NCBI GenBank assembly: GCA_965246715.1
Contig: CBDFFH010000005.1
Coordinates: 224,001-288,000 of the forward strand
Direction of reading: 5' to 3'
Length of the DNA: 64,000 nucleotides
DNA from: Chamaesiphon sp.
Lineage (GTDB): Bacteria; Cyanobacteriota; Cyanobacteriia; Cyanobacteriales; Chamaesiphonaceae
Shown here: positions 1 to 64,000 of the stretch, piece after piece
Layout: each line of letters begins with the position of its first letter
Numbering within the stretch: position 1 is the stretch's first letter
Program-made: the position numbers and the translations under genes
Notes under the pieces: model-generated
Databases searched by the model: none
Told to the model about the DNA's origin: nothing
Seen by the model: only the letters and a program-made list of their open reading frames with translations

Positions 1-241
1 GTGCTACAAATAGACCTGCCAGAATGGTAACTCCCTGTGCCAACCGCCCTAACACCATGCCCAAGCTGCGGGCTTCACGGCGATCGCGGGTTAAATTTCT
101 AACCACTTTCTTAATCTGTCTAGCAACGAAGAAAAAGATCGCAAAGACAATTAATGCCAATAACACATTTGGCAACAAGCTGATAAATTCGGTCAGCATT
201 GACTGCATTTTGCCTAAGAGCGTTGATACTTCTATATTCAT
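1..241 (-). CDS. MscS-family mechanosensitive channel, N-terminal part (runs off window)
   Basis: Manual translation MNIEVSTLLGKMQSMLTEFISLLPNVLLALIVFAIFFFVARQIKKVVRNLTRDRREARSLGMVLGRLAQG resembles MscS TM1-TM2. Confidence 0.65.
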   Translation of the reverse strand, partial: MNIEVSTLLGKMQSMLTEFISLLPNVLLALIVFAIFFFVARQIKKVVRNLTRDRREARSLGMVLGRLAQGVTILAGLFVA

Positions 242-307
242 TGTTTAGATACCCTAATTGACCTTTGAATTATATTCACAAACTCTAAAATTAACCTCTG
301 CCTAAGG

Positions 308-445
308 TTATAGATCCTCTCGCCTCAAGCTTTGAATTTCAGTTTGCAAACTGATAATTTCATCTTGCAAAGCCTCGATCGCCCTCGCCCCAGCAATTTC
401 TGCATCATCATCAGCATCTTGTCCGATAAACGGCGTTGCTGAATT
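308..445 (-). pseudogene. 3' remnant of an ion transporter/K+ channel-like gene
   Basis: ATPFIGQDADDDAEIAGARAIEALQDEIISLQTEIQSLRR resembles the C-terminal coiled coil of cyanobacterial ion transporters; no upstream channel domain. Confidence 0.45.
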
Positions 446-500
446 GATGGATGATATGCCGAAGATCGATATTATTTGCAGATTTCTGCCGACAATCCGA

Positions 501-827
501 TTAGATCGATTTCTGAATAGCTTGGATATAAACTTTTTTCGGCTTGAGTCCGACAATTTTTTCAATTAGTCGATCGCCTTTGTATAAAACTACAGTTGGA
601 ACGCTACGAATACATAATTCGATCGCGAGATCTGGCTCCTCAGTCATATCTATTTCAACTAAATGAAAGTTACCATGTTGTTCGGTGGCGAGTTGATGTA
701 AAACAGGTCTGAGGGTATCGCAAGAGCTACAGTGCGGCGCACTAATTTCGAGCAAAATCAGTTTGTCGGATTCACTTTTTAATCGTTCAAAAGCGGCACC
801 ACCTTGGGAAAAAGTTTGAGCTGACAT
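501..827 (-). CDS. Thioredoxin resembling the NTRC Trx domain (atypical CSSC motif)
   Basis: APHCSSC motif, SVPT cis-Pro loop, GGAAFERLKSESDKLIL N-terminus. Confidence 0.8.
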   Translation of the reverse strand: MSAQTFSQGGAAFERLKSESDKLILLEISAPHCSSCDTLRPVLHQLATEQHGNFHLVEIDMTEEPDLAIELCIRSVPTVVLYKGDRLIEKIVGLKPKKVYIQAIQKSI

Positions 828-855
828 AAATAATTACCTCTAGATTATCTGTAAA

Positions 856-1803
856 TTAATGAATTTCTGCTAACCAACGTTCGGCTTCTAGTGCTGCCAT
901 ACAGCCCGTCCCAGCGGCGGTAATCGCTTGACGATAGATGTGGTCTTGGACATCTCCAGCAGCCCAGACTCCGGCAATATTAGTGGCTGTGGATTTACCA
1001 ATGGTTTTGATATAACCTTTGTCATCTAAATCTAAGCTGTCTTGAAAAAGTTGGGTGTTCGGTGTATGTCCGATCGCATAAAATAACCCACCTACTTTTA
1101 ATTCCGTAATTGTGCCAGAAGCTTGGCTCTGAATTTTCACACTCTGGAGCACATCATCACCATTAGCTTCGATCGGTAATGCTTGCCAATGCACTCGAAT
1201 TTTGTCGTGGTTTAAAACTCGTTTCTGCATAATTTTAGAAGCACGCAAGCGATCGCTTCTGACTAATAAATGAACTTTACTCGCATATTTTGTGAGATAT
1301 AGAGCTTCTTCTGCTGCCGAATCACCCCCACCAACTACGGCAATTTCCACATCTTTAAATAACGGATTTGTGCCATCACAAATTGCACAGGCAGAAATCC
1401 CATTATTCCAGAATTTATCTTCGCCAGGGATATATAATCGCCGTGCAGCTGCCCCAGTACAAATAATTACCGCCTGAGTTTTTACTTCGAGATCGTCAGT
1501 AGCGATCGAAAAAGGTCTTTGGCTAAAATCCACATTCACCACATCATCGGCGATCGATTTAGCACCCCACCGAATCGCCTGTTGGCGCATTTCTTTCATC
1601 AATTGTGGCCCTTGAATTCCCTCCGCAAATCCAGGGAAATTCTCGACTTCGGTAGTTGTCATCAATTGACCTCCGGGCAATCCTCCCGCTGCAAACCCTT
1701 CAAACATAATGGGTCGTAGTTGAGCGCGTCCGGCATAGATTGCTGCTGTATAACCTGCTGGTCCCGAACCAATTATCACTAGTTGTTCGATCGTGTTTTT
1801 CAT
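856..1803 (-). CDS. trxB: NADPH-dependent thioredoxin reductase (NTRC-type NTR module)
   Basis: [43 protein letters not shown] and QAITAAG motifs. Confidence 0.95.
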
Positions 1804-1806
1804 ATA

Positions 1807-2682
1807 TTAATTAGTCGGCAAAAACCACTGTACGCCAGTAAACACATAATAAATCCCTGCCAAAATCAAAGCCACACTCCCAAATTTGGTAATGCTTTCT
1901 GAATATTTCAATAGTAAGTTTGCTTGCTTGGCAAAACCAGTGAGTAAACTAGCTAAAAAGATAATGATGGTATAACCAAAGGCGTAACTTGCCATTGTTA
2001 ATACAGCAAGTAATTGCGAACCACTAGCACCTGCGGCGGCTAGCACTGCAAATAGAACCGGACTCGCACAGGGCGAACTAACTAAAGCAAAAGTCAAACC
2101 CACACCAAAGGGACCAAAATTAGCACCATCGAGATTAATTTCTGGCAAAGGAATCTTAATCCAGCCCATTAAACCAAAACCCATAATCAGAATAATCGCG
2201 CCGACAATGACATTAATATGTCCGCGATATTCCACCATTACCGTGCCAGCAAAAGAAGATGCTAAACCAAAGAGACTGAGGATAATAACATTTCCTAAAA
2301 CAAATAATCCAGCTTTAAGGAAAGCATCACCACGAGACTTAATATTACGGGTGCCGATATAGCTTAAATTAAGTGGTAATATTGCTAAAATGCAGGGAGA
2401 AACACTAGCAATTAAGCCCCCAATCAAAGCTAGTGGCATGAGTACGAGTGGATTGGCAGTATCTTGTTTAGAAAACCATTCTTGGTAGCGGTTTTCAACG
2501 AATGAAATCAGGTGTTCGAGTCCTTGAGAGATAGGGCCAGTAATCAGTAAAGCTAGTACTAATCCTAATAATCCTAGTCCGCCAAATATCAGCCATTTCC
2601 TAGGTAGCTTTTGAATGATTTTTTTAATTCCAACTGGTTGTGAATTGACATTAATGATGTCATGCTCTTGGTTTGGTTTCAT
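1807..2682 (-). CDS. ccdA: CcdA/DsbD-type transmembrane electron transporter
   Basis: SPCIL and SSPCASP cysteine motifs, multiple TM helices. Confidence 0.85.
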   Translation of the reverse strand: MKPNQEHDIINVNSQPVGIKKIIQKLPRKWLIFGGLGLLGLVLALLITGPISQGLEHLISFVENRYQEWFSKQDTANPLVLMPLALIGGLIASVSPCILAILPLNLSYIGTRNIKSRGDAFLKAGLFVLGNVIILSLFGLASSFAGTVMVEYRGHINVIVGAIILIMGFGLMGWIKIPLPEINLDGANFGPFGVGLTFALVSSPCASPVLFAVLAAAGASGSQLLAVLTMASYAFGYTIIIFLASLLTGFAKQANLLLKYSESITKFGSVALILAGIYYVFTGVQWFLPTN

Positions 2683-2712
2683 AATATTCTCCTGGAATTG
2701 CTAGAATATGTT

Positions 2713-2882
2713 TTACTTAGCGATCGCTACATCTAAAACCTTGGTATAAGCATCTATGGCGGGATTGTTACGATGCTGTGCTAAGATATTTCCCGTTGCT
2801 GGATCGACAATAGTTAGGGAACCAGTTTGAGTTTTATTTGTGGCTAAAAATTCGCTGAGTCCTAGTTCTTTAGCTTTCGCTA
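2713..2882 (-). pseudogene. 5'-deleted second copy of the exported thioredoxin gene
   Basis: AKAKELGLSEFLATNKTQTGSLTIVDPATGNILAQHRNNP matches the C-terminus of 2969..3469; the WCPAC region is absent. Confidence 0.8.
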
Positions 2883-2968
2883 TAAAAGGTAGCGTTAACA
2901 AATGAATCGATCGGATGTATTTCTGGACTCGATCGAGCAGCCAAGTCCAGAAACATCCAGACAACCTG

Positions 2969-3469
2969 CTACTTGCTGGCTAGGGCTGTATCCAATACAC
3001 TTGTATAATCAGCTTTGTTAGGGTTATTACGATGTTGTGCCAAGATTTTGCCCGTAGCTGGATCGACAACAGTTAGCGATCCTGTTTGAGTTTTATTAGC
3101 AGCAAAAAACTTACTGAGTCCAAGTTTTTTAGCTGTTGCTTCAGCTTTGGCAGCACTGGATTTATCAGACACATCTAAGACGACAAAATTAACTTTACCT
3201 GCATATTGTTGTTTCAGTTGGGAGACAGTAGGCGCAATATTTTTACAAGCAGGACACCAACTAGCGTAAATATCCACAACTACTGGTTTGCCTTGCAATT
3301 GTTGAGCGAGTGGCCCACCCACAGAACTTGCAGAACTACTATTTTTAGCAGCACAAGGATTAACTTTCGAGGCACAAGGATTGGCGACAGAGCTAGATGA
3401 ATTGACTGCTACAGCTCCCAAGCTAAGTAGAGAGATAATCGCAAAAGTGGCTAGAGACTTAATTTTCAT
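2969..3469 (-). CDS. Exported thioredoxin-like protein
   Basis: Signal peptide, NPCA repeats, WCPAC active site; likely start MKIKS. Confidence 0.85.
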   Translation of the reverse strand: MKIKSLATFAIISLLSLGAVAVNSSSSVANPCASKVNPCAAKNSSSASSVGGPLAQQLQGKPVVVDIYASWCPACKNIAPTVSQLKQQYAGKVNFVVLDVSDKSSAAKAEATAKKLGLSKFFAANKTQTGSLTVVDPATGKILAQHRNNPNKADYTSVLDTALASK

Positions 3470-3615
3470 GATTTTTCCTAGATAGAAGAAAGTAAACCGA
3501 ATCAAACAACCGAAAGATCCTGAGTCCGAACATGGATATGCCGCGATCGAACTTTACAGGATGGTTGTTTAGTTTGAAGTGACTGCCTGAAATATTAGGC
3601 TTGCCGATGAACTTA

Positions 3616-3670
3616 ATTAAAAGGGATGAAGATGAGTCGGAGATGAAGATGAGATGGAGATTGAATAAAA
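3616..3670 (-). promoter_or_regulatory. 11-bp-period hexamer boxes plus -10 for the trx-ccdA-trxB operon
   Basis: Reverse strand ttttat-N5-ctccat-N5-cttcat-N5-actcat-N10-tttaat. Confidence 0.6.
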
Positions 3671-3761
3671 CTTGAAGATCGATCCCTAAAAGCTACGCTC
3701 GGCGAGAGATCGGAGGTTTGATAATTTGAAATCGAATTTCAGTCGATCGAGAATTATCGGT

Positions 3762-3816
3762 CTTCATCAAAACTTTATCTGGGCATCAGTTCTGACTCAT
3801 CTAAATTCCCCATATT
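3762..3816 (+). promoter_or_regulatory. 11-bp-period hexamer boxes plus -10 for the cupin-HK-RR operon
   Basis: cttcat-N5-ctttat-N5-catcag-N5-actcat-N10-catatt. Confidence 0.6.
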
Positions 3817-3871
3817 CCGCTTACACTAGGAGCTAGAGCAGATGAGCTAGGAATAAAGTAGGCGAGAGCAG

Positions 3872-4498
3872 ATGTCAAATTGCGATTGGTTAGTTACAAA
3901 TGAGAGTCAATGCGTGCCTTTAGAAGGTAAAGCACAATCGATCGCGACCAAAACATATTGGGCGGAAAAACCTTATCGGCTCCATCGCTTTCTCACTGAT
4001 GTTGAGGATATTATTTGGCACGAAAGTGACGATCGAGTGCGGCTCCAAAAAATCTGTCCGTTAGTCCGCAGATTACTTAATAGCTCGGAATGGATCTTAA
4101 CCAATTTTTCGCACCCCGATCCTGAAACTGGGTGGTCGGTTCAGCTTCATTATGACGAACCGGATTTCCCAATTACCGTTCAGACAGTGGTGTGGTCGCC
4201 CCAGAGTGTTTCTCCCATCCACAATCATGCTAGCTGGGGAATTGTGGCGATGTTAGACGGACAGGAGCAGAATACCTTTTATCAACGATCGCCGACATCA
4301 GAATTACCCGATTTCATCGATCGAACCGGATCGCACCTGCTAACTCCAGGTGATATTCTCTGCTTGATGCCAGAGGCAATTCACCAAATTAAAGCGAACG
4401 GTGATGAACCGACGATTAGCTTTAATGTCTATGGCGTGACTGACTACGATCGACGCTTTGAATTTAATTTAGAACAGCATACTGCGGCTATTTTCTAA
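3872..4498 (+). CDS. Cysteine-dioxygenase-like cupin
   Basis: SPIHNHASWG and downstream AIHQ give a three-His cupin site; TAATG overlap with the kinase gene. Confidence 0.8.
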   Translation: MSNCDWLVTNESQCVPLEGKAQSIATKTYWAEKPYRLHRFLTDVEDIIWHESDDRVRLQKICPLVRRLLNSSEWILTNFSHPDPETGWSVQLHYDEPDFPITVQTVVWSPQSVSPIHNHASWGIVAMLDGQEQNTFYQRSPTSELPDFIDRTGSHLLTPGDILCLMPEAIHQIKANGDEPTISFNVYGVTDYDRRFEFNLEQHTAAIF

Positions 4499-5937
4499 TG
4501 CACCATTCATTCATCAAAGCGATCGGTAATGTATTTGGCAAACGAATTTCACCAACTTCGCTTCAGTTTCGCTTGAGTGTCGAATCGATCGCCATCGCGA
4601 TCGTTAGTTTGAGTTGTGTCTCCCTTTGGGCTGGTTGGAGAATGGAGCAAACATTGATTACCACCAATAAACAGCTCCTGGAATATATCGCGACTCGCTT
4701 TCCCGAACAAGTGGAAATGTATATGGAGACTGGCGGATTGGCAGCGGGGATCGAACGCACAACCAAAAAGGTGACGACATCAGGATTAGCGATTTTAGTC
4801 CAGAGTCCCGATGGGCGGCTGCTGGGTAAGTCCGCAAACAATGATTCAGCTCCCGATAACGCCCAGATTATTAAATCGATCGTGGTACCGACAACTCCCC
4901 AAATAATTCAGTTTCGCGGACGTTCGATCGTCCTGTGCGGTAACGATCTGATGATTAATAGTAAATTAGTCGGTAAAGTCTATCTTTCCAAAGACGTTAC
5001 CACCGAACAGAATGACCTCAATCAGAGTATCTATGGTTTGGCGATCGTCAGTATTTTGGCAACCGCGATCGCGATCCTCGCGATCGTTCACCGCGTTCGC
5101 AAAACTCTAGATCCCCTTGCCCAAATTAGCCATATTGCCAGTGTGGTATCGATCGAAGATCTGAAATCATCTTCACTCCAACTCGATCGCGCACCCGATG
5201 AAATTCAAGGATTAGTCAGAGCTTTTAATCAGATGCTGCTGCGATTATCCGCGACTTGGGAACAGCAACGTCAATTTGTGGGCAATGTATCGCACGAATT
5301 ACGCACACCATTAACCACGATCGGCGGCTATCTCCAAAGTTTACTGCTCAGGGGCGATAATCTGAGTACTTATCAACAACAAGCGATCGCCACCGCTAGT
5401 GCTGAAACCACGCGTACCATTCAAATGCTCCAAGACTTGCTAGACTTAGCCAGAGCTGATAGTGGCAATTTGCACTTTCGTCAAAGTCCGGTATTTCTGA
5501 ATACATTGCTAGTCGAAGTAGCTGCTATGAGCGAAAATGTCAGCGGTCGATCGGTGAAACTACTACCAACCGATTATGATGTTGTCGCTTTAGCCGACCA
5601 AGATCGACTCCAGCAGGTATTAATCAATTTAGTGGATAATGCGATTAAGTACTCAGCAGATGCTGTCGAGATTAAACTCGAAACTAGAGACAATCTGGCG
5701 ATCGTCCAGGTGTGCGATCGGGGGATTGGGATTCCATTAGAGCATCAAAGTCGGATTTTTGAGCGGTTTTATCGGGCTGATGGAGCTGAAACTCGCTCTA
5801 GGGATGGTACTGGTTTAGGACTAGCGATCGCCAAAAGCTTAATTGAAGGCATGAATGGTAAGATTACGCTGCAATCGCAACCAAACGCAGGTTGTACTTT
5901 TACGATCGCTTTACCGATCTGGAAATCTCAATCATGA
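4498..5937 (+). CDS. Membrane sensor histidine kinase (HAMP-HisKA-HATPase)
   Basis: Two TM helices, SHELRTPL, NLVDNAIKY, DRGIGI, GTGLGL. Confidence 0.95.
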   Translation: MHHSFIKAIGNVFGKRISPTSLQFRLSVESIAIAIVSLSCVSLWAGWRMEQTLITTNKQLLEYIATRFPEQVEMYMETGGLAAGIERTTKKVTTSGLAILVQSPDGRLLGKSANNDSAPDNAQIIKSIVVPTTPQIIQFRGRSIVLCGNDLMINSKLVGKVYLSKDVTTEQNDLNQSIYGLAIVSILATAIAILAIVHRVRKTLDPLAQISHIASVVSIEDLKSSSLQLDRAPDEIQGLVRAFNQMLLRLSATWEQQRQFVGNVSHELRTPLTTIGGYLQSLLLRGDNLSTYQQQAIATASAETTRTIQMLQDLLDLARADSGNLHFRQSPVFLNTLLVEVAAMSENVSGRSVKLLPTDYDVVALADQDRLQQVLINLVDNAIKYSADAVEIKLETRDNLAIVQVCDRGIGIPLEHQSRIFERFYRADGAETRSRDGTGLGLAIAKSLIEGMNGKITLQSQPNAGCTFTIALPIWKSQS

Positions 5938-6614
5938 AGGAACATATTCTGTTAGTTGAAGATGACCCCAAATTGGCAGAGTTTATTGCAGCAGAACTCA
6001 GTTTGGAAGGTTATCGAGTGACAATTGCTACTAGTGGTATGGAGGGATTGACGATCGCTCGCGATACGCCACCAGATTCGATCGTTTTAGATTGGATGCT
6101 GCCGGAAATGTCGGGATTAGATGTTTGTCTGCGGTTGCGAAAAACAGGCTGTAAGATCCCAATTATCATGCTGACTGCTAAAGATGAAGTACCCGATCGA
6201 GTTACTGCCTTGAATGCTGGAGCCGATGACTATCTCACCAAACCTTTTAGCATTGCCGAACTGATTGCCAGGATTAATGCCAGACTCCGGCGGATGTATC
6301 CAGTACTTGATGACAATTTGCAATTTGAAGATCTGAGCTTAAATCGGCTCTCGCGAGAAGTCTATCGTGCCGAACAAAGGATCGAACTTACTGCCAAAGA
6401 GTTCGACTTACTCGAATTTATGTTGCGGCATTTGCAGCAAGTCTTGACTCGCGAACAAATCCTGGAAGCCGTCTGGGGTTATGACTTTGTGGGCGAATCA
6501 AATATCATCGAAGTCTACATTCGCGCGCTGCGGATCAAATTAGAAGTAAGTAATTCTAAGCGACTCTTGCATACAGTGCGCGGCGTTGGTTACGTCTTAC
6601 GCGATCGGGGTTGA
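5934..6614 (+). CDS. OmpR-family response regulator
   Basis: LLVEDD, LDWMLP, GADDYLTKPF, LHTVRGVGY; ATG overlaps the kinase stop. Confidence 0.95.
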   Translation: MKEHILLVEDDPKLAEFIAAELSLEGYRVTIATSGMEGLTIARDTPPDSIVLDWMLPEMSGLDVCLRLRKTGCKIPIIMLTAKDEVPDRVTALNAGADDYLTKPFSIAELIARINARLRRMYPVLDDNLQFEDLSLNRLSREVYRAEQRIELTAKEFDLLEFMLRHLQQVLTREQILEAVWGYDFVGESNIIEVYIRALRIKLEVSNSKRLLHTVRGVGYVLRDRG

Positions 6615-6693
6615 GTATTTTTTGCGCTGCTAAATTTGGGTATGAAACACCCAAATAACTCGATCGATTAATTGTCATGATTTATACAGAAAG

Positions 6694-6748
6694 CTTTATT
6701 TAATATCCATCCTATCTTCATCTGAGACTCATTTTTCTGAACTTTAAT
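6694..6748 (+). promoter_or_regulatory. 11-bp-period hexamer boxes plus -10 upstream of the spondin gene
   Basis: ctttat-N5-atccat-N5-cttcat-N5-actcat-N10-tttaat. Confidence 0.6.
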
Positions 6749-6905
6749 CTACTGTAATGCGAAAAATCTTGCTGTGGCTGGTAAATCTCGATCGGGCAAG
6801 GTGTTAGCGTTATTGACGCTCGTACCCAAAGCGAGAAGGATTGCCCCCATTCGAGCATGAATTTTTTTTAGCAGTCACGATCGCATCATTACTCACAAAA
6901 AAACC

Positions 6906-8042
6906 ATGCAAACTCAACTCACAATTGAAGTCGAAAATCTCGCGCCTGCGAATGGTGTCTTTATCGCGCCTGTCTGGTTTGGATTTCACAATGGCAAATT
7001 TGACACCTTCGATCTCGGTCGCCCTGCATCGCTAGGCATCGAGCGAGTTGCTGAAGATGCTAGTGCTACTGTTATCAGTACTGAGTTTACTCAATCGGGG
7101 TTTGGCACTGTTCAAGGTGTCACTCGGCGAGCAGCAGGTGCTCAGGGTCCGATCGCTCCGGCTGAAACTTCTTCTCTTACCGTGACTTTAGACTCCAGCA
7201 ACCCCAACAGTCGCTACTTCAACTATGCAGCGATGGTGGTTCCTAGTAATGATTTTTTCTTTGCTAATGACGACCAACGCGAAAATCAGATCTTTGATGC
7301 CAAGGGTAACTTCCTCGGCGCAGATTTCACTATACTGGGTAGTGAAATTTTAGATGCTGGTACCGAAGTCAATGATGAGGTTCCTGCGAATACTGCTTTT
7401 TTTGGGCAAACAACTCCAAATACGGGCGTGACTGAAAATGGTGTCATTCGGACGGCAACGGGCTTTATCCCTGGCGGTGCCATCCTGAATACGCCTCGGT
7501 TTGCCAATGTTGACTTTACCAAACCCAATTACCAAGTCGCTCGAATCCGCATTTTTAATACCATTAATGGTACTGATGGTGCAGACAACCTGACAGGCAC
7601 TAACAAGGACGATTTGATTAACGGCGGCGCAGGTGACGATAAGTTGTTTGGTGGCGCAGGTAACGACAAGTTGTTCGGTGGCTTGGGCAATGACACTCTC
7701 AATGGCGGTATTGGCGACGATATCTTGTTCGGTGGTGAGGGCAATGACACCCTGCTTGGTGGGGCTGGTGACGATCGCCTCTTCGGCGGTACTGGCTTCA
7801 ATACCCTTACGGGTGGTGTTGGTCGCGATGTATTTGGACTCGCTGCGGGTGCTGGTGTCGATACCATTACTGACTTTAACCTGGGCAGCGGCGATCGGTT
7901 GAGTTTGGCAAGTGGTTTGAAATTTAGCGATTTGACTATTTCTGGAGTTGGTCGGAATACGATCGTGAGCTTTGGTAATGATGAGCTGGCAATTTTGAAA
8001 AATGTCAGTGCTGCCAGCATTACTAGTACTGCTTTTGCCTAA
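6906..8042 (+). CDS. Spondin_N-domain protein with C-terminal RTX Ca-binding repeats
   Basis: MVVPSNDFF and LDAGTEVNDE spondin motifs; GGxGxDxL nonapeptides. Confidence 0.85.
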   Translation: MQTQLTIEVENLAPANGVFIAPVWFGFHNGKFDTFDLGRPASLGIERVAEDASATVISTEFTQSGFGTVQGVTRRAAGAQGPIAPAETSSLTVTLDSSNPNSRYFNYAAMVVPSNDFFFANDDQRENQIFDAKGNFLGADFTILGSEILDAGTEVNDEVPANTAFFGQTTPNTGVTENGVIRTATGFIPGGAILNTPRFANVDFTKPNYQVARIRIFNTINGTDGADNLTGTNKDDLINGGAGDDKLFGGAGNDKLFGGLGNDTLNGGIGDDILFGGEGNDTLLGGAGDDRLFGGTGFNTLTGGVGRDVFGLAAGAGVDTITDFNLGSGDRLSLASGLKFSDLTISGVGRNTIVSFGNDELAILKNVSAASITSTAFA

Positions 8043-8090
8043 ACCACTTAAAAAATAGTTGTTATAGCTCAGATCTAGATTTGAGAGTTC

Positions 8091-8122
8091 GGCATCTTGC
8101 TCGATCGATCGAGCAAGATGCC
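8091..8122. terminator. Perfect 32-bp palindrome, probable terminator
   Basis: ggcatcttgctcgatcgatcgagcaagatgcc, about 50 bp after the spondin stop. Confidence 0.6.
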
Positions 8123-8132
8123 CGAAATCATC

Positions 8133-8235
8133 CAATACGGTTCGGTTAATGCAAAATTGCTAAGTTTGGCTAATGAAACAATGCGGCATCTAACCCATTC
8201 GGATGTATCACGGAGAGCTTATCCGAACTGTATTG
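8133..8235. mobile_element. MITE (103 bp) with 10-bp target-site duplication
   Basis: TIRs caatacggttcggttaa / ttatccgaactgtattg; cgaaatcatc on both flanks (8123-8132, 8236-8245). Confidence 0.85.
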
Positions 8236-8476
8236 CGAAATCATCGATCGCGTAGAATTGACATGTAGGATTATCAGCTAAAACCCACACCAACATTGAG
8301 TTAATGTCCAACCTGCTCAATTTCTCAGTAATTGTCTGTACCAAACAACGCCCAAGACCTTTTCTTTGATGAGTTTGCAAAATGTAAAAAGTGATTATTC
8401 CTTTAACAATGCTCTAAATCCCGCCTGCTGAAAATGGGTATCGGCAGTCAGTGAGTCAGTATATTACTGGAGAACG

Positions 8477-8970
8477 ATCGCGATCCCTGTTCGTGTGTCT
8501 TCTACCAACCTACATTTTCAGCAGCAAATCGCGATCGGCGATTTTCAACTTCTCGTCGATGAACCGCTCGAACTAGGTGGCGATGATACAGGAGCAGATC
8601 CGTTTAGCTATGTGCTAGCTGGATTGGGAGCCTGCAAAGCAATTACCTTACAGCACTTCCGGCTATCATGAGGTACATTTTTATCCTTAACCTCCTCAGT
8701 GACTAACTTTTAGCGATTAGATTGTACCCCATAGCTGCCGGAAGTGCTGTAAAGATGTATGCCGAGCGCAAAGGCTGGTTGCTACGAGATGTTGTTGTCG
8801 ATCTGGTACATGAGAAATCACCAGAGGGACAGTCTCGAATTATCGTGCAACTCCAACTAGAGGGAGAATTGACAACCGAGCAACGACAAAGACTCGCAGA
8901 AATTGCGGATAAATGTCCCGTTCATAAGCTGCTTATTGCTGAAGTTGATATTCAAACCAGACTGTACTAA
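8477..8970 (+). pseudogene. OsmC-family protein interrupted by a MITE
   Basis: DEPLELGGDDTGADP...LGACKAITL, insert, then KMYAERKGW...ADKCPVH. Confidence 0.9.
8651..8749. mobile_element. IS630-type MITE (99 bp, TA duplication)
   Basis: TA-cagcacttccggc...gccggaagtgctg-TA; removal restores ACC TTA AAG ATG in frame. Confidence 0.9.
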
Positions 8971-9369
8971 TTTTCCGATAATTTCGTCTGCACAGTGTTT
9001 CAGATCGCCGAATAGAGGTGTCCGATCGAATTCATCATCACTGAATTTTACATTTTAAATGTGAGTAAGCTGTGAGGAAACCATCAATTCTCTCGTTTAT
9101 TTTTTAGATTCCAGCAGTCACAAACTGATGTTAGCACAAGCTTTGAGCTTGCAATTAAATGAAATAAACAATATCGATCGACTATATATTTCGCAAATAC
9201 ATGACTACAATATTGCGAATTATTAAGGTAATTTGACTCTATGTCTTTAGGATGAGGACTTCGCCAGTTCGATTGATTAATCTAAATATTAGATAGCTTT
9301 AGCCTGCCTAGAATTTATGCTAGAAATAGCAAGCGATCGCAAATTTTGATGTATTTAACAACTAATGTT

Positions 9370-9717
9370 ATGAACAAAATAATGCTGCTATTACTGGTAT
9401 GTACGGGATTTGTCGCAAGCGTACCAATGAGCGCAAAAGCACTAGCTCCACAAATAGTTAACCAGAACCTGCATGGAGAAACAAACCTATTAATAGCCCA
9501 GGATCGTGACAACCGAAATCGCAATCGTCAGTTTACTGTTTATTACCGCAGTTCCAACGATCGCCGATGGACTCTAGAAGGTTCGCATACCGATCGTCGC
9601 GATGCCGAACGTGCCGCCCGAAGACTAGAGCGTCGCGGTTATAAAACATACGTTCAGATGAGTCGAGAAGCCAATCGTGGCATGATGGGTCGCGATCGCG
9701 GCATGATGAATCGCTAA
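9370..9717 (+). CDS. Hypothetical secreted Arg-rich protein
   Basis: Signal peptide ending in AKA; RGMM repeats at the C-terminus. Confidence 0.6.
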   Translation: MNKIMLLLLVCTGFVASVPMSAKALAPQIVNQNLHGETNLLIAQDRDNRNRNRQFTVYYRSSNDRRWTLEGSHTDRRDAERAARRLERRGYKTYVQMSREANRGMMGRDRGMMNR

Positions 9718-9723
9718 ACCAAC

Positions 9724-10143
9724 TTGATGACAATTCGATCGAGAGATAGTGCCATCGAAGATGGTAAAAATAATAGATTGACAATGGCTAAATGCGGTAA
9801 CACCGCCGGACAACGTTGGAGGATGACAGCCCGTGAGACAAATCCTGAATCTTATCGGTTGCAGACTCCATTTACAGGCAAAGATAAATGCTTGAACATT
9901 GTCAATGATGGTGAAAATAATAAACTGACAATGGCTAAATGTAGCAAAGTTGCCGGACAACTCTGGAAGATTACACCTAGTAAGACAACTCCTGGCAATT
10001 CCGGCTATTATTTTGTAACGAATCAACTTACAGGTGCGAGTAATTGTTTGAACGTTATCAATAATGGTAGAAATAATAAGCTGACGATGGCTAAGTGTGA
10101 CAATATTTCTGGACGAAGCTGGAAAATTACCAAAACTCCTTAA
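9724..10143 (+). CDS. Ricin-B (beta-trefoil) lectin-like protein, probably 5'-truncated
   Basis: Three repeats of CLN..NDG.NNKLTMAKC...GQxW; the first is incomplete and there is no signal peptide. Confidence 0.7.
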   Translation: MMTIRSRDSAIEDGKNNRLTMAKCGNTAGQRWRMTARETNPESYRLQTPFTGKDKCLNIVNDGENNKLTMAKCSKVAGQLWKITPSKTTPGNSGYYFVTNQLTGASNCLNVINNGRNNKLTMAKCDNISGRSWKITKTP

Positions 10144-11024
10144 TACGCTTGAGCAACGCATTGTAAAATCTTCTGCCCGATCGCGGCATGTTGTGAACGA
10201 TCCACTAATCCCGAATCGAGCAGAACAATCCCAAATAAAATCGCCCAGCCTTTGGCACGATCTAAAGTCGCCTCAGACACTTCACCATAGGCATCGATCG
10301 CTTGTTGCCTTAAATGCTGGTCAGGTAGCACACACCATAAAGCTGCGAGATCGGTTGCTCTATCTCCCGCAGTCAAATCGCCCCAATCAATCACTCCTGT
10401 AAAGCCACCTTTGTCTACCAAAAGATTACGCGGATGCAAGTCGCCATGTATCCACGTCGGTTCTACATCAATCGGTGCATTGACTGCTTGTTGCCAAAGC
10501 GATCGTATGGTTGGTGCGATCGTCGTTGTCTGTGCTTCTAATCGTTGCATCCGCTCATTCAGCATGGTCACTCGCTCAATCAGGGGAACGCCTCGAAATG
10601 AGTTCTTCGGTGCGTTATCCGGTGCTGCAACATGTAGAGCTTTCAAAAACAGCGCAAACTGTCGAGCATGATCCGCATTGAGTCGAATTTCGCCTGCGGT
10701 TTGTCCTGGGAGCCAAGGAATGACGCTCCAATGCCAAGGATAAAGCGAGTTCGGCACTCCAATCCTTAGAGGTACTGGAACTGCTAGCGGTAATTGTTTT
10801 GCAAGTTGTGGAAGCCAGTTTTGTTCATTTTCTAGTAGTTTTGCTGCGATCTCCCTTCTGGGGAGCCGAACTGCTAAGCGATCTCCCAAACGAAACATCG
10901 AGTTATCCCAACCCGCATCAACAAACTGAATCGACAGATTTTGCAGATCTGGGTGCTGTTCGGCAAGTAGCTGTGATACCAATAAAGCATCAATTTTAAC
11001 TTCTGCCGATGGAGTCCCCAACAT
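10140..11024 (-). CDS. Aminoglycoside phosphotransferase-family protein
   Basis: GWDN, WIHGDLHPRN, VIDWGD motifs. Confidence 0.85.
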   Translation of the reverse strand: MLGTPSAEVKIDALLVSQLLAEQHPDLQNLSIQFVDAGWDNSMFRLGDRLAVRLPRREIAAKLLENEQNWLPQLAKQLPLAVPVPLRIGVPNSLYPWHWSVIPWLPGQTAGEIRLNADHARQFALFLKALHVAAPDNAPKNSFRGVPLIERVTMLNERMQRLEAQTTTIAPTIRSLWQQAVNAPIDVEPTWIHGDLHPRNLLVDKGGFTGVIDWGDLTAGDRATDLAALWCVLPDQHLRQQAIDAYGEVSEATLDRAKGWAILFGIVLLDSGLVDRSQHAAIGQKILQCVAQAY

Positions 11025-11193
11025 ACGAATGACTTTCCAAAAATTGGTCTGCCGTAGGCAATCCCTAATATTTTTCCAATGACGTATCGAGTCATCCAAG
11101 AACAGCTTTAAGCTTTAAGTAGGTAAGTAAAATTATTTGTTAAATAGATAATAACTGAAACCTATGTCGTGAGCTTATTATCAATACAACGAT

Positions 11194-11808
11194 TTACCAA
11201 ATTCTGCTCATGTCTAGGATGAAACCTGGCATGACCTCATTACAGTCGATCGACATTGGGGCTGCTAAAATCTCTGGTTCTTGTCCCGATCTGTAAATTT
11301 CTACTTGCTTGTTTTTGGGATCGATCAGTAACCCCATTCTTACCCCCAACCGTTGGTACACCAGCATTTTCTGTTGTACTGGCTTGAGGTTATCGCTGGC
11401 AGATCTCAGTTCGATAACAAAATCAGGCACTACAGGAATAAACTTGACAATGTTCACTCCCTCTAGTCGAGACTTCTCAATCCATGAAACATCTGGTGAT
11501 GGTTTTCCACCGCCAACTGCCTCAAAATCATATCCACCCGATGAATCAAATACTCGACCTAAATTAGTTTGTCGGTTCCAGATATTCACATCGGTAACTA
11601 AATCTGCATTCTTTTCACTACTTTCGCCGCCTGCTGGAGCCATCACAATCAATTCTCGGTTCGGTGTCAATTCTAGGCGGAGGTCTGGGTTCTTGGCACA
11701 GAGAACGTCAAACTGCTCTGGCGTAACGATTAGAATCGTATCACTCACATCCAATAGCAACGGTTGAGTATCGACGATCGATGTGGTGGGAGCTATGGCA
11801 ATTGTCAT
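11194..11808 (-). CDS. Uma2-family endonuclease
   Basis: SPDVSW, PDFVIELRS, GVRMGLLIDP. Confidence 0.9.
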   Translation of the reverse strand: MTIAIAPTTSIVDTQPLLLDVSDTILIVTPEQFDVLCAKNPDLRLELTPNRELIVMAPAGGESSEKNADLVTDVNIWNRQTNLGRVFDSSGGYDFEAVGGGKPSPDVSWIEKSRLEGVNIVKFIPVVPDFVIELRSASDNLKPVQQKMLVYQRLGVRMGLLIDPKNKQVEIYRSGQEPEILAAPMSIDCNEVMPGFILDMSRIW

Positions 11809-13924
11809 AATACCTCCAAGCGTTTATGGGAGCTAGTTTATGTCGCTTTAATTTTATCATGCTGATTCTTTTATTTTAGAATGATATGGGGTGGGCAATT
11901 CCCGTCAGCTAGGTTTCAGACAATAAAGTATAACTGGCATCAATTGTCTGAATCAGAACAGATGTTAAATGGGACTATCCCTGCAAATCCGCCATCATGA
12001 CGATCGTCACCAGAAAAATTCTCTACAACCGCATCTTACAATTACTGTTGCGCCCCAAACGACTAGCTGCATTAGAGGCTTGTGCGATCGGGTTAGTCGC
12101 TGGATTAGCAGCAATGGCGTTGGGCGAAAGCGTCAGCCTGTTGGGGGGATGGCGACAGCAAGCAGCCCGTCTGGTTCCTGCGTATATAGCCCTACCGACG
12201 ATCGGCTTAATTGCTGGAGTAATAGCCGGATGGCTGGCGGGATATGTTGCCCCTGGCTCTAGTGGGAGCGGTATGTCGGAGGTAAAAGCAGTATTGGCGC
12301 GGGTGCCGATGCCAATGACGCTGCGGTTGGCTGCGGTGAAATGGCTCAGTGCCACATTAATATTGGCAGCAGGGTTTCCACTCGGACGGGAAGGCCCCAC
12401 AGTGCAAATTGGTGCGGCATTAGCCAATCAATTCAGCGACTGGTTTCCGACTTCCCCCGAACGGCGGCGACAACTAATTGCAGCGGGAGCAGGGGCGGGA
12501 GTAGCAGCGGCATTTAATGCGCCGATCGCGGGAGTGTTATTTGTAGTTGAAGAATTGCTCCAAGATGTCACGGGGATTACCTTGGGTACGGCAATTTTAG
12601 CCTCTTTTGTCGCCTCCGCCGTCGCCCGGATCGGTGGTTCTCGGAGTTGGAATCTGAATTTTGAGGCACACCTGAGTAATACCATCCACAATAGTTTTTC
12701 GGTGCCAGAGATTCCCTTTTATTTACTGTTGGGAATTTTGGCTGGAGGGTTGGGAGTTGTATTTAATCGGGGCATACTGCTGAGTTTAGGATTTTATCGG
12801 CAGTTTTTCCATGTGGCTTTGCCGTGGCGGGTTGGGCTAGCTGGATTAGTGACGGGAATTGCGCTGGCAACTCTACCCACCGTGTTTCGGGATAATGCTG
12901 GGTTGAGACAGCTATTGCTCAGTGGTGAGGCAGACTGGCAGTTAGTCGCGATCGTGTTTTGGGTCAAATTCGCGTTAATTATCTTTGTGACTGGCTCTGG
13001 GGCACCTGGGGGGCTGCTGATTCCCTCGATGACGCTGGGATCTGCGCTGGGATATTTGGTGGGGACTTTAGGGCACCATGTACTGTTGACGGGATCGCCT
13101 AGTACTTATGCCTATGTGGGGATGGCAGCTTTCTTTTGTGCCGTCTCGCGGGTGCCAATTACGGCGGTAATTCTGGTGTTCGAGATGACCAGTGATTTTA
13201 ATCTGGTGTTGCCATTAATGATTGGGGTAGTCACCGCTAATCTGGTGGCAGAAAAACTGGAAACCGGATCGCTGTACGATCGATTGTTAGAAGCTAATGG
13301 CATTCATCTAGCCGAGCTATCCAAATCGCCAGAACCCTGGACAGAATTAACAGCACATCAGGTAATGCAGCCCAAAGTAGAAACCATTGCCAGCGATCTG
13401 AGCTTGGATGAAGCATTACTGGTATTTGCCCAATCTTCCCACCATACTTTCCCCGTAATGGCAGCAGGTAAATTAGTGGGGATTGTATCCCAGCAGGATC
13501 TGGTAGATCGCTTGGCACTAGAAACGAACGAAGGTCTCTCGGTCGCAGATATCATGACTCCCGCACCCGTGACAGCAATTCCCGAAGATACACTAGCGCA
13601 TATTCTCCATTTACTCGATCGCGGTCGTTTCAGCAGTCTACCGATCGTTGATGGTCGAAAACTAGTCGGCATTATCACCCGCACCGATATTATTCGGGTG
13701 GAAGCCGCATATCTCAATGGTCGCGAACATCCCCTTGGTGCAAAAACTAGCACTTCACACATTATCTATCAAACTCGCGCACCAGAAATCGGTAAGGGAC
13801 GATTGCTCGTATTACTGAGTAATCCCAAAACTGCCAAAATGCTAATGGAGATGGCAGTAGCAATTGCACGCGATCGCGATTATGAAATCGAAGTATTGCA
13901 CGTAATTGTCGTCCCCCCACATAA

Positions 13925-15240
13925 GGTGATTCCCGATAAAGAACATACCAGTTAGGCAGGGCGGATCAGAATGTCCCATTTAGGGAGTAGTGGGTTCCTT
14001 TCTAATCTTTTTTCCACTTCTTTCATTGCTGATTTATTGAGTGAAATACCTTTTTGATAAATCTTACTATTTAATTGAATAATAGGATGCAATCCTTTCC
14101 AGGTCATACTCTCTGCCCATGCTAGCATGGCTGATACATTTAATAACTTTGCCCCATTCCAATGCTTTTCTAAAACTCCCCAGCATCTTTCAATCGGATT
14201 ATATTTGCTGTGATAAGGTGGATAATAGATTAGGTGAATAGATTTACCAATTTTATCTGAAAAGTCTACCATTCTTTTTAAGAACTGAGTTCGCACACCA
14301 CTGCTTTCAGGGCCATTATCCACCTTAATTTGGATCTTCTCGATCGTCTGCTGCTGTTCCAGTAGAAGTATGTCCCACCAGTCCTGTAATGTGTCTGCAA
14401 TAAAATCACTTGTTTTATAAGAGCTACCAAAACTAATCTGTAAAGCTCCAGTATCTTCATCAACGATTCCACATGGGATATATTTTTCTTCACAGCCCAT
14501 GTCATGGTCATTAGCTTGATTATCTCCTCTAGTTTTCCCCCCTCTACTTAAATTTCCAATATTGACTTTCGCTTTGCAGTCAATACTTAATCGTTTGATT
14601 CTCTTTGATTCTAACTGTTTTTGATGCTGGTTGATGTTCTCGAAGATATCGTTGGTTTCTGCAATTTTTTTTGAGGCTTTGCTTTCACTACTTTTCTGAG
14701 CCGATAGCCCGTTCGATTTAAAACTTCTATCATCGTACTCAGCGATGGCAATTGCTCCGGCATATAACCCTGTTGGGCTAATTGTTTGAGGGCTTCTGCC
14801 GCTGTTAATCGTGTATACGCAATCGTTGTTGCAAATGTTGGATCTTGTTGCGAATGTGACTCTGCTAATTTTTTCAGTGAATCAGCAACTTCTGGTTGTT
14901 TTTCCTCCCATCTTTTTGCCCCACTAAAGCCTGTTTGCGCTCCTACACAGATAATTCCAGTTCGTTTCTCTGCTAACCCTAGTGCTACAGTTTCTCTACT
15001 CCAACCAAATATCCTCTCTGTCAATCTAGCGTTTCCTTGGCAATATTTAATTGCCATTTCTGCTTGAAAGTAACGACGTTTTACACCGCTTAATTTAGCA
15101 GAAGCTAGCCGTAAATCTTCTCTTTGGCTACTACTTAACGTGAGTTCGGTTTTATTGCTAAACAATACTACTATCTTCCTTTCTTCGGCTTACCAATAAA
15201 ATAGTACTATAACTGGGTGGCTTTTTTATCGGGAATCACC
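13925..15240 (-). mobile_element. ISAzo13-family insertion sequence (1316 bp)
   Basis: 16-bp TIR ggtgattcccgataaa / tttatcgggaatcacc; 3-bp TAA duplication. Confidence 0.9.
13952..15165 (-). CDS. ISAzo13 transposase (two ORFs joined at an A8 run, likely -1 frameshift)
   Basis: orfA ends KPQKK at A8 near 14665-14672; orfB has IDCKAKV, DNGPESSG and YYPPYHSKYNPIER. Confidence 0.85.
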
Positions 15241-15890
15241 TAAATCATTGACAGAAGCTGCCGTTAGGACAGTCACAGGCGAACAACTCCTCCGACAGGC
15301 TAAAAACCTGGGATTAGTCTGGCAGGTGCCCGTCCATACCCAAATTCGGGTCGCTCACAACCTCTGTGCCGCCATGCTCCAGACGATCGATTCCCAACAT
15401 ATTAACCTCGCGGTGATGGGTTGGCGCGGTAGTAGTAGAGTGCCCACGGAATGGATTTTTAGTCGATTGGTCGATCCGGTGATTCAACAGGCAAATTGTG
15501 AGTTGGTACTGGTCAAATGTAACGATCGAACTCAATTCGATCGCTGGCTGGTACCAATGGCTGGCGGGCCGAATGCTCGACTGGCGATCGAACTCCTCCC
15601 CGCGCTGACTAGCTTGAGTCACAAGCCCCAAGTGCGCCTCTGTCAAGTCTTTGAGCCTGGAGATCGCCAACCAGATCTGAGCGTACTCGATCGCGCGGCT
15701 GATTTTCTCGATCCATATCTGCATGGCGCGATTACCACAGTCCCGCTCTATAATAGTTCCATTCCAGAAGCGGTATTAAACTACGCGAGACAGGATGACA
15801 GCGATGCGATCGTCTTAGGGGCGAGTCGTGCCGGAATATTACAGCAAGTGGTCAATGGCAACATTCCTGCTGCTATTTCCCAAAATAGCG

Positions 15891-15914
15891 TTCGCGGAGC
15901 GTCGCTTCTGGCGA
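15891..15914 (+). repeat. SDR5-like 24-bp insertion in HIP1 (in frame, USP domain)
   Basis: gcg[ttcgcggagcgtcgcttctggcga]atcgc. Confidence 0.8.
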
Positions 15915-16065
15915 ATCGCACGGTAATTGTCATCAGAGCGGCAATTTCCAAATCAAATTAGTACTACGGTTACGCATATTTTAGCGATCGAATCACCACC
16001 TTTGGATGATTGCTTCATCGGTACAAGTCACATCTCAACTTCACCAAGTAGGAAAAAAATAGTCA

Positions 16066-16470
16066 TCAAATTCCTTCACAGAGTCGCTGTGGTAACTGTT
16101 TGAGTACGCGATCGAATGGTGCAAAATCTTTCAAACCGTGACACAAAATCAACACTCCTTGAATAGCAATAATTGCATCTTCACCGCGCTGCTTTGCTAA
16201 TATTTCATCCAATCCCGCTGCAATCAAAACATTGGAGATTGCTTCAATCCACTGCGAAAATGCCCACCTAATTTGGGTGTGAAACAGATCGTCACTCGCT
16301 GCTTCTAATACTAAGAATGCCCACAGACAGGAATTTTGCCCCTGATTAAAAAAGCGATTCGTTTCCGCGCACATTGCCTGGAATTTATCAATTGATTTTC
16401 GATCGTTCCCAAGCAGCGGTAAAATACTCGTCTCTAGCCACAAATTAACCTGCGTCAGGGCAGCTTCCAG
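16066..16470 (-). pseudogene. TetR-family regulator lacking its N-terminal HTH
   Basis: Only the C-terminal ligand domain (AIIAIQGVLIL); 5' end fused directly to an operator-like repeat. Confidence 0.65.
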
Positions 16471-16512
16471 CGAACGAACGGTACAGTATTTATATACCGA
16501 ACGAACGGTACA
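16471..16512. promoter_or_regulatory. Tandem TetR-type operator sites
   Basis: cgaacgaacggtaca twice; full quasi-palindrome taccgaacgaacggta at 16495-16510. Confidence 0.6.
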
Positions 16513-16745
16513 AAAACAAGCTTACCTTCCGAGAGAGGATTGGGATGAAACAAGCACAACGTCATCTGCCGCAGATCGATGCGAATCAGCCTGTTTGTCC
16601 AGAGCGACTTTGGATCTTAGCTTTTCTAGCTCTCGTACCCCTATTAGAACGTGGTTTTTTACCAACCGACTGTTCGCTTTAGATTAACAGGTACACAGAT
16701 TTTCACACATCAAATATTCACCTTCACCGCATCAGGATTGAGATC

Positions 16746-17373
16746 ATGATTAAACTCTACGGTCACGAAGTATCTGGTAATAGTTACAAAGTAAAATTGC
16801 TGTTAGAATTATTAAAGATCGAGTACGAATGGATTAAAGTAGACTTGATGAAAGGCGAACAAAAATCGCCAGAATACCTTGCACTTAACCCATTTGGACA
16901 GGTGCCATTATTGATCGATGGCGAGACTAAATTAGCAGATGCTCAGGCGATTTTAGTATACCTGGCACGGCAGTATGGCGGTGACAAATGGCTCCCATTG
17001 GATGCGTTACCTCTAGCTCAAGTCATTCGCTGGTTATCAACTACCGCCGGAGAAGTACGCCAGGGGCCAGAAAATGCTCGACTTTATCATTTGTTTGGGG
17101 CTGGCACTAATATTAATATCGTTGGCGAAGCCTCTCAGACTTGAGAATCGAGCTACCCAAAAAGCAGCGGATATTTTGAACCTGTTGAACGAACATTTAA
17201 GTACGCGCACTTGGTTAGAATTCGAGCATCCCACCATTGCCGATGTTGCTGTTTTTCCCTATGTCGCTCTGGCGCGAGATGGCAAGATTAATGTTGATGC
17301 TTATCCAAATGTTTTGGCATGGATCGATCGCATCAAACAACTACCTGGTTATGTTCCAATGGCTGGAATTTAA
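16746..17373 (+). pseudogene. Glutathione S-transferase frameshifted by a 25-bp insertion
   Basis: SGNSYKV and NPFGQVP N-domain; removal of 17122-17146 restores NIDRATQK. Confidence 0.9.
17122..17146 (+). repeat. SDR5-like 25-bp insertion in CGATCG
   Basis: atcg[ttggcgaagcctctcagacttgaga]atcga. Confidence 0.85.
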
Positions 17374-17432
17374 TAACCCCTTAGATCTTCTAGTGGGGGA
17401 GGGCGGGTTCGTTTGATATCGAACAGTAAGAT

Positions 17433-17454
17433 TACCTACGGTAGGCTTCGCCAA
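17433..17454 (-). repeat. SDR5-like 22-bp insertion (intergenic)
   Basis: gat[tacctacggtaggcttcgccaa]cg. Confidence 0.8.
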
Positions 17455-17561
17455 CGATATTGGCTAGCATAAACAAAGCCAGCTACAGATCTATAAACTC
17501 ACCCTATACATTTTATTCGATCGAATATATCGAAACAGATACCCAATCTTCAGGAGAAATC

Positions 17562-18191
17562 ATGATCGATCTCTACTATTGGACAACCCCTAACGGTCAC
17601 AAAATTCCGATCTTTTTAGAAGAAGCGGCACTACCTTACACCATTCATCCGATTAACATCAGCAAAGGCGAACAATTTCAGCCGTCCTTCTTGCAGATAT
17701 CGCCCAACAACCGCATCCCCGCGATTGTAGATCGAGATCCGATAGATCGTGGCGAAGCGATTAGCGTATTTGAATCAGGGGCAATCTTGCAATACCTCGC
17801 CGAAAAAACTGGTAAGTTTTTGCCCACCGATCTCAGGGGTCGAATGGAGACTATGCAGTGGTTATTCTGGCAAGTAGGTGGGCTGGGGCCGATGTTAGGT
17901 CAAAATCATCATTTCACTCAGTATGCACCCGAACAAATCCCTTATGCGATTCAACGCTACCTCAAAGAAACCGAGCGGTTGTATGGAGTGCTAGATAAGC
18001 AATTAATAAATCGGGAATACATTACGGGCGAGTATTCGATCGCAGATATGGCGGCTTATCCTTGGATTGTACCCCATGCCAGTCAGCAAATCGACCTTAA
18101 TGCCTTCCCCAACGTCAAGCGGTGGTTTGAGTCTATCCAGAGTCGTCCAGCCGTCAAACGCGCCTATGCTAAAGCTGAAGAAATCCGATGA
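17562..18191 (+). CDS. GST-like disulfide oxidoreductase (YfcG/YghU class)
   Basis: WTTPNGHK, SPNNRIPAIVD, FESGAIL; RBS ggag before MIDLYY. Confidence 0.9.
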   Translation: MIDLYYWTTPNGHKIPIFLEEAALPYTIHPINISKGEQFQPSFLQISPNNRIPAIVDRDPIDRGEAISVFESGAILQYLAEKTGKFLPTDLRGRMETMQWLFWQVGGLGPMLGQNHHFTQYAPEQIPYAIQRYLKETERLYGVLDKQLINREYITGEYSIADMAAYPWIVPHASQQIDLNAFPNVKRWFESIQSRPAVKRAYAKAEEIR

Positions 18192-18721
18192 AAATCTTGG
18201 CAATTTCTGGGAGTTTGCGCCCTCAATCTTCTAACACAGCCATTTTACAAGCAGTGGTGAAATTAGCCACTGCTGATGTAGATATCAGAATTTATGATGG
18301 AATTGGCAATCTTCCCCACTTTAACCCCGATTTCGATCGTGATGAAGGATTGACTTCAGTTATTGATTGGCGGGCACATTTGCAAACTGCTGATGGGGTA
18401 ATTTTTTGCACGCCGGAATATGCTCATGGTGTCCCTGGTGTCCTCAAAAATGCCCTCGATTGGATCGTTTCTTCTGGTGAGCTTATGTATAAACCTACTG
18501 CGGTAATTAGTGCCTCTCCATCACCCGATGGTGGCGATAAAGCAAATACTTCACTCGTGCAAACGTTGAGAGTCATGATGGCAGATATTTCAGCAGGAGC
18601 AACGCTGTGTATTCCGGCTATTTCCGCCAAGTTAAATGATAAGGGCAAGCTGATAGATTCTGCCACAGTATCGGCACTTCGATCGCTATTGGATACTCTT
18701 ATCTATTCAATTAATAAATGA
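18188..18721 (+). CDS. NADPH-dependent FMN reductase
   Basis: ISGSLR..SSN, TPEYAHGVPGVLKNALDW. Confidence 0.9.
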   Translation: MKILAISGSLRPQSSNTAILQAVVKLATADVDIRIYDGIGNLPHFNPDFDRDEGLTSVIDWRAHLQTADGVIFCTPEYAHGVPGVLKNALDWIVSSGELMYKPTAVISASPSPDGGDKANTSLVQTLRVMMADISAGATLCIPAISAKLNDKGKLIDSATVSALRSLLDTLIYSINK

Positions 18722-18858
18722 TTTGGTGATGCAAAGTCAGCCTGCGCGGACTAATAAGCTGGAACTATTGGCGTAACTCGTATGGGAACAAACCCGCACT
18801 AACTCACTAACCTGAAGACAGCTATAAAAATCGATCGAACTCTCAGGAGAAAAACAAA

Positions 18859-19773
18859 ATGGCAAACCCAGGCTGGACACATACTGAGTCGCCCTTTCAC
18901 GCAGGCGAACTAGCAATTCAAGCCCGATTCGGAGCGCAGGAGCGGATGGACAAACAAGCCCGTCGGATGGTGCGAGATTATCTCCCAGAGCAACACCAAC
19001 AGTTTTTTGCCCAATTATCTTATCTAATTGTGGGTACGGTGGATACAGTGGGTAATCTCTGGGCTTCGATACTGGTGGGCGAACCAGGCTTTCTCTCCTC
19101 CCCAAATGAGCATACATTGCGAGTTACCGCCCAGCCGCTATTTGGCGATCCTTTGGCAACCACCCTCGCCGAAGGGATCGATATTGGCTTGCTTGGCATC
19201 GAACTACATACCCGCCGCCGCAACCGCTTGAACGGCAGCATTACGGCAATTCATGCCACTAGTTTCGATGTCCATGTCGGACAAAGCTTTGGGAATTGTC
19301 CCCAATACATTCAAGCCCGGATATTTGAGCTAGTTGAATCCGATGCAACCAGCCCCAAAGTTCATCAGTTCACAACGTTAGGAGCAGCGGAACGCGCCAT
19401 CATTACAGCCGCTGACACGTTCTTCATTGCTACCGCCTATCAAGACGAATCAGCGGGTGCTGCACGAGGTGTAGATGTTTCCCATCGGGGTGGTAAACCT
19501 GGATTCGTCCGCATCGATGATGGCACATTAACCGTTCCCGACTTTTCTGGTAATTGTCACTTTAATACCTTCGGCAACCTGGAGTTAAATCCTCGCGCAG
19601 GACTGCTATTTGTAGATTTTGAGTCAGGAGATCTACTTTATCTTACAGGTACCGCTGAAGTGATCTGGGAAGGAACTGAAGCTATAAATTATGAGGGGGC
19701 AGAGCGATTATTTCGCTTTCGACTAGTTCGAGGATATCGGATTGAAAGTAGTTTACTCCTACACGGTGTTTGA
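18859..19773 (+). CDS. Pyridoxamine 5'-phosphate oxidase-like FMN-binding protein (last codons come from a MITE)
   Basis: FHAGE, RRRNRLNG, GNCPQYIQ, DVSHRGG. Confidence 0.85.
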   Translation: MANPGWTHTESPFHAGELAIQARFGAQERMDKQARRMVRDYLPEQHQQFFAQLSYLIVGTVDTVGNLWASILVGEPGFLSSPNEHTLRVTAQPLFGDPLATTLAEGIDIGLLGIELHTRRRNRLNGSITAIHATSFDVHVGQSFGNCPQYIQARIFELVESDATSPKVHQFTTLGAAERAIITAADTFFIATAYQDESAGAARGVDVSHRGGKPGFVRIDDGTLTVPDFSGNCHFNTFGNLELNPRAGLLFVDFESGDLLYLTGTAEVIWEGTEAINYEGAERLFRFRLVRGYRIESSLLLHGV

Positions 19774-19992
19774 GTAGCAAGTGTGCAGAAACTGCCGTTA
19801 AGCTTGTAGCCTAGTCACAGCAATCATTTCAATGATGGATTTTTCTGAGGATAAAACTGTACCAATTAAACTAAGATCTATTTGGTACACCGATCGCTAC
19901 GAGATTTCGGTAGTTTCAGGGTGCTAAATCTCAGAGGGTTTAATTGGTACAATCCTTAGCGGCACTTTTGGCACAGATGCTACTTAAACACC
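19765..19992. mobile_element. MITE-like element with long imperfect terminal inverted repeats
   Basis: ggtgtttgagtagcaagtgtgcagaaactgccgttaag versus reverse complement of right end ggtgtttaagtagcatctgtgccaaaagtgccgctaag. Confidence 0.7.
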
Positions 19993-20033
19993 TAGCACTA
20001 AAACTCGTTATTAAGCATAGATTCAGATTGAAT

Positions 20034-20762
20034 CTAGAAGCCTTTGACTAATTTGGGAAACTCTTGGCGGAGTCGATCGAGTTTGGGTAAGTCGTTGACG
20101 ACGATGTAGGGATATGTTGGATTGCGGGCGAGAAAGTTTTGATGATGCTCTTCGGCTGGATAAAACTTCTGAAGTGGAGCCATCTGCGTGACGATCGGTT
20201 GGGGGAAAACGTGAGATTTATCTAGTTGACTGATATAAGCTTTGGCAACCCGTTGCTGCTCGCTATTGGTAAAGAATATTGCCGATCGATATTGCCTGCC
20301 TGAATCGGGGCCTTGACGGTTCAATTCGGTTGGATCGTGGGCTACCTTGAAAAAGACATTTAGCAACTGCTCGTAAGAGATTTGCTTGGGATCGTAGGTA
20401 ATTTGGACAGCCTCTGCATGTCCGGTTTCACCATCACTGACTGTTTCATAGTTAGCAGTATCTTTGCTACCGCCAGAATAACCAGAAACAACATTAGATA
20501 CCCCTTTGATGTGCTCGAATACTGCTTCTACACCCCAGAAACAGCCACCAGCAAACACGGCAGTTTGTAAACCTCTAGTTTTGGTGGGAGCAAGTGCGAT
20601 CGTGGAGTCGTTAATTAAACTCGAATTTGCTGATGCAGCATCTGGGATTGTAGATGCGGCAGTGGCAGTAGATATCGTTGAATGAGAGCCGCGATAAGCA
20701 GCCACTGTACCAACCGATAATAATGTAATAAACAGGCCAGTCGAGATGTGACGTAATAACAT
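20034..20762 (-). CDS. msrA: Methionine-S-sulfoxide reductase with signal peptide
   Basis: [24 protein letters not shown]; hydrophobic N-terminal leader. Confidence 0.95.
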
Positions 20763-20944
20763 CAGTGTGAGTGAATATGTAAAATTTGGATCGATGGATA
20801 ACTTGGTTGTAAGACTCTAGATCTGGATAGAAAGTTCAGATGATTAGCTGCTAATCTAAGAGTACTTAAAAATCGTGGAGTCTATTACTGGGAAAAGTGT
20901 GAGTTGGAGAAAATATTACCCAATTGAAGATGTATTTTAGCGAT

Positions 20945-20992
20945 TCTCGTTGCGAGAGGCTTCTGCTAAGGCAGAGGCTTCGCCAACGCCAA
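20945..20992 (-). repeat. Nested SDR5-like insertions
   Basis: gcgat[tctcgttgcgagaggct(tctgctaaggcagaggcttcgccaa)cgccaa]cgg. Confidence 0.75.
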
Positions 20993-20995
20993 CGG

Positions 20996-21490
20996 TTATG
21001 CGGGGATAAACTTCATCGCCACACCATTCATGCAATACCGCAACCCAGTCGGTTTCGGCCCATCTTCAAAGACATGACCTAAATGTCCGCCACACCGCCG
21101 ACAATGAACTTCCGTCCGCTGTTCGCCAAATGCTGTATCAACCGAAGTAGCGATCGCATTGGGAATCGGTGCAAAGAAACTCGGCCATCCCGTCCCGCTA
21201 TCAAACTTGGTGTTCCAGGTAAATAAGGATAAATTACAAGCAGCACAGGCAAAGGTGCCATGCCGATGTTCTTCGGTGAGGGGGCTGGTACCAGCCCGTT
21301 CCGTACCCTGTTTCCGTAACACGTCAAACTGGGCGGGTGTTAATATTTTGCGCCACTGAGCTTCAGTTTTCACAATTTGAAATTTAGTGGCTGCATTCAC
21401 CACTGGTTGCGATCGTTTATCTAGAAAATAGATTGTAGCCGCAGTACCGATCGCGATCGGTACTGTTGTTAATAATGTTCGTCTTTTCAT
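20996..21490 (-). CDS. msrB: Methionine-R-sulfoxide reductase with Tat-like leader
   Basis: CAAC, KFDSGTGWPSF, CRRCGGHLGHVF, RYCMN; MKRRTLL leader. Confidence 0.95.
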   Translation of the reverse strand: MKRRTLLTTVPIAIGTAATIYFLDKRSQPVVNAATKFQIVKTEAQWRKILTPAQFDVLRKQGTERAGTSPLTEEHRHGTFACAACNLSLFTWNTKFDSGTGWPSFFAPIPNAIATSVDTAFGEQRTEVHCRRCGGHLGHVFEDGPKPTGLRYCMNGVAMKFIPA

Positions 21491-21511
21491 CTGTTTTAAT
21501 TAGATCGATCC

Positions 21512-21920
21512 TTATTTCGACTTGGATTCATCTTTTTTCATGGCATCAACCTTTTTTGTCTTTCATGGCAACTCGACCTGATTCTCATAGCAAATACTAG
21601 TCAGATTTTGCCATTTTAGCAATGGCATCGCCATTAGGTAATTGTCTTTCATGGCATCTTTCATAGCGTCACCTGTTGGTTGATTCTTTTTGACAGCAAT
21701 TACATAATCTGGTGATTTCTCGCTGACATCCCATTGCATCAATTGTATACATCTGTCTAAGGCATTAATCAACTGCAATGCAGTTGTTGACTTTTGGACT
21801 TGCTGCCCAAGCACTGACCGTAGAATTTCAGAGCAAGATGCAAGCCCAGCCATAAGTAGCAGTATCGTGAGATGGAGATCGAAGCCATTTTTTTCTGGTG
21901 AGTAGAGTATCTGTTTCACG
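21512..21920 (-). pseudogene. Decayed MXKDX lipoprotein copy carrying an ISAs1-like transposase fragment
   Basis: LLLMAGLASCS lipobox and GDAMKD remnants match 22053..22301; DYVIAVKKNQP segment near 21680-21830. Confidence 0.75.
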
Positions 21921-22052
21921 ATCGTGTCGATTGGGTTTTTTCCCCCGTCAAAACCCTTGTATTTGTTTCTATGTTTATCAGTCTAAGCTTTCATACTTTT
22001 CGTAATTCAAATCTCTATCTAAATCTCACCCTGCCCTGAATCAATAATGTAC

Positions 22053-22301
22053 TTATTTTTTGGATTCATCTTTTTTCATGGCATCGCCTTTTTTGTCTTT
22101 CATGGCATCACCTTTCATAGCGTCGCCTTTCATGGCATCGCCTTTTTTGTCTTTCATGGCATCACCTTTCATAGCGTCACCTGTTATTGATGTCGGTGAA
22201 GCTGTCTCTGTCGTTGTAGTTGTTGGTGGAGTAGCAGAGCAAGATGCAAGCCCAGCCATAAGTAGCAGAATGGAGATCGAAGAGAGTAGAGTACGTTTCA
22301 C
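22053..22301 (-). CDS. Pentapeptide MXKDX-repeat Met-rich lipoprotein
   Basis: LASC lipobox, Thr/Pro linker, six GDAMK repeats; likely GTG start. Confidence 0.85.
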   Translation of the reverse strand: MKRTLLSSISILLLMAGLASCSATPPTTTTTETASPTSITGDAMKGDAMKDKKGDAMKGDAMKGDAMKDKKGDAMKKDESKK

Positions 22302-22347
22302 GATCGGTCTGGGGGTCAAAACCCTTGTGTTTGTTTCTATGTTTATC

Positions 22348-22413
22348 AGTCTAAGCTCTCTATCTAAATCTTCCCTGAATCAATAATGAGAAATTCCTGA
22401 GAATCTATTGAAA
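22348..22413 (-). promoter_or_regulatory. 11-bp-period hexamer boxes plus -10
   Basis: tttcaa-N5-tctcag-N5-tctcat-N5-attcag-N5-atttag-N10-tagact. Confidence 0.65.
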
Positions 22414-22461
22414 TATCGGTAGACCCTACAATTAGCAAACTTATACATATACCTGAAGAAA

Positions 22462-22504
22462 GATCGCACTGAGCTGTTCCATCTGGAAATAGTTCAGTGC
22501 GATC
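22462..22504. terminator. Hairpin between the MXKDX genes
   Basis: gatcgcactgagct...agttcagtgcgatc. Confidence 0.5.
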
Positions 22505-22675
22505 GATTTAATTAAACCTCAAACTAACCCCAAATTTGTCCGTTAACTTTCCTAATCTCTGCATCGGCGAGATAACTCCTGTAACTAGTTCAGAGCAGTT
22601 ACTAATCAGGATCGTCTATTTTAAAGTGGGCGATCGATCGAGTAGCCGTTCTCTGTCTAAGGCTGGTACTTACAA

Positions 22676-22921
22676 TTATCCTTTTTTTGCAGTTTTTTTC
22701 TTCATGGATTGACCTTTCTTCATCGCGCTACCTTTTTTCTTCATGGCATCGCCTCTCATAGCATCGCCTTTTTTCATGGCATCGCCTTTCATAGCATCGC
22801 CTTTTTTCATGGCGTCACCGCTTTGCATTGCGTCACCTGCGGATGCAGGTGGAGTAGCAAGGTAAGCTTGACCGACAAATACTGACAGAATAGCGATCGA
22901 AGATAGTAAAACACGTTTCAT
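22676..22921 (-). CDS. Pentapeptide MXKDX-repeat Met-rich secreted protein
   Basis: Sec signal ending PASA; GDAMK/GDAMQ repeats. Confidence 0.85.
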   Translation of the reverse strand: MKRVLLSSIAILSVFVGQAYLATPPASAGDAMQSGDAMKKGDAMKGDAMKKGDAMRGDAMKKKGSAMKKGQSMKKKTAKKG

Positions 22922-22965
22922 GATAATTATGTGGGTCAAAGCCCTTATTTGTCTCCAGCCCTGTT

Positions 22966-23020
22966 AGTTTAATATCTCTATCTAAATCTCTCCTGAGCAA
23001 ATGATGAGAAATTCCTGAGA
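22966..23020 (-). promoter_or_regulatory. 11-bp-period hexamer boxes plus -10
   Basis: tctcag-N5-tctcat-N5-gctcag-N5-atttag-N10-taaact. Confidence 0.65.
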
Positions 23021-23041
23021 ATTAAGTTGAATTTAGTAATA

Positions 23042-23400
23042 CTCACATCTTGCACCAATGCATAGATACTATAATTAGAGCGAGACTAATTCCAACGTTA
23101 GCCTTTGAGATGCCAGCAGCTCTCGTTTACTCTCTATTTCTATCAGCAGTAAACTTATTGCGGTTTTTGGCAATAGCTGCTGTAGTGTCAACAGTGTAGC
23201 CTCTTGCCAATCAGGCAAATTGCCAGGGCGCAATGACAAATAAACCCTGCTAGGCGGGTCCCCCGCCCAGCAGTGAGTCAGCACAAAACTAATCAAGCTA
23301 AGTATGAGCCAACGATAGACCCCCAATAAGGTCTGCTGACCAAAGCTAACCAACCCAAATTGATATTTGGCAGTCTTGAAATCATAGGTCAATTTACGCC
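23042..23400 (-). mobile_element. IS701-like transposase 3' remnant
   Basis: FKTAKYQFGLVSFGQQTLLGVYRWLILS; end-like ctcacatcttgcacc. Confidence 0.7.
23248..23271. repeat. 24-bp hairpin micro-insertion in the IS remnant
   Basis: tgctaggcgggtcccccgcccagc; removal restores HWVYL on the minus strand. Confidence 0.65.
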
Positions 23401-23723
23401 GCTCTGTACTAGAAGCGAATTTGTGACAATTCATGATATCCATTGGGGAATTGAAAGGTTTCACAGAGCCATCAAACAAGTATGTGGCATTTGTCGATTC
23501 ATGGTGAGAGATAGTCAAGCAATCAAAACACATATATTTTGTTCGCTGCAAGCATTTGTTCGTTTAGAAAAAATGCGCTCTCTTGACCTCATTTCTAATT
23601 GGTATGAATTGCAAAGAAACTTATTCACTTTAGTTGTACGTGATTATATTGTAGAAAATCTTACCAATACTTGTGCTGCTTAACGTACATAAATAAGATT
23701 TTTTGTCAATGCGTAAGTCCTAA
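23400..23723 (+). mobile_element. Second IS701-family 3' remnant
   Basis: HWGIERFHRAIKQVCGI...HIFCSLQAF; end-like gtcaatgcgtaagtccta. Confidence 0.75.
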
Positions 23724-23786
23724 ATTATTTCCTTTCGATCGGCGCAATTATTCCTAAGTGTAAATATTTGAAGCACTCATAATTTC

Positions 23787-24749
23787 TTACCTCTTTAGTG
23801 CTGGGAGAACTCGTTCACCGAAGACCTCGATGAATTCCTGCTGCTGCCGATTGACGTTGTGCAGGATAATCTCGCTGAAACCGAGTTCCATATCTTTTTG
23901 TAGCCACTCGATATGTTGTTCGGGATCTGCCGATATCCGCACTAAATTATCCAGATCGTTCGGCTTCACGAACTGCGCGGCAGCATCGAACTGCGCTGGT
24001 GTACGGAGTTCCGCCAGCACGACGTTCTCTAAGATATTAGTGCGCCACTGGTCGTAGGCTCCAAGGCGTGCTTCCTCCTCGTCTCGTGCGTAGGACAATT
24101 GTACCTTGAGGTACATTGGCTTTCCCTTTCCCCCACCCCGGTGAAATGCCTCCACCACCTTCAGGAGTTTTTCGTGGGGACGGGAGGTGGTGATTAGCCC
24201 ATCTGCCCAGCTACCTACCCACTCAGCTGTTTCGGGGGTGAGCGCTGCTCCCACGATCTGGGGTAAAATCTCAGGACGGGTGTAAAGCTTTGCCTCTTCC
24301 ACACATATCCGACCGTAGTGGGTGACTGTTTCCCCATCCCACAAGGCACGGATGACTTCGACGCACTCCTTTAGGCGGGCATTTCGTTCAGCCTTGGCAG
24401 GCCAGTGTTCACCCGTGATGCCTTCGTTGATTGCCTGACCAGTCCCCAATGCCACCCAGAAACGACTAGGGAACATTTCGGCGAGGGTGGCAGCAGCTTG
24501 GGCAATAATAGCCGGGTGATACCGTTGTCCAGGAGCGCAAACGACACCGAAGGATAGAGAGGTTGCTTGCATGGCTGCACCTAACCAAGACCAGGCAAAG
24601 CCGCACTCTCCCTGGCGATCGCTCCAAGGGTGAAAGTGGTCGGAGGACAGGGCGGCGGTGAATCCAGCTTGCTCGGCAAGCTGAACCCATTTCAGCAGGG
24701 TACTGGGTTTGAACTGCTCGTGTGAGATGTGATACCCAAACTTTGTCAT
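23787..24749 (-). CDS. LLM-class (luciferase-like) oxidoreductase, F420-G6PDH-like group
   Basis: SHEQF, SDHFHPW, AWSWLGA, YHPAIIAQ, GTGQAINE. Confidence 0.85.
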   Translation of the reverse strand: MTKFGYHISHEQFKPSTLLKWVQLAEQAGFTAALSSDHFHPWSDRQGECGFAWSWLGAAMQATSLSFGVVCAPGQRYHPAIIAQAAATLAEMFPSRFWVALGTGQAINEGITGEHWPAKAERNARLKECVEVIRALWDGETVTHYGRICVEEAKLYTRPEILPQIVGAALTPETAEWVGSWADGLITTSRPHEKLLKVVEAFHRGGGKGKPMYLKVQLSYARDEEEARLGAYDQWRTNILENVVLAELRTPAQFDAAAQFVKPNDLDNLVRISADPEQHIEWLQKDMELGFSEIILHNVNRQQQEFIEVFGERVLPALKR

Positions 24750-24802
24750 GTGTCTTTCCTCTTAAAAGAATTTTGGATTGTGAATTATTTCAGCCGATCG
24801 CA

Positions 24803-27469
24803 TTATCCAAGTTGGTCAACTTTCCCGCACTGCTCAATCAGTTCGGCTACTAAACCCGTCCAACCTGTCTGATGGCTTGCGCCGAGTCCTGCGCCGTTAT
24901 CGCCATGAAAATATTCATGGAAAAGAATTAGATCGCGCCAATGGGGGTCTGTTTGAAACGTTTTCATGCCGCCATAGCAGGGTCTGCCACCTGACTTATC
25001 CTGAAGAAAAATCTGGATTAGCCTTTGCGACAATTCTGTTGCGACTTCCTTGAGGTTCATCTCTTTGCCAGAACCAGTCGGGCATTCTACTTTGAAATCG
25101 TCGCCCAAGTAGGAATAAAACCTTTGGAGTGACTCGATAATCAGGTAATTCATGGGAAACCAAATCGGTCCGCGCCAGTTGGAATTGCCACCAAACAAAC
25201 CTGAGCAAGATTCTGCCGGTTCGTAATCCACGCGGTACTCTTCTCCCTCTACCTTAAAGATGTACGGATGCGAACCATGAAATTTAGAAACAGAGCGGAT
25301 ACCATAGGGGCTTAAGAATTCGTTTTCATCAAGCATTTTGTGCAGGATACGCCGGAGTCGCTCTTGATATGGGATCGCCAGTAGTCTTCTAGCACCGCTA
25401 CCTGGTGTTTCCATGCAGGGAACGTTTTGTTTGAGGTCAGGGTGCTTTTTAATAAACCATTCCAGGCGCTGTTCAAAGCCTGGGAGCATCTTCAACGTTT
25501 CTGGTTCCAGGATTTCAACCGCAAATAGTGGAATTAGCCCCACCAGCGATCGCACTTTCATGGAGAAAGGACGGTCATTGGGCAAATGCAGTACATCGTA
25601 GTAAAAGCCATCGTCTTCATTCCAAAGCTTTACCTCTGATTCGCCGATCCGGTTCATCGCATCAGCAATATAAAGAAAATGTTCAAAAAACTTAGTGGCG
25701 ATATCTTCGTAACAAGAATTTTCCTTTGCTAGTTCCAGCGCGATCGTCAGCATGTTTAGACAGTACATTCCCATCCAGCTAGTGCCATCTGACTGGTCTA
25801 TGTGTCCACCCGTAGGCAGTTCCATATTTCTATCAAAAACACCAATATTGTCTAATCCTAAGAAACCACCCTGAAACACATTCATTCCCTCTGCATCCTT
25901 ACGGTTCACCCACCACGTGAAGTTGAGCAGCAACTTCTGAAAGACGCGCTCCAGAAAACCTCGATCGGCGCGACCATAAATTTTTTGCTCGATCGTGTAG
26001 ACACGCCACGCCGCCCAAGCATGAACGGGGGGGTTGACATCACTAAAATCCCATTCATAGGCTGGTAGCTGACCGTTGGGATGCATATACCATTCCCGTG
26101 TCAATCGATCTAGTTGCCGCTTGGCAAAGTCAGGGTCGATCATCGCCAGCGGAATGACCTGAAAAGCCAAATCCCAGGCACCAAACCAGGGATATTCCCA
26201 TTTATCTGGCATGGAGAGAATCTCATCACTAAACAGATGAATCCATTCGGAGTTTCTAATACATTTGCGTGACTCTGGTGGTCGTGGAGCGGTGGAATCG
26301 CCTTTTAGCCACTCTTCCACGTCATAGTAATAAAGTTGTTTACTCCACAACATACCGGCGAAAGCTTGTCGCTGTACATTACGTCTATCTTTGGACAAAC
26401 TGGGAGAAGAGACGCGATCGTAAAATTCATCGGCTTCGCGTTGGCGATTTTGGAAGATTGTTTCAAAATTAGTGCCTAACGGTTCCGCTAAATCTTGATA
26501 GTCACTTAGTCGTAGCCGAACTGTTTTTGTTTGACCTGCACCAACTTTCACCAAATAATGCAATGAGGCTTTTGTTCCGGTCTGAGTTGGATTTACGGCT
26601 GAGTGCTGACCGCGTACAACGTAATCGTTGATTCCATCTTTGACATAGGGCGATAAATTGCTGACTTCAGATAGTCTTTCCGAGTTGGTTTCGTTTTCTG
26701 TAAACAAAATCTCCTCTGAATGTTCAGAATGCAGCCATCTTTTTCCGAGGGTTGGATGAGAGGCTTCTATCACACTAAAGTTAATGTTAGATTGAGTCCA
26801 CTTAAGAGAAGGCTTATCCTCACTGTTATTCCAAGACCAAGTATTCCGAAACCAGAGGGTTGGTAAAAGATGCAGGGTTTTCTCTTCAGGTCCTCGGTTG
26901 ACAACACTGATTTGAATCAGAATATCTTCTGATGAACTTTTGGCGTACTCTACAAAAACATCAAAGTAACGCCCGTCAGCGAAGACGCCAGTATCAATTA
27001 ATTCAAATTCTGGGTCTTTATAACCTCTGCGCTTATTTTCTTCAACTAACTGAGAATAGGGAAATGCTCGTTGCGGATATTTGTAAAGACATTTCATATA
27101 GGAGTGGGTAGGAGTGTTGTCAAGATAAAAGTAATGCTCCTTTACGTCTTCTCCATGATTGCCCTCATTACTTGTTAAACCAAAGAGCCTTTCTTTCAGA
27201 AAGGGATCTTCACCATTCCAGAGTGCGATCGCAAAACAAAGTCGCTGATGGTTATCAGAAATTCCAGCAATACCATCTTCACCCCACCGATAAGCGCGGG
27301 AACGAGCCTGATCGTGCGGGAAATAGTCCCAAGCTGAACCATCCGGGCTGTAATCCTCTCGTACTGTTCCCCACTGCCGTTCACTCAAATATGGCCCCCA
27401 CCGCCGCCAATGAGCTTTGCGATCGCGGTTTTCTGCCAACCTTTTTTCTTCCTGGGTCATGTTTTTCAT
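24803..27469 (-). CDS. GH63 (MGH1-like) glycoside hydrolase
   Basis: [42 protein letters not shown]. Confidence 0.9.
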
Positions 27470-27507
27470 GATTGATTTAATTCCTCACCGAATTGGTATG
27501 AGTTCTG

Positions 27508-28311
27508 TCACTCGGGATGATGCGGGGCTTTACATTGCTTGTAAATACAGTGGGCGTGGGGAACGTGAAACAGTTTTCCGGTAATGATTTCACGCTTGCC
27601 ACGATAAAGCAGACGGAAGGCAACCACCGATAATACTGCCCCTAAAGTTGGCGCAACGAAATACAGCCACTGATCCCGCCAGAATCCAGAGACTAAGGCG
27701 GGTCCGAAGCTGCGGGCTGGATTCAGACCTGTGCCAGAAATTGGGGCTGTCAACCGGACTGTGAAGGCGATTAACAGCCAGGTCATCAGGGGTGTCCAGT
27801 GCATGAGCCGACGGCTACTGACAAAGATTAAGATTGACAGTACCAGCAAAAAGGTAATAAAGACTTCTACCGCGAATACATACCAAAGGGCGTACTCCGG
27901 TTGGGGCAGCGTCGCCCCGTTTTCAACGGTAGCGGCATAATCTCCCCAAATCGTTACTAATAGCACTGAACCAAAGATTGCGCCCAGGAATTGGGCAACC
28001 ATGTATCCTGCTGCATCTAAAAAATTCATTTTGCCCTGAATCCAAAAAGCCAATGAAACTACAGGATTTATGTGGGCACCACTAAGCTTGCCCAGTGGGG
28101 TAATCGCAAACAGTGAGCCACTGCCAGCAAACAGCAGTCCTGTAAGCATTAGACGACCACCCATACTAGGGATAATTTGCTCTACAGGAGAATTTTCACC
28201 GAGATTGAAGACGACGGCGCTCAGTCCAGCGAAGATTAGAAATGCGGTTCCGAGAAATTCGGCAAGATATTCAGCCCAGTTTAGTCGTCGCCACCATCTA
28301 AAATTCATCAT
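27508..28311 (-). CDS. MIP/aquaporin-family channel (NPV/NPA)
   Basis: SGAHINPV and GLNPARSFGP; His/Cys-rich tail. Confidence 0.9.
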   Translation of the reverse strand: MMNFRWWRRLNWAEYLAEFLGTAFLIFAGLSAVVFNLGENSPVEQIIPSMGGRLMLTGLLFAGSGSLFAITPLGKLSGAHINPVVSLAFWIQGKMNFLDAAGYMVAQFLGAIFGSVLLVTIWGDYAATVENGATLPQPEYALWYVFAVEVFITFLLVLSILIFVSSRRLMHWTPLMTWLLIAFTVRLTAPISGTGLNPARSFGPALVSGFWRDQWLYFVAPTLGAVLSVVAFRLLYRGKREIITGKLFHVPHAHCIYKQCKAPHHPE

Positions 28312-28374
28312 TTTTTTTCACTAAGTGAGGGAGCATTAAATAGAAAAGATTCAACTAGGACGCTCTCTTAAAAA

Positions 28375-29328
28375 CTACTTTTCGACTAACCGCAAGGCGT
28401 GACCGTCTGGGTCTTTCACCAAAAAGCCCTTTTTGAATCCCAATGTCTGTTCTGGCATTTCCACGACACCGGAAGAAATAAAGGTAGATTGTTGCGCGTT
28501 AGCGAAGCTTAACGAAGTTATGGCTTCAGCATCCCGCACTACTAAGGTAATTTGCTGATGGATCGAGTCATTGCTACGGATATCGCTAGGTATCGGTCGT
28601 CCGTCTTGTGGGTTCAGGTATTCCAAAAGCTCAATTTCAATCCCTGTAGGGGCGCTCAGTCGATTAATCTGAAGTCGGGCATGAGGAACTCCGCTGAGAT
28701 GCTCCTGTTCAGTGCCGTAGTTTTCACTTTCCCCAGCCCGTTCCATTCCTAATAAATTGTGGTAAAAATTTAAGCTGGCTTCGCTGTCAGAGATAACGAT
28801 CGCGGTATGATCGATCCCTAAGAAGAGTTTGTCAGTCTGGCGCTGCCACCTCGCATCTCCTTTCCCTGGTGGATAGCGGATTAGTTCCAGGTCGTGTCCA
28901 TCTGGGTCTTTGAAGTAAAAAGCTTGGATACCCCCTGCTGCTTTATTCCAATTTGGAAGCTGTTGGGGTTCGGTTGATGTGTTTTGTGTCTGGTTCTGCT
29001 GTAAGTGTTGGTAGGCTTTATCCATGTCACTGACAGTAATAGCAATGTGCTGGAACCAGCGATCGTTGCTGCGGGAGTCAGCAGGAATTGGTCGTCCTTT
29101 CGGCGCGAGGTATTGAGTTAGCTCAATCAACTCGCTGCCCAGTTGCATCTGGACAACCCGCATTTGGACGTTTGGTAATCCCTGAAGCTGTTCGTAAGCA
29201 GCGCCCGAAACCTCGACATCGGAGATTTTTTCAAACGACAACACTTTAGAGTAAAATTCAAGCGATCGCTCCATACTGGCAACCGTCATCCCAATTGATT
29301 CCACTGCAACTATTCGTTCGTCTTGCAT
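28375..29328 (-). CDS. Two-domain VOC/glyoxalase-family protein
   Basis: QHIAI, DPDGHDLE, DHTAI, DPDGHALR. Confidence 0.85.
   Translation of the reverse strand: MQDERIVAVESIGMTVASMERSLEFYSKVLSFEKISDVEVSGAAYEQLQGLPNVQMRVVQMQLGSELIELTQYLAPKGRPIPADSRSNDRWFQHIAITVSDMDKAYQHLQQNQTQNTSTEPQQLPNWNKAAGGIQAFYFKDPDGHDLELIRYPPGKGDARWQRQTDKLFLGIDHTAIVISDSEASLNFYHNLLGMERAGESENYGTEQEHLSGVPHARLQINRLSAPTGIEIELLEYLNPQDGRPIPSDIRSNDSIHQQITLVVRDAEAITSLSFANAQQSTFISSGVVEMPEQTLGFKKGFLVKDPDGHALRLVEK
28499..28519 (+). repeat. SDR5-like 21-bp in-frame insertion in the VOC gene
   Basis: gcg[ttagcgaagcttaacgaagtt]atggc. Confidence 0.75.
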
Positions 29329-29364
29329 TGATTAAAACCCTGCAACTACACTCGATCACGAAAA

Positions 29365-30909
29365 TTAGCTCAGGCGTTCGATGAGATGATCTCCCACGCG
29401 CAGCGCATTGGCGATAATCGTTAGGGTCGGGTTGAGACCCGTGTTTGAGGGAAAGAAGCTGCTATCGACGACATAGAGATTGTCAACATCGTGGGTGCGA
29501 CAATTAACGTCCAAAACGGAAAGCATTGGCTCAGTCCCAAAGCGACAGGTGCCACATTGATGGGCTACCCATTTCAAGGGAAAGTTGTCGTGGTAATAGA
29601 GCGATCGCATCATGAAGCCCATATCGACATCAATCGACTTTAAAACCTCAGTCCAACGATCGACCAGACGCTTGAACGACTCTGTGTTATTTTCGGTGTA
29701 GTCAAGGAAAATCTTGTCTCCTTTTACCCTGACTCGATTATGCAGGTCTGGCAAATCCTCTCCCATCAACCACCAATCGACAGAGTGTAGCGCCGCATCT
29801 TCTGAAGAAACATCCTTGTCTATCATCAGTGGCACATCATCCATCAGCATGGTCTGGTTAACTTTACCTGACAGTTGCACTTGCCCCATTGGATAGGGAA
29901 AATCCGGCTCACCCCAGTAAAAGTCGTTAACTCCCAAGGTTTTCTGAAACAGCGTCGGATTCTCCTGCTTCATCAAGCCGATCACTACAGCACAGTTGTG
30001 CTTCATGAAATTGCGTCCCACTTGGTCAGAACGATTCGCCAGTCCATTCGGATGACGATCGTTGTGCGATCGCAGTAGCAAGGCTGCTGAATTAACGGCT
30101 CCACAGGCAACCACAATAATATCCCCACGAAACAGCCTCGTTTCACCTGCCACTTCCGTCTCAACCACCGTGATTTCACGACCAGAGGAACTTGTGTGCA
30201 GCCGTTGCACCTTAGCTTCGGCGATCAGGGTAACATTTGGCTGCTTCATTGCTGGACGCACCCCAATCACTTCCGCATCAGCCTTGGCATGGACTAAACA
30301 GGGATGTCCATCGCAGGTTTCGCAACGAATACATTCACTCAAATAGCGCGCTTGCTCATTCAACTTGATTGCCATCGGTAGGTAGAACGGTTGGAAGCCC
30401 TTTGCCTGTAAGTCATCATGGACTTCTTGAATCCTCGGCTCGTGAGCGATCGCCTCAAAAGGATAATCTTCATTTGTCCAAGGCTCCGTGGGGTCTAATC
30501 CGCGTTTGCCATGCACGTGGTAGAGCTTCTCTGCCTCAGTGTAATAAGGTTCAAAATCTCGATACTTCAGGGGCCAAGCTGGAGAAATTCCACCCTTATG
30601 CACAACCCTGTCAAACTCCTGTTCCCGCATCCGAAACAATGTGCCGCCGTAAAGTTTTGTATTGCCGCCAACCCAGTAACCAGCGGCTGGATGTAGCTCC
30701 TTGTTTTGTTTGTCGTACCAAGTCTCAGCATTGAAATAGCGTTCATGCTTGAAAACTTGCATCGGGTCCCAATTTGCCTTCTCTCTCGGCAAGAAAGAAC
30801 CCCGTTCTAGGAGCAAAATCCGCTTGCCACTCGCTGCTAATCGATAAGCGAGCGTTCCTCCACCTGCACCTGTACCAATGATAATCACATCGTAATGATT
30901 GTCAGCCAT
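29365..30909 (-). CDS. GMC-family oxidoreductase
   Basis: GTGAGG, GGNTK, CIRCETCDG, AHQCGT, NPTLTIIANALR. Confidence 0.9.
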   Translation of the reverse strand: MADNHYDVIIIGTGAGGGTLAYRLAASGKRILLLERGSFLPREKANWDPMQVFKHERYFNAETWYDKQNKELHPAAGYWVGGNTKLYGGTLFRMREQEFDRVVHKGGISPAWPLKYRDFEPYYTEAEKLYHVHGKRGLDPTEPWTNEDYPFEAIAHEPRIQEVHDDLQAKGFQPFYLPMAIKLNEQARYLSECIRCETCDGHPCLVHAKADAEVIGVRPAMKQPNVTLIAEAKVQRLHTSSSGREITVVETEVAGETRLFRGDIIVVACGAVNSAALLLRSHNDRHPNGLANRSDQVGRNFMKHNCAVVIGLMKQENPTLFQKTLGVNDFYWGEPDFPYPMGQVQLSGKVNQTMLMDDVPLMIDKDVSSEDAALHSVDWWLMGEDLPDLHNRVRVKGDKIFLDYTENNTESFKRLVDRWTEVLKSIDVDMGFMMRSLYYHDNFPLKWVAHQCGTCRFGTEPMLSVLDVNCRTHDVDNLYVVDSSFFPSNTGLNPTLTIIANALRVGDHLIERLS

Positions 30910-30973
30910 TTTTTTCCTCCGTAACTATTATGCCGATCGAGTCCACTGAGAAAATGATTTGCACATTAACAGG

Positions 30974-31840
30974 TCATACGCTAGATACTTGACCACCCGT
31001 GACTTCCAGGATGGCACCCGTAGTAAAGCTACTATCCTCCGATGCAAAATAGACGTAGGTGGGCGCAAGTTCCTCTGGTTGGGCGGCTCGTTTCATTGCC
31101 ACGTCGTTACCAAAGTTGTCTACCTGTTCGGGTGTCATCGTCGCTGGAATGCCCGGTGTCCAAACTGGACCGGGAGCGACAGCATTCACGCGAATTTTAC
31201 GAGCTGCCAAGTTTTGCGCTAATGCTTTCGTAAATGCATTTACTGCACCTTTACTTGTGGAGTAATCGATTAGAAATTCTTTACCAATTAGACCCAAAAT
31301 GCTGCTGGTGTTGATGATGACATCGCCCTCTTTTAAGTGTGGTAAGGCAGCTTTAAGCATGTAGAAGTAGCCAAATATATTTGTTTCCAGCGTGCGACGA
31401 AACTGCTCTTCGGTAATGTCTTCAATTTGGAACTGCACCATCTGATAAGCCGCGTTATTGACGAGAATATTCAGGTATCCAAATTTCTCGATCGTCTGTG
31501 CCACCGCCTGCTTGCATTGTTCGGAGTCGCGGACATCGGCTTTGATGTTGAGACACTGTCGCCCTTTTTCTTCCACTTTAGACTTAGTAACCTGGGCATC
31601 GTCATCGTGTTCGTTATAGAGAATAGCTACGTCTGCACCTTCCATCGCGTAGGCGATCGCTACGGCCCGACCGATTCCTGAATCGCCACCAGTAATCAGC
31701 GCAACTTTTCCTTGCAGTTTGTTAGCAGGCTTGTAGTTCGATAAATCACTGTCCGGCTGCGGAATCATGTCTTCCTGGCTAGCAGGATAAGACAGCTTTT
31801 GGGCAGGGATTTGAGCGGCAGTAGGACGAAATTCTGACAT
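30974..31840 (-). CDS. SDR oxidoreductase (general-stress/glucose dehydrogenase-like)
   Basis: TGGDSGIG, NNAA, YSTSK. Confidence 0.9.
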   Translation of the reverse strand: MSEFRPTAAQIPAQKLSYPASQEDMIPQPDSDLSNYKPANKLQGKVALITGGDSGIGRAVAIAYAMEGADVAILYNEHDDDAQVTKSKVEEKGRQCLNIKADVRDSEQCKQAVAQTIEKFGYLNILVNNAAYQMVQFQIEDITEEQFRRTLETNIFGYFYMLKAALPHLKEGDVIINTSSILGLIGKEFLIDYSTSKGAVNAFTKALAQNLAARKIRVNAVAPGPVWTPGIPATMTPEQVDNFGNDVAMKRAAQPEELAPTYVYFASEDSSFTTGAILEVTGGQVSSV

Positions 31841-32106
31841 TGTAAGAGTACCTCTTCGATATTTTTCAGTGTATTTGAACAATTGATTTAAGCCGATCGT
31901 GCCAATTCAGCGTCATCTCTTTTCATTTACCAACGTCGAGCAAGTGCCATGACGATCGCCGTTGAGGGCACGCAACGATTCTCCAGTAGTATGCTAAATC
32001 TGTCGATAATGCCCTCATATCCATTACTAGCAGCCATTTGCAGGTGAAGAACAGAGCGAGAACACTACCTCGATCCATGCCTAGAGATCGGCATCAACTG
32101 CTAGCG

Positions 32107-32616
32107 TCAGCGATCGTTACCAGCGCGATCGCCATTTAACGCTCCTAATGCTTCGCCTAATGCCCACAGCGCACCGCCCAACAGCACAATGTCTTTAAGC
32201 AAAAACTGTCCTGGAATTGCCGATAGGAGTGGAAAGGCTGGATCGGAAACACCAGGAGTAGTTAACATAAAACTTATGGTGATTAGGAATGTGATTACTG
32301 CCATCGCGCTGCCGATCGCCGAAACCAGTGCTGACCAGGGACGAGTGGCGATCGAGATCGCTGCCGTCACCTCAATCACGCCAACCAGATTCGACACACC
32401 TTGCAACCCCAAAATCGGCACCAGCCAGCTAAAAAACGGGCTGTTCTCCACAAAGGGCTGAATGCCGCGAGCTTCGGCACTAGTAAACTTCAGTAGCCCA
32501 ATCCAAACCAAAATCAGTACGATACCGTAACGCACGAGAAAGAGTCCTGCTTTCTCAAACTTGTAAGCATTTGCCCTGGAGACAGGAAAGACTGGACGAG
32601 TTCTGGGGGTAGTCAT
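32107..32616 (-). CDS. DUF417/YkgB (RclC-like) inner-membrane protein
   Basis: RYG..LILVWIGLLKF..EA.GI.P.V.NSP and GQFLLKDIVLL. Confidence 0.85.
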   Translation of the reverse strand: MTTPRTRPVFPVSRANAYKFEKAGLFLVRYGIVLILVWIGLLKFTSAEARGIQPFVENSPFFSWLVPILGLQGVSNLVGVIEVTAAISIATRPWSALVSAIGSAMAVITFLITISFMLTTPGVSDPAFPLLSAIPGQFLLKDIVLLGGALWALGEALGALNGDRAGNDR

Positions 32617-32644
32617 GATGAAATCTCCTGTTGGTGTTTGAGTG

Positions 32645-34777
32645 TTAGTTCGAGCGATCGCTGAGACATACGGTTAATTCACCGTGTTGGTGGATAACTT
32701 CCCATTTGGTCTGTTCATCCTCACGCCAAAAGCGCAAGTCAACGGTTGCATCGCCCACGACTAAATTCGTGAGTTGCAGATCCGGCAACCAAGTTGGTAA
32801 GACGGGTTGCACGTACAATCGGCGATTTGACGCATCAGCTTCCAGCCCCAATAAGCTGCTAATCAGCCAGAGGAGCGCACCTGCTGCCCACGCCTGGGGA
32901 ATATTGGCATCACTATACGGAACTGGAAAATTCTCAGACTGCCATTCGATGCCGCCAAACAGTTCGGGCATCTGGTAGTTTTGAAACAGGCTGGCAGCCG
33001 CAAACAGCCCTTCCGCGATTCGATTGGCTTCTGCGTGGTAGCCAGATCGTTTCAGTCCAGCGGCAATGAAGGAGTTGTCGTGTGCCCAAACGCTGCCAGT
33101 GTGATAGCCGATCGGGTCGTAAGCCGGGTTTTGAGCAGACAGGGTCCGAATGCCCCAACCACACCATAAGTCGGGCTGGAATAGTCGCTCTACCAACCGT
33201 TGTGCTCGACCGGACGGCACGATCCCCGACCAGAGTAAGTGCCCAGGATTGGAGGTAATCGAGCGAATCTGCTGTTTCTGACTATCTAAACCCAAACAAT
33301 AGAAGCCTTCCTCCTCCATCCAGAAGCGATCGTTGAATCGTTGATACAGTTCGTCTGCTTTGTGACGCAACTCTTGGGCACGCTCAGGTTGACCTCGAAC
33401 GTCGTAGAGATCCGCCGCTCGTCGCCACGCATCGTATACCTGACCTTGAGTTTCGCAAAGCGCGATCGGGGCGTTGACGATGTTGCCATCCGCATCCCGA
33501 ATCGCATCCCCCGAATCTTTCCAGCCCTGATTTTGAATGCCGTCTTTAGAGCGACTGCAATACTCGACGAAGCCATCGCCATCAAAGTCGCCGTAGCGCT
33601 CGATCCAAGTTAATGCCTTTTCTAGAGCTGCATGGCAGCGATCTAATAGAATGCGATCGCCCGTCCAGCGATAGGCTTCGGATAGAGTGATAATCCACAA
33701 GATCGTGGTATCGATCGCGCCGTAGTATGGATTATTGGGAATCTGATGCAAGTGGGCGAGTTCCCCCTGGCGTAGTTCATGCAGAATTTTACCGGGTTGT
33801 GCATCTCGCCAATCGTCCTTGGACGTTGCCTGAAAGTCGGCTAACTTGAGCAACGTGCCTTGCGCTAAGTTGGGTACTACTGCCATCGTTTGCAAACTTG
33901 CGATCAGTGGGTCGCGTCCAAATACGGCAACAAACCAGGGAATGCCTGCCGCCGGAATCCAAGCTAGCTCGCCATCATCTACAGGAATTCGCAGTGCCGC
34001 TAGATCGACGAGGGCTTGCTGGTAGATTTGCTCAACCTCCCGATTGGATGACTGTAGATGAGTTGCCAATTTCAGGAAACTCGCCATCTCCTTGCCTGCG
34101 GGGGTGACATCGATCGCGGCATCGGTATGTTTCGGCATCAGTTCTTCTCCATCTACCAAGGCGATAAAGTTAATGCAAGTGTGCCACGTTTCACCAGGGT
34201 CGAGAGTAATATCAAAAATCAACCGACCGTTAGAGTAGCGGGGGGGTGAACTTTCTCCTTCTGGATGAATGCGAACCCCTCTGGTGAACGAGCCGTTACG
34301 ATAGATGTTGCTCAACGTGTTGTCGTTCCAAGTCGTTTCGATCCTACCCTCCGTCACAAGCTGTTGGGCTTTAACCCGGAAAACATCGACAAAATCAGAG
34401 CGAATCTCCAGCATCAACTGAAGATCAACGCGCTCTTGATGATGATTTGTAATGTCAATGTCTTCGTGCATCCCGCCAATGATATCGCGCCGCAGGCTCA
34501 CCAGCAGTTTTTTGGCAGGCACGGTTCCTTTCGCCGTCAACAGTTCTGGATTGGTGAACTCATAGCGGGCAACTCGATGCGTGATGCAGCTAGAGGTAAT
34601 TGGCGTGAGTGGTTGTCGAGCGAGCGAGATTTCGTAGTAGGAAATCAGTCGTGTGTCGCGTACAAACAAACCTTGAGCGCGCCGATCGTCGATCGACCCG
34701 TCGGCAGCCGTCAGTAGAAACGAACCGCCATCATTAATTGTAATTTGTCCAGTTACAACCGCAACTTTCGCAGACAT
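32645..34777 (-). CDS. Amylo-alpha-1,6-glucosidase (glycogen debranching family)
   Basis: AGIPWFVAVFGRD, QPGKILHE, NQGWKDSGD, YHTGSVWAHDN, PQAWAA. Confidence 0.9.
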   Translation of the reverse strand: MSAKVAVVTGQITINDGGSFLLTAADGSIDDRRAQGLFVRDTRLISYYEISLARQPLTPITSSCITHRVARYEFTNPELLTAKGTVPAKKLLVSLRRDIIGGMHEDIDITNHHQERVDLQLMLEIRSDFVDVFRVKAQQLVTEGRIETTWNDNTLSNIYRNGSFTRGVRIHPEGESSPPRYSNGRLIFDITLDPGETWHTCINFIALVDGEELMPKHTDAAIDVTPAGKEMASFLKLATHLQSSNREVEQIYQQALVDLAALRIPVDDGELAWIPAAGIPWFVAVFGRDPLIASLQTMAVVPNLAQGTLLKLADFQATSKDDWRDAQPGKILHELRQGELAHLHQIPNNPYYGAIDTTILWIITLSEAYRWTGDRILLDRCHAALEKALTWIERYGDFDGDGFVEYCSRSKDGIQNQGWKDSGDAIRDADGNIVNAPIALCETQGQVYDAWRRAADLYDVRGQPERAQELRHKADELYQRFNDRFWMEEEGFYCLGLDSQKQQIRSITSNPGHLLWSGIVPSGRAQRLVERLFQPDLWCGWGIRTLSAQNPAYDPIGYHTGSVWAHDNSFIAAGLKRSGYHAEANRIAEGLFAAASLFQNYQMPELFGGIEWQSENFPVPYSDANIPQAWAAGALLWLISSLLGLEADASNRRLYVQPVLPTWLPDLQLTNLVVGDATVDLRFWREDEQTKWEVIHQHGELTVCLSDRSN

Positions 34778-35066
34778 AGATTTTTCTCTCACTAAGGTTG
34801 CTGTCAATCTTACTTAAAGATTGCTATAAGCTATATATACCAGTCATTTTCAGACCCAGAATGCAGGTCTGTACAACAACTGGGCTAAATGCTATTTACA
34901 AGGTCAAAGAGCTATTGAGCATATCCTGTTTGCGTTCTAGCTTTCATGTTGCCCCCTGTGCAGTGGATTGTGACGATCGATCTGGCGTTCGCAGCCTGCA
35001 TGATGCCTCGGCGATCGCTAAATCATCCGCACTGCCTAAAATACATTACAAGCACTTGCACCAAAC

Positions 35067-35110
35067 AGTATGACAGTCAAATCTGAGATAATCCTGAGAA
35101 ACAGATAAGA
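35067..35110 (-). promoter_or_regulatory. 11-bp-period hexamer boxes plus -10
   Basis: tcttat-N5-tctcag-N5-tctcag-N10-catact. Confidence 0.65.
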
Positions 35111-35280
35111 TTTGGCGATCGATCGGACGATGTTTGTAGATCGAAGCTCGACAGCACCGGAGTGAGGAAGCAGCATTCGATTACCAAAAACTTTTACTCG
35201 ATCGGGCTGTAAAGTAGTCAGATGAAAGTGGGCCGCAAGTCATCATGTCTGTGCTCGGTTAATCTAATTGAGTCAAAGTG

Positions 35281-36039
35281 CTAACTATTAGCTTCAATGA
35301 CATTGACAGCAAAGCTCTTGTAAGCCTCGCCCATTTGCGTTGCTCTGGTGCCAGGAAAGACATGAAAATCGCCAACTTTGAGTGCTGCGAAGATGGCATC
35401 GGCAACTAAGATCGGCGGTTCGGCGATCGCACTCAGACCTGCGGCATCGCCCATATCGGTGGCGATCGGTCCAGGATGTATGCTCAAGACGATCGTGCCC
35501 TGTTCGCTCAGCGATTCGCGTAATGCTTGGGTAATAGAATATGCAGCCGCTTTTGAGGCAGCGTAGGTAGCATAGCTAGCTGACGATCTGAGTGATGCGA
35601 CAGAGTTGAGTTGGGCAAAGACACCGCCGCCATTTGCTTTCAGTACTGGGGCAAACGCTTGCGCCATGTGGATTAATCCATACACGTTGACGTTCATCTG
35701 AAATTCGAGCGCGGCGATCGCATCTTTATCCAGGGGATTACCTTCTTTAAAGACCCCCGCGTTATTGACAATTACCTGGACATCTGTGGCTATTCGAGCG
35801 GCAGCAGCGATCGATTGGGGATCGGCTAAATCGATCTGAATCGGCACGACTCGTTGGCTCAGGTGCTCTGAAAGAGAATCGGGATATTTTTCGACTAGTG
35901 GCGTGGCACTGTCCAAGTTACGCACGCCAGCATAGATCTTGGTAGCTCCGCGAGCGAGAAAGGATTCGACTAGTGCTTTGCCGATGCCCCGATTTGCGCC
36001 TGTAACTAAAATGATTTTGTCTTTGAGGTCGTAGTTCAT
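35281..36039 (-). CDS. SDR oxidoreductase
   Basis: TGANRGIG, NNAG, YAASK; start MNYDLK with ggag RBS. Confidence 0.9.
   Translation of the reverse strand: MNYDLKDKIILVTGANRGIGKALVESFLARGATKIYAGVRNLDSATPLVEKYPDSLSEHLSQRVVPIQIDLADPQSIAAAARIATDVQVIVNNAGVFKEGNPLDKDAIAALEFQMNVNVYGLIHMAQAFAPVLKANGGGVFAQLNSVASLRSSASYATYAASKAAAYSITQALRESLSEQGTIVLSIHPGPIATDMGDAAGLSAIAEPPILVADAIFAALKVGDFHVFPGTRATQMGEAYKSFAVNVIEANS
35854..35877 (+). repeat. SDR5-like 24-bp in-frame insertion in the SDR gene
   Basis: tcg[ttggctcaggtgctctgaaagaga]atcgg; converts YPDRVV to YPDSLSEHLSQRVV. Confidence 0.75.
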
Positions 36040-36162
36040 CTCAATTGCTCCTGTTGGGTTAATGTTGATACCGATCGTCACCGCAACCGCACGATAACCA
36101 GCTAATTTCATGCCAAGCTGCGACCAAATAGTCACAGGCGATCTTCGATAGCTCCAATTACT

Positions 36163-36206
36163 AGCGTGACCGCCAAAACTGAGAAAATCCTGAGAGCCAG
36201 ATGAAA
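36163..36206 (-). promoter_or_regulatory. 11-bp-period hexamer boxes plus -10
   Basis: tttcat-N5-tctcag-N5-tctcag-N10-cacgct. Confidence 0.65.
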
Positions 36207-36389
36207 TTTTGCGATCGATCGAGTGGCGATCGGACAAATTCACGAGCTTGCTGGCGATAATTTTGCGACACTCGATTGTTGTAAATTTACGATCGATCTT
36301 GAAATAATCTGTAGACTAAACTCATCACGATCGATCGACTGACAGCAGCTATTGAGGATAATTTCAGTGTATGGAAGAGTGCAGATTTC

Positions 36390-37232
36390 TCAGGACTTTG
36401 ATAGTTGTACCCGAACATTGCGAGCAGTCGAGCCATACCGACCTATGACTAATTCAAATTCAACCTGTACTCCTGCTGGCAACGTGCGGTACCCCTCCCC
36501 AGGAATCGCCGTGAAGTTAAAGAACACATCCTCACCACCACCATCTGGCGAGATCGTCCCACTCCCTGCTTTAAGATCGAACGATCGCACGACACCTTTT
36601 AGCACTGGCAATCTAGTCGCGCCCAAACTTGGCACACCTTCACTCCACGTTTGTTGCGGAATGCGAACTTGCTTTACCTCTGGCGTATCGTATGCCTCAT
36701 AGCGATAGTCAGTTCGCGTCGCCATCAGCGTCCGTAAATCTTGGCGTAATTCCTCGATCGACGGTCGCCCTACGAAAAACCACCCATTGTAGATTTTGTG
36801 AATGCTCAAGTCGGGATGCAACACGAAGGTATACGGTTGTGCGCGGTAAGCATACTCACCTTCGGTTTCATCTAAAATATTAATCTGCTTGATGACTTCG
36901 CGCCGTTCGTCGCATAAAAAGGGCCACTGTGCGCCCAACCCCGCGCGAAAGGCAGCTTGAACTAACGGCGGATCGACCCCAATCGTTGCCAGCTTGCCAT
37001 AATTGACAGTTAATTCGCTTTGGAACAGGACTAACTGTGGTAGTTGCTGCCGATCGCGTGGGCAAAAGAAGCCACGATAGAATACGAGAATCAACGGATA
37101 GCCATCAGTAAATCCCAGATACCGATCCATCAAGCTTGGTTGTGTCAATGTCGAGAGTTTTATCGGTTCATTGTCCTGATTTGGGAGTTCGAGATCGGGA
37201 AAGCGATCGCCTACATTCAGATTAGTTGTCAT
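36390..37232 (-). CDS. AhpC/TSA-like redoxin fused to a C-terminal cold-shock domain
   Basis: VGDRFPDLEL and FYRGFFCPRD; GVVRSFDLKAGSGTI..DVFFNFTAI..VEFE..ARNV. Confidence 0.8.
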   Translation of the reverse strand: MTTNLNVGDRFPDLELPNQDNEPIKLSTLTQPSLMDRYLGFTDGYPLILVFYRGFFCPRDRQQLPQLVLFQSELTVNYGKLATIGVDPPLVQAAFRAGLGAQWPFLCDERREVIKQINILDETEGEYAYRAQPYTFVLHPDLSIHKIYNGWFFVGRPSIEELRQDLRTLMATRTDYRYEAYDTPEVKQVRIPQQTWSEGVPSLGATRLPVLKGVVRSFDLKAGSGTISPDGGGEDVFFNFTAIPGEGYRTLPAGVQVEFELVIGRYGSTARNVRVQLSKS

Positions 37233-37326
37233 AATTACTGCTTACATATTCGAGTAGGTTGGTGAGAAGTAGCTCACTTTAGAACAGCGGCGATCGAAAG
37301 TAAGCAGATCCCGATTGACGTGTCTT

Positions 37327-38673
37327 TCAAAATAACTGCCGTGCGAGCGTGGGTAATGATTCCGCAAAGGTGGGATGAATGTGCACCGAGCGTTCGAGGA
37401 CTTGCCAAGTGGCTCCAGCTTCCATCAGTGCCAGAAAGACATGTACTAATTCGGAAGTTTCATAGCCCACTAACGTTGCACCTAAAATCAGATTTGTCTG
37501 CGTGTCAACGACCATGCGGAAAAAGCCTAAATCTTGTCCCCACTCAATCCCTCGTGCGGTTTGGGCTACTTGCGTAGTGACTGCGCGAGCATTGATGCCT
37601 TGTTGCTGCGCCTGTTCGATCGTCATCCCGACACGACCGACTTGTGGCTCGGTGAAAACGGCATAGCCCAGCACCCGATCGTGACGATTCCGGTCGCCGC
37701 CTGCCAAAATCGCTTGCAAGCGGCGATAGTCTTCCCAAGAAACATGAGTAAAAGCAGGCTGTTTGGCGACATCTCCGATCGCATATACTCCCGCGCAGCT
37801 AGTCCCAAATCGATCGTCGATTTTCACATAGCCGCGATCGTCTAATTCAATCCCAGTCGCCGCACAATTCAATGCTGGAGTATTGGGCTTGCGTCCGGTG
37901 GCAATTAGCAGGGCTTCACCGTCGAGCGTCTTGCCATCATCAAGCGTGAGGGTAAATACGCCATTGGTATGTGCAACTCGATCGACTTTCGTGTTGAAAT
38001 GCAGTCCGATGCCATTGCGATCGAATGCCTCCGCCATCACGCTGCTGACATCAGCTTCTTCCTGAGCCAATAATCGATCGCCCCGCACGATTAATTCTGT
38101 CTTGCTGCCCAACTGTGCCATACCCTGACCTAATTCCATCGCGATATAGCCACCCCCAATGACGATTAGACGCGGCGGAAGCTGTTTTAGATCGAAGAAA
38201 TTACGGTTGGTCAGATAAGGCGTTCCCGCTAACCCAGGCAGATCGGGGATGCTGGAAGATGTGCCTGTGTTGATAACGACAATCGGTGCTTGCACAGTTA
38301 CCCCGCCGCCAGTTACCATCCGCTCTCCGACGAACGCGGCTTCAGTACAAACGACTTTCACCCCCGCACCTTCTAACCGCTTTTGTACACCCTGATTGAA
38401 CTGACTGCGAATGTCCTGTACCCGCTCCATCACTGCCGTAAAATCCATCTCTACCTGGGTGTGGATGCCAAGCTTATCGGCTTGGTGTGCGCGACCTGCG
38501 GCATGAGCGGCGGCGAGAAATGCTTTAGAAGGCGTGCAGCCATAGTTAACGCAACTGCCGCCTAAAGCATCGCGCTCGAATAAAACGACTTTTTGCCCAG
38601 CTTTAGCACAGTCAACTGCGAAGGGAACGCCGCCTTGACCGCTACCGATGACGATTACATCTACTGTTTCCAT
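37327..38673 (-). CDS. Class I pyridine nucleotide-disulfide oxidoreductase (MerA/RclA-like)
   Basis: GGSCVNYGCTPSK, GGGYI, IHPTFAE; no C-terminal MerA Cys pair. Confidence 0.85.
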   Translation of the reverse strand: METVDVIVIGSGQGGVPFAVDCAKAGQKVVLFERDALGGSCVNYGCTPSKAFLAAAHAAGRAHQADKLGIHTQVEMDFTAVMERVQDIRSQFNQGVQKRLEGAGVKVVCTEAAFVGERMVTGGGVTVQAPIVVINTGTSSSIPDLPGLAGTPYLTNRNFFDLKQLPPRLIVIGGGYIAMELGQGMAQLGSKTELIVRGDRLLAQEEADVSSVMAEAFDRNGIGLHFNTKVDRVAHTNGVFTLTLDDGKTLDGEALLIATGRKPNTPALNCAATGIELDDRGYVKIDDRFGTSCAGVYAIGDVAKQPAFTHVSWEDYRRLQAILAGGDRNRHDRVLGYAVFTEPQVGRVGMTIEQAQQQGINARAVTTQVAQTARGIEWGQDLGFFRMVVDTQTNLILGATLVGYETSELVHVFLALMEAGATWQVLERSVHIHPTFAESLPTLARQLF

Positions 38674-38865
38674 AAATACCTGTTACCTGTGGTGAGGAGG
38701 ATGAGCTAGCTATTCTCTAGACTAACAAATGCTTTTTATGACCTTGGCAGCCTATTTCAGTCTGGATCTTTGCTGGAGAGAGTTCCAGCGAACTTCGATG
38801 TTAGCTCGTTAAAAACACAATTAAGACTTTTCAAATATCCGTTGAGAAGCTCAGAAATACCAAAT

Positions 38866-40149
38866 TCACACATCGATCGCGAGTGCAGTCTTCGGTCGAG
38901 CAATACAGATGAGCACCGAGCCTGGTTCGATCTCCGCAGTCGGCGGTTGGAGATATTCCACTTCGCCCTCAGTCAACTCACACATGCAAGTACCGCAAAT
39001 TCCTTGCCGACAACTGTAGGGCGGGTTGAGACCATTTGCTTCTGCCAATTCCAGAATACTGCCATCATCAGGCTGCCAGGTGACTGTTTGACCAGAACTG
39101 GCAAACGTAATTTCGGCAGGTTCGGCGGTTTGATCGCTCGATCCTGTTTCAGCAGCCCCAGCTTTACTTGAGGTAAACACTTCAAAGAAAATTCGGTGTT
39201 CGGCTACTCCCGCTTGTTTGAGTCCATCCCGCAACGATTGTAAAAATGGTGGTGAGCCACACAGGTAATACTCTGCTTCTTGCTTAACCAAGCGTTGCAA
39301 CAGAGCCGTATCGACATATCCGGTACTTTGATAGCGACCTCGATCCTCCGCTGTGGGGCGACTGTAGGCATAGTGAACCGTCAGATGGGGATTTTGCTCG
39401 TCGAGTTCCATCACCTCATGTCGAAATGCTTGATGATTGCCATCTCGCGCACCATGCACGAACCAAATGGTTCGATCGAGCTGGAGTTGAGTCGCCGCTT
39501 TTGCCATACTCATCATCGGCGTAATGCCCACGCCATTACTGACTAGCACTGCTGGCAAGGATTGCTGCACGTCCAAAATAAATTTACCGCTCGGTGGTTT
39601 AGCTGCAATGACCGTTCCTTCGATCGCGAGATCGTGCATGAAGTTAGATGCTAATCCTGCTGGTACATCCTGTCCTTCCGGCATCCGTTCCCGCTTAATC
39701 GACAAGCGATAACGGTCGCAAGGCTCGACATAATCTGACAAAGTATAGGTACGAATTACGGGTTTTGCCTGTCCGGGAATATCTAACTTGATGGTGAGAT
39801 ATTGACCAGGCTTGAAGTTTGGAATCTCCTTTTTATCTTCAGGCTGTAAATAAAAGGACGTAATCTCTTCGCTCTCCTTAACTTTGCTGGTCACGACAAA
39901 ATTGCGCCAATCTTTCCAACCACTCCGATCGTCAATGGTGCGATCCTGCTGGCTATTCGGTTTCGATTTCAGACCGAACACCGCGCCACCAGCCGCTCCC
40001 ACTAGTACAGCATACACAGCCGCACGATAAGCATCGGGGGCTTTATCTTTGGTCGATCCGAGTGCCAAGCCAAATGCTAATGTCAGCACCGATCCGACTG
40101 TTGCAGCTCCGGCTAGACTTCTAATTAATGGGTTATTATTTTTAAGCAT
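38866..40149 (-). CDS. Membrane-anchored FAD/NAD(P)H reductase with C-terminal 2Fe-2S domain
   Basis: Two N-terminal TM helices, RTYTLS, GVGITP, CGS, CRQGICGTC...C. Confidence 0.85.
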   Translation of the reverse strand: MLKNNNPLIRSLAGAATVGSVLTLAFGLALGSTKDKAPDAYRAAVYAVLVGAAGGAVFGLKSKPNSQQDRTIDDRSGWKDWRNFVVTSKVKESEEITSFYLQPEDKKEIPNFKPGQYLTIKLDIPGQAKPVIRTYTLSDYVEPCDRYRLSIKRERMPEGQDVPAGLASNFMHDLAIEGTVIAAKPPSGKFILDVQQSLPAVLVSNGVGITPMMSMAKAATQLQLDRTIWFVHGARDGNHQAFRHEVMELDEQNPHLTVHYAYSRPTAEDRGRYQSTGYVDTALLQRLVKQEAEYYLCGSPPFLQSLRDGLKQAGVAEHRIFFEVFTSSKAGAAETGSSDQTAEPAEITFASSGQTVTWQPDDGSILELAEANGLNPPYSCRQGICGTCMCELTEGEVEYLQPPTAEIEPGSVLICIARPKTALAIDV

Positions 40150-40210
40150 CGTCGCCTCCTAGAGCGCATAATGTAGTTTACGTATTGTGCGGAGCGGATC
40201 GAACATTACA

Positions 40211-42334
40211 TCAGTCTTCGTAAACATTCAACTTACCGTCGAGATGGGTGACTTCCCAGTAAGTGAGATCGTCCACTCGCCAGAACCGCAAATTAACTTT
40301 GGCAGCACCGACAACCAAGTGATTTAGGGTCAAATCGGGGAGCCACTCAGGTAAATTGGGCTGCACTCGCAACCGTTGATGCGGGGCATCTGCTTCGAGT
40401 CCGAGAATACTACGAATGAGGAAGAAAATCGACCCCGCCGCCCAAGCTTGGGGAATGTTGGCATCGGGATACGGTACGGGGAAGCTTTCAGGGGTGCGAT
40501 CGATCCCGGCAAATAGTTCGGGCATTCGTCCTGACTCAAAGTAACTCGCGGCGGCAAAGGTCGCTTCCGCAATCCGATTGGCTTCCTGGTGATAGCCGTA
40601 CCGCTTCAGTCCAGCAGCAATAATTGAATTATCATGCGGCCACACACTACCGAGTTGGTAACTAATCGGGTTGTAGGCTGGATTCTGAGCGGAGAGCGTG
40701 CGGATACCCCAGCCGCACCATAAGTCGGGCTGGAATAGCCGCTTTACCAGCCGCTGTGCTCGATCTGGTGGCACGATCCCCGACCAGAGTAAGTGCCCAG
40801 GATTGGATGTAATCGATCGAATCTGCTGTTTGTGGCTATCTAAACCCAAACAGTACAACCCCTCTTTTTCCATCCAAAAGCGATCGTTAAACCGTTGATA
40901 GAGATCTTTGGCTTTGCGATCTAGCTGCTTGGCGCGATCGTGTTCGCCCCAAATTTCATAGATTTGGGCAGCACATTTCCAGGCATCATAGACATAGCCC
41001 TGGACTTCGCACAGCGCGATCGGTGGATCGACTTGACTGCCATCGGCAGCCACGATTGAGTCGCCGGAATCCTTCCAGCCCTGATTTCGCAAGCCGTCTT
41101 TAGATCGGGTGATATACTCCACAAATCCATCGCCATCAAAATCGCCATCCCGCTCGATCCAGGCTAACGCCCGTTCGAGCGGCACGCGACAGGTATCTAG
41201 CAGCTTAAGATCGGCATTCCAACAGTAGGCTTCTGCCAGCGTAATAATCCAGAGAATCGTCGCTTCGATCGTCCCATAGTAGGGCGTATGCGGCACCTCG
41301 TGCAGTTGAGCGAGTTCGCCTTGACGGATCTCATGCAGGATTTTTCCAGGTTGAGCATCCCGCCAGTCATCCCGCTCGATCGCTTGTAACTGAGCTAACT
41401 TAACTAGGGTACCGTGACTAAATTCACAATTTACCGCCATCGTTTGGAGACTGGCAATAATCGAGTCCCGCCCAAATACTGCCACAAACCACGGAATTCC
41501 AGCGGCTGGCATCCAGCAAGTTTGGCCGTTGTCCTCCACTTCGATCCGCAGCGATCCCATATCCAGCAATGCTTGTTGGTAAGTTGCCATCACTTCCGCA
41601 TTCGAGGATTGTAATTGGGTTGCCGTATTGAGAAAATTGACCATCTCGCGTCCGGCTTTGGTTTCGGTCAGCGCAGTATCTTTGGTATGTCTGGGTTCGA
41701 GGACTTCGCCATCTACCAGCGCGGTAAAATTGATGCAGCTATGCCAGGTGTGACCTGGATCGAGAGCAATGTCAAAGAACAGCCGACCATTAGCATAACG
41801 CGGCAACATTTTGGGATCGGGTGCGACAATGATGCCTCTGTGAAACGTGCCGTGCTGGTAAGTGGTTGTGAGTGCGCCATTTTGCCAGACAGTTTCAATC
41901 TGACCGCGCGTAAGCAATCGCTTCCCCCTGACTTGAAAGATGTCTGCAAAGTCCGATCGAGTTGCCAGCATTAACTGAAATTCCACCCGATCGCCGTGAT
42001 GATTCGTGATGTCAATATCCTCGTGCATCCCACCGAGAATATCGCGGCGCACGGTGATGATTAGACTACCTTGGGGTAACGTTCCACTAATAGCCAGCAG
42101 TTCGGGATTAGTGAAGGTGTAGACCGCCACCCGATGGCTGACACTGCTCGATGCCAGCAGTTGGAGGGGTGAACGATCGATCGAGATTTCGTAGTAGGAA
42201 ATCAAGCGGGTATCGCGGACAAAGAAGCCTTGAGCGCGATCGTCATTAATCGAGCCATCGCGAGCGGTAACGAGAAAGGAAGACCCATCGCTAATGGCAA
42301 TCTGTTCGGCATTAACGGCAACTTTTGCAGGCAT
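40211..42334 (-). CDS. Amylo-alpha-1,6-glucosidase (paralog of 32645..34777)
   Basis: Same conserved motifs as the paralog. Confidence 0.9.
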   Translation of the reverse strand: MPAKVAVNAEQIAISDGSSFLVTARDGSINDDRAQGFFVRDTRLISYYEISIDRSPLQLLASSSVSHRVAVYTFTNPELLAISGTLPQGSLIITVRRDILGGMHEDIDITNHHGDRVEFQLMLATRSDFADIFQVRGKRLLTRGQIETVWQNGALTTTYQHGTFHRGIIVAPDPKMLPRYANGRLFFDIALDPGHTWHSCINFTALVDGEVLEPRHTKDTALTETKAGREMVNFLNTATQLQSSNAEVMATYQQALLDMGSLRIEVEDNGQTCWMPAAGIPWFVAVFGRDSIIASLQTMAVNCEFSHGTLVKLAQLQAIERDDWRDAQPGKILHEIRQGELAQLHEVPHTPYYGTIEATILWIITLAEAYCWNADLKLLDTCRVPLERALAWIERDGDFDGDGFVEYITRSKDGLRNQGWKDSGDSIVAADGSQVDPPIALCEVQGYVYDAWKCAAQIYEIWGEHDRAKQLDRKAKDLYQRFNDRFWMEKEGLYCLGLDSHKQQIRSITSNPGHLLWSGIVPPDRAQRLVKRLFQPDLWCGWGIRTLSAQNPAYNPISYQLGSVWPHDNSIIAAGLKRYGYHQEANRIAEATFAAASYFESGRMPELFAGIDRTPESFPVPYPDANIPQAWAAGSIFFLIRSILGLEADAPHQRLRVQPNLPEWLPDLTLNHLVVGAAKVNLRFWRVDDLTYWEVTHLDGKLNVYED

Positions 42335-42447
42335 GATTCACCTCTCAAATTTTTACTAATCCATTCTTAAAGATCGTTTTGCTGACGCTCCACACACATC
42401 CCACGTTGTTCCATCGCTCCAATCCGTTTTACTCGATCGTAATGAGT

Positions 42448-42491
42448 AAAATAACCATTAAACCTGAATCAGTCCTGAGTAGCACATAAAT
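42448..42491 (-). promoter_or_regulatory. 11-bp-period hexamer boxes plus -10
   Basis: atttat-N5-actcag-N5-attcag-N10-tatttt. Confidence 0.55.
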
Positions 42492-42584
42492 TATTGCTAC
42501 CAAATAAATGACAACATTAATTTTTGACGCGATCGCCGCATAAATTAATAGCAAGATCGATAGAATTGAAATGTAGACAGACGG

Positions 42585-42742
42585 GTCAGCCGTTCTTTTC
42601 AACCAAACCCGAAGGAATGGGATTGGGACTCGCGATCGTCAACCGGATTGTCAAGGCTCATGCAGGAAGATTGCAGTTCCAGTCCGATGCTTCTGGAGCT
42701 TGCGTCAGCGTTGAATTACCCATCCAATGCGGTGTTAAATAG
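42585..42742 (+). pseudogene. Histidine kinase C-terminal (HATPase) remnant
   Basis: QPFFSTKPEGMGLGLAIVNRIVKAHAG. Confidence 0.8.
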
Positions 42743-42894
42743 TCCTAAATCGCTCGTTATTTTGTCAGTGTTGCATAACCAAAAGTCGCATCGAATTTCT
42801 CACACCAAATCCCAACGGATTGAAATCCTTCGAGATTAATATCGCTCGGTATTTCATAGCAACGGACTACCATTCGATTACCTGCCCAAAAAAA

Positions 42895-43332
42895 TCAATT
42901 TCTTCCTCCAAATAGTTGGAGTTCGACGGCATTAAGATAAGCCCGATCTATTTGAGTTTCTGGCGATAAATCCTTTGCCTCGATTGCAGCTTGCACTAAA
43001 TCTTTTGCAGCAATTCGACCGCTGGAAAAATCGGTACGCAACGATCCAAAACTGGAAATTCCCTGTGCTTTATAGGCACCCTGATATGCTCGTGAAGCTA
43101 ATTCAAAGGGAGTGATTTCAGCAGCATTTGCATTCATAACTGTAGCGAAGGTTCGACCGCCTCGACCTACTGCTTTTGAAGTAGGATCTGAGGAACTAAT
43201 TGCTGTATCGGTAGCATTGGAGTTCATCGCCATGATGAAGGGATGGTCTCCTTGCCCTACTGCTTTTGCCGAGGTAGCTGCCGATAGAGATAGGGTGAGA
43301 ACAGAGAGACTAAGAAGAATAAAGCGTTTCAT
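42895..43332 (-). CDS. Hypothetical secreted protein (same family as 53174 and 53678)
   Basis: Signal peptide; ITPFELASRAYQG.Y..QGI...AKDLVQAAI...YLNAV. Confidence 0.75.
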   Translation of the reverse strand: MKRFILLSLSVLTLSLSAATSAKAVGQGDHPFIMAMNSNATDTAISSSDPTSKAVGRGGRTFATVMNANAAEITPFELASRAYQGAYKAQGISSFGSLRTDFSSGRIAAKDLVQAAIEAKDLSPETQIDRAYLNAVELQLFGGRN

Positions 43333-43379
43333 AATTAATAACCTTTGGTGTGAGGAGATTCGATAGATTTCATACTTTT

Positions 43380-43434
43380 ATAATGTCAGATGATTATGAA
43401 ATTAAGCTGAGTATAGGTAGAATTTGATATTAAA
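43380..43434 (-). promoter_or_regulatory. 11-bp-period hexamer boxes plus -10
   Basis: tttaat-N5-attcta-N5-actcag-N5-tttcat-N10-cattat. Confidence 0.5.
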
Positions 43435-43487
43435 ATTGGTCGAGAAAAATCATATTTAAACAGAGATTAAAAATGTAAATATTTACA

Positions 43488-43530
43488 ACAAAAATACCTA
43501 CAGCAGGTTAATTGCTGTAGGTATTTTTGT
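43488..43530. terminator. Intrinsic terminator hairpin
   Basis: acaaaaatacctacagca-ggttaat-tgctgtaggtatttttgt. Confidence 0.8.
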
Positions 43531-43552
43531 AAATTACTAAGAAATATCTAAA

Positions 43553-44266
43553 TTAAATGCCACCAAACCATTCATAGCCTTGGTCTTCCCAATAGCCACT
43601 TCGTCCCGTGGGTATCTGACTGCTAAACGTCACCTGTGTTACCCATTTAGATTGTTTATAGCCCAATTTAATCGGTGCGGCGAGGCGGATTGGTGCGCCA
43701 TTATCGATCGGTAGTGGTGCCCCATTCTTACTACTTGCAAGTAGAGTCTGAGGGTGTAGAGCCGAAGCTAAATCCCAACTTTCATAATATTTATCCGCCG
43801 ACTGAAAGATGACATATCGCACACTCGGCTTGGGTTTGACCAGCATCGCTAAATCCCGCAATCTGACTCCACCCCATTGCACGATCGCCGCCCAACCTTC
43901 CACGCAGACGTGTTGAATTACCATTGACGCTTGGGGAAGTTTATTCAATTGTGGGAGCGAAAGCCTAATTGGATTATCTACTTCACCATCAATTATCAAT
44001 CGATAGGCATCCAAATCCAGTTTTGGATTGCCTTCAGCACTATTGATAATCAAAGCTTTAGGATCGATCGCACTCACCGGATATTCAGGAATGAGTAATT
44101 GGGGTTTAACTAATAATTCCTCGAACGGTTGATTCAGCGGTTCGGTAAGATTACCGATCCGTTCGGCAAGTTTATCGTCACTACAACTGCTAAGTAAATA
44201 ACCGATACCAGACATTCCCAGTAGTTGCAGGGTTTGCCGACGATTGAGCCGAGCGGGAAGAATCAT
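43553..44266 (-). CDS. Sulfite-oxidase-family molybdopterin oxidoreductase (MsrP/YedY-like), Tat lipoprotein
   Basis: LNRRQTL, LSSC, HVCVEGW, NGAPIRL, LGYKQSKW, GYWED. Confidence 0.85.
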   Translation of the reverse strand: MILPARLNRRQTLQLLGMSGIGYLLSSCSDDKLAERIGNLTEPLNQPFEELLVKPQLLIPEYPVSAIDPKALIINSAEGNPKLDLDAYRLIIDGEVDNPIRLSLPQLNKLPQASMVIQHVCVEGWAAIVQWGGVRLRDLAMLVKPKPSVRYVIFQSADKYYESWDLASALHPQTLLASSKNGAPLPIDNGAPIRLAAPIKLGYKQSKWVTQVTFSSQIPTGRSGYWEDQGYEWFGGI

Positions 44267-44267
44267 A

Positions 44268-44301
44268 AAATTATAAATTATGAGTTATGAATTATGAATT
44301 A
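44268..44301. repeat. STRR-like heptamer tandem repeat
   Basis: aaattat aaattat gagttat gaattat gaatta. Confidence 0.6.
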
Positions 44302-44901
44302 CCAGGGACGAAACATCGATTGAGTTAACTTCAATCCACCAGCCTTAATCCCCATGATTAGATGAACCAAGATAAATATTAAAGAAATCGGTACGGTCAA
44401 AAAATGTACCGTGCGAAGAATTTGCCAATTGATAAATAAGCCAGAGAGCAAATGCAATTGAGCTGGTTTATACATCGCTAAACCTGACGTAATTGCCAGG
44501 AGCATGACAGGGATAATTCCTGTATAAACCAGTCGATGCCAAGCATAAGTCTTTCGTTTGGGATTTTGACCGACTTGCAATGCCTTGAGATCTTGATCGG
44601 AAAAGAACCGTTTTTTCCACCGTTGAGTGAGAAAAATATAAATTCCATAAATCAGCAAGGTAAAGGCAAACACCCACATCACAGCAAAGTGCCAATCTCT
44701 ACCACTAGCCAAATAACTACCTAAAGTCGCCCATTTCGGTATATGCCAACCGGCTCTCCCGCCAAACACCGGATTAGCATTATAAATCGTTAACCCGCTG
44801 CCCATCATCATCAACAAGCTGATAATTAACAAACCATGCAGAATTTTGATAAAAGTCTGCTGTTGGGGCAGTGGTGGAGATTTAGGTTTCTGCTTATTCA
44901 T
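44299..44901 (-). CDS. Cytochrome b subunit (hydrogenase/thiosulfate reductase b-type), partner of the Mo enzyme
   Basis: Four TM helices with His ligands (LHG, WHF, VHF, VHL). Confidence 0.8.
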   Translation of the reverse strand: MNKQKPKSPPLPQQQTFIKILHGLLIISLLMMMGSGLTIYNANPVFGGRAGWHIPKWATLGSYLASGRDWHFAVMWVFAFTLLIYGIYIFLTQRWKKRFFSDQDLKALQVGQNPKRKTYAWHRLVYTGIIPVMLLAITSGLAMYKPAQLHLLSGLFINWQILRTVHFLTVPISLIFILVHLIMGIKAGGLKLTQSMFRPW

Positions 44902-44932
44902 TTTATTGTCATTCGATTAAATGCTAAAAAAC

Positions 44933-45625
44933 TTAGATGGGTAACTTGGGAAATAGTGGTAACAACCACAATTGGATCTCAACATCCCAACCTAATAAAA
45001 TCGCGATCGCGGTGCCTGTCATCAAAATCCCACCAATTCGTTGCAACTTAGCAGTATGCGGAATTATCCATCGCCAAGATTGACTGAGATACCGACTAGT
45101 ATAAGCCAAAATCAGTAAGGGAATTCCCGCTCCTAGCCCGTAGAAAGTTAATAAGATTAAAGCAGCTAAAATGTCATGTTTGACGGCTGCTAAAACTAAA
45201 ATACTCCCTAATGCGGGGCCAGCGCAGGGAGTCCAGAGCAAGCCTAATTGCGTCCCGATCGCAAATTCGCCCCACAAGTTCGGTTGCTCTGGCTCTCGAA
45301 AATTACCAAATTGCCAACGGCTAAATACCCAATAACTCAACTTGGGGAAAATTGATAACAGACCAAAGAAAATTAGTGCAGCGATCGCGACACCACGTAA
45401 TATATTTGCAAATCCAGCGAACCATGAACTAGCAATTCCGAGTAGGCTACCGATCGCGGCAAACCCACAGATTAAGCCCGCAACTAATGCGATGGGGCCA
45501 AATCGATGAGTTTTAAAAGACCGTCCTAAAACTAACGGTAAGATCGGCAGCACACAGGGAAAAATAATTGTTAATAATCCTCCCAAGATAGCCAGACTTA
45601 AAGAGCCGAATGATACTCCATTCAT
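44933..45625 (-). CDS. CcdA-family protein (DipZ membrane half)
   Basis: PCVLPILP and WTPCAGP. Confidence 0.85.
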   Translation of the reverse strand: MNGVSFGSLSLAILGGLLTIIFPCVLPILPLVLGRSFKTHRFGPIALVAGLICGFAAIGSLLGIASSWFAGFANILRGVAIAALIFFGLLSIFPKLSYWVFSRWQFGNFREPEQPNLWGEFAIGTQLGLLWTPCAGPALGSILVLAAVKHDILAALILLTFYGLGAGIPLLILAYTSRYLSQSWRWIIPHTAKLQRIGGILMTGTAIAILLGWDVEIQLWLLPLFPKLPI

Positions 45626-45631
45626 GCTGTG

Positions 45632-46225
45632 TCACCCTAATAACTGACGAATTTTAGTTTCGGTTTCAGCGTAAGCACCTTCGCCAATATGGTCGTACAC
45701 GATTTGACCCTGGCGATTGGCTAAAAATAAGTGCGGCCAATATTCATTATTGTAAGCCTTCCAAGTTTCAAAGCCGTTATCTACCGCGACGGGATACTTA
45801 ATATGGCGTTTACTTACTGCTTGTTTGATATTACCTAGCACGCGCTCGTAGGGAAATTCGGGCGTGTGTACGCTGACGATCTTTAAACCTTTGTCAGCAT
45901 ATCGATCGTGCCAACCGACTAAATGCGGGATAGTCGCCTGACAGTTGCTACAGGCAAATGTCCAGAATTGGAGCAAGACAACATTCCCACGTAAACTCGC
46001 CAGTGTAAGCGGTTCGGTATTGATCCAATTGCTAATTCCTTGGAGTTCTGGCAGGGTTTTACCAGCAGATTCGAGCGCTATTTCATTACTGGGTGCTGCG
46101 GATGTGGGAGCGAAGGTTTTGGCGTTAGATGGTGCTGGTTGCAATTTCTGTCCGATGGTAGTGGCGATGCCAGCACCAACGATGCCTAATCCTAAGTATT
46201 TGAGAATGTCGCGTCTGTGGCTCAT
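45632..46225 (-). CDS. Tat-exported thioredoxin-like protein (DipZ redoxin half)
   Basis: RRDILK leader, FWTFACSNC, VHTPEF, YWP. Confidence 0.85.
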   Translation of the reverse strand: MSHRRDILKYLGLGIVGAGIATTIGQKLQPAPSNAKTFAPTSAAPSNEIALESAGKTLPELQGISNWINTEPLTLASLRGNVVLLQFWTFACSNCQATIPHLVGWHDRYADKGLKIVSVHTPEFPYERVLGNIKQAVSKRHIKYPVAVDNGFETWKAYNNEYWPHLFLANRQGQIVYDHIGEGAYAETETKIRQLLG

Positions 46226-46482
46226 AAAATTTACCTATCAATCGAGATTTATCTTTAAAACTACAAGATGGAATTACAGTTTAGCTGTCTAACTAAAACC
46301 GATCGAGATATTGACAAACTACGTGTTGAATTAAGTCACCAGCGATAATTAAATACAAAATAGCGTGTAGGATTGGGACTCTCAGGTATCTAGGTTCGAT
46401 CGTCATCACTTGGTTGTGGCTAATTGTGCTTCATATCCTACTTAACTTATTACCTCCCCACAGCTACGAGTGAGCTAGCTAA

Positions 46483-46851
46483 TTATTTGACTTCTGCGGG
46501 TGCGAACATTTCGACTTTACCCTTTCTCAAGGCAACTACTACGTCATAGTGAGCGCAGTAGGAGAAAGTATAATCATTAGTCTTGTTGTACAAATTCACT
46601 ACATGACCGCCGCCACCAACCTGAATCCCAATTGGTTCGAGTTCGCCGAAGAAGAACCGACGGAGCGCGTCACCACCACCAAATTTCCCTTTTTCTTGGG
46701 TAATTAGAGCGATTTTTTGGTCGAAACTAAGTCCGGTAACGTCTTGAGCGTGAGCGGTACCGAACTGAGGATTGACCAAAGAATCGGGTACTCCAGCGAG
46801 GGTCGTGATGCCAACTAGGAATGCAATTGCCAAAGAACTAACTGCTTTCAT
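46483..46851 (-). CDS. Hypothetical secreted protein (paralog of 47676)
   Basis: Signal peptide; PIGIQ.GG.G.VVNLY...C...DVVVA...EVK. Confidence 0.75.
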   Translation of the reverse strand: MKAVSSLAIAFLVGITTLAGVPDSLVNPQFGTAHAQDVTGLSFDQKIALITQEKGKFGGGDALRRFFFGELEPIGIQVGGGGHVVNLYNKTNDYTFSYCAHYDVVVALRKGKVEMFAPAEVK

Positions 46852-47065
46852 GTTCGATCTCCAATTTAGTTAAGTAATTGTTTCCAGCACGTCTTGGCTG
46901 GGTATGTCTTAATTATTAACTGGAAATTTGGGTCTTAAATTAGCAGTGGTTAAGGGATAACTGTGTGGATGATGAGAGTTTTAGGGAGTAATCTTTAGGA
47001 ATTTCTCAGCAAATTCTCATCTAATCGTGTTCACATTACCGTAAAACCAGTTTTATCGTTAGTTA

Positions 47066-47465
47066 AGGGACTTTCCAATAAAAAATCATGCCGAATGTGG
47101 TTGTGGATGATAAAAAATATCAACAAACCACTTGCCTGCCACACATCACTGCTTGAAACTGACCACTCATAAGATCGCTAACGACTTGTGCCTTGAGCGT
47201 ATGACGCTTGTGCTTGCCAAAATAATGTTATTTTTGTTGCTCGGTGCAATGCACGCTGAGGAGACCGTCTAGCGACACGTCTTCGCCTACAGCGCGTAGG
47301 GCAAAGCCCCGCCAAAGGCGTATGCATCCGCTTTTTTTGGACGCTCAATGGCAACTTCGGTAACATCGAGCGCTACGACTTCTGATGGTGCATCATATTG
47401 TTGGAGTTGTTGCCGACCTAGTAAGCGGAACCGTCCCGATTGCACTAGTAAGTTTTCTACCTTTT
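47066..47465 (-). mobile_element. IS5-family (DDE_Tnp_4) transposase remnant; boundaries approximate
   Basis: VENLLVQSGRFRL...DVTEVAIERPKK...FGKHKRHTLKAQV. Confidence 0.7.
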
Positions 47466-47570
47466 AACAGACCAGTGCCTACTGGCTAATCTTTTAATTT
47501 CTAGTTCGGCTTTCTCACCAAATATTACTGAGAATTAGCTGAGAACTAACTGAAAGATCTAGATCCAAAA

Positions 47571-47625
47571 ACTCAGGAAACTCTTAGTCTCAGTTCAGGA
47601 GTGGTTCAATCCTAACTGCGATTCT
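47571..47625 (+). promoter_or_regulatory. 11-bp-period hexamer boxes plus -10
   Basis: actcag-N5-tcttag-N5-gttcag-N5-gttcaa-N10-gattct. Confidence 0.55.
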
Positions 47626-47675
47626 ATAAGTAATCGCTCTCATACCTCTTACCACTCAAAATTAGGATTGATAAC

Positions 47676-48050
47676 ATGAAACTCACTTCTCTTCTCGCTA
47701 CCACGATCGTCAGTAGCGGCATGGCAATTTCGCTAGCTTCCTTACCAGCATTTAACCCCAATTCTTTCCAGGCATCCGCCCAAAGCATGAGCGCAAGTAA
47801 AAGTGAAAGCCAAGGCAAGATCGACCAAATTCTGGCTATCAAAGGTAAACCTGGAAGTGGGGATTTACTCCGCAAACTGTACCCAAAAGACCTCAATCCA
47901 ATTGGAATTCAAACAGGTGGAGCGGGTATGGTAGTTAACCTATACAGCAAGAAAGATAACACTACACTTTCACTCTGCACGACCTTTGATGTAGTTGTTG
48001 CAGCGAAGAAAGGTCGAATTGCTAAGTTCAAGCCAAGTGAAGTTAAATAA
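47676..48050 (+). CDS. Hypothetical secreted protein (paralog of 46483)
   Basis: Signal peptide; same conserved core as 46483. Confidence 0.75.
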   Translation: MKLTSLLATTIVSSGMAISLASLPAFNPNSFQASAQSMSASKSESQGKIDQILAIKGKPGSGDLLRKLYPKDLNPIGIQTGGAGMVVNLYSKKDNTTLSLCTTFDVVVAAKKGRIAKFKPSEVK

Positions 48051-48272
48051 TCCAATCTTCGATCGAATTGGTAACGCACAATCTTTCAAGCAAGACTTAT
48101 CTGCAATGGTTGTGCGATCGACAACTTGAAACTGTTATGCACTGTTCCAAGTAAGACAATTATGAGTTGCCTTACTTAGGTTCCATTTTTTAATAAGTTA
48201 CCGATCGCTTAACTGAATCCTCATCCCTAATCAAAATGGAATTCAATAAAATCATTGCTAAATTAACTCGAC

Positions 48273-48294
48273 TCTCGTAGAGAGGCCACACCAA
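48273..48294 (-). repeat. Degenerate SDR5-like insertion
   Basis: cgac[tctcgtagagaggccacaccaa]cgag. Confidence 0.6.
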
Positions 48295-48308
48295 CGAGGA
48301 ATAAAATA

Positions 48309-49697
48309 ATGATAAAAAATATTAGAGAAATATCCAATCCCATTCTCAGAGCGATTATTGCTGGCATCTTTCTAGGCACTTTAGTCACAATTCCTGCTGC
48401 ACTTGCAGTTCAGTTAGCGAAGTCTCCAAAAGATTTGAATGTGGAATCTACTAGTAAATTAGCCGTTTACGCCTCCCTTGCTAGTACTGCGATCGGTGCA
48501 GCAATCGGTTTAGGTGCGGGAAAACGAAAGGATGAGCGCGATCGATTATCTGACGATAGGCTAACGCGAACGAATGATCCAATTGAGATCGAATCCTCAA
48601 CTAATGGATGGAAAGATTGGCGGAAATTCATTGTCATGCGAAAAGTAAAAGAAAGCGATGGGATTACATCTTTCTATTTACACCCTGAAGATAATAGGGT
48701 AATTCCTGACTTTAGTCCCGGACAATTTTTGACGCTCAAGCTCGATATTCCCGGACAATTGAAGCCAGTAATTCGGACTTATTCACTATCCGATTACGAT
48801 CGATCGCCGATGAATTATCGGATATCAATTAAGCGGGAACTCGCCCCAGCAAATCTGAATGTTTCGCCCGGTATTGCATCCAACTTTATGCACGACAGCA
48901 TTCAGGAAGATTCGATAATTTGGGTAAAACCTCCGGCTGGCAGGTTCGTACTCGATATTTATAGTCCCAAACCTGCGGTATTAATTAGCAATGGGGTGGG
49001 GATTACGCCGATGATTGCAATGGCAAAGGCGGCGGTTCAGATCGATCCATTGCGACAGATCTGGTTCTTACATGGAGCTAGAGATGGAAATTCTCATGCT
49101 TTTCGTGATGAAATCAATGCGCTCCGTGCAAATCATCCTAATTTACACGTTATCTACTGCTATAGCCGACCAATAGCCACAGATACCGGAAAATATCATC
49201 AGCAAGGATACGTCGATTCGACGTTAATTCAAAACATTGTCGCACCAGAAATGCAGCAATTGTGTGGCTCCACTGAAGCCGATTATTTCTTATGTGGTTC
49301 GCCATCATTTATGGACGCGCTCAGAGATGGATTGAGAATGTGGGGAGTACCCGATCGTAATGTGATGTCTGAATCCTTTGATAAGGCAACGCCAAAAGCA
49401 ACAGAAACAGTTGGGGATCTAACAACAGCACAAAGCGATCCAGTCGAAATTGTATTTAGTAAATCTGGCAAAACTCACACTTGGAATCCCGCTGACGGGA
49501 CGATTTTAGAGTTTGCCGAAGCCAATGGTCTTAGTCCCGATTATAGCTGTCGGGCGGGGGTTTGCGGTACTTGTATGTGCCGGATTTTGGAGGGAGAGGT
49601 GGAGTATGAAGAATCACCATCAGCCAGTGTCGATGCTGGTTCAGTGCTGATTTGTATTTCTAAACCCAAAACAGCCAGAGTCGTTCTCGATCTCTAA
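48309..49697 (+). CDS. Membrane-anchored FAD/NAD(P)H reductase with 2Fe-2S domain (paralog of 38866)
   Basis: Two TM helices, RTYSLS, GVGITP, CRAGVCGTC. Confidence 0.85.
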   Translation: MIKNIREISNPILRAIIAGIFLGTLVTIPAALAVQLAKSPKDLNVESTSKLAVYASLASTAIGAAIGLGAGKRKDERDRLSDDRLTRTNDPIEIESSTNGWKDWRKFIVMRKVKESDGITSFYLHPEDNRVIPDFSPGQFLTLKLDIPGQLKPVIRTYSLSDYDRSPMNYRISIKRELAPANLNVSPGIASNFMHDSIQEDSIIWVKPPAGRFVLDIYSPKPAVLISNGVGITPMIAMAKAAVQIDPLRQIWFLHGARDGNSHAFRDEINALRANHPNLHVIYCYSRPIATDTGKYHQQGYVDSTLIQNIVAPEMQQLCGSTEADYFLCGSPSFMDALRDGLRMWGVPDRNVMSESFDKATPKATETVGDLTTAQSDPVEIVFSKSGKTHTWNPADGTILEFAEANGLSPDYSCRAGVCGTCMCRILEGEVEYEESPSASVDAGSVLICISKPKTARVVLDL

Positions 49698-49740
49698 AGT
49701 TATTTGTTTGGGGAATTATTCCTAACGATTAAAAAACGTC

Positions 49741-50502
49741 ATGTTATATGCGATCGAGGCTGTATGTTTAGGCATCTTCATGGTTGTGGCGACTCTAGCG
49801 ACAACCGCGTTTCAACTTCCGGCTTCACCACTCCATCAAGCGATCGCCGATCCACTCCTCCGCCGCTTATTAATTGGTATTGTCATCGGCATCACAGCAA
49901 TTTCAATTATTTATTCTCCTTGGGGTAAGCGATCGGGAGCGCATCTCAATCCGGCGGTAACATTAACGTTTTGGCGGCTCAAGAAAATTTGGACTATTGA
50001 TGCGGGATTTTATATTTTAGCTCAATGTCTGGGTGGAATCTGTGGGATTTGGTTGGCGGGATTATTAATTGGTCGATCGATCGCCGATCCTGCCATTAAC
50101 TATATTGTTACAGTTCCAGGGATAGCGGGAGAATTGGGAGCTTTTGGGGCTGAATTCCTGCTCTCCTTTGGACTGATGACTTTAGTATTGCAGGTATCAA
50201 ATCGTCCTCATTTATCGCAATTAACAGGGCTATTTTGCGGCATTTTAATCGCGATTTATATCACATTTGCAGCACCATTTTCAGGGATGAGTATGAATCC
50301 CGCTCGCAGTTTGGCTTCGGCTTTAGCTGCCCATGTATGGCATGGTTTTTGGATCTATTGCATTGCACCACCATTGGGGATGCAAGCAGCAGCAGGAGTC
50401 TATTTACGCAGTGGTAAAGGGAAGACCCAAATCCAAATTTGTAGTAAACTTTGTCCGAATAATACGACTGAGTGCATCAGCCCAACTTGTTGTCAAAAGT
50501 GA
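49741..50502 (+). CDS. MIP/aquaporin-family channel with Cys-rich tail
   Basis: SGAHLNPA and SMNPARS. Confidence 0.9.
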   Translation: MLYAIEAVCLGIFMVVATLATTAFQLPASPLHQAIADPLLRRLLIGIVIGITAISIIYSPWGKRSGAHLNPAVTLTFWRLKKIWTIDAGFYILAQCLGGICGIWLAGLLIGRSIADPAINYIVTVPGIAGELGAFGAEFLLSFGLMTLVLQVSNRPHLSQLTGLFCGILIAIYITFAAPFSGMSMNPARSLASALAAHVWHGFWIYCIAPPLGMQAAAGVYLRSGKGKTQIQICSKLCPNNTTECISPTCCQK

Positions 50503-50541
50503 CCCACCCAGCCCTACGGGCACCCCTCCTTGGAGGGGATT
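50502..50541. repeat. REP-like GC-rich double hairpin
   Basis: acccacccagccctacgggcacccctccttggaggggat. Confidence 0.55.
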
Positions 50542-50562
50542 TTCAATAAACTCACAATAAAT

Positions 50563-51372
50563 ATGATGAAACTAAACGGAAAAGTTGCGTTGGTCACTGG
50601 TAGCAGTGGCGGGATCGGTCAAAGTATTGCGATTAGATTAGCACAGGAAGGTGCGAAAGTTGTCGTTAATTATCGTTCTAATCCGCAGGGAGCAGAACAA
50701 ACACTGGAGGCAATTAAAGCGATCGATGGTGAATGTATGATGGCTGAGGGATTTTGCGATGACAATCGGGGTTATGCGATCGGTGCAGATTTGGGCATGG
50801 TTGATGATGTCCGACGATTAATTGACACAAGTATCGAACATTTTGGGACGATCGATATCTTGGTTAATAATGCGGGGATTGAAAAACGTGCTGATTTTTG
50901 GGATGTGACGGAGCAAGATTTTGATGCAGTTATGAATATCAATTTCAAAGGAGTTTTCTTTGCTACCCAATCATTTGTCAAACATCAAATTGAAAAATGC
51001 AAGCACAATGGCAGAGTTATTAATATTAGTTCCGTTCATGAAGACTTGCCATTTCCACATTTCACCTCTTACTGTGCTAGTAAAGGTGCTTTGAAAATGA
51101 TGATGCGAAATCTCTCAGTAGAATTCGGTGCTTTGGGCATCACCATCAATAACGTGGCTCCAGGTGCGATCGAAACACCGATTAATAAACAGTTATTAAG
51201 TAACCCCGCTCAATTACAACCTTTACTTAAAAATATTCCCTTGGGTCGATTGGGACAACCAGATGATATCGCTGCGGTAGTAGCTTTTTTAGCTTCAGAT
51301 GATGCTCGATATATTACGGGTTCTACGGTCGTTGTCGATGGTGGATTGATGTGGAATTACCAAGAACAATAG
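50563..51372 (+). CDS. Glucose 1-dehydrogenase-like SDR
   Basis: TGSSGGIG, NISSVHE, YCASKG, PGAIETPIN. Confidence 0.85.
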   Translation: MMKLNGKVALVTGSSGGIGQSIAIRLAQEGAKVVVNYRSNPQGAEQTLEAIKAIDGECMMAEGFCDDNRGYAIGADLGMVDDVRRLIDTSIEHFGTIDILVNNAGIEKRADFWDVTEQDFDAVMNINFKGVFFATQSFVKHQIEKCKHNGRVINISSVHEDLPFPHFTSYCASKGALKMMMRNLSVEFGALGITINNVAPGAIETPINKQLLSNPAQLQPLLKNIPLGRLGQPDDIAAVVAFLASDDARYITGSTVVVDGGLMWNYQEQ

Positions 51373-51373
51373 G

Positions 51374-52969
51374 ATGGAAATCATGATTGCCCAACATTAT
51401 GATGTGATTATTATCGGTACTGGTGCAGGCGGTGGTACCCTAGCGCATCATTTGGCTCCCAGCGGTAAAAAGATCTTAGTTCTCGAACGCGGCACATTCC
51501 TCCCCAGAGAAAAAGAAAACTGGAGTGCGCTGGAAGTTTACCAACGAGAACGATATCACACCCAGGAACAGTGGTTTGACACCAAAGATCGCGCCTTCCG
51601 TCCGGCGACGAACTATTGTGTGGGCGGTAACACAAAAGTCTATGGTGCGGCTCTGCTCAGAATGCGCGAACGGGATTTTGAAGAGGTAGTACACAAGGAT
51701 GGCATTTCGCCAGCGTGGGGGCTGAAATATGCCGATTTTGCCCCATATTACGATCGAGCAGAGCAACTTTATGACGTACATGGGCAAGCAGGTAGCGACC
51801 CCACCGAACCCACACGCAATCAGCCCTATCCTTACCCGCCAGTCAGTCACGAACTCCGAATGCAAGAGCTAGCGGATGGCTTTGGCAATGTCGGTTTGCA
51901 CCCCTTCAATCTACCATTGGGCTTGAAACTCAATGAAGTCGATCGAAGCTTGGGTAACTGCATTCGCTGTAATACTTGCGACGGTTTTCCCTGTCTGACG
52001 CAAGGGAAGGCTGATGCTGATGTCAATTGTATCGAACCGATTCGCCACAATAGTAACGTCACTTTGCTAACGGAAGCTAAGGTGACTCGCTTGCTGACTA
52101 ATGCTTCTGGGCGAGAAGTAACGCAAGTAGAAACAGAAATTGACGGGAAATTACAGACTTTTAGTGGCGATATTATTGTAGTTGCTTGTGGAGCGATTAA
52201 CTCGGCGGCATTACTATTGCGATCGAGTAACGACAAGCACCCCAATGGTTTGGCAAATAGTTCCGATTTAGTGGGACGCAATCTCATGAAACATATTTGC
52301 ACAGCGTTGGTACAACTCAGTCCTACATTCAATCCCGCAGTTTTTCAAAAAACCATCTGTATCAGCGATTTCTACTGGGGGGAACCCGACTTTCCCTACC
52401 CGATGGGTTTAATTCAAAATACAGGCAACGTCTTGGCGGATATGTTGCCAGCCGAAGCCCCAGCACTCCTAGCTCCACTGCTCAAACTGCGCCCAGAGGC
52501 AGAACTCAAGACCTTTGCCGATCGCACCGTCGGCTGGTGGCTGCAAACTGAAGACTTGCCAGATCCTAAAAATCGGGTGCGCGTTGATGGGGAGCGGCTG
52601 TATATGGACTATACACCGAATAATTTAGAGGCAAGTAACCGCCTAGTCACCCGCTGGATTGACACGCTCAAACAAGTCGATCGAGCAGAGCATACGATTC
52701 CCTTTAGTATCTATCCGCGCAACACGATGACGCTACCATCCGTGGGGCACCAGTGCGGTACTTGTAGCTTTGGCACAGATCCTACCACTTCAGTCCTAGA
52801 TTTGAACTGTCGCACCCACGATCTGGACAACCTCTATGTGGTCGATGGCAGCTTCTTTCCCTCCAGTTCGGCTGTCAATCCCACCTTGACGATTATTGCC
52901 AATGCTTTGCGAGTGGGAGATATTCTACTCGATTCTCATTCTGAGAGGCTACGCCAACGGCTGAAATAG
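51374..52969 (+). CDS. GMC-family oxidoreductase (paralog of 29365)
   Basis: GTGAGG, CIRCNTCDG, HQCGT, NPTLTIIANALR. Confidence 0.9.
   Translation: MEIMIAQHYDVIIIGTGAGGGTLAHHLAPSGKKILVLERGTFLPREKENWSALEVYQRERYHTQEQWFDTKDRAFRPATNYCVGGNTKVYGAALLRMRERDFEEVVHKDGISPAWGLKYADFAPYYDRAEQLYDVHGQAGSDPTEPTRNQPYPYPPVSHELRMQELADGFGNVGLHPFNLPLGLKLNEVDRSLGNCIRCNTCDGFPCLTQGKADADVNCIEPIRHNSNVTLLTEAKVTRLLTNASGREVTQVETEIDGKLQTFSGDIIVVACGAINSAALLLRSSNDKHPNGLANSSDLVGRNLMKHICTALVQLSPTFNPAVFQKTICISDFYWGEPDFPYPMGLIQNTGNVLADMLPAEAPALLAPLLKLRPEAELKTFADRTVGWWLQTEDLPDPKNRVRVDGERLYMDYTPNNLEASNRLVTRWIDTLKQVDRAEHTIPFSIYPRNTMTLPSVGHQCGTCSFGTDPTTSVLDLNCRTHDLDNLYVVDGSFFPSSSAVNPTLTIIANALRVGDILLDSHSERLRQRLK
52934..52957 (-). 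repeat. SDR5-like 24-bp in-frame insertion at the GMC C-terminus
   Basis: cgat[tctcattctgagaggctacgccaa]cgg; converts LDRLK to LDSHSERLRQRLK. Confidence 0.85.
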
Positions 52970-53080
52970 CCATCCTAAAAGCACTCTGACAATTTTATGA
53001 CAGAGTGCGATCTCAAATTTTGGGTCGGGGTTTAGCTGAATATCCTCTAAATTAAGATCCTTAATTTATTCACCGCTATT

Positions 53081-53135
53081 TCTTATCAATTTCTCAGGAA
53101 TCTATCAAGACAGACTCAGGTAAGAGCCTCATAGT
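53081..53135 (+). promoter_or_regulatory. 11-bp-period hexamer boxes plus -10
   Basis: tcttat-N5-tctcag-N5-tatcaa-N5-actcag-N10-catagt. Confidence 0.65.
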
Positions 53136-53173
53136 AGTAGTAATCAAGTTAAACAACTAAGAGGTTATCACTT

Positions 53174-53536
53174 ATGAAACACTTTGCACTTATCGGTTTA
53201 TCAATCCTTTGTCTATCTTTAGCTGCAACTACATCTGTAAAAGCAGAAACCAGAACCGAACGGATTGCGATGTCTACAGCAACGATCATTAATAATCCTG
53301 TTGTCACCAAAAAAATCACTCCATTTAGATTAGTTTCGCTTGCTTATCAAGGTGAGTATCGGACACAAGGCATTCCTGGGTTTGCAGCATTCCAATTTGC
53401 TACTTCTAATCAGACAATTACTGCCAAAGATTTAGTTAAAGCAGCAATCGCTGCCAATCAATTATCTCCAGATGCTCAAACCGACAGTGGTTATCTCAAT
53501 GCTGTCGAGCAGCAACTATTGTCTACAGACAACTAA
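53174..53536 (+). CDS. Hypothetical secreted protein
   Basis: Signal peptide; TPF.LVSLAYQG core. Confidence 0.8.
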   Translation: MKHFALIGLSILCLSLAATTSVKAETRTERIAMSTATIINNPVVTKKITPFRLVSLAYQGEYRTQGIPGFAAFQFATSNQTITAKDLVKAAIAANQLSPDAQTDSGYLNAVEQQLLSTDN

Positions 53537-53587
53537 TCAATCTAGCTAGTAACTTTATTCGACATCCTTAATTTACACACCGCTATT

Positions 53588-53642
53588 TCTTATCAAATTC
53601 TCAGCAATCGATCGCTATTATCTCAGGCAAGAGTCTGATGAT
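53588..53642 (+). promoter_or_regulatory. Duplicated hexamer-box promoter
   Basis: tcttat-N5-tctcag-N16-tctcag-N10-gatgat. Confidence 0.6.
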
Positions 53643-53677
53643 AGTAATTAAGTTAAACAACTAAGAGGTTATCACTT

Positions 53678-54136
53678 ATGAAACGCTTTGCACTTGTCGG
53701 TTTGTCAATTCTCTGTCTATCTTTAGCTACAACTACAGCCGTAAAAGCAGGTACCAGAACCGAACGTATCGCTATGTCAACGGAGACAGTAACAGTAACT
53801 ACAATCGGCAACACGCAACTCACCCCGTTTGCATTGCCACTACGAGCAGGAACCAGAACCGGACTTACTGCGATGTCCACAGCAACGATCGGTAGCAATC
53901 TGGCAAGCACAAAACTTACTCCATTTGGATTAGTTTCTCTTGCTTACCAAGGTGGGTATCAGACGCAGGGTATTCCTGGATTTGGTTCATTCAAAACTGG
54001 TGTTTCTAGCAAAACAATTACTGCTAAAGATTTAGTTAAAGCAGCAATCGCCTCAAATCAATTATCGCCAGATACCCAAACAGACAGTGGTTATCTCAAT
54101 GCTGTCGATCTACAATTATCGAGCACACGACAATAA
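53678..54136 (+). CDS. Hypothetical secreted protein (tandem duplicate of 53174)
   Basis: High identity to 53174; internal repeat of AGTRT...AMST. Confidence 0.8.
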   Translation: MKRFALVGLSILCLSLATTTAVKAGTRTERIAMSTETVTVTTIGNTQLTPFALPLRAGTRTGLTAMSTATIGSNLASTKLTPFGLVSLAYQGGYQTQGIPGFGSFKTGVSSKTITAKDLVKAAIASNQLSPDTQTDSGYLNAVDLQLSSTRQ

Positions 54137-54197
54137 TCGATCTAGCTGCTAATTATGGGTTATGGCAAACAGATAAAAGGCTAGAATAAATTGTAAA

Positions 54198-56213
54198 ATG
54201 AGTATCGAATTTGGGCGAGAAATCTGTGGCAATCTGAGTAATGCCCAAACGCGAGAATGGCTAGTCACTAATGGGATTGGTGGTTATGCTTCCGGCAATG
54301 TCGCTGGATTACTCACCCGTCGCTATCATGGCTTACTCATCGCCGCATTAAAACCACCCTTGGGTCGGACTTTGTTACTTGCCAAACTGGATGAAACGGT
54401 CGGATATGACAATATTACTTATGCTCTCCACACAAATCGCTGGGCAGATGGTAGTGTCGAGCCGCACGGATATCGCCACATTGAAAGCTTTAAATTAGAA
54501 GGCACCATCCCCACTTGGCAGTTCGCTTGTGCGGATGCCCTGTTGGAAAAACGGATCTGGGTGCAGCACGGAGCCAACACGACCTACGTTCGCTATACAT
54601 TAAGCTGTGCTACTCAACCGCTAATCCTCACCCTCAAAGCTTTAGTCAATTACCGAGATTATCATGGTAGTACTCAGGGTAACAACTGGCAGATGAATGT
54701 CGAGCGAATCGAAGGCGGTATTAAGATCGCTGCCTATGATAATGCGACACCGTTATACTTATCGAGCGATACTGCCACTGCCACACCCGCCCATAATTGG
54801 CACTATAACTTCGATCTAGCCGCCGAACGATATCGAGGATTGAGCGATCGCGAAGACCACCTTCACGCCGCTACCTTCACAGTTACACTCAATCCTGGTG
54901 AATCGTTGACATTTGTGGCTAGCACAGGACCACAGCCGAATTTAGATGGGGCAAAAGCACTCAGATCGTACCAAGATCGAGAGCATAAGCTGCTCAATCT
55001 GTGGAAACTCAACCGACCAGAAAGCATTACCCACAAACAAGATCGTCCGGCTTGGATCGAGCAATTGGTATTAGCCGCCGACCAATTTATCGTAGATCGA
55101 TCGATTCCGAATATATCCAATGGTAAAACCATCATTGCTGGCTACCACTGGTTTGGAGACTGGGGACGCGATACGATGATTAGTCTACCTGGATTGACGA
55201 TCGCGACGGGTAGATCGGAAATTGCCCGTTCTATTCTGCTCACCTTCGCTAAGTATGTCGATAAAGGAATGCTGCCAAATCGTTTTCCTGATGCGGGTGA
55301 TGTGCCTGAATACAATGCTGTCGATGCCACGCTCTGGTACTTTGAGGCAATTCGCAGTTACTACGATGCTACCGCTGACGATGAATTGTTAGAACAACTC
55401 TTTCCCGTACTGGCAGAGATTATCGATTGGCACTGTCGCGGCACTCGGTACAATATTCATCTCGATGCTGGCGATGGGTTACTCTATGCTGGCGAAGCGG
55501 GCGTACAATTGACTTGGATGGATGCCAAAGTTGATGATTGGGTAGTGACACCGCGCATTGGTAAACCGATCGAAGTTAATGCTCTTTGGTACTGTGCATT
55601 GCGATCGATCTCCAAGTTTGCCCGTCAGCTTGGCAAACCCTATAAAAAATATGACGCGATTGCAGATCGGACTTCGATCGAGTTTTCCCGATTCTGGAAC
55701 GCCGATACTGGCTATTGCCATGATGTCCTCGATAGTCCCGATGGCGATGATGCGTCCCTACGTCCAAATCAAATCTTTGCTGTATCCTTACCAGGCATCG
55801 GCGCAAAAGGTTATGCACCACTACTCACCCCAACTCAACAACGCGGGGTTGTCGATACTTGCGGACGATCGTTGTTGACTTCATATGGCTTGCGTTCGCT
55901 AGCTCCCAGTCATTCCCAATATCAGGGGCATTATGGCGGAAATCAGTTGCAGCGCGATGGAGCTTATCATCAGGGTACTACTTGGGGCTGGTTGTTAGGT
56001 TCGTTTGTATTGGCACATTTGCAGGTATATGGCGATCGATTACAGGCTAGAAAATTCTTAGAACCGATCGCTCATCACTTGCTGGCTGACGGTTTGGGCA
56101 CTTGTAGCGAAATCTTCGATGGGGATGCGCCGATGACCGCGCGTGGTTGTATCGCTCAAGCTTGGACTGTTGCTGAGGTACTACGGGCTTGGGTAGCAAC
56201 TGAAAATCGCTAA
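54198..56213 (+). CDS. Amylo-alpha-1,6-glucosidase (GDE_N plus GDE_C)
   Basis: EWLVTNGIGGYA, RRYHGLL, AGYHWFGDWGRD, QLTWMD, QAWTVAE. Confidence 0.92.
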   Translation: MSIEFGREICGNLSNAQTREWLVTNGIGGYASGNVAGLLTRRYHGLLIAALKPPLGRTLLLAKLDETVGYDNITYALHTNRWADGSVEPHGYRHIESFKLEGTIPTWQFACADALLEKRIWVQHGANTTYVRYTLSCATQPLILTLKALVNYRDYHGSTQGNNWQMNVERIEGGIKIAAYDNATPLYLSSDTATATPAHNWHYNFDLAAERYRGLSDREDHLHAATFTVTLNPGESLTFVASTGPQPNLDGAKALRSYQDREHKLLNLWKLNRPESITHKQDRPAWIEQLVLAADQFIVDRSIPNISNGKTIIAGYHWFGDWGRDTMISLPGLTIATGRSEIARSILLTFAKYVDKGMLPNRFPDAGDVPEYNAVDATLWYFEAIRSYYDATADDELLEQLFPVLAEIIDWHCRGTRYNIHLDAGDGLLYAGEAGVQLTWMDAKVDDWVVTPRIGKPIEVNALWYCALRSISKFARQLGKPYKKYDAIADRTSIEFSRFWNADTGYCHDVLDSPDGDDASLRPNQIFAVSLPGIGAKGYAPLLTPTQQRGVVDTCGRSLLTSYGLRSLAPSHSQYQGHYGGNQLQRDGAYHQGTTWGWLLGSFVLAHLQVYGDRLQARKFLEPIAHHLLADGLGTCSEIFDGDAPMTARGCIAQAWTVAEVLRAWVATENR

Positions 56214-56243
56214 GATTAAATAAATTCCTAGATCGACTTCAAT

Positions 56244-57080
56244 ATGCCTATTTCACGCCGTCAATTTGTCGTTGCTAGCACTTTTACCGTAGGTTTTGCC
56301 TTGGCGGTACAGCCGATTGTCAACAGTGCCATTCAAACTAGTAACAAAAACTTAGTTAGTGGTTCAATTTCTATTCCCAGTGGCACAGGTGCGATTTCAG
56401 CTTATTATGCCGCGCCTGCGAAGGGCGATGGGTTTCCGGTAGTGTTGGTGATTCAAGAAATTTTTGGCGTTCACGAGCATATTCGCGATGTAGTGCGCCG
56501 ATTTGCCCAACTTGGATATGTCGCGATCGCACCAGAACTCTTTGCCCGTCAGGGTGATGTCAGCAAACTCAAAGACATTGATGAGATCCGCAAGATTGTC
56601 GCGAAAGTTCCCGATGTCCAGGTGTTAGCAGATATCGATGCTAGCTTAAATTGGGTCGTCCAAAATGCCAAAGGCTCGATCGAGCGGGTGGCAATTACCG
56701 GATTTTGTTGGGGTGGACGCATTACTTGGCTCTATGCGGCACATAATCCCAACATCAAGGCTGGAGTTGCTTGGTACGGTAAACTAACAGGCGATAAAAA
56801 TGCGCTCAATCCTCAGCAGCCGATCGATATTGCTGCAAATCTAACGGTACCTGTATTAGGACTCTATGGTGGACAAGATACCGGAATTCCAATAGATTCG
56901 GTCGAATTAACCCGCCAACAACTTCAAAAAGGTAGAAGTGGTTCCCAGATCGTTGTTTACCCTGATGCTCCTCACGCATTTTTTGCCGACTATCGCCCTT
57001 CCTATCGTCAAAAGGATGCTCAAGATGGCTGGAAACGTCTACAGGCTTGGTTTAAAGCTAAAGGGGTAGCACCGAACTAA
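56244..57080 (+). CDS. Dienelactone hydrolase-family protein with Tat signal
   Basis: SRRQF, QEIFG, GFCWGG, HAF. Confidence 0.9.
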   Translation: MPISRRQFVVASTFTVGFALAVQPIVNSAIQTSNKNLVSGSISIPSGTGAISAYYAAPAKGDGFPVVLVIQEIFGVHEHIRDVVRRFAQLGYVAIAPELFARQGDVSKLKDIDEIRKIVAKVPDVQVLADIDASLNWVVQNAKGSIERVAITGFCWGGRITWLYAAHNPNIKAGVAWYGKLTGDKNALNPQQPIDIAANLTVPVLGLYGGQDTGIPIDSVELTRQQLQKGRSGSQIVVYPDAPHAFFADYRPSYRQKDAQDGWKRLQAWFKAKGVAPN

Positions 57081-57341
57081 TTTAGTCGATCGCAGCGCAG
57101 ATAAAACCCCACATCCATGAGTGGAAGGAGTTTTTAGAGTTTGAGGATATGAGAAGGCAACTTTAAGGGGAGTTGAAATTGAGAGTTTTGATGATATAGG
57201 GTGGTTGATGGGTTGGCTAGAGTGGGTTTTGCGAGATATAGGACGTAACGCCAGTAATCTGGATCACTAAACATGTCACGAATATCGTATAGAATTATTA
57301 TTAAAGCTCAGTAACAGAATCTAGGGATAGTTGACCCAGCT

Positions 57342-57560
57342 ATGCAGTTTGACTTGCTTGTTGATTTGAGGAAGAAACATGAAGAGGGGATCTACACCCG
57401 CAGAGGCTATATCTTAGAAGCTTGCAATACCCTTCAAGTTGATGTAGCCACGGTTGATAGAAAATGGCTAGCCAATCAGTTGGGGATTAGTTATACATCA
57501 CTCACAAGCCAGATATGCCAGATGAGGAAAAGAGGATTAGTTGATTTCCGAAATAACTAA
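57342..57560 (+). CDS. Small winged-HTH-like protein
   Basis: RKWLANQLGISYTSLTSQICQMRKRGLV. Confidence 0.55.
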   Translation: MQFDLLVDLRKKHEEGIYTRRGYILEACNTLQVDVATVDRKWLANQLGISYTSLTSQICQMRKRGLVDFRNN

Positions 57561-57612
57561 CAAAAACCATTGCCGAATTTATTGAGACAACTGTTATACA
57601 AGAAATTGAATT

Positions 57613-58017
57613 ATGAGTGAAAATTTACATTCTATTGGGACATATCACGTTACAATAGGTTCTTTGGGTAGATCTACAGTAGTAGAGCCTTCGAGCAAAT
57701 CTCTTATCTCTTTTGATAAAGGCAATTTTGAAGCTTCAACTTATTCCAAATCAAACTTTAAAGCTCTAAGTAATTTTGTTATTTCATCCGAATCTAAGTT
57801 TGAAGAAAAGAGCGATATTCCATTGATTGAGTCTGCCGAAAAGCCAGATAATCAAATTGAAGAGGCTCAACTCGATCTATTCTTAGATAGTATATTCTTG
57901 GCACTAGAAGATACTGATAAAAGTATTGAGGTAATGCAAGAGTCAATTGATTCTAATAAGAAAGATATTCGAGAAATGCTCGATCGTATTAAGGAATTAG
58001 TTGTTAATGCTCGATAA
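57613..58017 (+). CDS. Hypothetical protein with coiled-coil C-terminus
   Basis: 134-aa ORF overlapping the next gene. Confidence 0.55.
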   Translation: MSENLHSIGTYHVTIGSLGRSTVVEPSSKSLISFDKGNFEASTYSKSNFKALSNFVISSESKFEEKSDIPLIESAEKPDNQIEEAQLDLFLDSIFLALEDTDKSIEVMQESIDSNKKDIREMLDRIKELVVNAR

Positions 58018-58366
58018 AGCTTGGGAGTATACAAAACAGCTAATTGCCCTTAAAGGTCAAGTTGACAAGAGTACATCGGATCTTAAAGAATTAAGTAGAG
58101 ATCTCAAAGAACTTACTACATTGGTTAGAGATTTGGCTGAATCTAATAGAGAGATTAGAACTTTATTCAATCATCTTAAAGAAACAGAAAAAAGTGAAAG
58201 AGAAAATCTACGAAAAGACTTCCAATCACTTGAGAGAGAGCAACGTCACTCCCAAGAGAATCTTATGCTGAAGTTGCAGATTGCCATTCAAGAAGCACAG
58301 CTTTCTCGTCTCCCCCGACATGGTGAATCTGCACAATTGCCGGAAGGGCGTGATAAGCCCGAATAA
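58007..58366 (+). CDS. Hypothetical coiled-coil protein
   Basis: Heptad-rich ORF. Confidence 0.6.
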   Translation: MLDKAWEYTKQLIALKGQVDKSTSDLKELSRDLKELTTLVRDLAESNREIRTLFNHLKETEKSERENLRKDFQSLEREQRHSQENLMLKLQIAIQEAQLSRLPRHGESAQLPEGRDKPE

Positions 58367-58575
58367 TCAATCTACTTTAGAGCAATTATCCATAACTCAA
58401 TCTCACTGCCTCCGAAATAGCACGAACGATAATTCCAATTCCGCGAATACCGATCGGATCGGCTGCTCGAATCACCCGTAGCACAGCATCGCGAAACCAC
58501 GTATGTCCCGATCCTAGCTGTCTCGATCGAGTTTAGGAATGGACATAAAATTATCTCCACTCCTAAAAATCACTG

Positions 58576-58971
58576 CTATCCTCGCTTGGGCATTTCACTC
58601 ACAATTGAGACCAAAACGCCGTTACAATCGCGTACCCGTGAAATTGTCTGTCCCCAAGGCATTTGGTGCGGTTCGACCACACTAATTGCTCCGGCACTAA
58701 TTGCTCGATCGAAGGCTTGCGGCACATTCTCGGCAATAAAGGAAATTTGGATGCCAGCCGGATCTTGAGCTATTTGATTTTCCCGAAATGGAATTGGCAG
58801 TTCGCTCCGCTCATTGCGATTGGCTCCAAATGCTAGGGAAACTTCACCTGTCTGCATTTGAGCAAAATTGGGCGTGACGACTGCTCGTTGGATGTCAAAG
58901 GCGCGTTCGTAGAACTCGACGGTATTAACTACATCTTCGACAAAAATAATTGTGTAACCAAATTTCATCAT
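58576..58971 (-). CDS. VOC/glyoxalase-family protein
   Basis: FGYTIIFVEDV..FYERAF, MPWGQT..VRD. Confidence 0.85.
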   Translation of the reverse strand: MMKFGYTIIFVEDVVNTVEFYERAFDIQRAVVTPNFAQMQTGEVSLAFGANRNERSELPIPFRENQIAQDPAGIQISFIAENVPQAFDRAISAGAISVVEPHQMPWGQTISRVRDCNGVLVSIVSEMPKRG

Positions 58972-58997
58972 TTTGCTCCAAGTTTGTATGTTTAAAC

Positions 58998-59019
58998 GAT
59001 AGTTGTTAAAACAAGTATT
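58998..59019. promoter_or_regulatory. Putative MarR operator upstream of the VOC gene
   Basis: gatagttgttaaaacaagtatt. Confidence 0.6.
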
Positions 59020-59059
59020 TGTGCTTACATAGGCTTAAATCCCTTGAATTAACTGACTG

Positions 59060-59548
59060 TCAATCTTTTTGAGGATATCTAGCTTCCACCAGCAACTCAT
59101 TCAACAAATTCAGCTTCTCTGGATTCATGTGCTCCAGTTGTTGGTGATGAAGAGTCTGCAATAACGGGTCGATGACTTCAACTTTCTGGTATCCAGCAGT
59201 TGTAATCTTGACCCAAATCACTCGGCGATCGCGATCGTCTCGGATGCGCTCGACTAATTTCATCTTTTCCAATCGATCGATTAATCGAGTTAAATCTGGA
59301 TCGTTGGCGAGCATATATTTTGCAATCGACTGACTGGGAATACCCTGTGTCCCGGCTAACATGACTACCCGCAGCACATTATAAAGTGGTGCTGAAAGTT
59401 CGTACTCTCGAAACAATTTGACAAATTCGGCCTCTAGCACTGCATGTGTGCGAATTAGATTGAGATACACCTCCTGTTCCAGAACTGCAAAGGGTTCGGA
59501 CTTATCGAGTTCTTGTTGTAAGTTTAGTTTGTTTGTGCCTTCACTCAT
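59060..59548 (-). CDS. MarR-family regulator
   Basis: DLTRLIDRLEK..LVER..DRRV..ITTAG. Confidence 0.9.
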   Translation of the reverse strand: MSEGTNKLNLQQELDKSEPFAVLEQEVYLNLIRTHAVLEAEFVKLFREYELSAPLYNVLRVVMLAGTQGIPSQSIAKYMLANDPDLTRLIDRLEKMKLVERIRDDRDRRVIWVKITTAGYQKVEVIDPLLQTLHHQQLEHMNPEKLNLLNELLVEARYPQKD

Positions 59549-59570
59549 ACTGTCGAATATATCATACGAG

Positions 59571-59592
59571 GATAGTCGTGTCAACAACTATC
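59571..59592. promoter_or_regulatory. Putative MarR autoregulatory operator
   Basis: Palindrome gatagtcgtgtcaacaactatc. Confidence 0.65.
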
Positions 59593-59636
59593 TGTAAGCA
59601 TTGATTATGCGTCGCTCCAGGAAGATGTGTAGAGCG

Positions 59637-59702
59637 TTTCATCAAATTCTCATTCTAATCTCAGGATTGGTTCAGGACTGGCTCAGATCGATCGGGCATG
59701 AT
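59637..59702 (+). promoter_or_regulatory. Five 11-bp-period hexamer boxes plus -10
   Basis: tttcat-N5-tctcat-N5-tctcag-N5-gttcag-N5-gctcag-N10-catgat. Confidence 0.75.
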
Positions 59703-59799
59703 TGTGGTGTAGATGTGAAACCTAATTAATCAACTATCGCTGGTGTAGCGATTTCGATGGCTGCACTAGCCTTTTCTTAAAAAGATCGGGAGCACAACA

Positions 59800-62550
59800 A
59801 TGACAATCGCGCCAACTCAAGAAGAAATCAGGCTACAGGAGGCACAAAGCCGCACAGCTCACTGGCGACGCTGGGGGCCGTATTTGAGCGATCGCCAGTG
59901 GGGGACAGTGCGCGAAGATTATAGCAAGTATGGTTCGGCTTGGGATTATTTTACCCACGACCAGGCGCGATCGCGGGCTTATCGGTGGGGGGAAGATGGT
60001 TTATTGGGGATTTCGGACAATCATCAGCGATTGTGTTTAGGGATTGCGCTATGGAATGGTGAAGATCCGATTCTCAAGGAGCGACTATTTGGGTTGACGG
60101 GGAATGAAGGCAATCATGGGGAAGATGTCAAGGAATATTACTTTTATCTTGACAATACGCCGACCCATTCATATATGAAGGCGTTGTATAAATATCCCCA
60201 TCAAGCCTTTCCTTACGATCGATTAGTTGCCGAGAATCATCAGCGCACGCGGCAAGATCCAGAGTTTGAACTGTTAGATACAGGGATATTTGATGACGAG
60301 CGATATTTCGATGTCTGCGTTGAATATGCTAAAGATAGTGCTGAAGATATCTTGATGCAAGTTACGGTCAGCAATCGCGGAGCTGAAGCTCGAACGCTCC
60401 ATCTACTCCCTACGCTGTGGTTTCGCAATACTTGGTCGTGGAATGGTGATGAAGAGCATAAACCAACTCTCCAAGCAATTCAGACCAGCAATTACACGAA
60501 AGTCATCGAAGTAAATCACTCTACATTAGGGAAATATTGGCTATATGCTCGTGGCAATGGCGAACTGTTATTTACAGAGAATGAAACTAATAACGAACGC
60601 ATATTTGACAATCCAAATGCTTCGCCTTATGTCAAAGACAGCATTAATGATTTTGTTGTTAATAGAAATAAACAGGCTGTAAATCCCGCTCTTATCGGTA
60701 CGAAAGCAGCTATTCATTATGTCCTATCGATCGAGCCTGGAGCGACTCAGACGATCCAGTTGCGACTTAGTAATGTCCATCCAAAAGATTTTGAATTGGA
60801 TGTTCGGGTTAACAATCTGCTAAAATCGCCTTTCCAAGAATTTGAAACTATACTTGCAAGTCGCCAACAAGAAGCCGATGAATTTTATCACCGAGTTACG
60901 CCCTTTTCCCTGAGTGAAGATATGCGAAATGTCCAACGTCAGGCGTTTGCTGGAATGTTGTGGTGCAAGCAATATTACCACTATATTGTCGAAGATTGGC
61001 TCAAGGGCGATGCCGGGGAACCGATGCCGCCCAAAGAACGCAAACAGGGCAGAAATCAAGCGTGGTTTCATCTGTACACCGATGATATTCTGTCCATGTG
61101 TGACAAGTGGGAATATCCTTGGTTTGCGGCTTGGGATTTAGCATTTCATTGTATAACTTTAGCGACGATCGATCCGGATTTTGCTAAGTATCAATTGGAT
61201 GTCTTGACGCGCGAGTGGTATATGCACCCTAATGGCCAAATTCCGGCTTATGAGTGGGCATTTGGCGATGTAAATCCCCCCGTTCACGCTTGGGCAACTT
61301 GGCGCGTTTATCAGATCGAGCAGCAGATGTATGGGAAATCCGACACTCAGTTTCTAGAGCGCGTTTTTCAGAAATTGATGCTCAATTTTACCTGGTGGGT
61401 AAATCGCAAGGATGTGCGAGGTAACAATGTTTTTCAGGGTGGATTTTTGGGATTGGATAATATTGGTGTATTCGATCGCAGTAACGAATTGCCGACGGGT
61501 GGATACATCGACCAATCCGACGGGACTAGTTGGATGGGGATGTATTGTTTGAATATGCTCGAAATCGCCCTAGAACTAGCCAAAACTAATTCAGTTTATG
61601 AAGATATCGCCAGCAAGTTCTTCGAGCACTATTTATACATTGCCAATGCCATGAACCACATCGGTGAAATGGAAGAATCATTGTGGAATGAGGACGATGG
61701 TTTTTATTACGATGTGCTGCATTTGCCCGACAATCGCCAAATCGAAATGAAAGTCCGCTCGCTAGTGGGATTAATCCCGCTGTTTGCGGTGGGAACTTTG
61801 GAACCCGAAACACTCAAACAGTTACCCAGCTTTAAGAAGCGGATGGAATGGTTTATCAAAAATCGTCCTGACTTACGCCGGAATGTTGCTTGTATGGACA
61901 CCCCTGGCAGAGGAGCGCGCCGATTACTGGCGATCGTTTATAAGGAGAAACTGCAACGCATTTTACAAAAAATGTTAGATGAATCCGAATTCTTTAGCGA
62001 TTATGGCATTCGGGCAATTTCTCGCCACCATGCCGAACATCCCTACCATTTTCAGACTAATGGCATGGATTTTTACGTCAATTATGAACCAGCCGAATCT
62101 ACCAGTGGATTATTTGGCGGAAATTCTAATTGGCGCGGCCCCGTCTGGTTTCCAGTCAATTTTCTTCTAATTGAATCGCTCCAAAAGTTTCATCGTTATT
62201 ATGGTGATGACTTTAAGGTTGAATGCCCGACGGGTTCAGGCCGAATGCTGACACTAGCAGAAGTGGCGATCGAATTATCCCGACGACTCACGCAAATTTT
62301 CTTGAGAAATTCCGCTGGGAATCGTCCTGTTTATGGCGGAGCTGAGAAGTTTCAAAAAGATCCGCATTGGCGCGATTTAATCCTGTTCTATGAATATTTT
62401 CATGGAGATAATGGAGCCGGAATCGGTGCCAGTCATCAAACGGGATGGACGGGTCTGGTGGCGCAGTTGATTCAACAATTGGGCGAGCATGACGCGATCG
62501 ATCGACAGTCAGATGTAGAGTCAGAAATTCACTTAGAAGCAATCGAATAA
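59800..62550 (+). CDS. GH63 (MGH1-like) glycoside hydrolase (paralog of 24803)
   Basis: Same motifs as 24803..27469. Confidence 0.9.
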
Positions 62551-62585
62551 ATCGTAAATCTTACTAACAAATACTAGAAAAACTC

Positions 62586-63749
62586 ATGTTAAATATACCA
62601 ACTGCTCGGATGAATTCATTGCAATTATTACCAACATACGGTCAGTCAGCTTGGCTGGACTATATTCGCCGCAGTTCGATTACTAGTGGCGAACTTCAAC
62701 AGATGGTCGAAGCAGGTGAGATTTGGGGCGTGACCTCGAATCCAGCGATTTTTGAGAAGGCGATCGCAGGTAGTACGGATTATGATGTGGCTATCCAAGC
62801 ATTGGAAGCAGAGCAAGATAGAGACGCGATTGCCCTTTACGAGCAACTAGCGATCGCCGATATCCAAGCCACTGCCGATATTCTCGCCCCGATTTATGCT
62901 CAAACCGATCGCCGCGATGGTTATGTCAGTCTCGAAGTCGCTCCTTACCTAGCAAATGACTTGGAGCAGACACTCCAGGAAGCTCGGCGGTTGTGGCAAG
63001 AAGTCGATCGTCCCAATCTGATGGTTAAAGTCCCCGCTACCCCCGCCGGGATACTGGCAATCGAACAATTGATAAGCGAAGGGATTAACATCAATGTGAC
63101 CCTATTATTCTCGCAAGCGGCTTACCAACAGGTTGCTGCTGCTTATGTGTCGGGCTTGGAAAAATATGTCGAGGCTGGAGGCGATGTCAGCCGAGTTGCC
63201 AGTGTAGCGAGCTTCTTTGTCAGTCGGATCGATACGGCGATCGATACTTTAATCACCGAGCGACTTAAAACCACTACCGATCCTCAACAGCAAAATTTGC
63301 TCGCATCATTGTCGGGACAGGTAGCGATCGCCAATGCCAAACTTGCCTATGAATACTATCAAGGTCTTTATCAGAGCGAGCGGTGGCAGCGACTCGCCGC
63401 ACATGGAGCGCAATCGCAACGTCTGTTATGGGCGAGTACGGGTACAAAAAATCCGCACCAAAACGAGGTTTTATATGTCGAGGAATTGATTGGTGCCGAT
63501 ACGGTCAATACTATTCCCCCAGCGACTCTAGCAGCTTTTCGCGATCGCGGTCGAGCTAGTGCCACACTCACCAAAGATGTCCAAATCGCCCGTGAAGTGT
63601 TGTCGAACCTCAATCGAGTCGGCATCTCCCTCCCAGAGGTGACAGATCGATTGCTACAAGAGGGATTGCAACTATTTAGCGATGCCTTCGATCGATTGTT
63701 GAGTGCCGTGGAGCAAAAACGTGCAGCAGTTTTGGTCGATCGGGTTTAG
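62586..63749 (+). CDS. tal: Transaldolase (long type)
   Basis: GVTSNPAIF, VSLEV, MVKVPAT, NVTLLFS, LLWASTGTK. Confidence 0.92.
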   Translation: MLNIPTARMNSLQLLPTYGQSAWLDYIRRSSITSGELQQMVEAGEIWGVTSNPAIFEKAIAGSTDYDVAIQALEAEQDRDAIALYEQLAIADIQATADILAPIYAQTDRRDGYVSLEVAPYLANDLEQTLQEARRLWQEVDRPNLMVKVPATPAGILAIEQLISEGININVTLLFSQAAYQQVAAAYVSGLEKYVEAGGDVSRVASVASFFVSRIDTAIDTLITERLKTTTDPQQQNLLASLSGQVAIANAKLAYEYYQGLYQSERWQRLAAHGAQSQRLLWASTGTKNPHQNEVLYVEELIGADTVNTIPPATLAAFRDRGRASATLTKDVQIAREVLSNLNRVGISLPEVTDRLLQEGLQLFSDAFDRLLSAVEQKRAAVLVDRV

Positions 63750-63827
63750 TCAAGTGGCAAGCAGCGATTCAACAATAACTCTTGAAGTAGAAAGAGGGAA
63801 AAACAACGCAACCCGGAGCATTACACC

Positions 63828-64000
63828 ATGAACATATCGGCAGATCGGCTCGATAACACGCCCAGTCAACCCGCAGGCCCTTGTGCGATCGTCATTTTTG
63901 GCGCAGCCGGAGACTTAACCCAACGCTTACTGATTCCCGCACTCTACAACCTGTTACGCAGCAACTTACTCTCCCCAGAATTCGCGATCGTTGGTGTCGC
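63828..64000 (+). CDS. zwf: Glucose-6-phosphate dehydrogenase, N-terminus (runs off window)
   Basis: [22 protein letters not shown]. Confidence 0.85.

Follow-up and report, generated by a model that had tools for sequence, protein, structure and literature searches.

The analysed window, a stretch of 64,000 nucleotides on contig C5 of a Chamaesiphon sp. genome, carries thioredoxin, methionine-repair, sugar and NADPH genes together with two-component, GST and chloride channel genes (Table 1). Contigs of this host genome are labelled C here, and other cyanobacterial genomes and loci G and L. The first-pass annotation had read positions 856 to 46,225 as a possible complete reactive-chlorine defence system with RclA/MerA-like, RclC-like and MsrP-like genes, and all the genes it named were found at their positions with Pfam and NCBIfam models. 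The GC content ranges from 0.42 to 0.49 around a genome mean of 0.458, the sole outlier being 23.7-42.4 kb (0.494). An integrase gene and topA lie left of the window. The OsmC gene, the GSTs and the ClC channel of the earlier reading are present, but several are broken: the OsmC-like gene is split into two frames with intervening stops (8495/8722), one GST (16746/17074) is frameshifted, and the USP part of the ClC-CBS-USP gene is interrupted by ISAzo13 (16-bp inverted ends, TAA duplication). Two further genes, 21563 and 2713, are relics.

Table 1 Features in the window and the chlorite dismutase gene beside it (window positions unless marked C5)
Feature	Position	Strand	Remarks
NPC-repeat exported thioredoxin (2969), relic (2713), CcdA (1807), NADPH thioredoxin reductase (856), TrxA (501)	501..3505	-	Separate module; Pfam/NCBIfam, motifs
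CcdA/exported-Trx pair 1	1807-3505	-	
Box B (YTCATCT-n4-CTCAT)	3632..3647	-	trx/cupin divergent promoter
Cupin-HK1-RR1 two-component unit	3872..6614	+	
Box B, second copy	6717-6732		Ahead of spondin/RTX gene
Broken OsmC-like gene	8495..8970	+	No box
ClC-CBS-USP gene	11997..15961	+	No box; ISAzo13 at 13924-15238
Frameshifted GST, YfcG-like GST, FMN reductase, PNPOx-like	16746..19773	+	No box
Exported one-Cys MsrA, exported MsrB	20034..21490	-	No own box
Two secreted Met-rich GDAMK-repeat peptides (22053, 22676)	22053..22939	-	
Box A array, Met peptide 1	22375..22418	.	Score 21.2
Box A array, Met peptide 2	22982..23025	.	Score 25.7
Sugar unit: debranching-type hydrolase, DUF417 (32107), SDR, GMC oxidoreductase, VOC, MIP channel, GH63, LLM oxidoreductase	23787..34807	-	
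DUF417 gene	32107-32616	-	28 nt behind hydrolase
Box A array, sugar-unit head	35072..35115	.	Score 20.1
Box A array ahead of SDR 35281	36173..36211	.	Score 18.5
Second hydrolase, FNR-ferredoxin fusion, flavin disulfide reductase 37327, AhpC-cold-shock fusion	36390..42334	-	
Class-I flavin disulfide reductase	37327-38673	-	CxxxxC; no C-terminal Cys pair
Borderline box A array heading 36390..42334	42464..42496	.	Score 12.4 (99th percentile)
Small secreted protein	42895..43417	-	Box A 43379-43417 (17.5)
Exported TlpA-like thioredoxin, CcdA, cytochrome b, Tat-type Mo enzyme	43553..46225	-	No own box
Mo enzyme and cytochrome b	43553-44901	-	
CcdA/exported-Trx pair 2	44933-46225	-	
Secreted Sll1158-family divergent pair	46483..48050	.	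Box A 46988-47026 (20.2), 47511-47604 (26.0)
FNR-ferredoxin, MIP, glucose 1-dehydrogenase, GMC; then secreted pair, debranching enzyme, dienelactone hydrolase	48309..57080	+	
Small secreted paralogues	53174, 53678		Boxes 53076-53119, 53594-53626
GH63-tal-zwf unit	59632..64000	+	Box A 59632-59692 (20.1); continues into glk beyond window
Clade-2 chlorite dismutase	C5:305405-305959		17 kb right of window; beside third Met-rich peptide

Right of 20 kb, 12 of the 18 curated transcription units are headed by a CTCAG repeat with an 11-bp period, named box A (one array serves two of the 12). The 3x11-bp model of this repeat took its training set solely from Sll1158-family promoters in other genomes, the same-genus genome being left out. 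Control models with periods of 9, 10, 12 and 13 and 12 column-shuffled matrices matched 0-1 heads. A de novo motif search in the 34 intergenic gaps of the window (HIP1 masked) returned TGAGAAWTTGCTGAGAAT with a log-likelihood of 86, compared with 46-50 in four shuffles. When automatically defined promoters were scanned, the model matched 8/31 in the window versus 34/3248 in the background. Genome-wide, 37 arrays scored at least 15; 10 of these lie in the window and 16 on C5 at 246-335 kb, compared with an average of 0.38 for 74 tiles of 64 kb. The clustering in 20-64 kb exceeds chance.

The repeat recurs in other cyanobacteria. Its pattern was matched in 23 of 27 genomes of the genus, with 0-2 matches per genome for the reversed control. 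Elsewhere it precedes genes for msrB, Met peptide, GH63, ndh2, glucose dehydrogenase, GMC, VOC, cld and the kinase HK2 itself, and it is kept ahead of orthologous targets across families. For the small secreted proteins, which carry it here, the atlas matches were all to cyanobacterial clusters without a name. In same-genus relatives, these modules and boxes occur together with HK2/RR2 on replicons of 447 kb and 154 kb; the gene order varies in every relative.

HK2/RR2, an OmpR-type pair encoded 39-45 kb right of the window, accompanies box A. HK2 is present in 19/21 genomes with the box at the Sll1158-type promoter and in 2/12 without it, counts which are not independent because the majority of box-positive genomes belong to one family. 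The 29 best GH63 loci were chosen by homology alone; the box was found at 7/13 operon heads in HK2 genomes versus 0/6 in others, a weak comparison (P 0.044 at threshold 12.4; 2/13 versus 0/6 at 15; 7/18 versus 1/11 with operon-internal genes retained). Two exceptions are G010, with a strong box (28.1), where only an RR1-type regulator was found, and G258, with HK2 and a boxless Sll1158-type gene. The genome behind L127 gave no HK match and a best RR match of 65%. RR2 proteins form a clade (100/100) whose recognition helix reads YLR, versus ALR in RR1, and cupin locus L169, which has an RR2-type regulator, also has box A. RR2 scored below the cut-off of all named cyanobacterial models tested (NblR 282/300, RppA 239/250, RpaB 215/330). 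From these sequence comparisons, RR2 probably binds box A. HK2 sensors have conserved periplasmic Met residues, at four columns in 26, 24, 15 and 22 of 30 proteins (8, 3, 0 and 0 of 12 in HK1), and a periplasmic Cys is kept in 26/30, the two host copies lacking it. The best model for HK2 is that of heavy-metal sensors, under cut-off (240/293).

The left 20 kb follows another pattern, with box A at 0/10 transcription-unit heads. HK1/RR1, the sister clade of HK2/RR2, is encoded there beside box B, which has three exact matches genome-wide, two of them in this part of the window. The box B repeat was found at 11/15 inspected promoter stretches of HK1 loci, and the trx-ccdA-trxB module accompanies HK1 in 6/11 HK1 loci. 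It is likely that HK1/RR1 reads box B, and the trx-ccdA-trxB block is best explained as a separate sister regulon. The window appears to comprise two regulons, not one, and the claim of a single complete system is not supported for the left part, where regulator and box either differ or are missing.

Of the Met-rich peptides, only 22676 passes TIGR02953 (MXKDX repeat, cut-off 41) with a score of 43.5; 22053 fails at 23.4, and no match to this model was found in the third peptide, outside the window. The msrA/msrB genes would be transcribed by read-through from the Met-peptide units, and tlpA-ccdA-cytb-Mo from 46851, an assumption that spans gaps of 230-560 nt. In other places msrA or msrB has its own box (L013, L096, G011, C5:314.8 kb), and a box-headed gene is followed by tlpA at C5:324 kb and in C13, G011, G015 and G020. 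The Mo enzyme (43553) had been proposed as MsrP. However, it scored 88.8 against a cut-off of 207 for the housekeeping MsrP clade, with 28% identity to MsrP, and its partner cytochrome is a PF01292 protein encoded upstream, not an MsrQ-type protein after msrP. The enzyme shares 38.6% identity over 96% with the plasmid YedY of ETEC H10407, which was named as a member of the mobile yedZY-mrpX clade (Melnyk 2015). In gene order and identity it resembles this mobile YedZY-MrpX clade. It lies within about 10 kb in just 2/33 Sll1158-family loci. In the window the Met peptides are 21 kb from the Mo-enzyme unit, under the same type of box, and both are in one unit in L021, L108, G020:C1 and G015.

The sugar genes carry the same operator. 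Glucose 1-dehydrogenase (50530, NCBIfam 241/215), tal (62586) and zwf (start 63828) are present as the NADPH supply proposed earlier, but lie outside 856-46225. Since both kinds of unit carry box A, in the host as well as in other cyanobacteria, the genes for Met repair and for sugar/NADPH metabolism appear to be co-regulated, which gives the earlier pairing of envelope repair with NADPH supply real support.

The flavin disulfide reductase 37327 and the DUF417 protein 32107 had been taken as RclA and RclC. For 37327, the scores on NF040477 (269.5, cut-off 740) and NF041853 (279.2/650) are well below RclA level, and its best model, PRK06370, is also under cut-off (404/629). In a tree of 23 rows the RclA clade (100/99) leaves out 37327, which falls in its own long-branch cyanobacterial clade (100/100); the sister of the RclA clade is another host protein (C20:166396). 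Placement outside the RclA clade had been named in advance as part of the refuting outcome, although 37327 does group with RclA and PRK06370 proteins in a wider unresolved group (100/100), apart from MerA, LpdA and Gor. MerA was rejected too (331/454; outside the MerA clade), and the tail has no Cys, in line with the earlier reading that the MerA Cys pair is missing. The CxxxxC redox pair and C-terminal His-x4-Glu of 37327 are not diagnostic of RclA because most class-I reductases have them. Protein 32107 does have a DUF417 domain (PF04224, 111 bits); its RclC score is 80.8 against a cut-off of 275, with a 24-residue gap at the central insert of E. coli RclC. No AraC/RclR or RclB gene was found in the window. 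The two genes occur together in 2/80 other related loci, and AhpC-CSD follows the reductase in 9/80. Relatives of 37327 are mostly solitary, with a box upstream in only 3/77; a search of 40 relatives did not find 37327, and no copy of the DUF417 gene turned up in 300 other genomes. Both genes are best explained as late passengers in box-headed sugar units, not as RclC and RclA.

The proposed search of flanking sequence for chlorite dismutase was successful. The cld gene matched CCld 5k8z with E 4e-89 (300 bits over 180 residues); the protein is of the short, cytoplasmic type with the proximal His and distal Arg positions conserved, the Arg being a Lys in the 7oua chain. Judged by this alignment, it is a true clade-2 chlorite dismutase. 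No box of its own was found in the host (score 6.8, p 0.075) or in G020 (-5.1), and in the phylum sample a box lies directly upstream in 1/5 other cld genomes. Nevertheless, cld lies within or next to box-headed units in G000, G009, G020, G067, G219, G320 and L013. It occurs in 6/301 genomes and HK-family proteins in 63/301, with an HK-family match in 5/5 other cld carriers versus 57/295. Chlorite dismutase is best explained as a gene that repeatedly sits next to the regulon without being a fixed part of it. The function of this enzyme in cyanobacteria has been described as unknown (PMC4973843).

Our main reading, given a probability of roughly 55%, is that right of 20 kb Met-repair and sugar operons are controlled by one 11-bp-period operator, likely bound by RR2, with HK2 predicted to sense envelope-Met oxidation by a hypochlorite/chlorite-type oxidant. 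HK2 would sense oxidised envelope methionines and RR2 would activate the box A units. The cell may then export Met-rich peptides as sacrificial sinks, and Met sulfoxide may be reduced by two routes, one running from quinol through cytochrome b to the Mo enzyme, the other using CcdA and TlpA to pass thiol electrons on to exported MsrA/MsrB. Putative GH63 and debranching-type hydrolases could release glucose from stored glucosides or glucans, and its oxidation via glucose dehydrogenase and glk-zwf-tal could provide NADPH without light. Such a regulon would tie envelope repair to sugar catabolism and would place Sll1158-like proteins, DUF4079, an EamA transporter and the small secreted family in one response. 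The defined operator, the candidate kinase/regulator pair with mutable Met residues and the target list make the question directly testable. A stronger version, a dedicated plasmid-mobile cyanobacterial reactive-chlorine regulon with a Met-switch HK2 and RR2, Met peptides, two repair routes, dark NADPH and repeatedly recruited cld, is tentative. If true, it would place the chlorite dismutases of cyanobacteria in a physiological context and imply natural chlorine stress in phototrophic biofilms.

Somewhat doubtful is a real regulon that responds to something other than chlorine (desiccation/rehydration, copper, or osmotic or general envelope stress), with Met repair as one arm of a broader recovery response and cld as hitch-hiker. 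Sugar enzymes, a channel and secreted proteins of unknown function, without a known chlorine link, make up half of its targets, SDR 30974 is of general-stress type, just under cut-off (411.5/413), and for a heavy-metal-type sensor with Met, His and Cys copper fits equally well. HK-family genomes far outnumber cld genomes, the host cld is boxless, and the Sll1158 operon of the L127 genome is under a LysR gene without a box. On the other side, the Met-peptide/cytochrome b/Mo-enzyme set is HOCl-induced in both systems studied (Azospira and Brucella), cld recurs in or beside box-headed units in seven genomes or loci, and the Met columns are particular to the HK2 clade. With desiccation or copper as signal the regulon would still be undescribed, if less surprising. 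The single reactive-chlorine system of the first-pass annotation, with RclA, RclC, MsrPQ, OsmC, GSTs and a ClC chloride outlet, is improbable: co-location, the wider group of 37327, the rare DUF417-reductase pairing and the nearby cld speak for it, but the RclA, RclC and MsrP scores below cut-off, the sister position of C20:166396, the lack of an AraC/RclR gene in the window, the mostly solitary and boxless reductase relatives, and the boxless left 20 kb with its broken genes largely refute it. An accumulation of stress cassettes, each acquired independently, on an integrated plasmid without common control, the repeat being a compositional accident or relic, would fit the IS elements, broken genes, integrase and topA, differing gene orders and the lack of 37327 and DUF417 matches in the genomes searched, but is very improbable given an enrichment specific to period, matrix and unit heads, the near-empty reversed control and the conservation of the box across families.

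The preferred reading, a Met-repair and sugar regulon under box A, has partial parallels. In Synechocystis, ManSR, CopSR and NrsSR are OmpR-type pairs binding short direct repeats with similar spacing. The literature searched, which excluded most subscription papers, described neither a cyanobacterial chlorine response nor an HK2/RR2-type regulator. In the Azospira SigF/NrsF-yedZY1-mrpX and Brucella BcrS/AbcS-bcrXQP systems, as in the host, a cytochrome b gene lies upstream of that for a short Mo enzyme; they include a secreted Met-rich peptide, which the host also has, though 21 kb from this unit. Thioredoxin and msrA/msrB are often present as well and, in Azospira, cld is nearby. Where those systems rely on an ECF sigma factor, the host has an OmpR-type pair and a tandem-repeat operator, with no ECF gene found in the window. 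The predicted host regulon also takes in CcdA/TlpA, cyanobacterial secreted proteins and genes for glucoside hydrolysis, glucose oxidation and the pentose-phosphate pathway. Control by a kinase is not without precedent, because three proteobacterial loci beside a histidine kinase were noted by Melnyk. E. coli HprSR-MsrPQ likewise links a membrane kinase, HprS, which depends on periplasmic Met72/Met153, to a Mo-dependent Met repair enzyme; however, the match of HK1 to HprS is confined to the kinase core (26%), RR2 scores 191/353 on the HprR model, and the host Mo enzyme and cytochrome appear to belong to the other, mobile clade. With E. coli RclR-RclABC and the Har/RclA HOSCN reductases, 37327 shares the class-I type, CxxxxC and absence of a MerA tail at 30% identity, and the DUF417 protein is 31% identical to RclC without its central insert, but the two host genes lie 4.7 kb apart in separate units without rclR or rclB. 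The host cld appears, like CCld of Cyanothece PCC 7425, to be of clade 2 with the active-site His/Arg positions kept.

The methionine-repair and sugar-metabolism units of the window very probably belong to one shared regulon (rough probability 0.85). A CTCAG repeat with an 11-bp period (box A) is visible 5' of many units in the window; arrays at 22982-23025, 35072-35115 and 59632-59692 are examples. The first motif search returned the HIP1 repeat only. After HIP1 was masked, de novo EM run on the 34 gaps of the window gave TGAGAAWTTGCTGAGAAT with a score of 86, compared with 46-50 in four shuffles. A 17-bp matrix for a single site discriminated less sharply. To avoid circularity, a tied 3x11-bp model was trained on the promoters of the secreted 46483 family from 32 other genomes, with the same-genus genome excluded. 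Of 31 window promoters defined automatically, this model marked 8, versus 34/3248 in the background of the Chamaesiphon genome; with curated starts, 12 of the 18 heads to the right of 20 kb were marked and 0/10 to the left, and control runs with other periods and 12 shuffled matrices marked 0-1 heads.

In the window the model marked the heads of both Met-rich peptides, both Sll1158-family genes, GH63-tal-zwf and the MarR gene divergent from it, SDR 35281, three genes for small secreted proteins, and the two debranching-type hydrolases, one of them borderline at 12.4. Beyond the window, marked heads included a third Met-rich peptide, ndh2-doxX, msrA-msrB, eamA-tlpA-ccdA-cytb-Mo and two further Sll1158 genes. 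No box was found by the model before trx/cupin, spondin, OsmC, ClC, GST, PNPOx, msrA 20762, tlpA 46225, the flavin disulfide reductase 37327 or cld (6.8). Scanning 30.9-47.7 kb for sigma-70 promoters and terminators gave signals at or below shuffle level that did not define operon limits.

Five same-genus genomes carried the same units and boxes in varying order. Training promoters aside, the box was also found in other genomes before msrB (loci L013, L096), a Met-rich peptide (L021), cld (L094), GH63 (L062/L063, L098), glucose dehydrogenase (L097, L129), ndh2 (L086, L095), GMC (L132), VOC (L051) and the sensor kinase HK2 (L106, L108, L109). Among the best 29 of 76 other GH63 matches, heads scoring at least 12.4 were 7/13 in HK2 genomes versus 0/6 elsewhere, falling to 2/13 versus 0/6 at a threshold of 15; one internal GH63 locus in a non-HK2 genome owed its high score to a simple repeat. 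The 46483 protein belongs to the family of Synechocystis Sll1158, which occurs in 34 of 301 phylum genomes; of 33 loci, 26 hold EamA and 20 hold DUF4079. Its predicted fold (pLDDT 80) had no Foldseek match, and the best VIA Z score, 5.7, was to OsmE. The sll1158-61 genes are reportedly induced by H2O2, which our literature search did not bring up.

The reader of box A is probably RR2, the OmpR-type regulator paired with HK2. The sensor-domain query had matches in 63/301 genomes, and the 40 sensor loci inspected among them fell into two clades. HK2/RR2, whose regulator forms a 100/100 clade in the tree, accompanies DUF4079, EamA, Sll1158-family genes and box A. Where the Sll1158 gene has a box, HK2 was present in 19 of 21 genomes, versus 2/12 where it has none, although these relatives are not independent. 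Two genomes count against the link, since G010 has a strong box but only an RR1-type match, and G258 carries HK2 without a box at its Sll1158 gene. The pair inside the window, HK1/RR1, was rejected as the box A reader because its loci carry the sister repeat YTCAT-n6-YTCAT (box B), together with a cupin and an NPC-thioredoxin-ccdA-trxB-trxA block. The NPC-repeat thioredoxins and peptides with the cupin-HK-RR units make up another conserved regulon, marked by a separate box. In the sensor domain, HK2 conserves Met at four columns as well as a His and a Cys, and HK1 keeps the His and Cys with few of these Met; the HK2 copies of the Chamaesiphon genome itself lack the Cys. HprS works through periplasmic Met72 and Met153, according to the available part of the preprint (bioRxiv 2021.09.09.459708), but its likeness to HK1 is confined to the kinase core. 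The searches run gave no support for equating HK2 with Synechocystis Hik10.

The window spans positions 224001-288000 of contig C5 in a cyanobacterial genome of 6.1 Mb; to its left are an integrase gene, topA and housekeeping genes. Modules of the window are present in same-genus relatives on 447-kb and 154-kb replicons, and the region is therefore likely an integrated mobile element. The first-pass annotation had described a possible complete reactive-chlorine defence system at 856..46225. Every gene it named is present, but the OsmC, GST (16746/17074) and ClC-CBS-USP genes are broken, the last by ISAzo13, and glucose dehydrogenase, tal and zwf, part of its proposed NADPH supply, exist but lie right of 46225.

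Three of its specific assignments were not upheld. The DUF417 protein (32107), called RclC-like, scored 80.8 against the RclC cut-off of 275 and lacks the central insert in the alignment; it was found in 1/301 phylum genomes, and its gene lies 28 nt behind a debranching-type hydrolase. The Mo enzyme (43553), called MsrP-like, scored 88.8/207 with the MsrP model and shares 28% identity with MsrP, but is 38.6% identical to YedY of the ETEC plasmid pEntH10407. In the part available, Melnyk et al. (PMC4436054) place that locus in the mobile yedZY-mrpX clade, whose hallmark cytochrome-first order is likewise seen at the Mo-enzyme locus of the window. The reductase 37327, called RclA-like, scored 269.5 against the RclA cut-off of 740 (MerA, 331/454; LpdA, 345/409; best model PRK06370, 404/629) and shares 30% identity with E. 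coli RclA. A 23-row tree put it in a cyanobacterial clade of its own (100/100), outside the RclA, MerA, LpdA and Gor clades, within an unresolved group also containing RclA and PRK06370 proteins; a MerA label was ruled out by cut-off and tree. RclA itself is now described as a HOSCN reductase (PMC10151825, available part), which further loosens the analogy. The 80 closest 37327 loci (68-79% identical) mostly lack other window genes, with DUF417 in 2/80 and cld and the Mo enzyme in 1/80 each. No homologue was found at E 1e-100 in the 40 relatives searched. A box common to the clade was rejected, since only 3/77 promoters were positive, two of them from one species. Judged from its place in the tree, the reductase at C20:166396-167784 is a better RclA-like candidate than 37327.

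The flanking search for chlorite dismutase suggested by that annotation did find a gene, 17.4 kb right of the window. Its product scored 300 bits against Cyanothece CCld, keeps the His and Arg positions and belongs to clade 2. The gene lies between a TetR-GST-cupin unit, whose paralogue on contig C55 lacks cld, and the third Met-rich peptide, followed by TlpA and folE; farther right are msrA-msrB, a second tlpA-ccdA-cytb-Mo operon, HK2, RR2, DUF4079 and a Sll1158-family gene. A third tlpA-ccdA-cytb-Mo copy, with msrA, is on contig C13. A cld gene was found in 6/301 phylum genomes; among the five others, two of one genus carry it within a GH63/debranching cluster and three do not. In the same-genus genome G009 it directly follows a box-headed Sll1158 gene. 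The Cld-Msr link is known in general, because Barnum and Coates (PMC9751292, available part) report routine association, and the available text of Schaffner et al. (PMC4973843) leaves the role of cyanobacterial Cld open.

A chlorine-specific signal for the regulon is a tentative reading that we consider somewhat improbable; the signal may instead be drying or copper. One Met-rich peptide of the window passes the MXKDX model, the family of Brucella BcrX, and such peptides scavenge HOCl and are re-reduced by YedY-type enzymes, according to sources available in part (PMC8315932 among them). Two large extracellular proteins on contigs C36 and C44 have intact-looking vanadate motifs and are a possible hypohalous-acid source of the genome's own, not linked to the island, or could be phosphatases. 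An own haloperoxidase was rejected as general driver, since 0/10 other PF17897 genomes, by a weak model, were cld or box-positive Sll1158 genomes.

Electrons for exported Msr enzymes come via CcdA and TlpA, and NAD(P)H from glucose dehydrogenase and zwf. In the shared regulon, HK2 would sense Met oxidation and RR2 would bind box A; msrB-msrA and tlpA-ccdA-cytb-Mo may be transcribed by read-through, and the hydrolases would release glucose from stored glucosides. Known relatives exist for every part taken singly. The literature searched did not describe a cyanobacterial two-component pair combined with a defined operator, Met repair and a sugar arm, including the available parts of PMC3264485 and bioRxiv 2026.08.10.743958; supplements of Barnum and Coates or of preprints may list some links. 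Further features are collected in the table.

Coordinates and loci of features in the window and beyond
Feature	Location	Observation
NPC(A)-repeat exported thioredoxins, stand-alone NPCAAK-repeat peptides	window 2969-3505; L152, L169, L174, L175	beside cupin-HK-RR units
Secreted spondin-domain/RTX protein	window 6906-8042	box B upstream
Phosphotransferase-family gene, Uma2 gene, transposase relic	window 10140-11808, 23075-23683	outside both regulons
AhpC-like/cold-shock-domain fusion	window 36390-37232	3' of reductase in 9/80 loci
Flavin disulfide reductase 37327	window 37327-38673	several orthologues end in a ~10-residue-longer Cys-bearing tail; window copy without
Small secreted family	window 42895, 53174, 53678	no Pfam/NCBIfam match; box A upstream here and in same-genus relatives
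cld	C5:305405-305959 (L003:17405-17959, minus)
HK2; RR2	C5:326845; C5:332693-333400
Second RR2 copy	C13:15103-15803	split, two ORFs
Frameshifted 37327 paralogue	C20:138118-139474 (L007)	77-80% identical; no box
Another flavin disulfide reductase	C20:166396-167784	adjoins RclA clade in tree (96/91)
Vanadium haloperoxidase/PAP2-type proteins	C36:71567-75463; C44:99464-103423
Secreted protein of ~150 residues, putatively DM13-like (by eye)	L011, L096, L137, L157-L160, L163	follows box A in many genomes, adjacent to HK2 or DUF4079
Fructose-bisphosphate-aldolase-like gene	C5:290362-291560	truncated against partial egtD-like gene; egtD again next to RR2 with box in G020 and G009

Follow-up and report, generated by a model that had tools for sequence, protein, structure and literature searches.

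Phased YTCA(G/T) promoter boxes in a Chamaesiphon gene cluster: predicted sites of two paralogous Rre28-family regulators

Introduction

Activators of the PhoB type bind head-to-tail over the −35 region, and in pho promoters the pho box is separated from the −10 element by a gap of 10 nt. M. tuberculosis PhoP is reported to bind in tandem with an 11-bp period that can be extended to three or four repeats (PMC4832192), and the Synechocystis CopRS regulon (copMRS and copBAC) is described as having an OmpR-family regulator and a pair of promoter direct repeats (PMC4890671). The Azospira SigF/NrsF-mrpX-yedYZ system is described as combining an exported Met-rich peptide, MsrPQ-like genes and linkage to msrA/msrB (PMC4436054), and E. 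coli YedV/HprS is reported to depend on periplasmic Met residues (10.1101/2021.09.09.459708). Rre28 (sll0396 of Synechocystis PCC 6803) is presented as high-influence and functionally undefined in a 2026 network study (bioRxiv 10.64898/2026.06.09.731130), and literature searches found no Rre28 binding site or regulon. Here, a 64,000-nt stretch of contig C5 of a Chamaesiphon genome (G000), called the window, was analysed; a first-pass annotation had proposed one island-wide regulon in it, with 11-bp-phased boxes shared by at least 13 promoters.

Results

Enrichment and layout of the boxes

Phased pairs of YTCA(G/T) boxes were counted in the 39 intergenic segments of the window and in 300 dinucleotide shuffles of these segments; 34 pairs were observed, against a mean of 2.08 and a maximum of 7 in the shuffles. 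In the 11.0 kb of non-coding DNA of the window, YTCAK pairs occurred 16, 11 and 4 times at 11, 22 and 33 bp, respectively, and only 0–3 times at each other spacing from 5 to 35. This peak was absent from the remaining 1.17 Mb of non-coding DNA (56 pairs at 11 bp and 42 at 22 bp, range 30–152). Enrichment over shuffled and genome-wide controls had been set beforehand as a test of the motif and was found. With a boxes-only matrix (61 training sites from loci outside Chamaesiphonaceae, −10 not modelled), all 13 named promoters scored 17.0–27.0 bits, above 99.9% of 5,204 other upstream regions (at most 0.08% of which reach such scores), and 13 other window upstream regions tested scored −0.4 to 9.1 bits. 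Matrices from other genomes gave 39 positions of at least 19 bits; the 119-kb cluster accounts for 29 of them, and a duplicated module on C13 for a further 5. These positions overlap, and training took in loci of the same genus. The phased promoter boxes are genuine and are conserved across cyanobacteria.

With the −10 excluded from the model, an xANNNT hexamer was found at gap 10 in 10 of the 13 promoters, or in 12 when TTTAAT is counted, compared with 0–4 (0–5 with TTTAAT) at other gaps; at sites chosen by boxes alone in other genomes, the gap-10 hexamer was seen in 17/35 Tyr-type and 13/26 Ala-type cases (regulator types as defined below). The 10-nt gap, earlier said to occur always, thus holds for 12 of 13 promoters, provided that TTTAG or TTCAA is accepted as a degenerate final box at 22301, 22921 and 47676. 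The count of three to five hexamers per promoter stands only if degenerate boxes are included; in the best four-box frame, nine promoters have two perfect YTCAK boxes, three have three and one has four. The quoted coordinates are accurate: the −10 of the promoter for the gene at 3469 ends at 3616, and 59638–59702 covers five boxes plus CATGAT. Three promoter pairs are duplicates (3469/6906, 22301/22921 and 53174/53678; 77–82% identity), so that the 13 amount to about 10 independent promoters. The term island-wide is too broad: only 11 of the 62 automatically called window genes exceed 16 bits, and none of these lies between 7 and 20 kb.

The predicted assignment to OmpR/PhoB-type activators is supported by geometry, by conservation in other genera and by linkage to OmpR-family genes. 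The repeats are direct with an 11-bp period, they stand in place of a −35 element with a constant spacing to the predicted −10 (gap 10 in 12/13), and a linked regulator has receiver and winged-helix domains, the acceptor Asp and a partner kinase. Phage-integrase genes lie at C5:217080 and 335294, GC and HIP1 density match the rest of the genome with no sign of foreign composition, and no tRNA was found at the cluster border using ARAGORN. A chlorite-dismutase-family gene is also present in the cluster. Coordinates are collected in Table 1.

Table 1. Box arrays and associated genes in the window (arrays are given as boxes, gap, −10 element)
Position	Strand	Feature	Score or basis	Associated genes or remarks
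501..3469	-	secreted Cys-repeat thioredoxin (2969-3469), truncated copy, CcdA/DsbD-TM, thioredoxin reductase, thioredoxin	Pfam/NCBIfam	
3616..3669	-	CAT-type array TTTAT/TCCAT/TTCAT/CTCAT, 10 nt, TTTAAT	27.0 bits	upstream of Cys-repeat thioredoxin, CcdA, TrxB, TrxA
3763..3816	+	mixed array TTCAT/TTTAT/ATCAG/CTCAT, 10 nt, CATATT	21.1 bits	upstream of cupin-kinase-regulator operon
3872..4498	+	cupin, thiol dioxygenase family	3-mercaptopropionate/cysteine dioxygenase structures, E 1.5e-16	
4498..5937	+	sensor kinase HK1: two membrane helices, outer domain, HisKA, HATPase	49% identical to HK2	
5934..6614	+	OmpR-family regulator RR1, helix SNIIEVYIRALR (Ala type)	sequence analysis	predicted CAT-box reader
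6695..6748	+	CAT-type array, 10 nt, TTTAAT	27.0 bits	upstream of spondin-domain/RTX-repeat protein 6906-8042
20034..21490	-	msrB + msrA	family matches	own upstream sites 3-4 bits
22348..22412	-	CAG-type array; TAGACT at gap 10 after degenerate TTTAG box	20.6 bits	upstream of Met-rich peptide 22053-22301
22966..23019	-	CAG-type array, 10 nt, TAAACT	19.0 bits	upstream of MXKDX Met-rich peptide 22676-22921
35067..35120	-	CTCAG/CTCAG, 10 nt, CATACT	19.9 bits	310 nt upstream of run 34777-23787: debranching enzyme, RclC-like DUF417, SDR, GMC, glyoxalase, aquaporin, GH63, LLM
36163..36216	-	TTCAT/CTCAG/CTCAG, 10 nt, CACGCT	20.6 bits	upstream of SDR 35281-36039
42448..42501	-	CTCAG/TTCAG, 10 nt, TATTTT	19.4 bits	upstream of run 42334-36390: debranching enzyme, ferredoxin-reductase-like, RclA/MerA-like oxidoreductase, peroxiredoxin-CSD
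43380..43433	-	CTCAG/TTCAT, 10 nt, CATTAT; class ambiguous	A 17.4, Y 15.0 bits	upstream of secreted hypothetical 42895-43332
43553..46851	-	secreted 122-aa protein, redoxin, CcdA, cytochrome b, MsrP-like molybdoenzyme	weak in-orientation site, 8.3 bits	
46983..47036	+	orphan array CTCAG/CTCAT	16.7 bits	points into intergenic gap; followed by short ORFs only
47512..47565	-	orphan array TTCAG/CTCAG/CTCAG	21.2 bits	divergent partner of 47676 promoter
47572..47625	+	CAG-type array, 10 nt, GATTCT	18.6 bits	upstream of run 47676-52969: secreted 124-aa protein, ferredoxin-reductase-like, aquaporin, glucose-dehydrogenase-like SDR, GMC
53082..53135	+	CAG-type array, 10 nt, CATAGT	17.8 bits	upstream of secreted hypothetical 53174-53536
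53589..53642	+	duplicate CAG-type array, 10 nt, GATGAT	17.0 bits	82% identical to 53174 promoter; upstream of 53678-54136, debranching enzyme, dienelactone hydrolase
59638..59702	+	TTCAT/CTCAT/CTCAG/TTCAG/CTCAG, 10 nt, CATGAT	26.2 bits	upstream of GH63, transaldolase; run continues past window end: G6PDH, glucokinase, aldolase, histidine phosphatase

CAT and CAG promoters

CAT boxes occur at three promoters, all of them bordering the thiol-dioxygenase/kinase/regulator operon. Sites precede the cupin in 12 Ala-type loci, and the operon is predicted to be autoregulated via its mixed array; the array before the spondin-domain/RTX-repeat protein is kept in four other loci.

On the CAG side, the peptide at 22676-22921 matches TIGR02953 with 44 bits (cut-off 41), and that at 22053-22301 matches the same model under the cut-off. 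With the boxes-only matrix, neither msrA nor msrB nor the MsrPQ-like operon of the window has a strong upstream site to itself. Transcription of msrB/msrA is possibly by read-through from the 22301 promoter, and msrB has a direct site in another genome (G454, locus L215); a gene run outside the window, paralogous to the MsrP-like run, is preceded by CTCAG-n6-CTCAG-n10-TAGAAT. The orphan array at 46983 is likely a remnant of an ancestral divergent promoter, and for the divergent 47512/47676 pair, the orthologous promoter in other genomes faces away from a DMT permease or kinase gene. The family of the secreted 124-aa protein has sites in nine Tyr-type loci.

Two regulators and two box types

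A second regulator, RR2, was located at G000:C5:332693-333397, 45 kb past the window, with the gene for kinase HK2 at 326845-328365. RR2 is the Tyr-type paralogue of RR1 (63% identical), the two differing at three helix positions. Across 66 loci, box type was tabulated by the Ala/Tyr residue of the recognition helix, giving 69 T/18 G for Ala and 23 T/84 G for Tyr; held-out loci gave 6 T/2 G and 4 T/17 G, respectively. Within one target family, the secreted Cys-repeat thioredoxins, the CAT/CAT layout of the 3616 array recurs in 15/17 Ala-linked loci and CAG/CAG is found in 3/3 Tyr loci, and among held-out loci box type follows the regulator in 2/2 Tyr and 2/3 Ala cases. No in-orientation site was found within ~10 kb in 19/42 Tyr-type, 2/24 Ala-type and 10/20 held-out loci. 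The Ala group is a single clade with one change (SH-aLRT 100; quick tree only), so the residue-box link represents one evolutionary event, and other changes specific to the clade could account for it. In PCC 7002, an Ala-type module with boxes is carried on plasmid pAQ7. In 39 of 50 kinases the outer domain has a Met after the first membrane helix, a Cys is likewise found in 39 of 50, and a His is conserved too; the conserved Cys is missing from HK2 of this genome.

Box and helix sequences together point to two regulons, CAT (three promoters) and CAG (about 10), rather than one. The first-pass suggestion of two related regulators is thereby supported and refined, whereas in place of its single co-induced regulon the data point to two, which would cover part of the cluster. 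With the second regulator outside the window, a test of the regulator at 5934..6614 would probably cover only 3 of the 13 promoters.

Comparison with known systems

Using as query the 224-aa, Cys65 sll0396 protein bounded by both published rre28 primers, RR2 was the reciprocal best match of Rre28 (64%, 292 bits) with the same recognition helix, and RR1 was second to RR2 (57%); the quick tree does not resolve the deep branches. The histidine phosphatase gene upstream of Rre28 shares 58% identity with the gene that closes the 59800 run. Relatives of Rre28 occur in 163/251 genomes of the order. In the Rre28 copy at locus L161 the phospho-acceptor position is occupied by Asn, and its genome yielded no related sensor; RR1 and RR2, by contrast, have retained the Asp and are accompanied by kinases. 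The sensor-domain search gave nothing in G184 or G113 (controls 3/3 found), and none of 30 pattern matches in three genomes of the genus of L161 was located upstream of a gene homologous to one in the cluster.

The copM-like promoters (TTTCAT-n5-TTTCAT, 10 nt, CAGACT) have the geometry of the window promoters; for copM, the published 26-nt leader puts the start site 8 nt after CAGACT when GTG is read as the start codon. The helices differ (SNVVAAQVR in CopR, SNIIEVY[IV]R here), as do the cores (TTTCAT versus CTCAG/CTCAT) and the targets (copper versus redox repair and sugar), and a separate CopR-like system is present on C55. Membership in the CopRS regulon, defined by a CopR-type helix, TTTCAT repeats and copper-resistance targets, was rejected. 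PhoP ranks with the nearest solved structures (E 2e-55), but its core TCACAGC and its signal differ, and RR1 and RR2 fall under the PhoB model cut-off. Both also fall below the NblR model NF045914 (254 and 286 bits, cut-off 300), which the NblR of this genome on C42 passes with 324 bits. An envelope Met-repair output is common to the cluster, E. coli HprSR (YedVW)-msrPQ and the Azospira hypochlorite response, and outer-domain Met residues are a feature of the cluster kinases as of the HprS sensor; MrpX is under sigma-factor control, and the cluster adds thiol repair, thiol dioxygenase and sugar genes. With the HprR model RR1 and RR2 scored 171 and 185 bits (cut-off 353), and are therefore analogous, not orthologous, to HprR.

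Discussion

The reading that we favour, with a probability of roughly 0.7, is that the YTCA(G/T) boxes are activator sites of two paralogous Rre28-family regulators that would activate genes for envelope repair and sugar catabolism, probably in response to oxidative damage. The phosphorylated regulator would bind head-to-tail over the −35 and help RNA polymerase to engage promoters that are weak by themselves. The CAT boxes upstream of the cupin-kinase-regulator operon, of the thiol-repair genes (thioredoxin/CcdA/TrxB) and of the spondin gene would be read by RR1; RR2, with kinase HK2, would read CAG boxes at about 10 window promoters and at least five outside, its putative targets being Met-rich peptides, MsrA/B, MsrPQ-like and RclA/RclC-like genes, and glucosidases and pentose-phosphate genes that may supply NADPH. 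As for the signal, the outer domain of the kinases may respond to oxidation of envelope Met/Cys (e.g. by reactive chlorine or peroxide); this is the least certain step, at about even odds. Against the reading as a whole stand the loci that have no in-orientation site, the mixed arrays, the msrA, msrB and MsrPQ-like genes without a strong site, the Cys missing from HK2, the single origin of the Ala clade, and the Asn, missing sensor and unproductive pattern matches of the L161 lineage.

The similarity of RR1 and RR2, the mixed arrays at the 3872 and 43332 promoters, the CAG boxes at the cupin promoter of the PCC 7002 plasmid locus despite its Ala-type regulator, and the single origin of the Ala clade would all be compatible with one regulon, in which both regulators or, as the test proposed in the first-pass annotation implies, RR1 alone bind all boxes and CAT/CAG reflects promoter ancestry only. 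We consider this improbable, since the same target family changes box type with regulator type while retaining an xxxAAT −10, and CAG sites adjoin Tyr-type regulators in 23 loci. Binding by a regulator from elsewhere is more improbable still: the helix of the C42 NblR is essentially that of RR2, and CopR-type promoters have the common geometry TTCAT-n6-TTCAT-n10, but three nblA upstream regions score 1–6 bits, the C55 CopR-like protein has another helix and its own TTTCAT pair (upstream region 8.6 bits), and in other genomes the sites cluster beside RR1/RR2-family genes. That the arrays are functionless remnants of duplicated promoters or a short dispersed repeat is hardly credible. The three duplicated pairs, the two orphan arrays at 47.0–47.6 kb and a dispersed repeat in G325 that mimics the pattern (most of 22 matches there) speak for it; against it, spacers vary among about 10 unrelated promoters while the gap to the −10 is constant, and arrays are conserved across families and in held-out loci.

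A trigger by general stress (desiccation, darkness/low oxygen or metal) instead of oxidation concerns the signal only, overlaps the favoured reading and is a serious contender, at somewhat less than even odds. It would fit the glucosidase and pentose-phosphate targets, many targets being sugar enzymes and aquaporins; among Tyr-type targets, conservation is highest for an unknown secreted protein, a DMT permease and the kinase itself, related modules lie near arsenic and ergothioneine genes, and the best NCBIfam match of HK1, under the cut-off, is the heavy-metal sensor subfamily. Oxidation is favoured by the sharing of one cluster by Met-rich peptides, MsrA/B, MsrPQ-like, CcdA/redoxin, RclA-like, RclC-like and chlorite-dismutase-family genes, and by the direct msrB site in G454.

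More speculatively, and with rather more doubt than confidence, Rre28-family systems might be what cyanobacteria use, as a counterpart to HprSR, to sense Met/Cys oxidation in the envelope, and might have been split by duplication and one Tyr-to-Ala helix change into two insulated circuits, CAG for methionine repair and NADPH and CAT for thiol dioxygenase-coupled thiol repair. The promoter mechanism is ordinary, its layout being of the known PhoB/CopR type. The Rre28 family gains a candidate binding site, a promoter geometry, a target list and a candidate signal, and the RR1/RR2 pair would offer a natural one-residue, one-base case of cross-talk avoidance in the OmpR family.

Phased boxes in the window

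At the 13 promoters preceding the genes at 3469, 3872, 6906, 22301, 22921, 34777, 36039, 42334, 43332, 47676, 53174, 53678 and 59800, the first-pass annotation had described boxes phased at 11 bp and shared across an island-wide regulon. Within the 11 kb of non-coding DNA of the window, YTCA(G/T) pairs occurred 16, 11 and 4 times at spacings of 11, 22 and 33 bp, with 0–3 at other spacings, and the 34 phased pairs compare with a mean of 2.08 and a maximum of 7 in 300 shuffle runs. The enrichment also held against the genome-wide background, as no comparable 11/22/33-bp peak was seen in the remaining 1.17 Mb of non-coding DNA. A strict matrix, built from boxes only (61 sites), was trained outside Chamaesiphonaceae to avoid circularity, leaving out 13 loci (Chamaesiphonaceae and one unassigned). 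With this matrix, all 13 promoters scored 17–27 bits, exceeding 99.9% of 5,204 other upstream regions, and 13 further upstream regions of the window reached at most 9.1 bits.

With the −10 element kept outside the model, xANNNT was found 10 nt after the last box (gap 10) in 10/13 promoters, or 12/13 if TTTAAT is counted, and 0–5 times at other gaps; the gap had been called invariable, for which a degenerate last box has to be accepted at 22301, 22921 and 47676. Of the three to five hexamers described per promoter, mostly two are perfect boxes, and three promoter pairs among the 13 are duplicates. The term island-wide overstates the extent, as only 11 of the 62 called window genes exceed 16 bits and the block at 7–20 kb has no boxes.

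Two strong facing arrays are either leftovers from divergent promoters, or they serve small RNAs or peptides as promoters, and the unusually long stretch before the debranching enzyme is possibly a long leader or a small RNA. A dispersed intergenic repeat in genome G325 (loci L200, L204, L208 and others), with CTCAG 11 bp apart in many copies, mimics the motif.

Conservation and promoter geometry

The 11-bp peak reappeared near relatives of the kinase, cupin (thiol dioxygenase family) and regulator genes, with 28 pairs in 16 cyanobacterial loci versus 5 in 16 non-cyanobacterial loci. Further sets gave 31 pairs in 18 loci, 16 in 30 short loci (one being this genome's own) and 18 in 20 held-out loci, half of which (10/20) had no site; these counts exclude a chromosomal cupin class without kinase or boxes (L024–L030, among the matches listed in the cupin search). 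Sites were present in 22/24 loci with an Ala-type regulator and 23/42 with a Tyr-type regulator (named for one recognition-helix residue). When sites were picked by boxes alone, the gap-10 hexamer followed in 25/44 and 25/39, in 17/35 and 13/26 with Chamaesiphonaceae excluded, and in 6/13 held-out cases. GH63, debranching-enzyme, GMC and msrB genes have sites elsewhere too, in one or two loci each.

The architecture is of the known PhoB/CopR type, and the motif resembles the mycobacterial MprA box. Pattern matches in three genomes of the Rre28 (sll0396) model's genus included copM-like and other copper-gene promoters of identical geometry, a useful positive control. If the published 26-nt copM leader (PMC4890671) is applied, the copM-like transcription start lies 8 nt past the gap-10 hexamer.

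Two regulators and two box types

Two related regulators had been suspected, and a paralogue (RR2, 63% identity) of the OmpR-family regulator in the window (RR1) was indeed found outside it; their kinases, HK2 and HK1, share 49% identity. The recognition helix reads EVYIRALR in the RR1 type and EVY[IV]RYLR in the RR2 type. The final box base split accordingly, with 69 T/18 G in Ala-type and 23 T/84 G in Tyr-type neighbourhoods, and held-out loci concurred (6 T/2 G and 4 T/17 G). Promoters of secreted Cys-repeat proteins had CAT/CAT in 15/17 Ala-linked loci and CAG/CAG in 3/3 Tyr loci; because one target family switches with regulator type, it is the regulator that the box tracks, not the target. 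The variable residue aligns to PhoP Tyr220, which contacts bases, although that paper does not show reading of this particular base (PMC4832192). In a quick tree the Ala group forms one clade, so the residue–box link amounts to a single contrast. Among the window promoters, those of 3469 and 6906 belong clearly to the CAT type, mixed arrays precede 3872 and 43332, and the remaining nine fit the CAG model better. The regulon prediction is real and conserved, of a familiar kind and probably two-part.

Gene content and setting of the cluster

Window genes encode thioredoxin, CcdA, MsrA/B, MsrPQ-like, RclA-like and RclC-like proteins, glucosidase, GMC and aquaporin, with one cupin–kinase–OmpR operon (operon membership, here as throughout, was inferred from gene gaps alone). 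Across the cluster, the genes reminiscent of envelope oxidant defence are those for three Met-rich peptides, two msrA/msrB pairs, two runs of MsrPQ-like genes accompanied by CcdA and redoxin, one chlorite-dismutase-family gene and the thiol dioxygenase. The small secreted proteins had no Pfam or NCBIfam match, and ESM Atlas returned only hypothetical cyanobacterial clusters for those at 47676 and 53174; conservation among CAG-box targets is highest for the 121–124-aa family (9 loci). Single-sequence AlphaFold modelling gave no usable structure for the cupin (pLDDT 36.5).

The window covers C5:224001-288000; the cluster runs on until roughly C5:336,000, and integrase genes lie at either end of it. 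Its GC and HIP1 density equal the genome's, and the tRNA that a translated ORF had hinted at on the cluster border could not be confirmed, so island status is not established. The closest kinase relative (95% identity) is in a Chamaesiphon MAG.

Features of the window, the cluster and compared loci
Feature	Location	Strand	Observation
RR1	window 5934-6614		OmpR-family regulator
RR2	C5:332693-333397		RR1 paralogue
Duplicate RR2 module	G000:C13:13600-21230 (L067)		frameshifted regulator and its promoters
Third DMT permease gene	G000:C4:4640		own CAG-type site
Further CAG arrays	C5:305.3, 312.8, 315.0-315.1, 325.7, 334.9 kb
Chlorite-dismutase-family gene	G000:C5:305405-305959 (L065 1405-1959)	-	flanking arrays on both strands
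Facing arrays	window 46983-47036; 47512-47565	+; -	only short ORFs between
Gap between debranching-enzyme start and its array	window 34777-35067		310 nt, far longer than elsewhere
ClC/CBS/Usp channel gene	window 11997-15961		split by ISAzo13 transposase; uninterrupted 882-899 aa versions adjoin same regulator in L039, L042
TetR C-terminal fragment, glutathione S-transferase	window 16066-17373		transferase broken into two ORFs
Met-rich peptide, third copy	window 21563-21919		degenerate, frameshifted-looking, upstream of msrB
Fused protein	window 36390-37232		cold-shock domain with peroxiredoxin-like domain
Two small secreted cyanobacterial families	window 42895-43332, 53174-53536, 53678-54136, 46483-46851, 47676-48050
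Ala-type cupin–kinase–regulator module, PCC 7002 plasmid pAQ7	L083 3271; 3367	-; +	both arrays; regulator SYNPCC7002_RS15995; egtB/egtD (ergothioneine) adjoin
Small copper-chaperone-like gene	L191 1314-1508	-	CxxC, labelled by reading sequence; TTTCAT pair of CopR type upstream
Rre28 protein	L161 1498-2172	-	Asn at phospho-acceptor

Identity of the regulators and proposed mechanism

Neither RR1 nor RR2 is NblR, which sits on contig C42 of this genome, and NblR or CopR as box binder was tested and found unlikely. A first guess that RR2 is Rre3 (sll0649) was set aside, as its best match bears rre28 primers. RR2 had a best match at E <1e-90 in 4/5 genomes of one genus; the match at L161 (224 aa, Cys65) has both published rre28 primers at its bounds and returned RR2 as best match in the return search. 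Close relatives of this protein at L160 and L162 have Asp at the acceptor, and no related sensor was found in genomes G184 or G113, where controls were detected 3/3; the L161 protein may therefore be a decaying or pseudo-receiver regulator. No cluster-type target lay behind 30 pattern matches in three genomes of that genus, which, with the Asn acceptor and the sensor not found, counts against easy transfer of the picture there.

Phosphorylated regulator dimers would sit in tandem across the −35 region, switching on promoters that are weak by themselves. RR1 would act on its own operon, the spondin protein and the genes for thiol repair; all other arrayed promoters would fall to RR2. Glucosidases, G6PDH and transaldolase would supply NADPH. 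The output resembles envelope oxidant defence, and the closest described output is that of MrpX/YedY (PMC4436054). As to the signal, outer-domain Met (39/50), His (36/50) and Cys (39/50) are kept in the kinases and recall E. coli YedV (10.1101/2021.09.09.459708); that desiccation, darkness or metals rather than oxidation is the trigger has a somewhat less than even chance, and would concern the signal only.

No description of the motif or of an Rre28 regulon was found in the literature covered, which was mostly open-access and included the text of a 2026 preprint, whose tables and supplements may list predicted Rre28 targets. That preprint terms Rre28 functionally undefined (bioRxiv 10.64898/2026.06.09.731130). 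Through the regulon prediction, the function of this unstudied regulator family becomes directly testable.

Follow-up and report, generated by a model that had tools for sequence, protein, structure and literature searches.

The methionine-rich peptide MrpX of Azospira suillum PS (20% Met, 44% charged residues) is induced and oxidised by reactive chlorine and is found oxidised in vivo; its mutant has mild defects, and YedY is its proposed reductase, the available part of the source describing no assay of that reaction (PMC4436054). Methionine is oxidised by hypochlorite at 3.8e7 per M per s, compared with ~1e-2 for H2O2 (PMC4436054). BcrX of Brucella melitensis, an MXKDX repeat protein and MrpX homologue, is encoded in a HOCl-induced operon, for which the source, as far as it is available, describes the triple deletion of bcrXQP only (PMC8315932), and the peptide and reductase operon c3566-c3568 of uropathogenic E. 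coli is under the control of the two-component system OrhK/OrhR (PMC8550376). In Streptococcus pneumoniae, an electron route from CcdA through an exported thioredoxin (Etrx) to the extracytoplasmic MsrAB2 is established (PMC3914529). The occurrence of mrpX together with msrA and thioredoxins in a cyanobacterium has been known since 2015, when Data Set S4 of PMC4436054 tabulated it for Cyanothece (Cyan7822_1372); the same data set includes the mrpX of Gloeobacter (gll1153) and that of Gluconacetobacter (GDI2760), the latter with msrA, msrB and a thioredoxin. Among the literature listings searched, whose scope mostly excluded subscription papers, none pointed to work on a Met-rich peptide from cyanobacteria or on the recycling of such a peptide by MsrA and MsrB.

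The window analysed here, a 64,000-nucleotide stretch of a Chamaesiphon sp. genome (G000), carries a locus that resembles MrpX-YedY1Z1 in its small, predicted exported, Met- and charge-rich, unstructured peptides tied to sulfoxide reductases, and in the presence of a related cytochrome b-molybdoenzyme pair. The best named hit and the genes nearby also point to a cyanobacterial host. It differs in that the peptides, one of which is a lipoprotein, directly precede thiol-type msrB and msrA; in a Met content of 10-15% of the mature part, lower than that of MrpX; in a direct-repeat motif that replaces the SigF promoter; and in having no single operon with yedZ1-yedY1, the corresponding cassette lying 21 kb off but sharing the motif. 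Because operon and regulator differ, this is not the MrpX-YedY1Z1-SigF system; by analogy, the locus likely works like MrpX. An MXKDX repeat protein is shared with BcrXQP and candidate two-component control with c3566-c3568, whereas both of those operons use a molybdoenzyme only. The proposed use of CcdA and an exported-type thioredoxin as the electron route to MsrA and MsrB recalls the pneumococcal system, in which MsrAB is fused and for which the available part of the source reports no sacrificial peptide (PMC3914529); the window, in contrast, encodes two separate enzymes.

As originally predicted, two intact genes for GDAMK-repeat proteins, one a lipoprotein and one soluble, lie upstream of msrB and msrA on the same strand (Table 1), an arrangement borne out by coordinates, composition and family scores. 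In the assembly, the minus-strand order is soluble peptide, lipoprotein, a 553-nt segment, msrB and msrA. The soluble protein has 81 aa, a leader ending in ASA and six GDAM[KQR] units, and its mature part of 53 aa contains 8 Met (15%) and 42% charged residues. The lipoprotein, of 82 aa with a GTG start and six repeat units, has a mature part of 62 aa with 6 Met (10%) and 39% charged residues. Neither mature peptide contains His, nor any Cys except the lipid site of the lipoprotein; Gly makes up 10-17% and the mean hydropathy is ~ -1.2. Export of the peptides and of the Msr enzymes was judged by eye from their leaders.

The soluble protein is a member of TIGR02953 (pentapeptide MXKDX repeat protein), a family named for Brucella BcrX, with 44 bits against a cut-off of 41. 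The lipoprotein, at 23.4 bits, falls below that cut-off and counts as a relative rather than a member; it is passed by several lipoproteins of cyanobacteria whose repeats are more numerous. The repeat unit is mostly MKGDA, and the strict MxKDx pattern, read by eye like the leaders and repeats, occurs once in the lipoprotein and not in the soluble protein. Pfam assigned neither peptide to any family. The structure model of the lipoprotein shows a leader helix and no fold beyond it (mean pLDDT 56), which is consistent with disorder as weak evidence, not proof. A regular pentapeptide beta-helix was dropped as a candidate, the repeat lengths ranging from 5 to 8 and the model having no strands. The genome has a third such lipoprotein gene (C5:304.9-305.2 kb), flanked on one side by a chlorite dismutase gene (300 bits to PDB 5k8z) and on the other by an exported-type TlpA-like gene. 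Only short or diverged pieces of RNA run X1 (share 0.06) matched, and these have no bearing on expression.

Table 1. Coordinates of the features in the window
Feature	Position	Strand	Basis
MsrA: hydrophobic leader, GCFWG, single cysteine C74	20034..20762	-	TIGR00401
MsrB: twin-arginine-like leader (MKRRTLL), two Zn-type CxxC, catalytic C153, GTGWPSF, no other Cys	20996..21490	-	TIGR00357
Mosaic in which pieces of the lipoprotein unit and of a multi-copy IS are interleaved; most likely no gene	21500..22052	-	alignments and run X2
Met-rich repeat lipoprotein: lipobox LASC, Thr-rich linker, six GDAMK, predicted unstructured	22053..22301	-	sequence and model
Triple repeat upstream of the lipoprotein gene	22375..22401	-	matrix 25.6
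Soluble Met-rich repeat protein: Sec-type leader, TIGR02953 member	22676..22921	-	profile score and sequence
Triple/quadruple direct repeat of CTCAG type with 11-bp period, ahead of the soluble peptide gene; predicted, likely a site for a response regulator	22982..23019	-	matrix 24.9
Exported-type thioredoxin, CcdA, thioredoxin reductase, thioredoxin; possible second relay, without the shared motif	501..3505	-	
Two-component pair, candidate motif regulator: sensor kinase (scoring best, though below cut-off, with the heavy-metal sensor family model) and response regulator	4498..6614	+	profile search
Co-oriented run, likely electron supply and parallel reductase	43553..46851	-	profile searches
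Molybdopterin oxidoreductase of the run	43553-44266	-	
Cytochrome b561 of the run	44299-44901	-	
CcdA of the run	44933-45625	-	
TlpA-like thioredoxin of the run	45632-46225	-	
Small exported-type protein of the run	46483-46851	-	
Repeat motif upstream of the tlpA-ccdA-cytochrome b-molybdoenzyme run	46994..47020	+	matrix 25.6

Both Msr assignments are supported by profile scores, at 168 bits against a cut-off of 113 for MsrB (TIGR00357) and 186 against 108 for MsrA (TIGR00401). MsrB has the catalytic RYCxN and the Zn-type CxxC pairs, and its C82, C85, C130, C133 and C153 are invariant in all six sequences compared; MsrA has the catalytic motif GCFWG, with C74 invariant. The MsrB leader combines RR with a hydrophobic stretch and gave no match to the Tat model TIGR01409 at E<=1; in relatives, KR is frequent at this place. 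The resolving cysteine of two-Cys enzymes is absent from MsrA, which has none where the closest solved MsrA has GYCHI, and MsrB has no recognisable resolving cysteine, so recycling of the two enzymes by TlpA would not follow the textbook route. For a one-Cys peroxiredoxin, thioredoxin is reported to reduce the sulfenic acid directly (PMC8945050). The msrA gene has no upstream motif of its own, and additional leader-bearing msrA and msrB copies are found elsewhere in the genome.

The segment between the lipoprotein gene and msrB had been read as a decayed third peptide gene, and proved instead to be a mosaic. In an alignment with the lipoprotein unit, 328 of 352 nt match and the differences comprise 12 substitutions, 4 deletions and 35 insertions that add 208 nt, whereas the two intact peptide units, compared in the same way, differ by 31 substitutions and balanced gaps. 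Ten exact colinear pieces, each of 12-36 nt, of a 1,488-bp transposase element account for 237 of its 553 nt, compared with a mean of 3.7 and a maximum of 35 in 500 random window stretches. The element, which we take to be of the ISAs1 type, has 21 near-identical copies in the genome. The longest common subsequence of segment and IS (539, against 518-529 in shuffles) is barely higher than the control and was not relied on. In DNA run X2, possibly from the same sample as the assembly, contigs agree without a single difference at 19800-20980 (followed by a contig with 2 differences) and at 22149-23069. An X2 contig at 21044-21566 carries msrB and an end that agrees with the 3' end of the intact lipoprotein gene in 50 of 51 nt; another contig of the run, a diverged one, jumps from 21504 to 22112. 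No single X2 contig spans the whole mosaic, and missing read cover was not taken as proof.

Interleaving of IS and gene pieces would be expected if reads that carry an IS and reads that lack it had been merged into one consensus, and the segment is most likely a consensus or assembly artefact rather than a pseudogene. A genuine decayed third copy would fit its presence in the assembly and the lack of a contig across the whole stretch, but is highly improbable in view of the interleaved colinear IS pieces, the excess of insertions over substitutions and the intact lipoprotein-type end beside msrB in X2. With the artefact set aside, a lipoprotein-type stop lies ~20 nt ahead of the msrB start, and the true gene order is probably soluble peptide, lipoprotein, msrB (~20 nt on) and msrA (233 nt on). 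Such a consensus mosaic mimics a pseudogene and is a trap in reading genomes.

The repeat pattern upstream of the peptide genes occurs 11 times in the window, three of these being the sites it was drawn from, compared with 0.09 times in shuffles. The 116-kb island that contains the window (C5:224-340 kb) has 17 occurrences, compared with none for each of six other spacings, and the remaining 6.0 Mb of the genome has 10 (background 4-20). The matrix used for scoring (background 99.9th percentile 13.7) was built from 40 sites of relatives only and is partly circular, as these were picked with the same pattern. Within the genome the motif also precedes the third peptide gene, a second msrA-msrB and two eamA-tlpA cassettes. 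What is new here is this motif of 11-bp period, which links the peptide genes to the tlpA-ccdA-cytochrome b-molybdoenzyme run, the second msrA-msrB and the third peptide gene. It is also found ahead of glycoside hydrolase and dehydrogenase genes, which suggests a broader stress regulon. Direct repeats of 11 bp are bound by OmpR-type regulators, and kinase/regulator pairs lie within the island, whose response regulators map to window positions 5892-6614 and to C5:332.7-333.4 kb. No ECF sigma/anti-sigma pair of the SigF-NrsF kind adjoins the window peptide and msr genes. A sigma-70 promoter scan was uninformative, with 5 sites compared with 9.1 in shuffles. The CcdA/thioredoxin pairs of the island had been proposed to feed the Msr enzymes; of the two pairs in the window, only the one in the 43553..46851 run shares the motif, and the exported-type thioredoxin-ccdA pair at 1.8-3.5 kb scores 4.1 with the matrix and is without the motif. 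The tlpA-ccdA-cytochrome b-molybdoenzyme cassette is present three times in the genome, once in the window (43553-46225).

Relatives were sought with a 29-row peptide alignment, which matched in 61 of 401 genomes of the order; TIGR02953 alone was insensitive in the phylum, with matches in 7 of 401 genomes and false ones among those inspected. From 93 listed matches, 3 from the genome itself, 9 duplicates and 11 weak unscored ones were removed, and 2 from another search were added, giving 72 places in 58 genomes; eight of the places also supplied alignment rows. These were divided into 45 Met-dense (at least 5 Met per 40 aa) and 27 Met-poorer places. In this set related genomes are not independent samples, neighbours beyond contig ends escape the count, and paralogues probably account for some of the Met-poor rows. 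Within 5 kb, msrA or msrB was found at 11/45 Met-dense and 1/27 Met-poorer places, a molybdoenzyme at 22/45 and 8/27, and thiol-relay genes at 26/45 and 4/27; any reductase was nearby at 28/45 and 8/27. At places with at least 4 kb on both flanks, the counts are 7/27 Met-dense vs 1/21 Met-poorer for msrA/B, 19/27 vs 7/21 for the molybdoenzyme and 18/27 vs 3/21 for the thiol relay. The arrangement is more than chance, as it recurs in relatives. The analogy with MrpX on which the original prediction was built holds up: MXKDX proteins are MrpX homologues in Brucella (PMC8315932), and Met-dense relatives cluster with sulfoxide-repair genes. The system is not one of MsrA and MsrB alone: the commonest neighbours in relatives are tlpA-ccdA and the YedZ1Y1-related cytochrome b-molybdoenzyme pair, of which the window copy shares the motif. 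The window arrangement, msrA/B without a molybdoenzyme, recurs at 6 of the 45 Met-dense places.

Upstream elements vary among the 72 places: 14 have the repeat box and 23 others have AATCCA-N11-14-TYCGTA, and the two never occur together. An ECF sigma factor and RskA-type anti-sigma factor adjoin 11 Met-dense loci in relatives. A first ECF pattern of fixed spacing matched 0 of 132 loci and a flexible one gave 31 matches; this ECF-like element has five matches in the window's own genome, none of them at the window peptide or msr genes.

Leader-type MsrA/B is present in 33/36 Met-dense and in 16/22 Met-poor genomes, so the Msr enzymes are not dedicated to the peptide; three Met-dense genomes lack both by query. 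Homologues with 0-2 Met, in which the repeats read DAVK or DATK, keep the leader, the promoter and the position beside the molybdoenzyme. In the molybdoenzyme tree (34 sequences), G596, G520 and G625 make up a single supported clade (97/92), nested among Met-richer loci, in which Met falls from 4 to 2 to 0. Its members have no linked tlpA-ccdA and, by these queries, no leader-type MsrA or MsrB. This suggests that retention of methionine goes with retention of the thiol arm, with a single Met-loss event as the basis. Chlorite dismutase is found in 4 of 58 genomes, adjoining peptide genes in G000 (the third peptide), G015 and G020; with this distribution, reactive chlorine is supported for this genus only.

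With slightly more confidence than doubt, we favour a rechargeable methionine sink of the MrpX kind, in which the peptides are re-reduced by MsrB and MsrA, themselves likely fed by the co-regulated CcdA-TlpA. The two small Met-rich proteins would be exported, unstructured decoys, one predicted to be lipid-anchored and one soluble, whose methionines would soak up oxidants in the periplasm or the thylakoid lumen. The neighbouring MsrB and MsrA would then reduce the oxidised peptides, TlpA may reduce these single-cysteine-type enzymes directly, and the molybdoenzyme-cytochrome b pair is a likely parallel reductase. A two-component system may induce the genes. The oxidant may be a hypochlorite-type species, the best supported in this genome; singlet oxygen is an alternative.

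Several lines of evidence point to such a sink: the TIGR02953 membership of the soluble protein, seen together with the HOCl-induced Brucella homologue; the MrpX-like composition and the model without a fold beyond the leader; the richer msrA/B and thiol-relay neighbourhoods of Met-dense places; the motif common to the peptide genes, the second msrA-msrB and the tlpA-ccdA-cytochrome b-molybdoenzyme runs; the lack of a thiol arm in the Met-loss clade; the pneumococcal CcdA-thioredoxin-MsrAB route; and the adjacency of chlorite dismutase. Against this reading stand the molybdoenzyme as a commoner neighbour than msrA/B, Msr enzymes that are not dedicated and are both missing from three Met-dense genomes, a Met loss that is a single event among non-independent kin, the motif at glycoside hydrolase and dehydrogenase genes, the lack of recognisable resolving cysteines, the rarity of chlorite dismutase, and the distance of msrA from msrB without a motif of its own.

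In a rival reading, the peptides are methionine sinks that owe their re-reduction mainly to the molybdoenzyme-cytochrome b pair, in line with the proposal for MrpX-YedY1Z1; msrB and msrA would have arrived here by local shuffling inside one regulon and would repair other envelope proteins. In 17 of the 22 Met-dense places with a molybdoenzyme, msrA/B is not nearby, and the genome has four molybdoenzyme copies. The window enzyme is 38% identical, and its cytochrome 28% identical, to the counterparts on E. coli plasmid p666, which adjoin a Met-rich peptide gene and have the same yedZ-then-yedY order; the plasmid operon of that strain has been named yedYZ-mrpX and belongs to a mobile clade (PMC4436054). 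The peptide of p666 lacks GDAMK units, and its alignment to the cyanobacterial profile is poor (probability 12.7%). We nevertheless regard recycling mainly by this pair as unlikely, if credible, because Met-poor homologues stay beside the molybdoenzyme yet have no thiol arm, 121 of 401 genomes encode the enzyme, roughly double the number (61) in which the peptide search matched at all, and the cassette is distant from the locus.

Less probable again is that the peptides are hydrophilin-like disordered stress protectants, in which Met is incidental to an amplified repeat and a general stress regulon is shared with repair enzymes. Their Gly content and hydropathy, the motif ahead of carbohydrate-active genes, and the conservation of leader, promoter and place in the homologues with 0-2 Met are as a hydrophilin role predicts. 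On the other hand, Met density tracks sulfoxide-repair neighbours, Met is kept across the unrelated repeat units GDAMK, SPDAMK and QGDTMK, and MrpX is oxidised in vivo (PMC4436054). Sponges for Cu(I) or Ag(I) under a metal-sensing two-component system are a very unlikely reading. In its favour, the island kinase scores best with the heavy-metal sensor model, though below cut-off, and Met-rich periplasmic proteins do bind Cu(I) and Ag(I). Against it, the peptides lack His, their mature parts have Cys at the lipid site alone, and the 77 proteins scanned, of which 73 were chosen from the 98 representatives of clustered unlabelled neighbours, included no copper or silver efflux family.

If the methionine sink recharged by MsrB and MsrA is correct, sacrificial-methionine defence would extend from the molybdoenzyme-based systems of proteobacteria to oxygenic phototrophs, in a form that is based on thiols and partly lipid-anchored, and the predicted binding-site motif, the candidate regulator and the natural Met-loss lineage make the still-unproven recycling step testable. 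A wider proposal, which we put forward tentatively and think doubtful, is that the cyanobacterial Met-rich segment is a portable redox sponge that comes as a free or lipid-anchored peptide or in fusion with a peptidoglycan-binding or DM13 domain, and that would be recharged chiefly by CcdA-TlpA acting directly on single-cysteine MsrA and MsrB and switched on by a two-component or ECF/RskA system. Photosynthetic reducing power would then be routed into an oxidant sink in the envelope, and the unexplained DM13 domain would gain a place in methionine-sulfoxide recycling, a link for which the literature listings gave no paper. A DM13 gene lies within 5 kb of 8 of the 45 Met-dense places, and in one relative the peptide itself is fused to DM13. 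At four of the six Met-dense places with the window arrangement, the peptide carries a C-terminal domain of the peptidoglycan-binding type (one tested by Pfam).

The peptide genes of the relatives and of the genome containing the window (G000) occur in several further settings. At most of the loci with an ECF/RskA-type regulatory pair, the element AATCCA-N11-14-TYCGTA is conserved upstream of the peptide gene. This element and the direct-repeat box (the CTCAG-type triple repeat with an 11-bp period ahead of both window peptide genes) never occur together at any of the 72 places in relatives and are mutually exclusive.

Features at the peptide loci and in the window (L, loci in G000 or its relatives; C5, the contig of the window)
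Feature	Location	Remark
ECF sigma and RskA-type anti-sigma genes adjoining peptide gene	L072, L077, L080-L084, L090, L102, L103, L039	
Met-rich lipoprotein-DM13 fusion	L034:9506-10126	msrA immediately precedes
Exported Met-rich segment and peptidoglycan-binding domain in one protein	L099:9837-10250, L107, L110, L130	msrB or msrA next downstream
Third Met-rich lipoprotein gene	L001:8158-9960 = G000:C5:304.2-306.0 kb	flanked by chlorite dismutase and exported TlpA-like genes
Orthologous lipoprotein gene with in-frame stop	L030:9897-10148 (G020)	stop immediately ahead of repeats
Transposase genes or fragments	window:13952-15165 and 23075-23683	
Small exported proteins	window:46483-46851, window:47676-48050, L003:5759-6124, G000:C5:334.4-334.8 kb	repeat motif upstream of each
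Duplicated gene blocks	window:24803-42334 and 48309-63749	

Met-rich segments are also fused to other domains, and DM13 genes lie within 5 kb at 8 of the 45 Met-dense places. An exported protein of G000 (C14 near 75668, minus strand), whose N-terminal linker is rich in Met as well as Thr/Pro/Gly, may be a further Met-tagged protein. The chlorite dismutase beside the third peptide gene is close to PDB 5k8z, and the same gene pair is present in two other genomes, G015 and G020.

At the G020 locus with the interrupted lipoprotein gene, a transposase separates tlpA and ccdA. The window's transposase sequences break up a chloride-channel-like gene and sit just upstream of the peptide genes. The IS/gene mosaic at 21500-22052 suggests that further apparent pseudogenes of this IS-rich assembly may be consensus artefacts too.

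The repeat motif extends to other genes. Its copies ahead of the small exported proteins, which have no family in Pfam or NCBIfam, rank among the strongest. It also lies upstream of several genes in the duplicated blocks, which encode an MGH1-like glycoside hydrolase, an aquaporin, a glyoxalase-like protein, GMC-type and short-chain dehydrogenases and a ferredoxin reductase.
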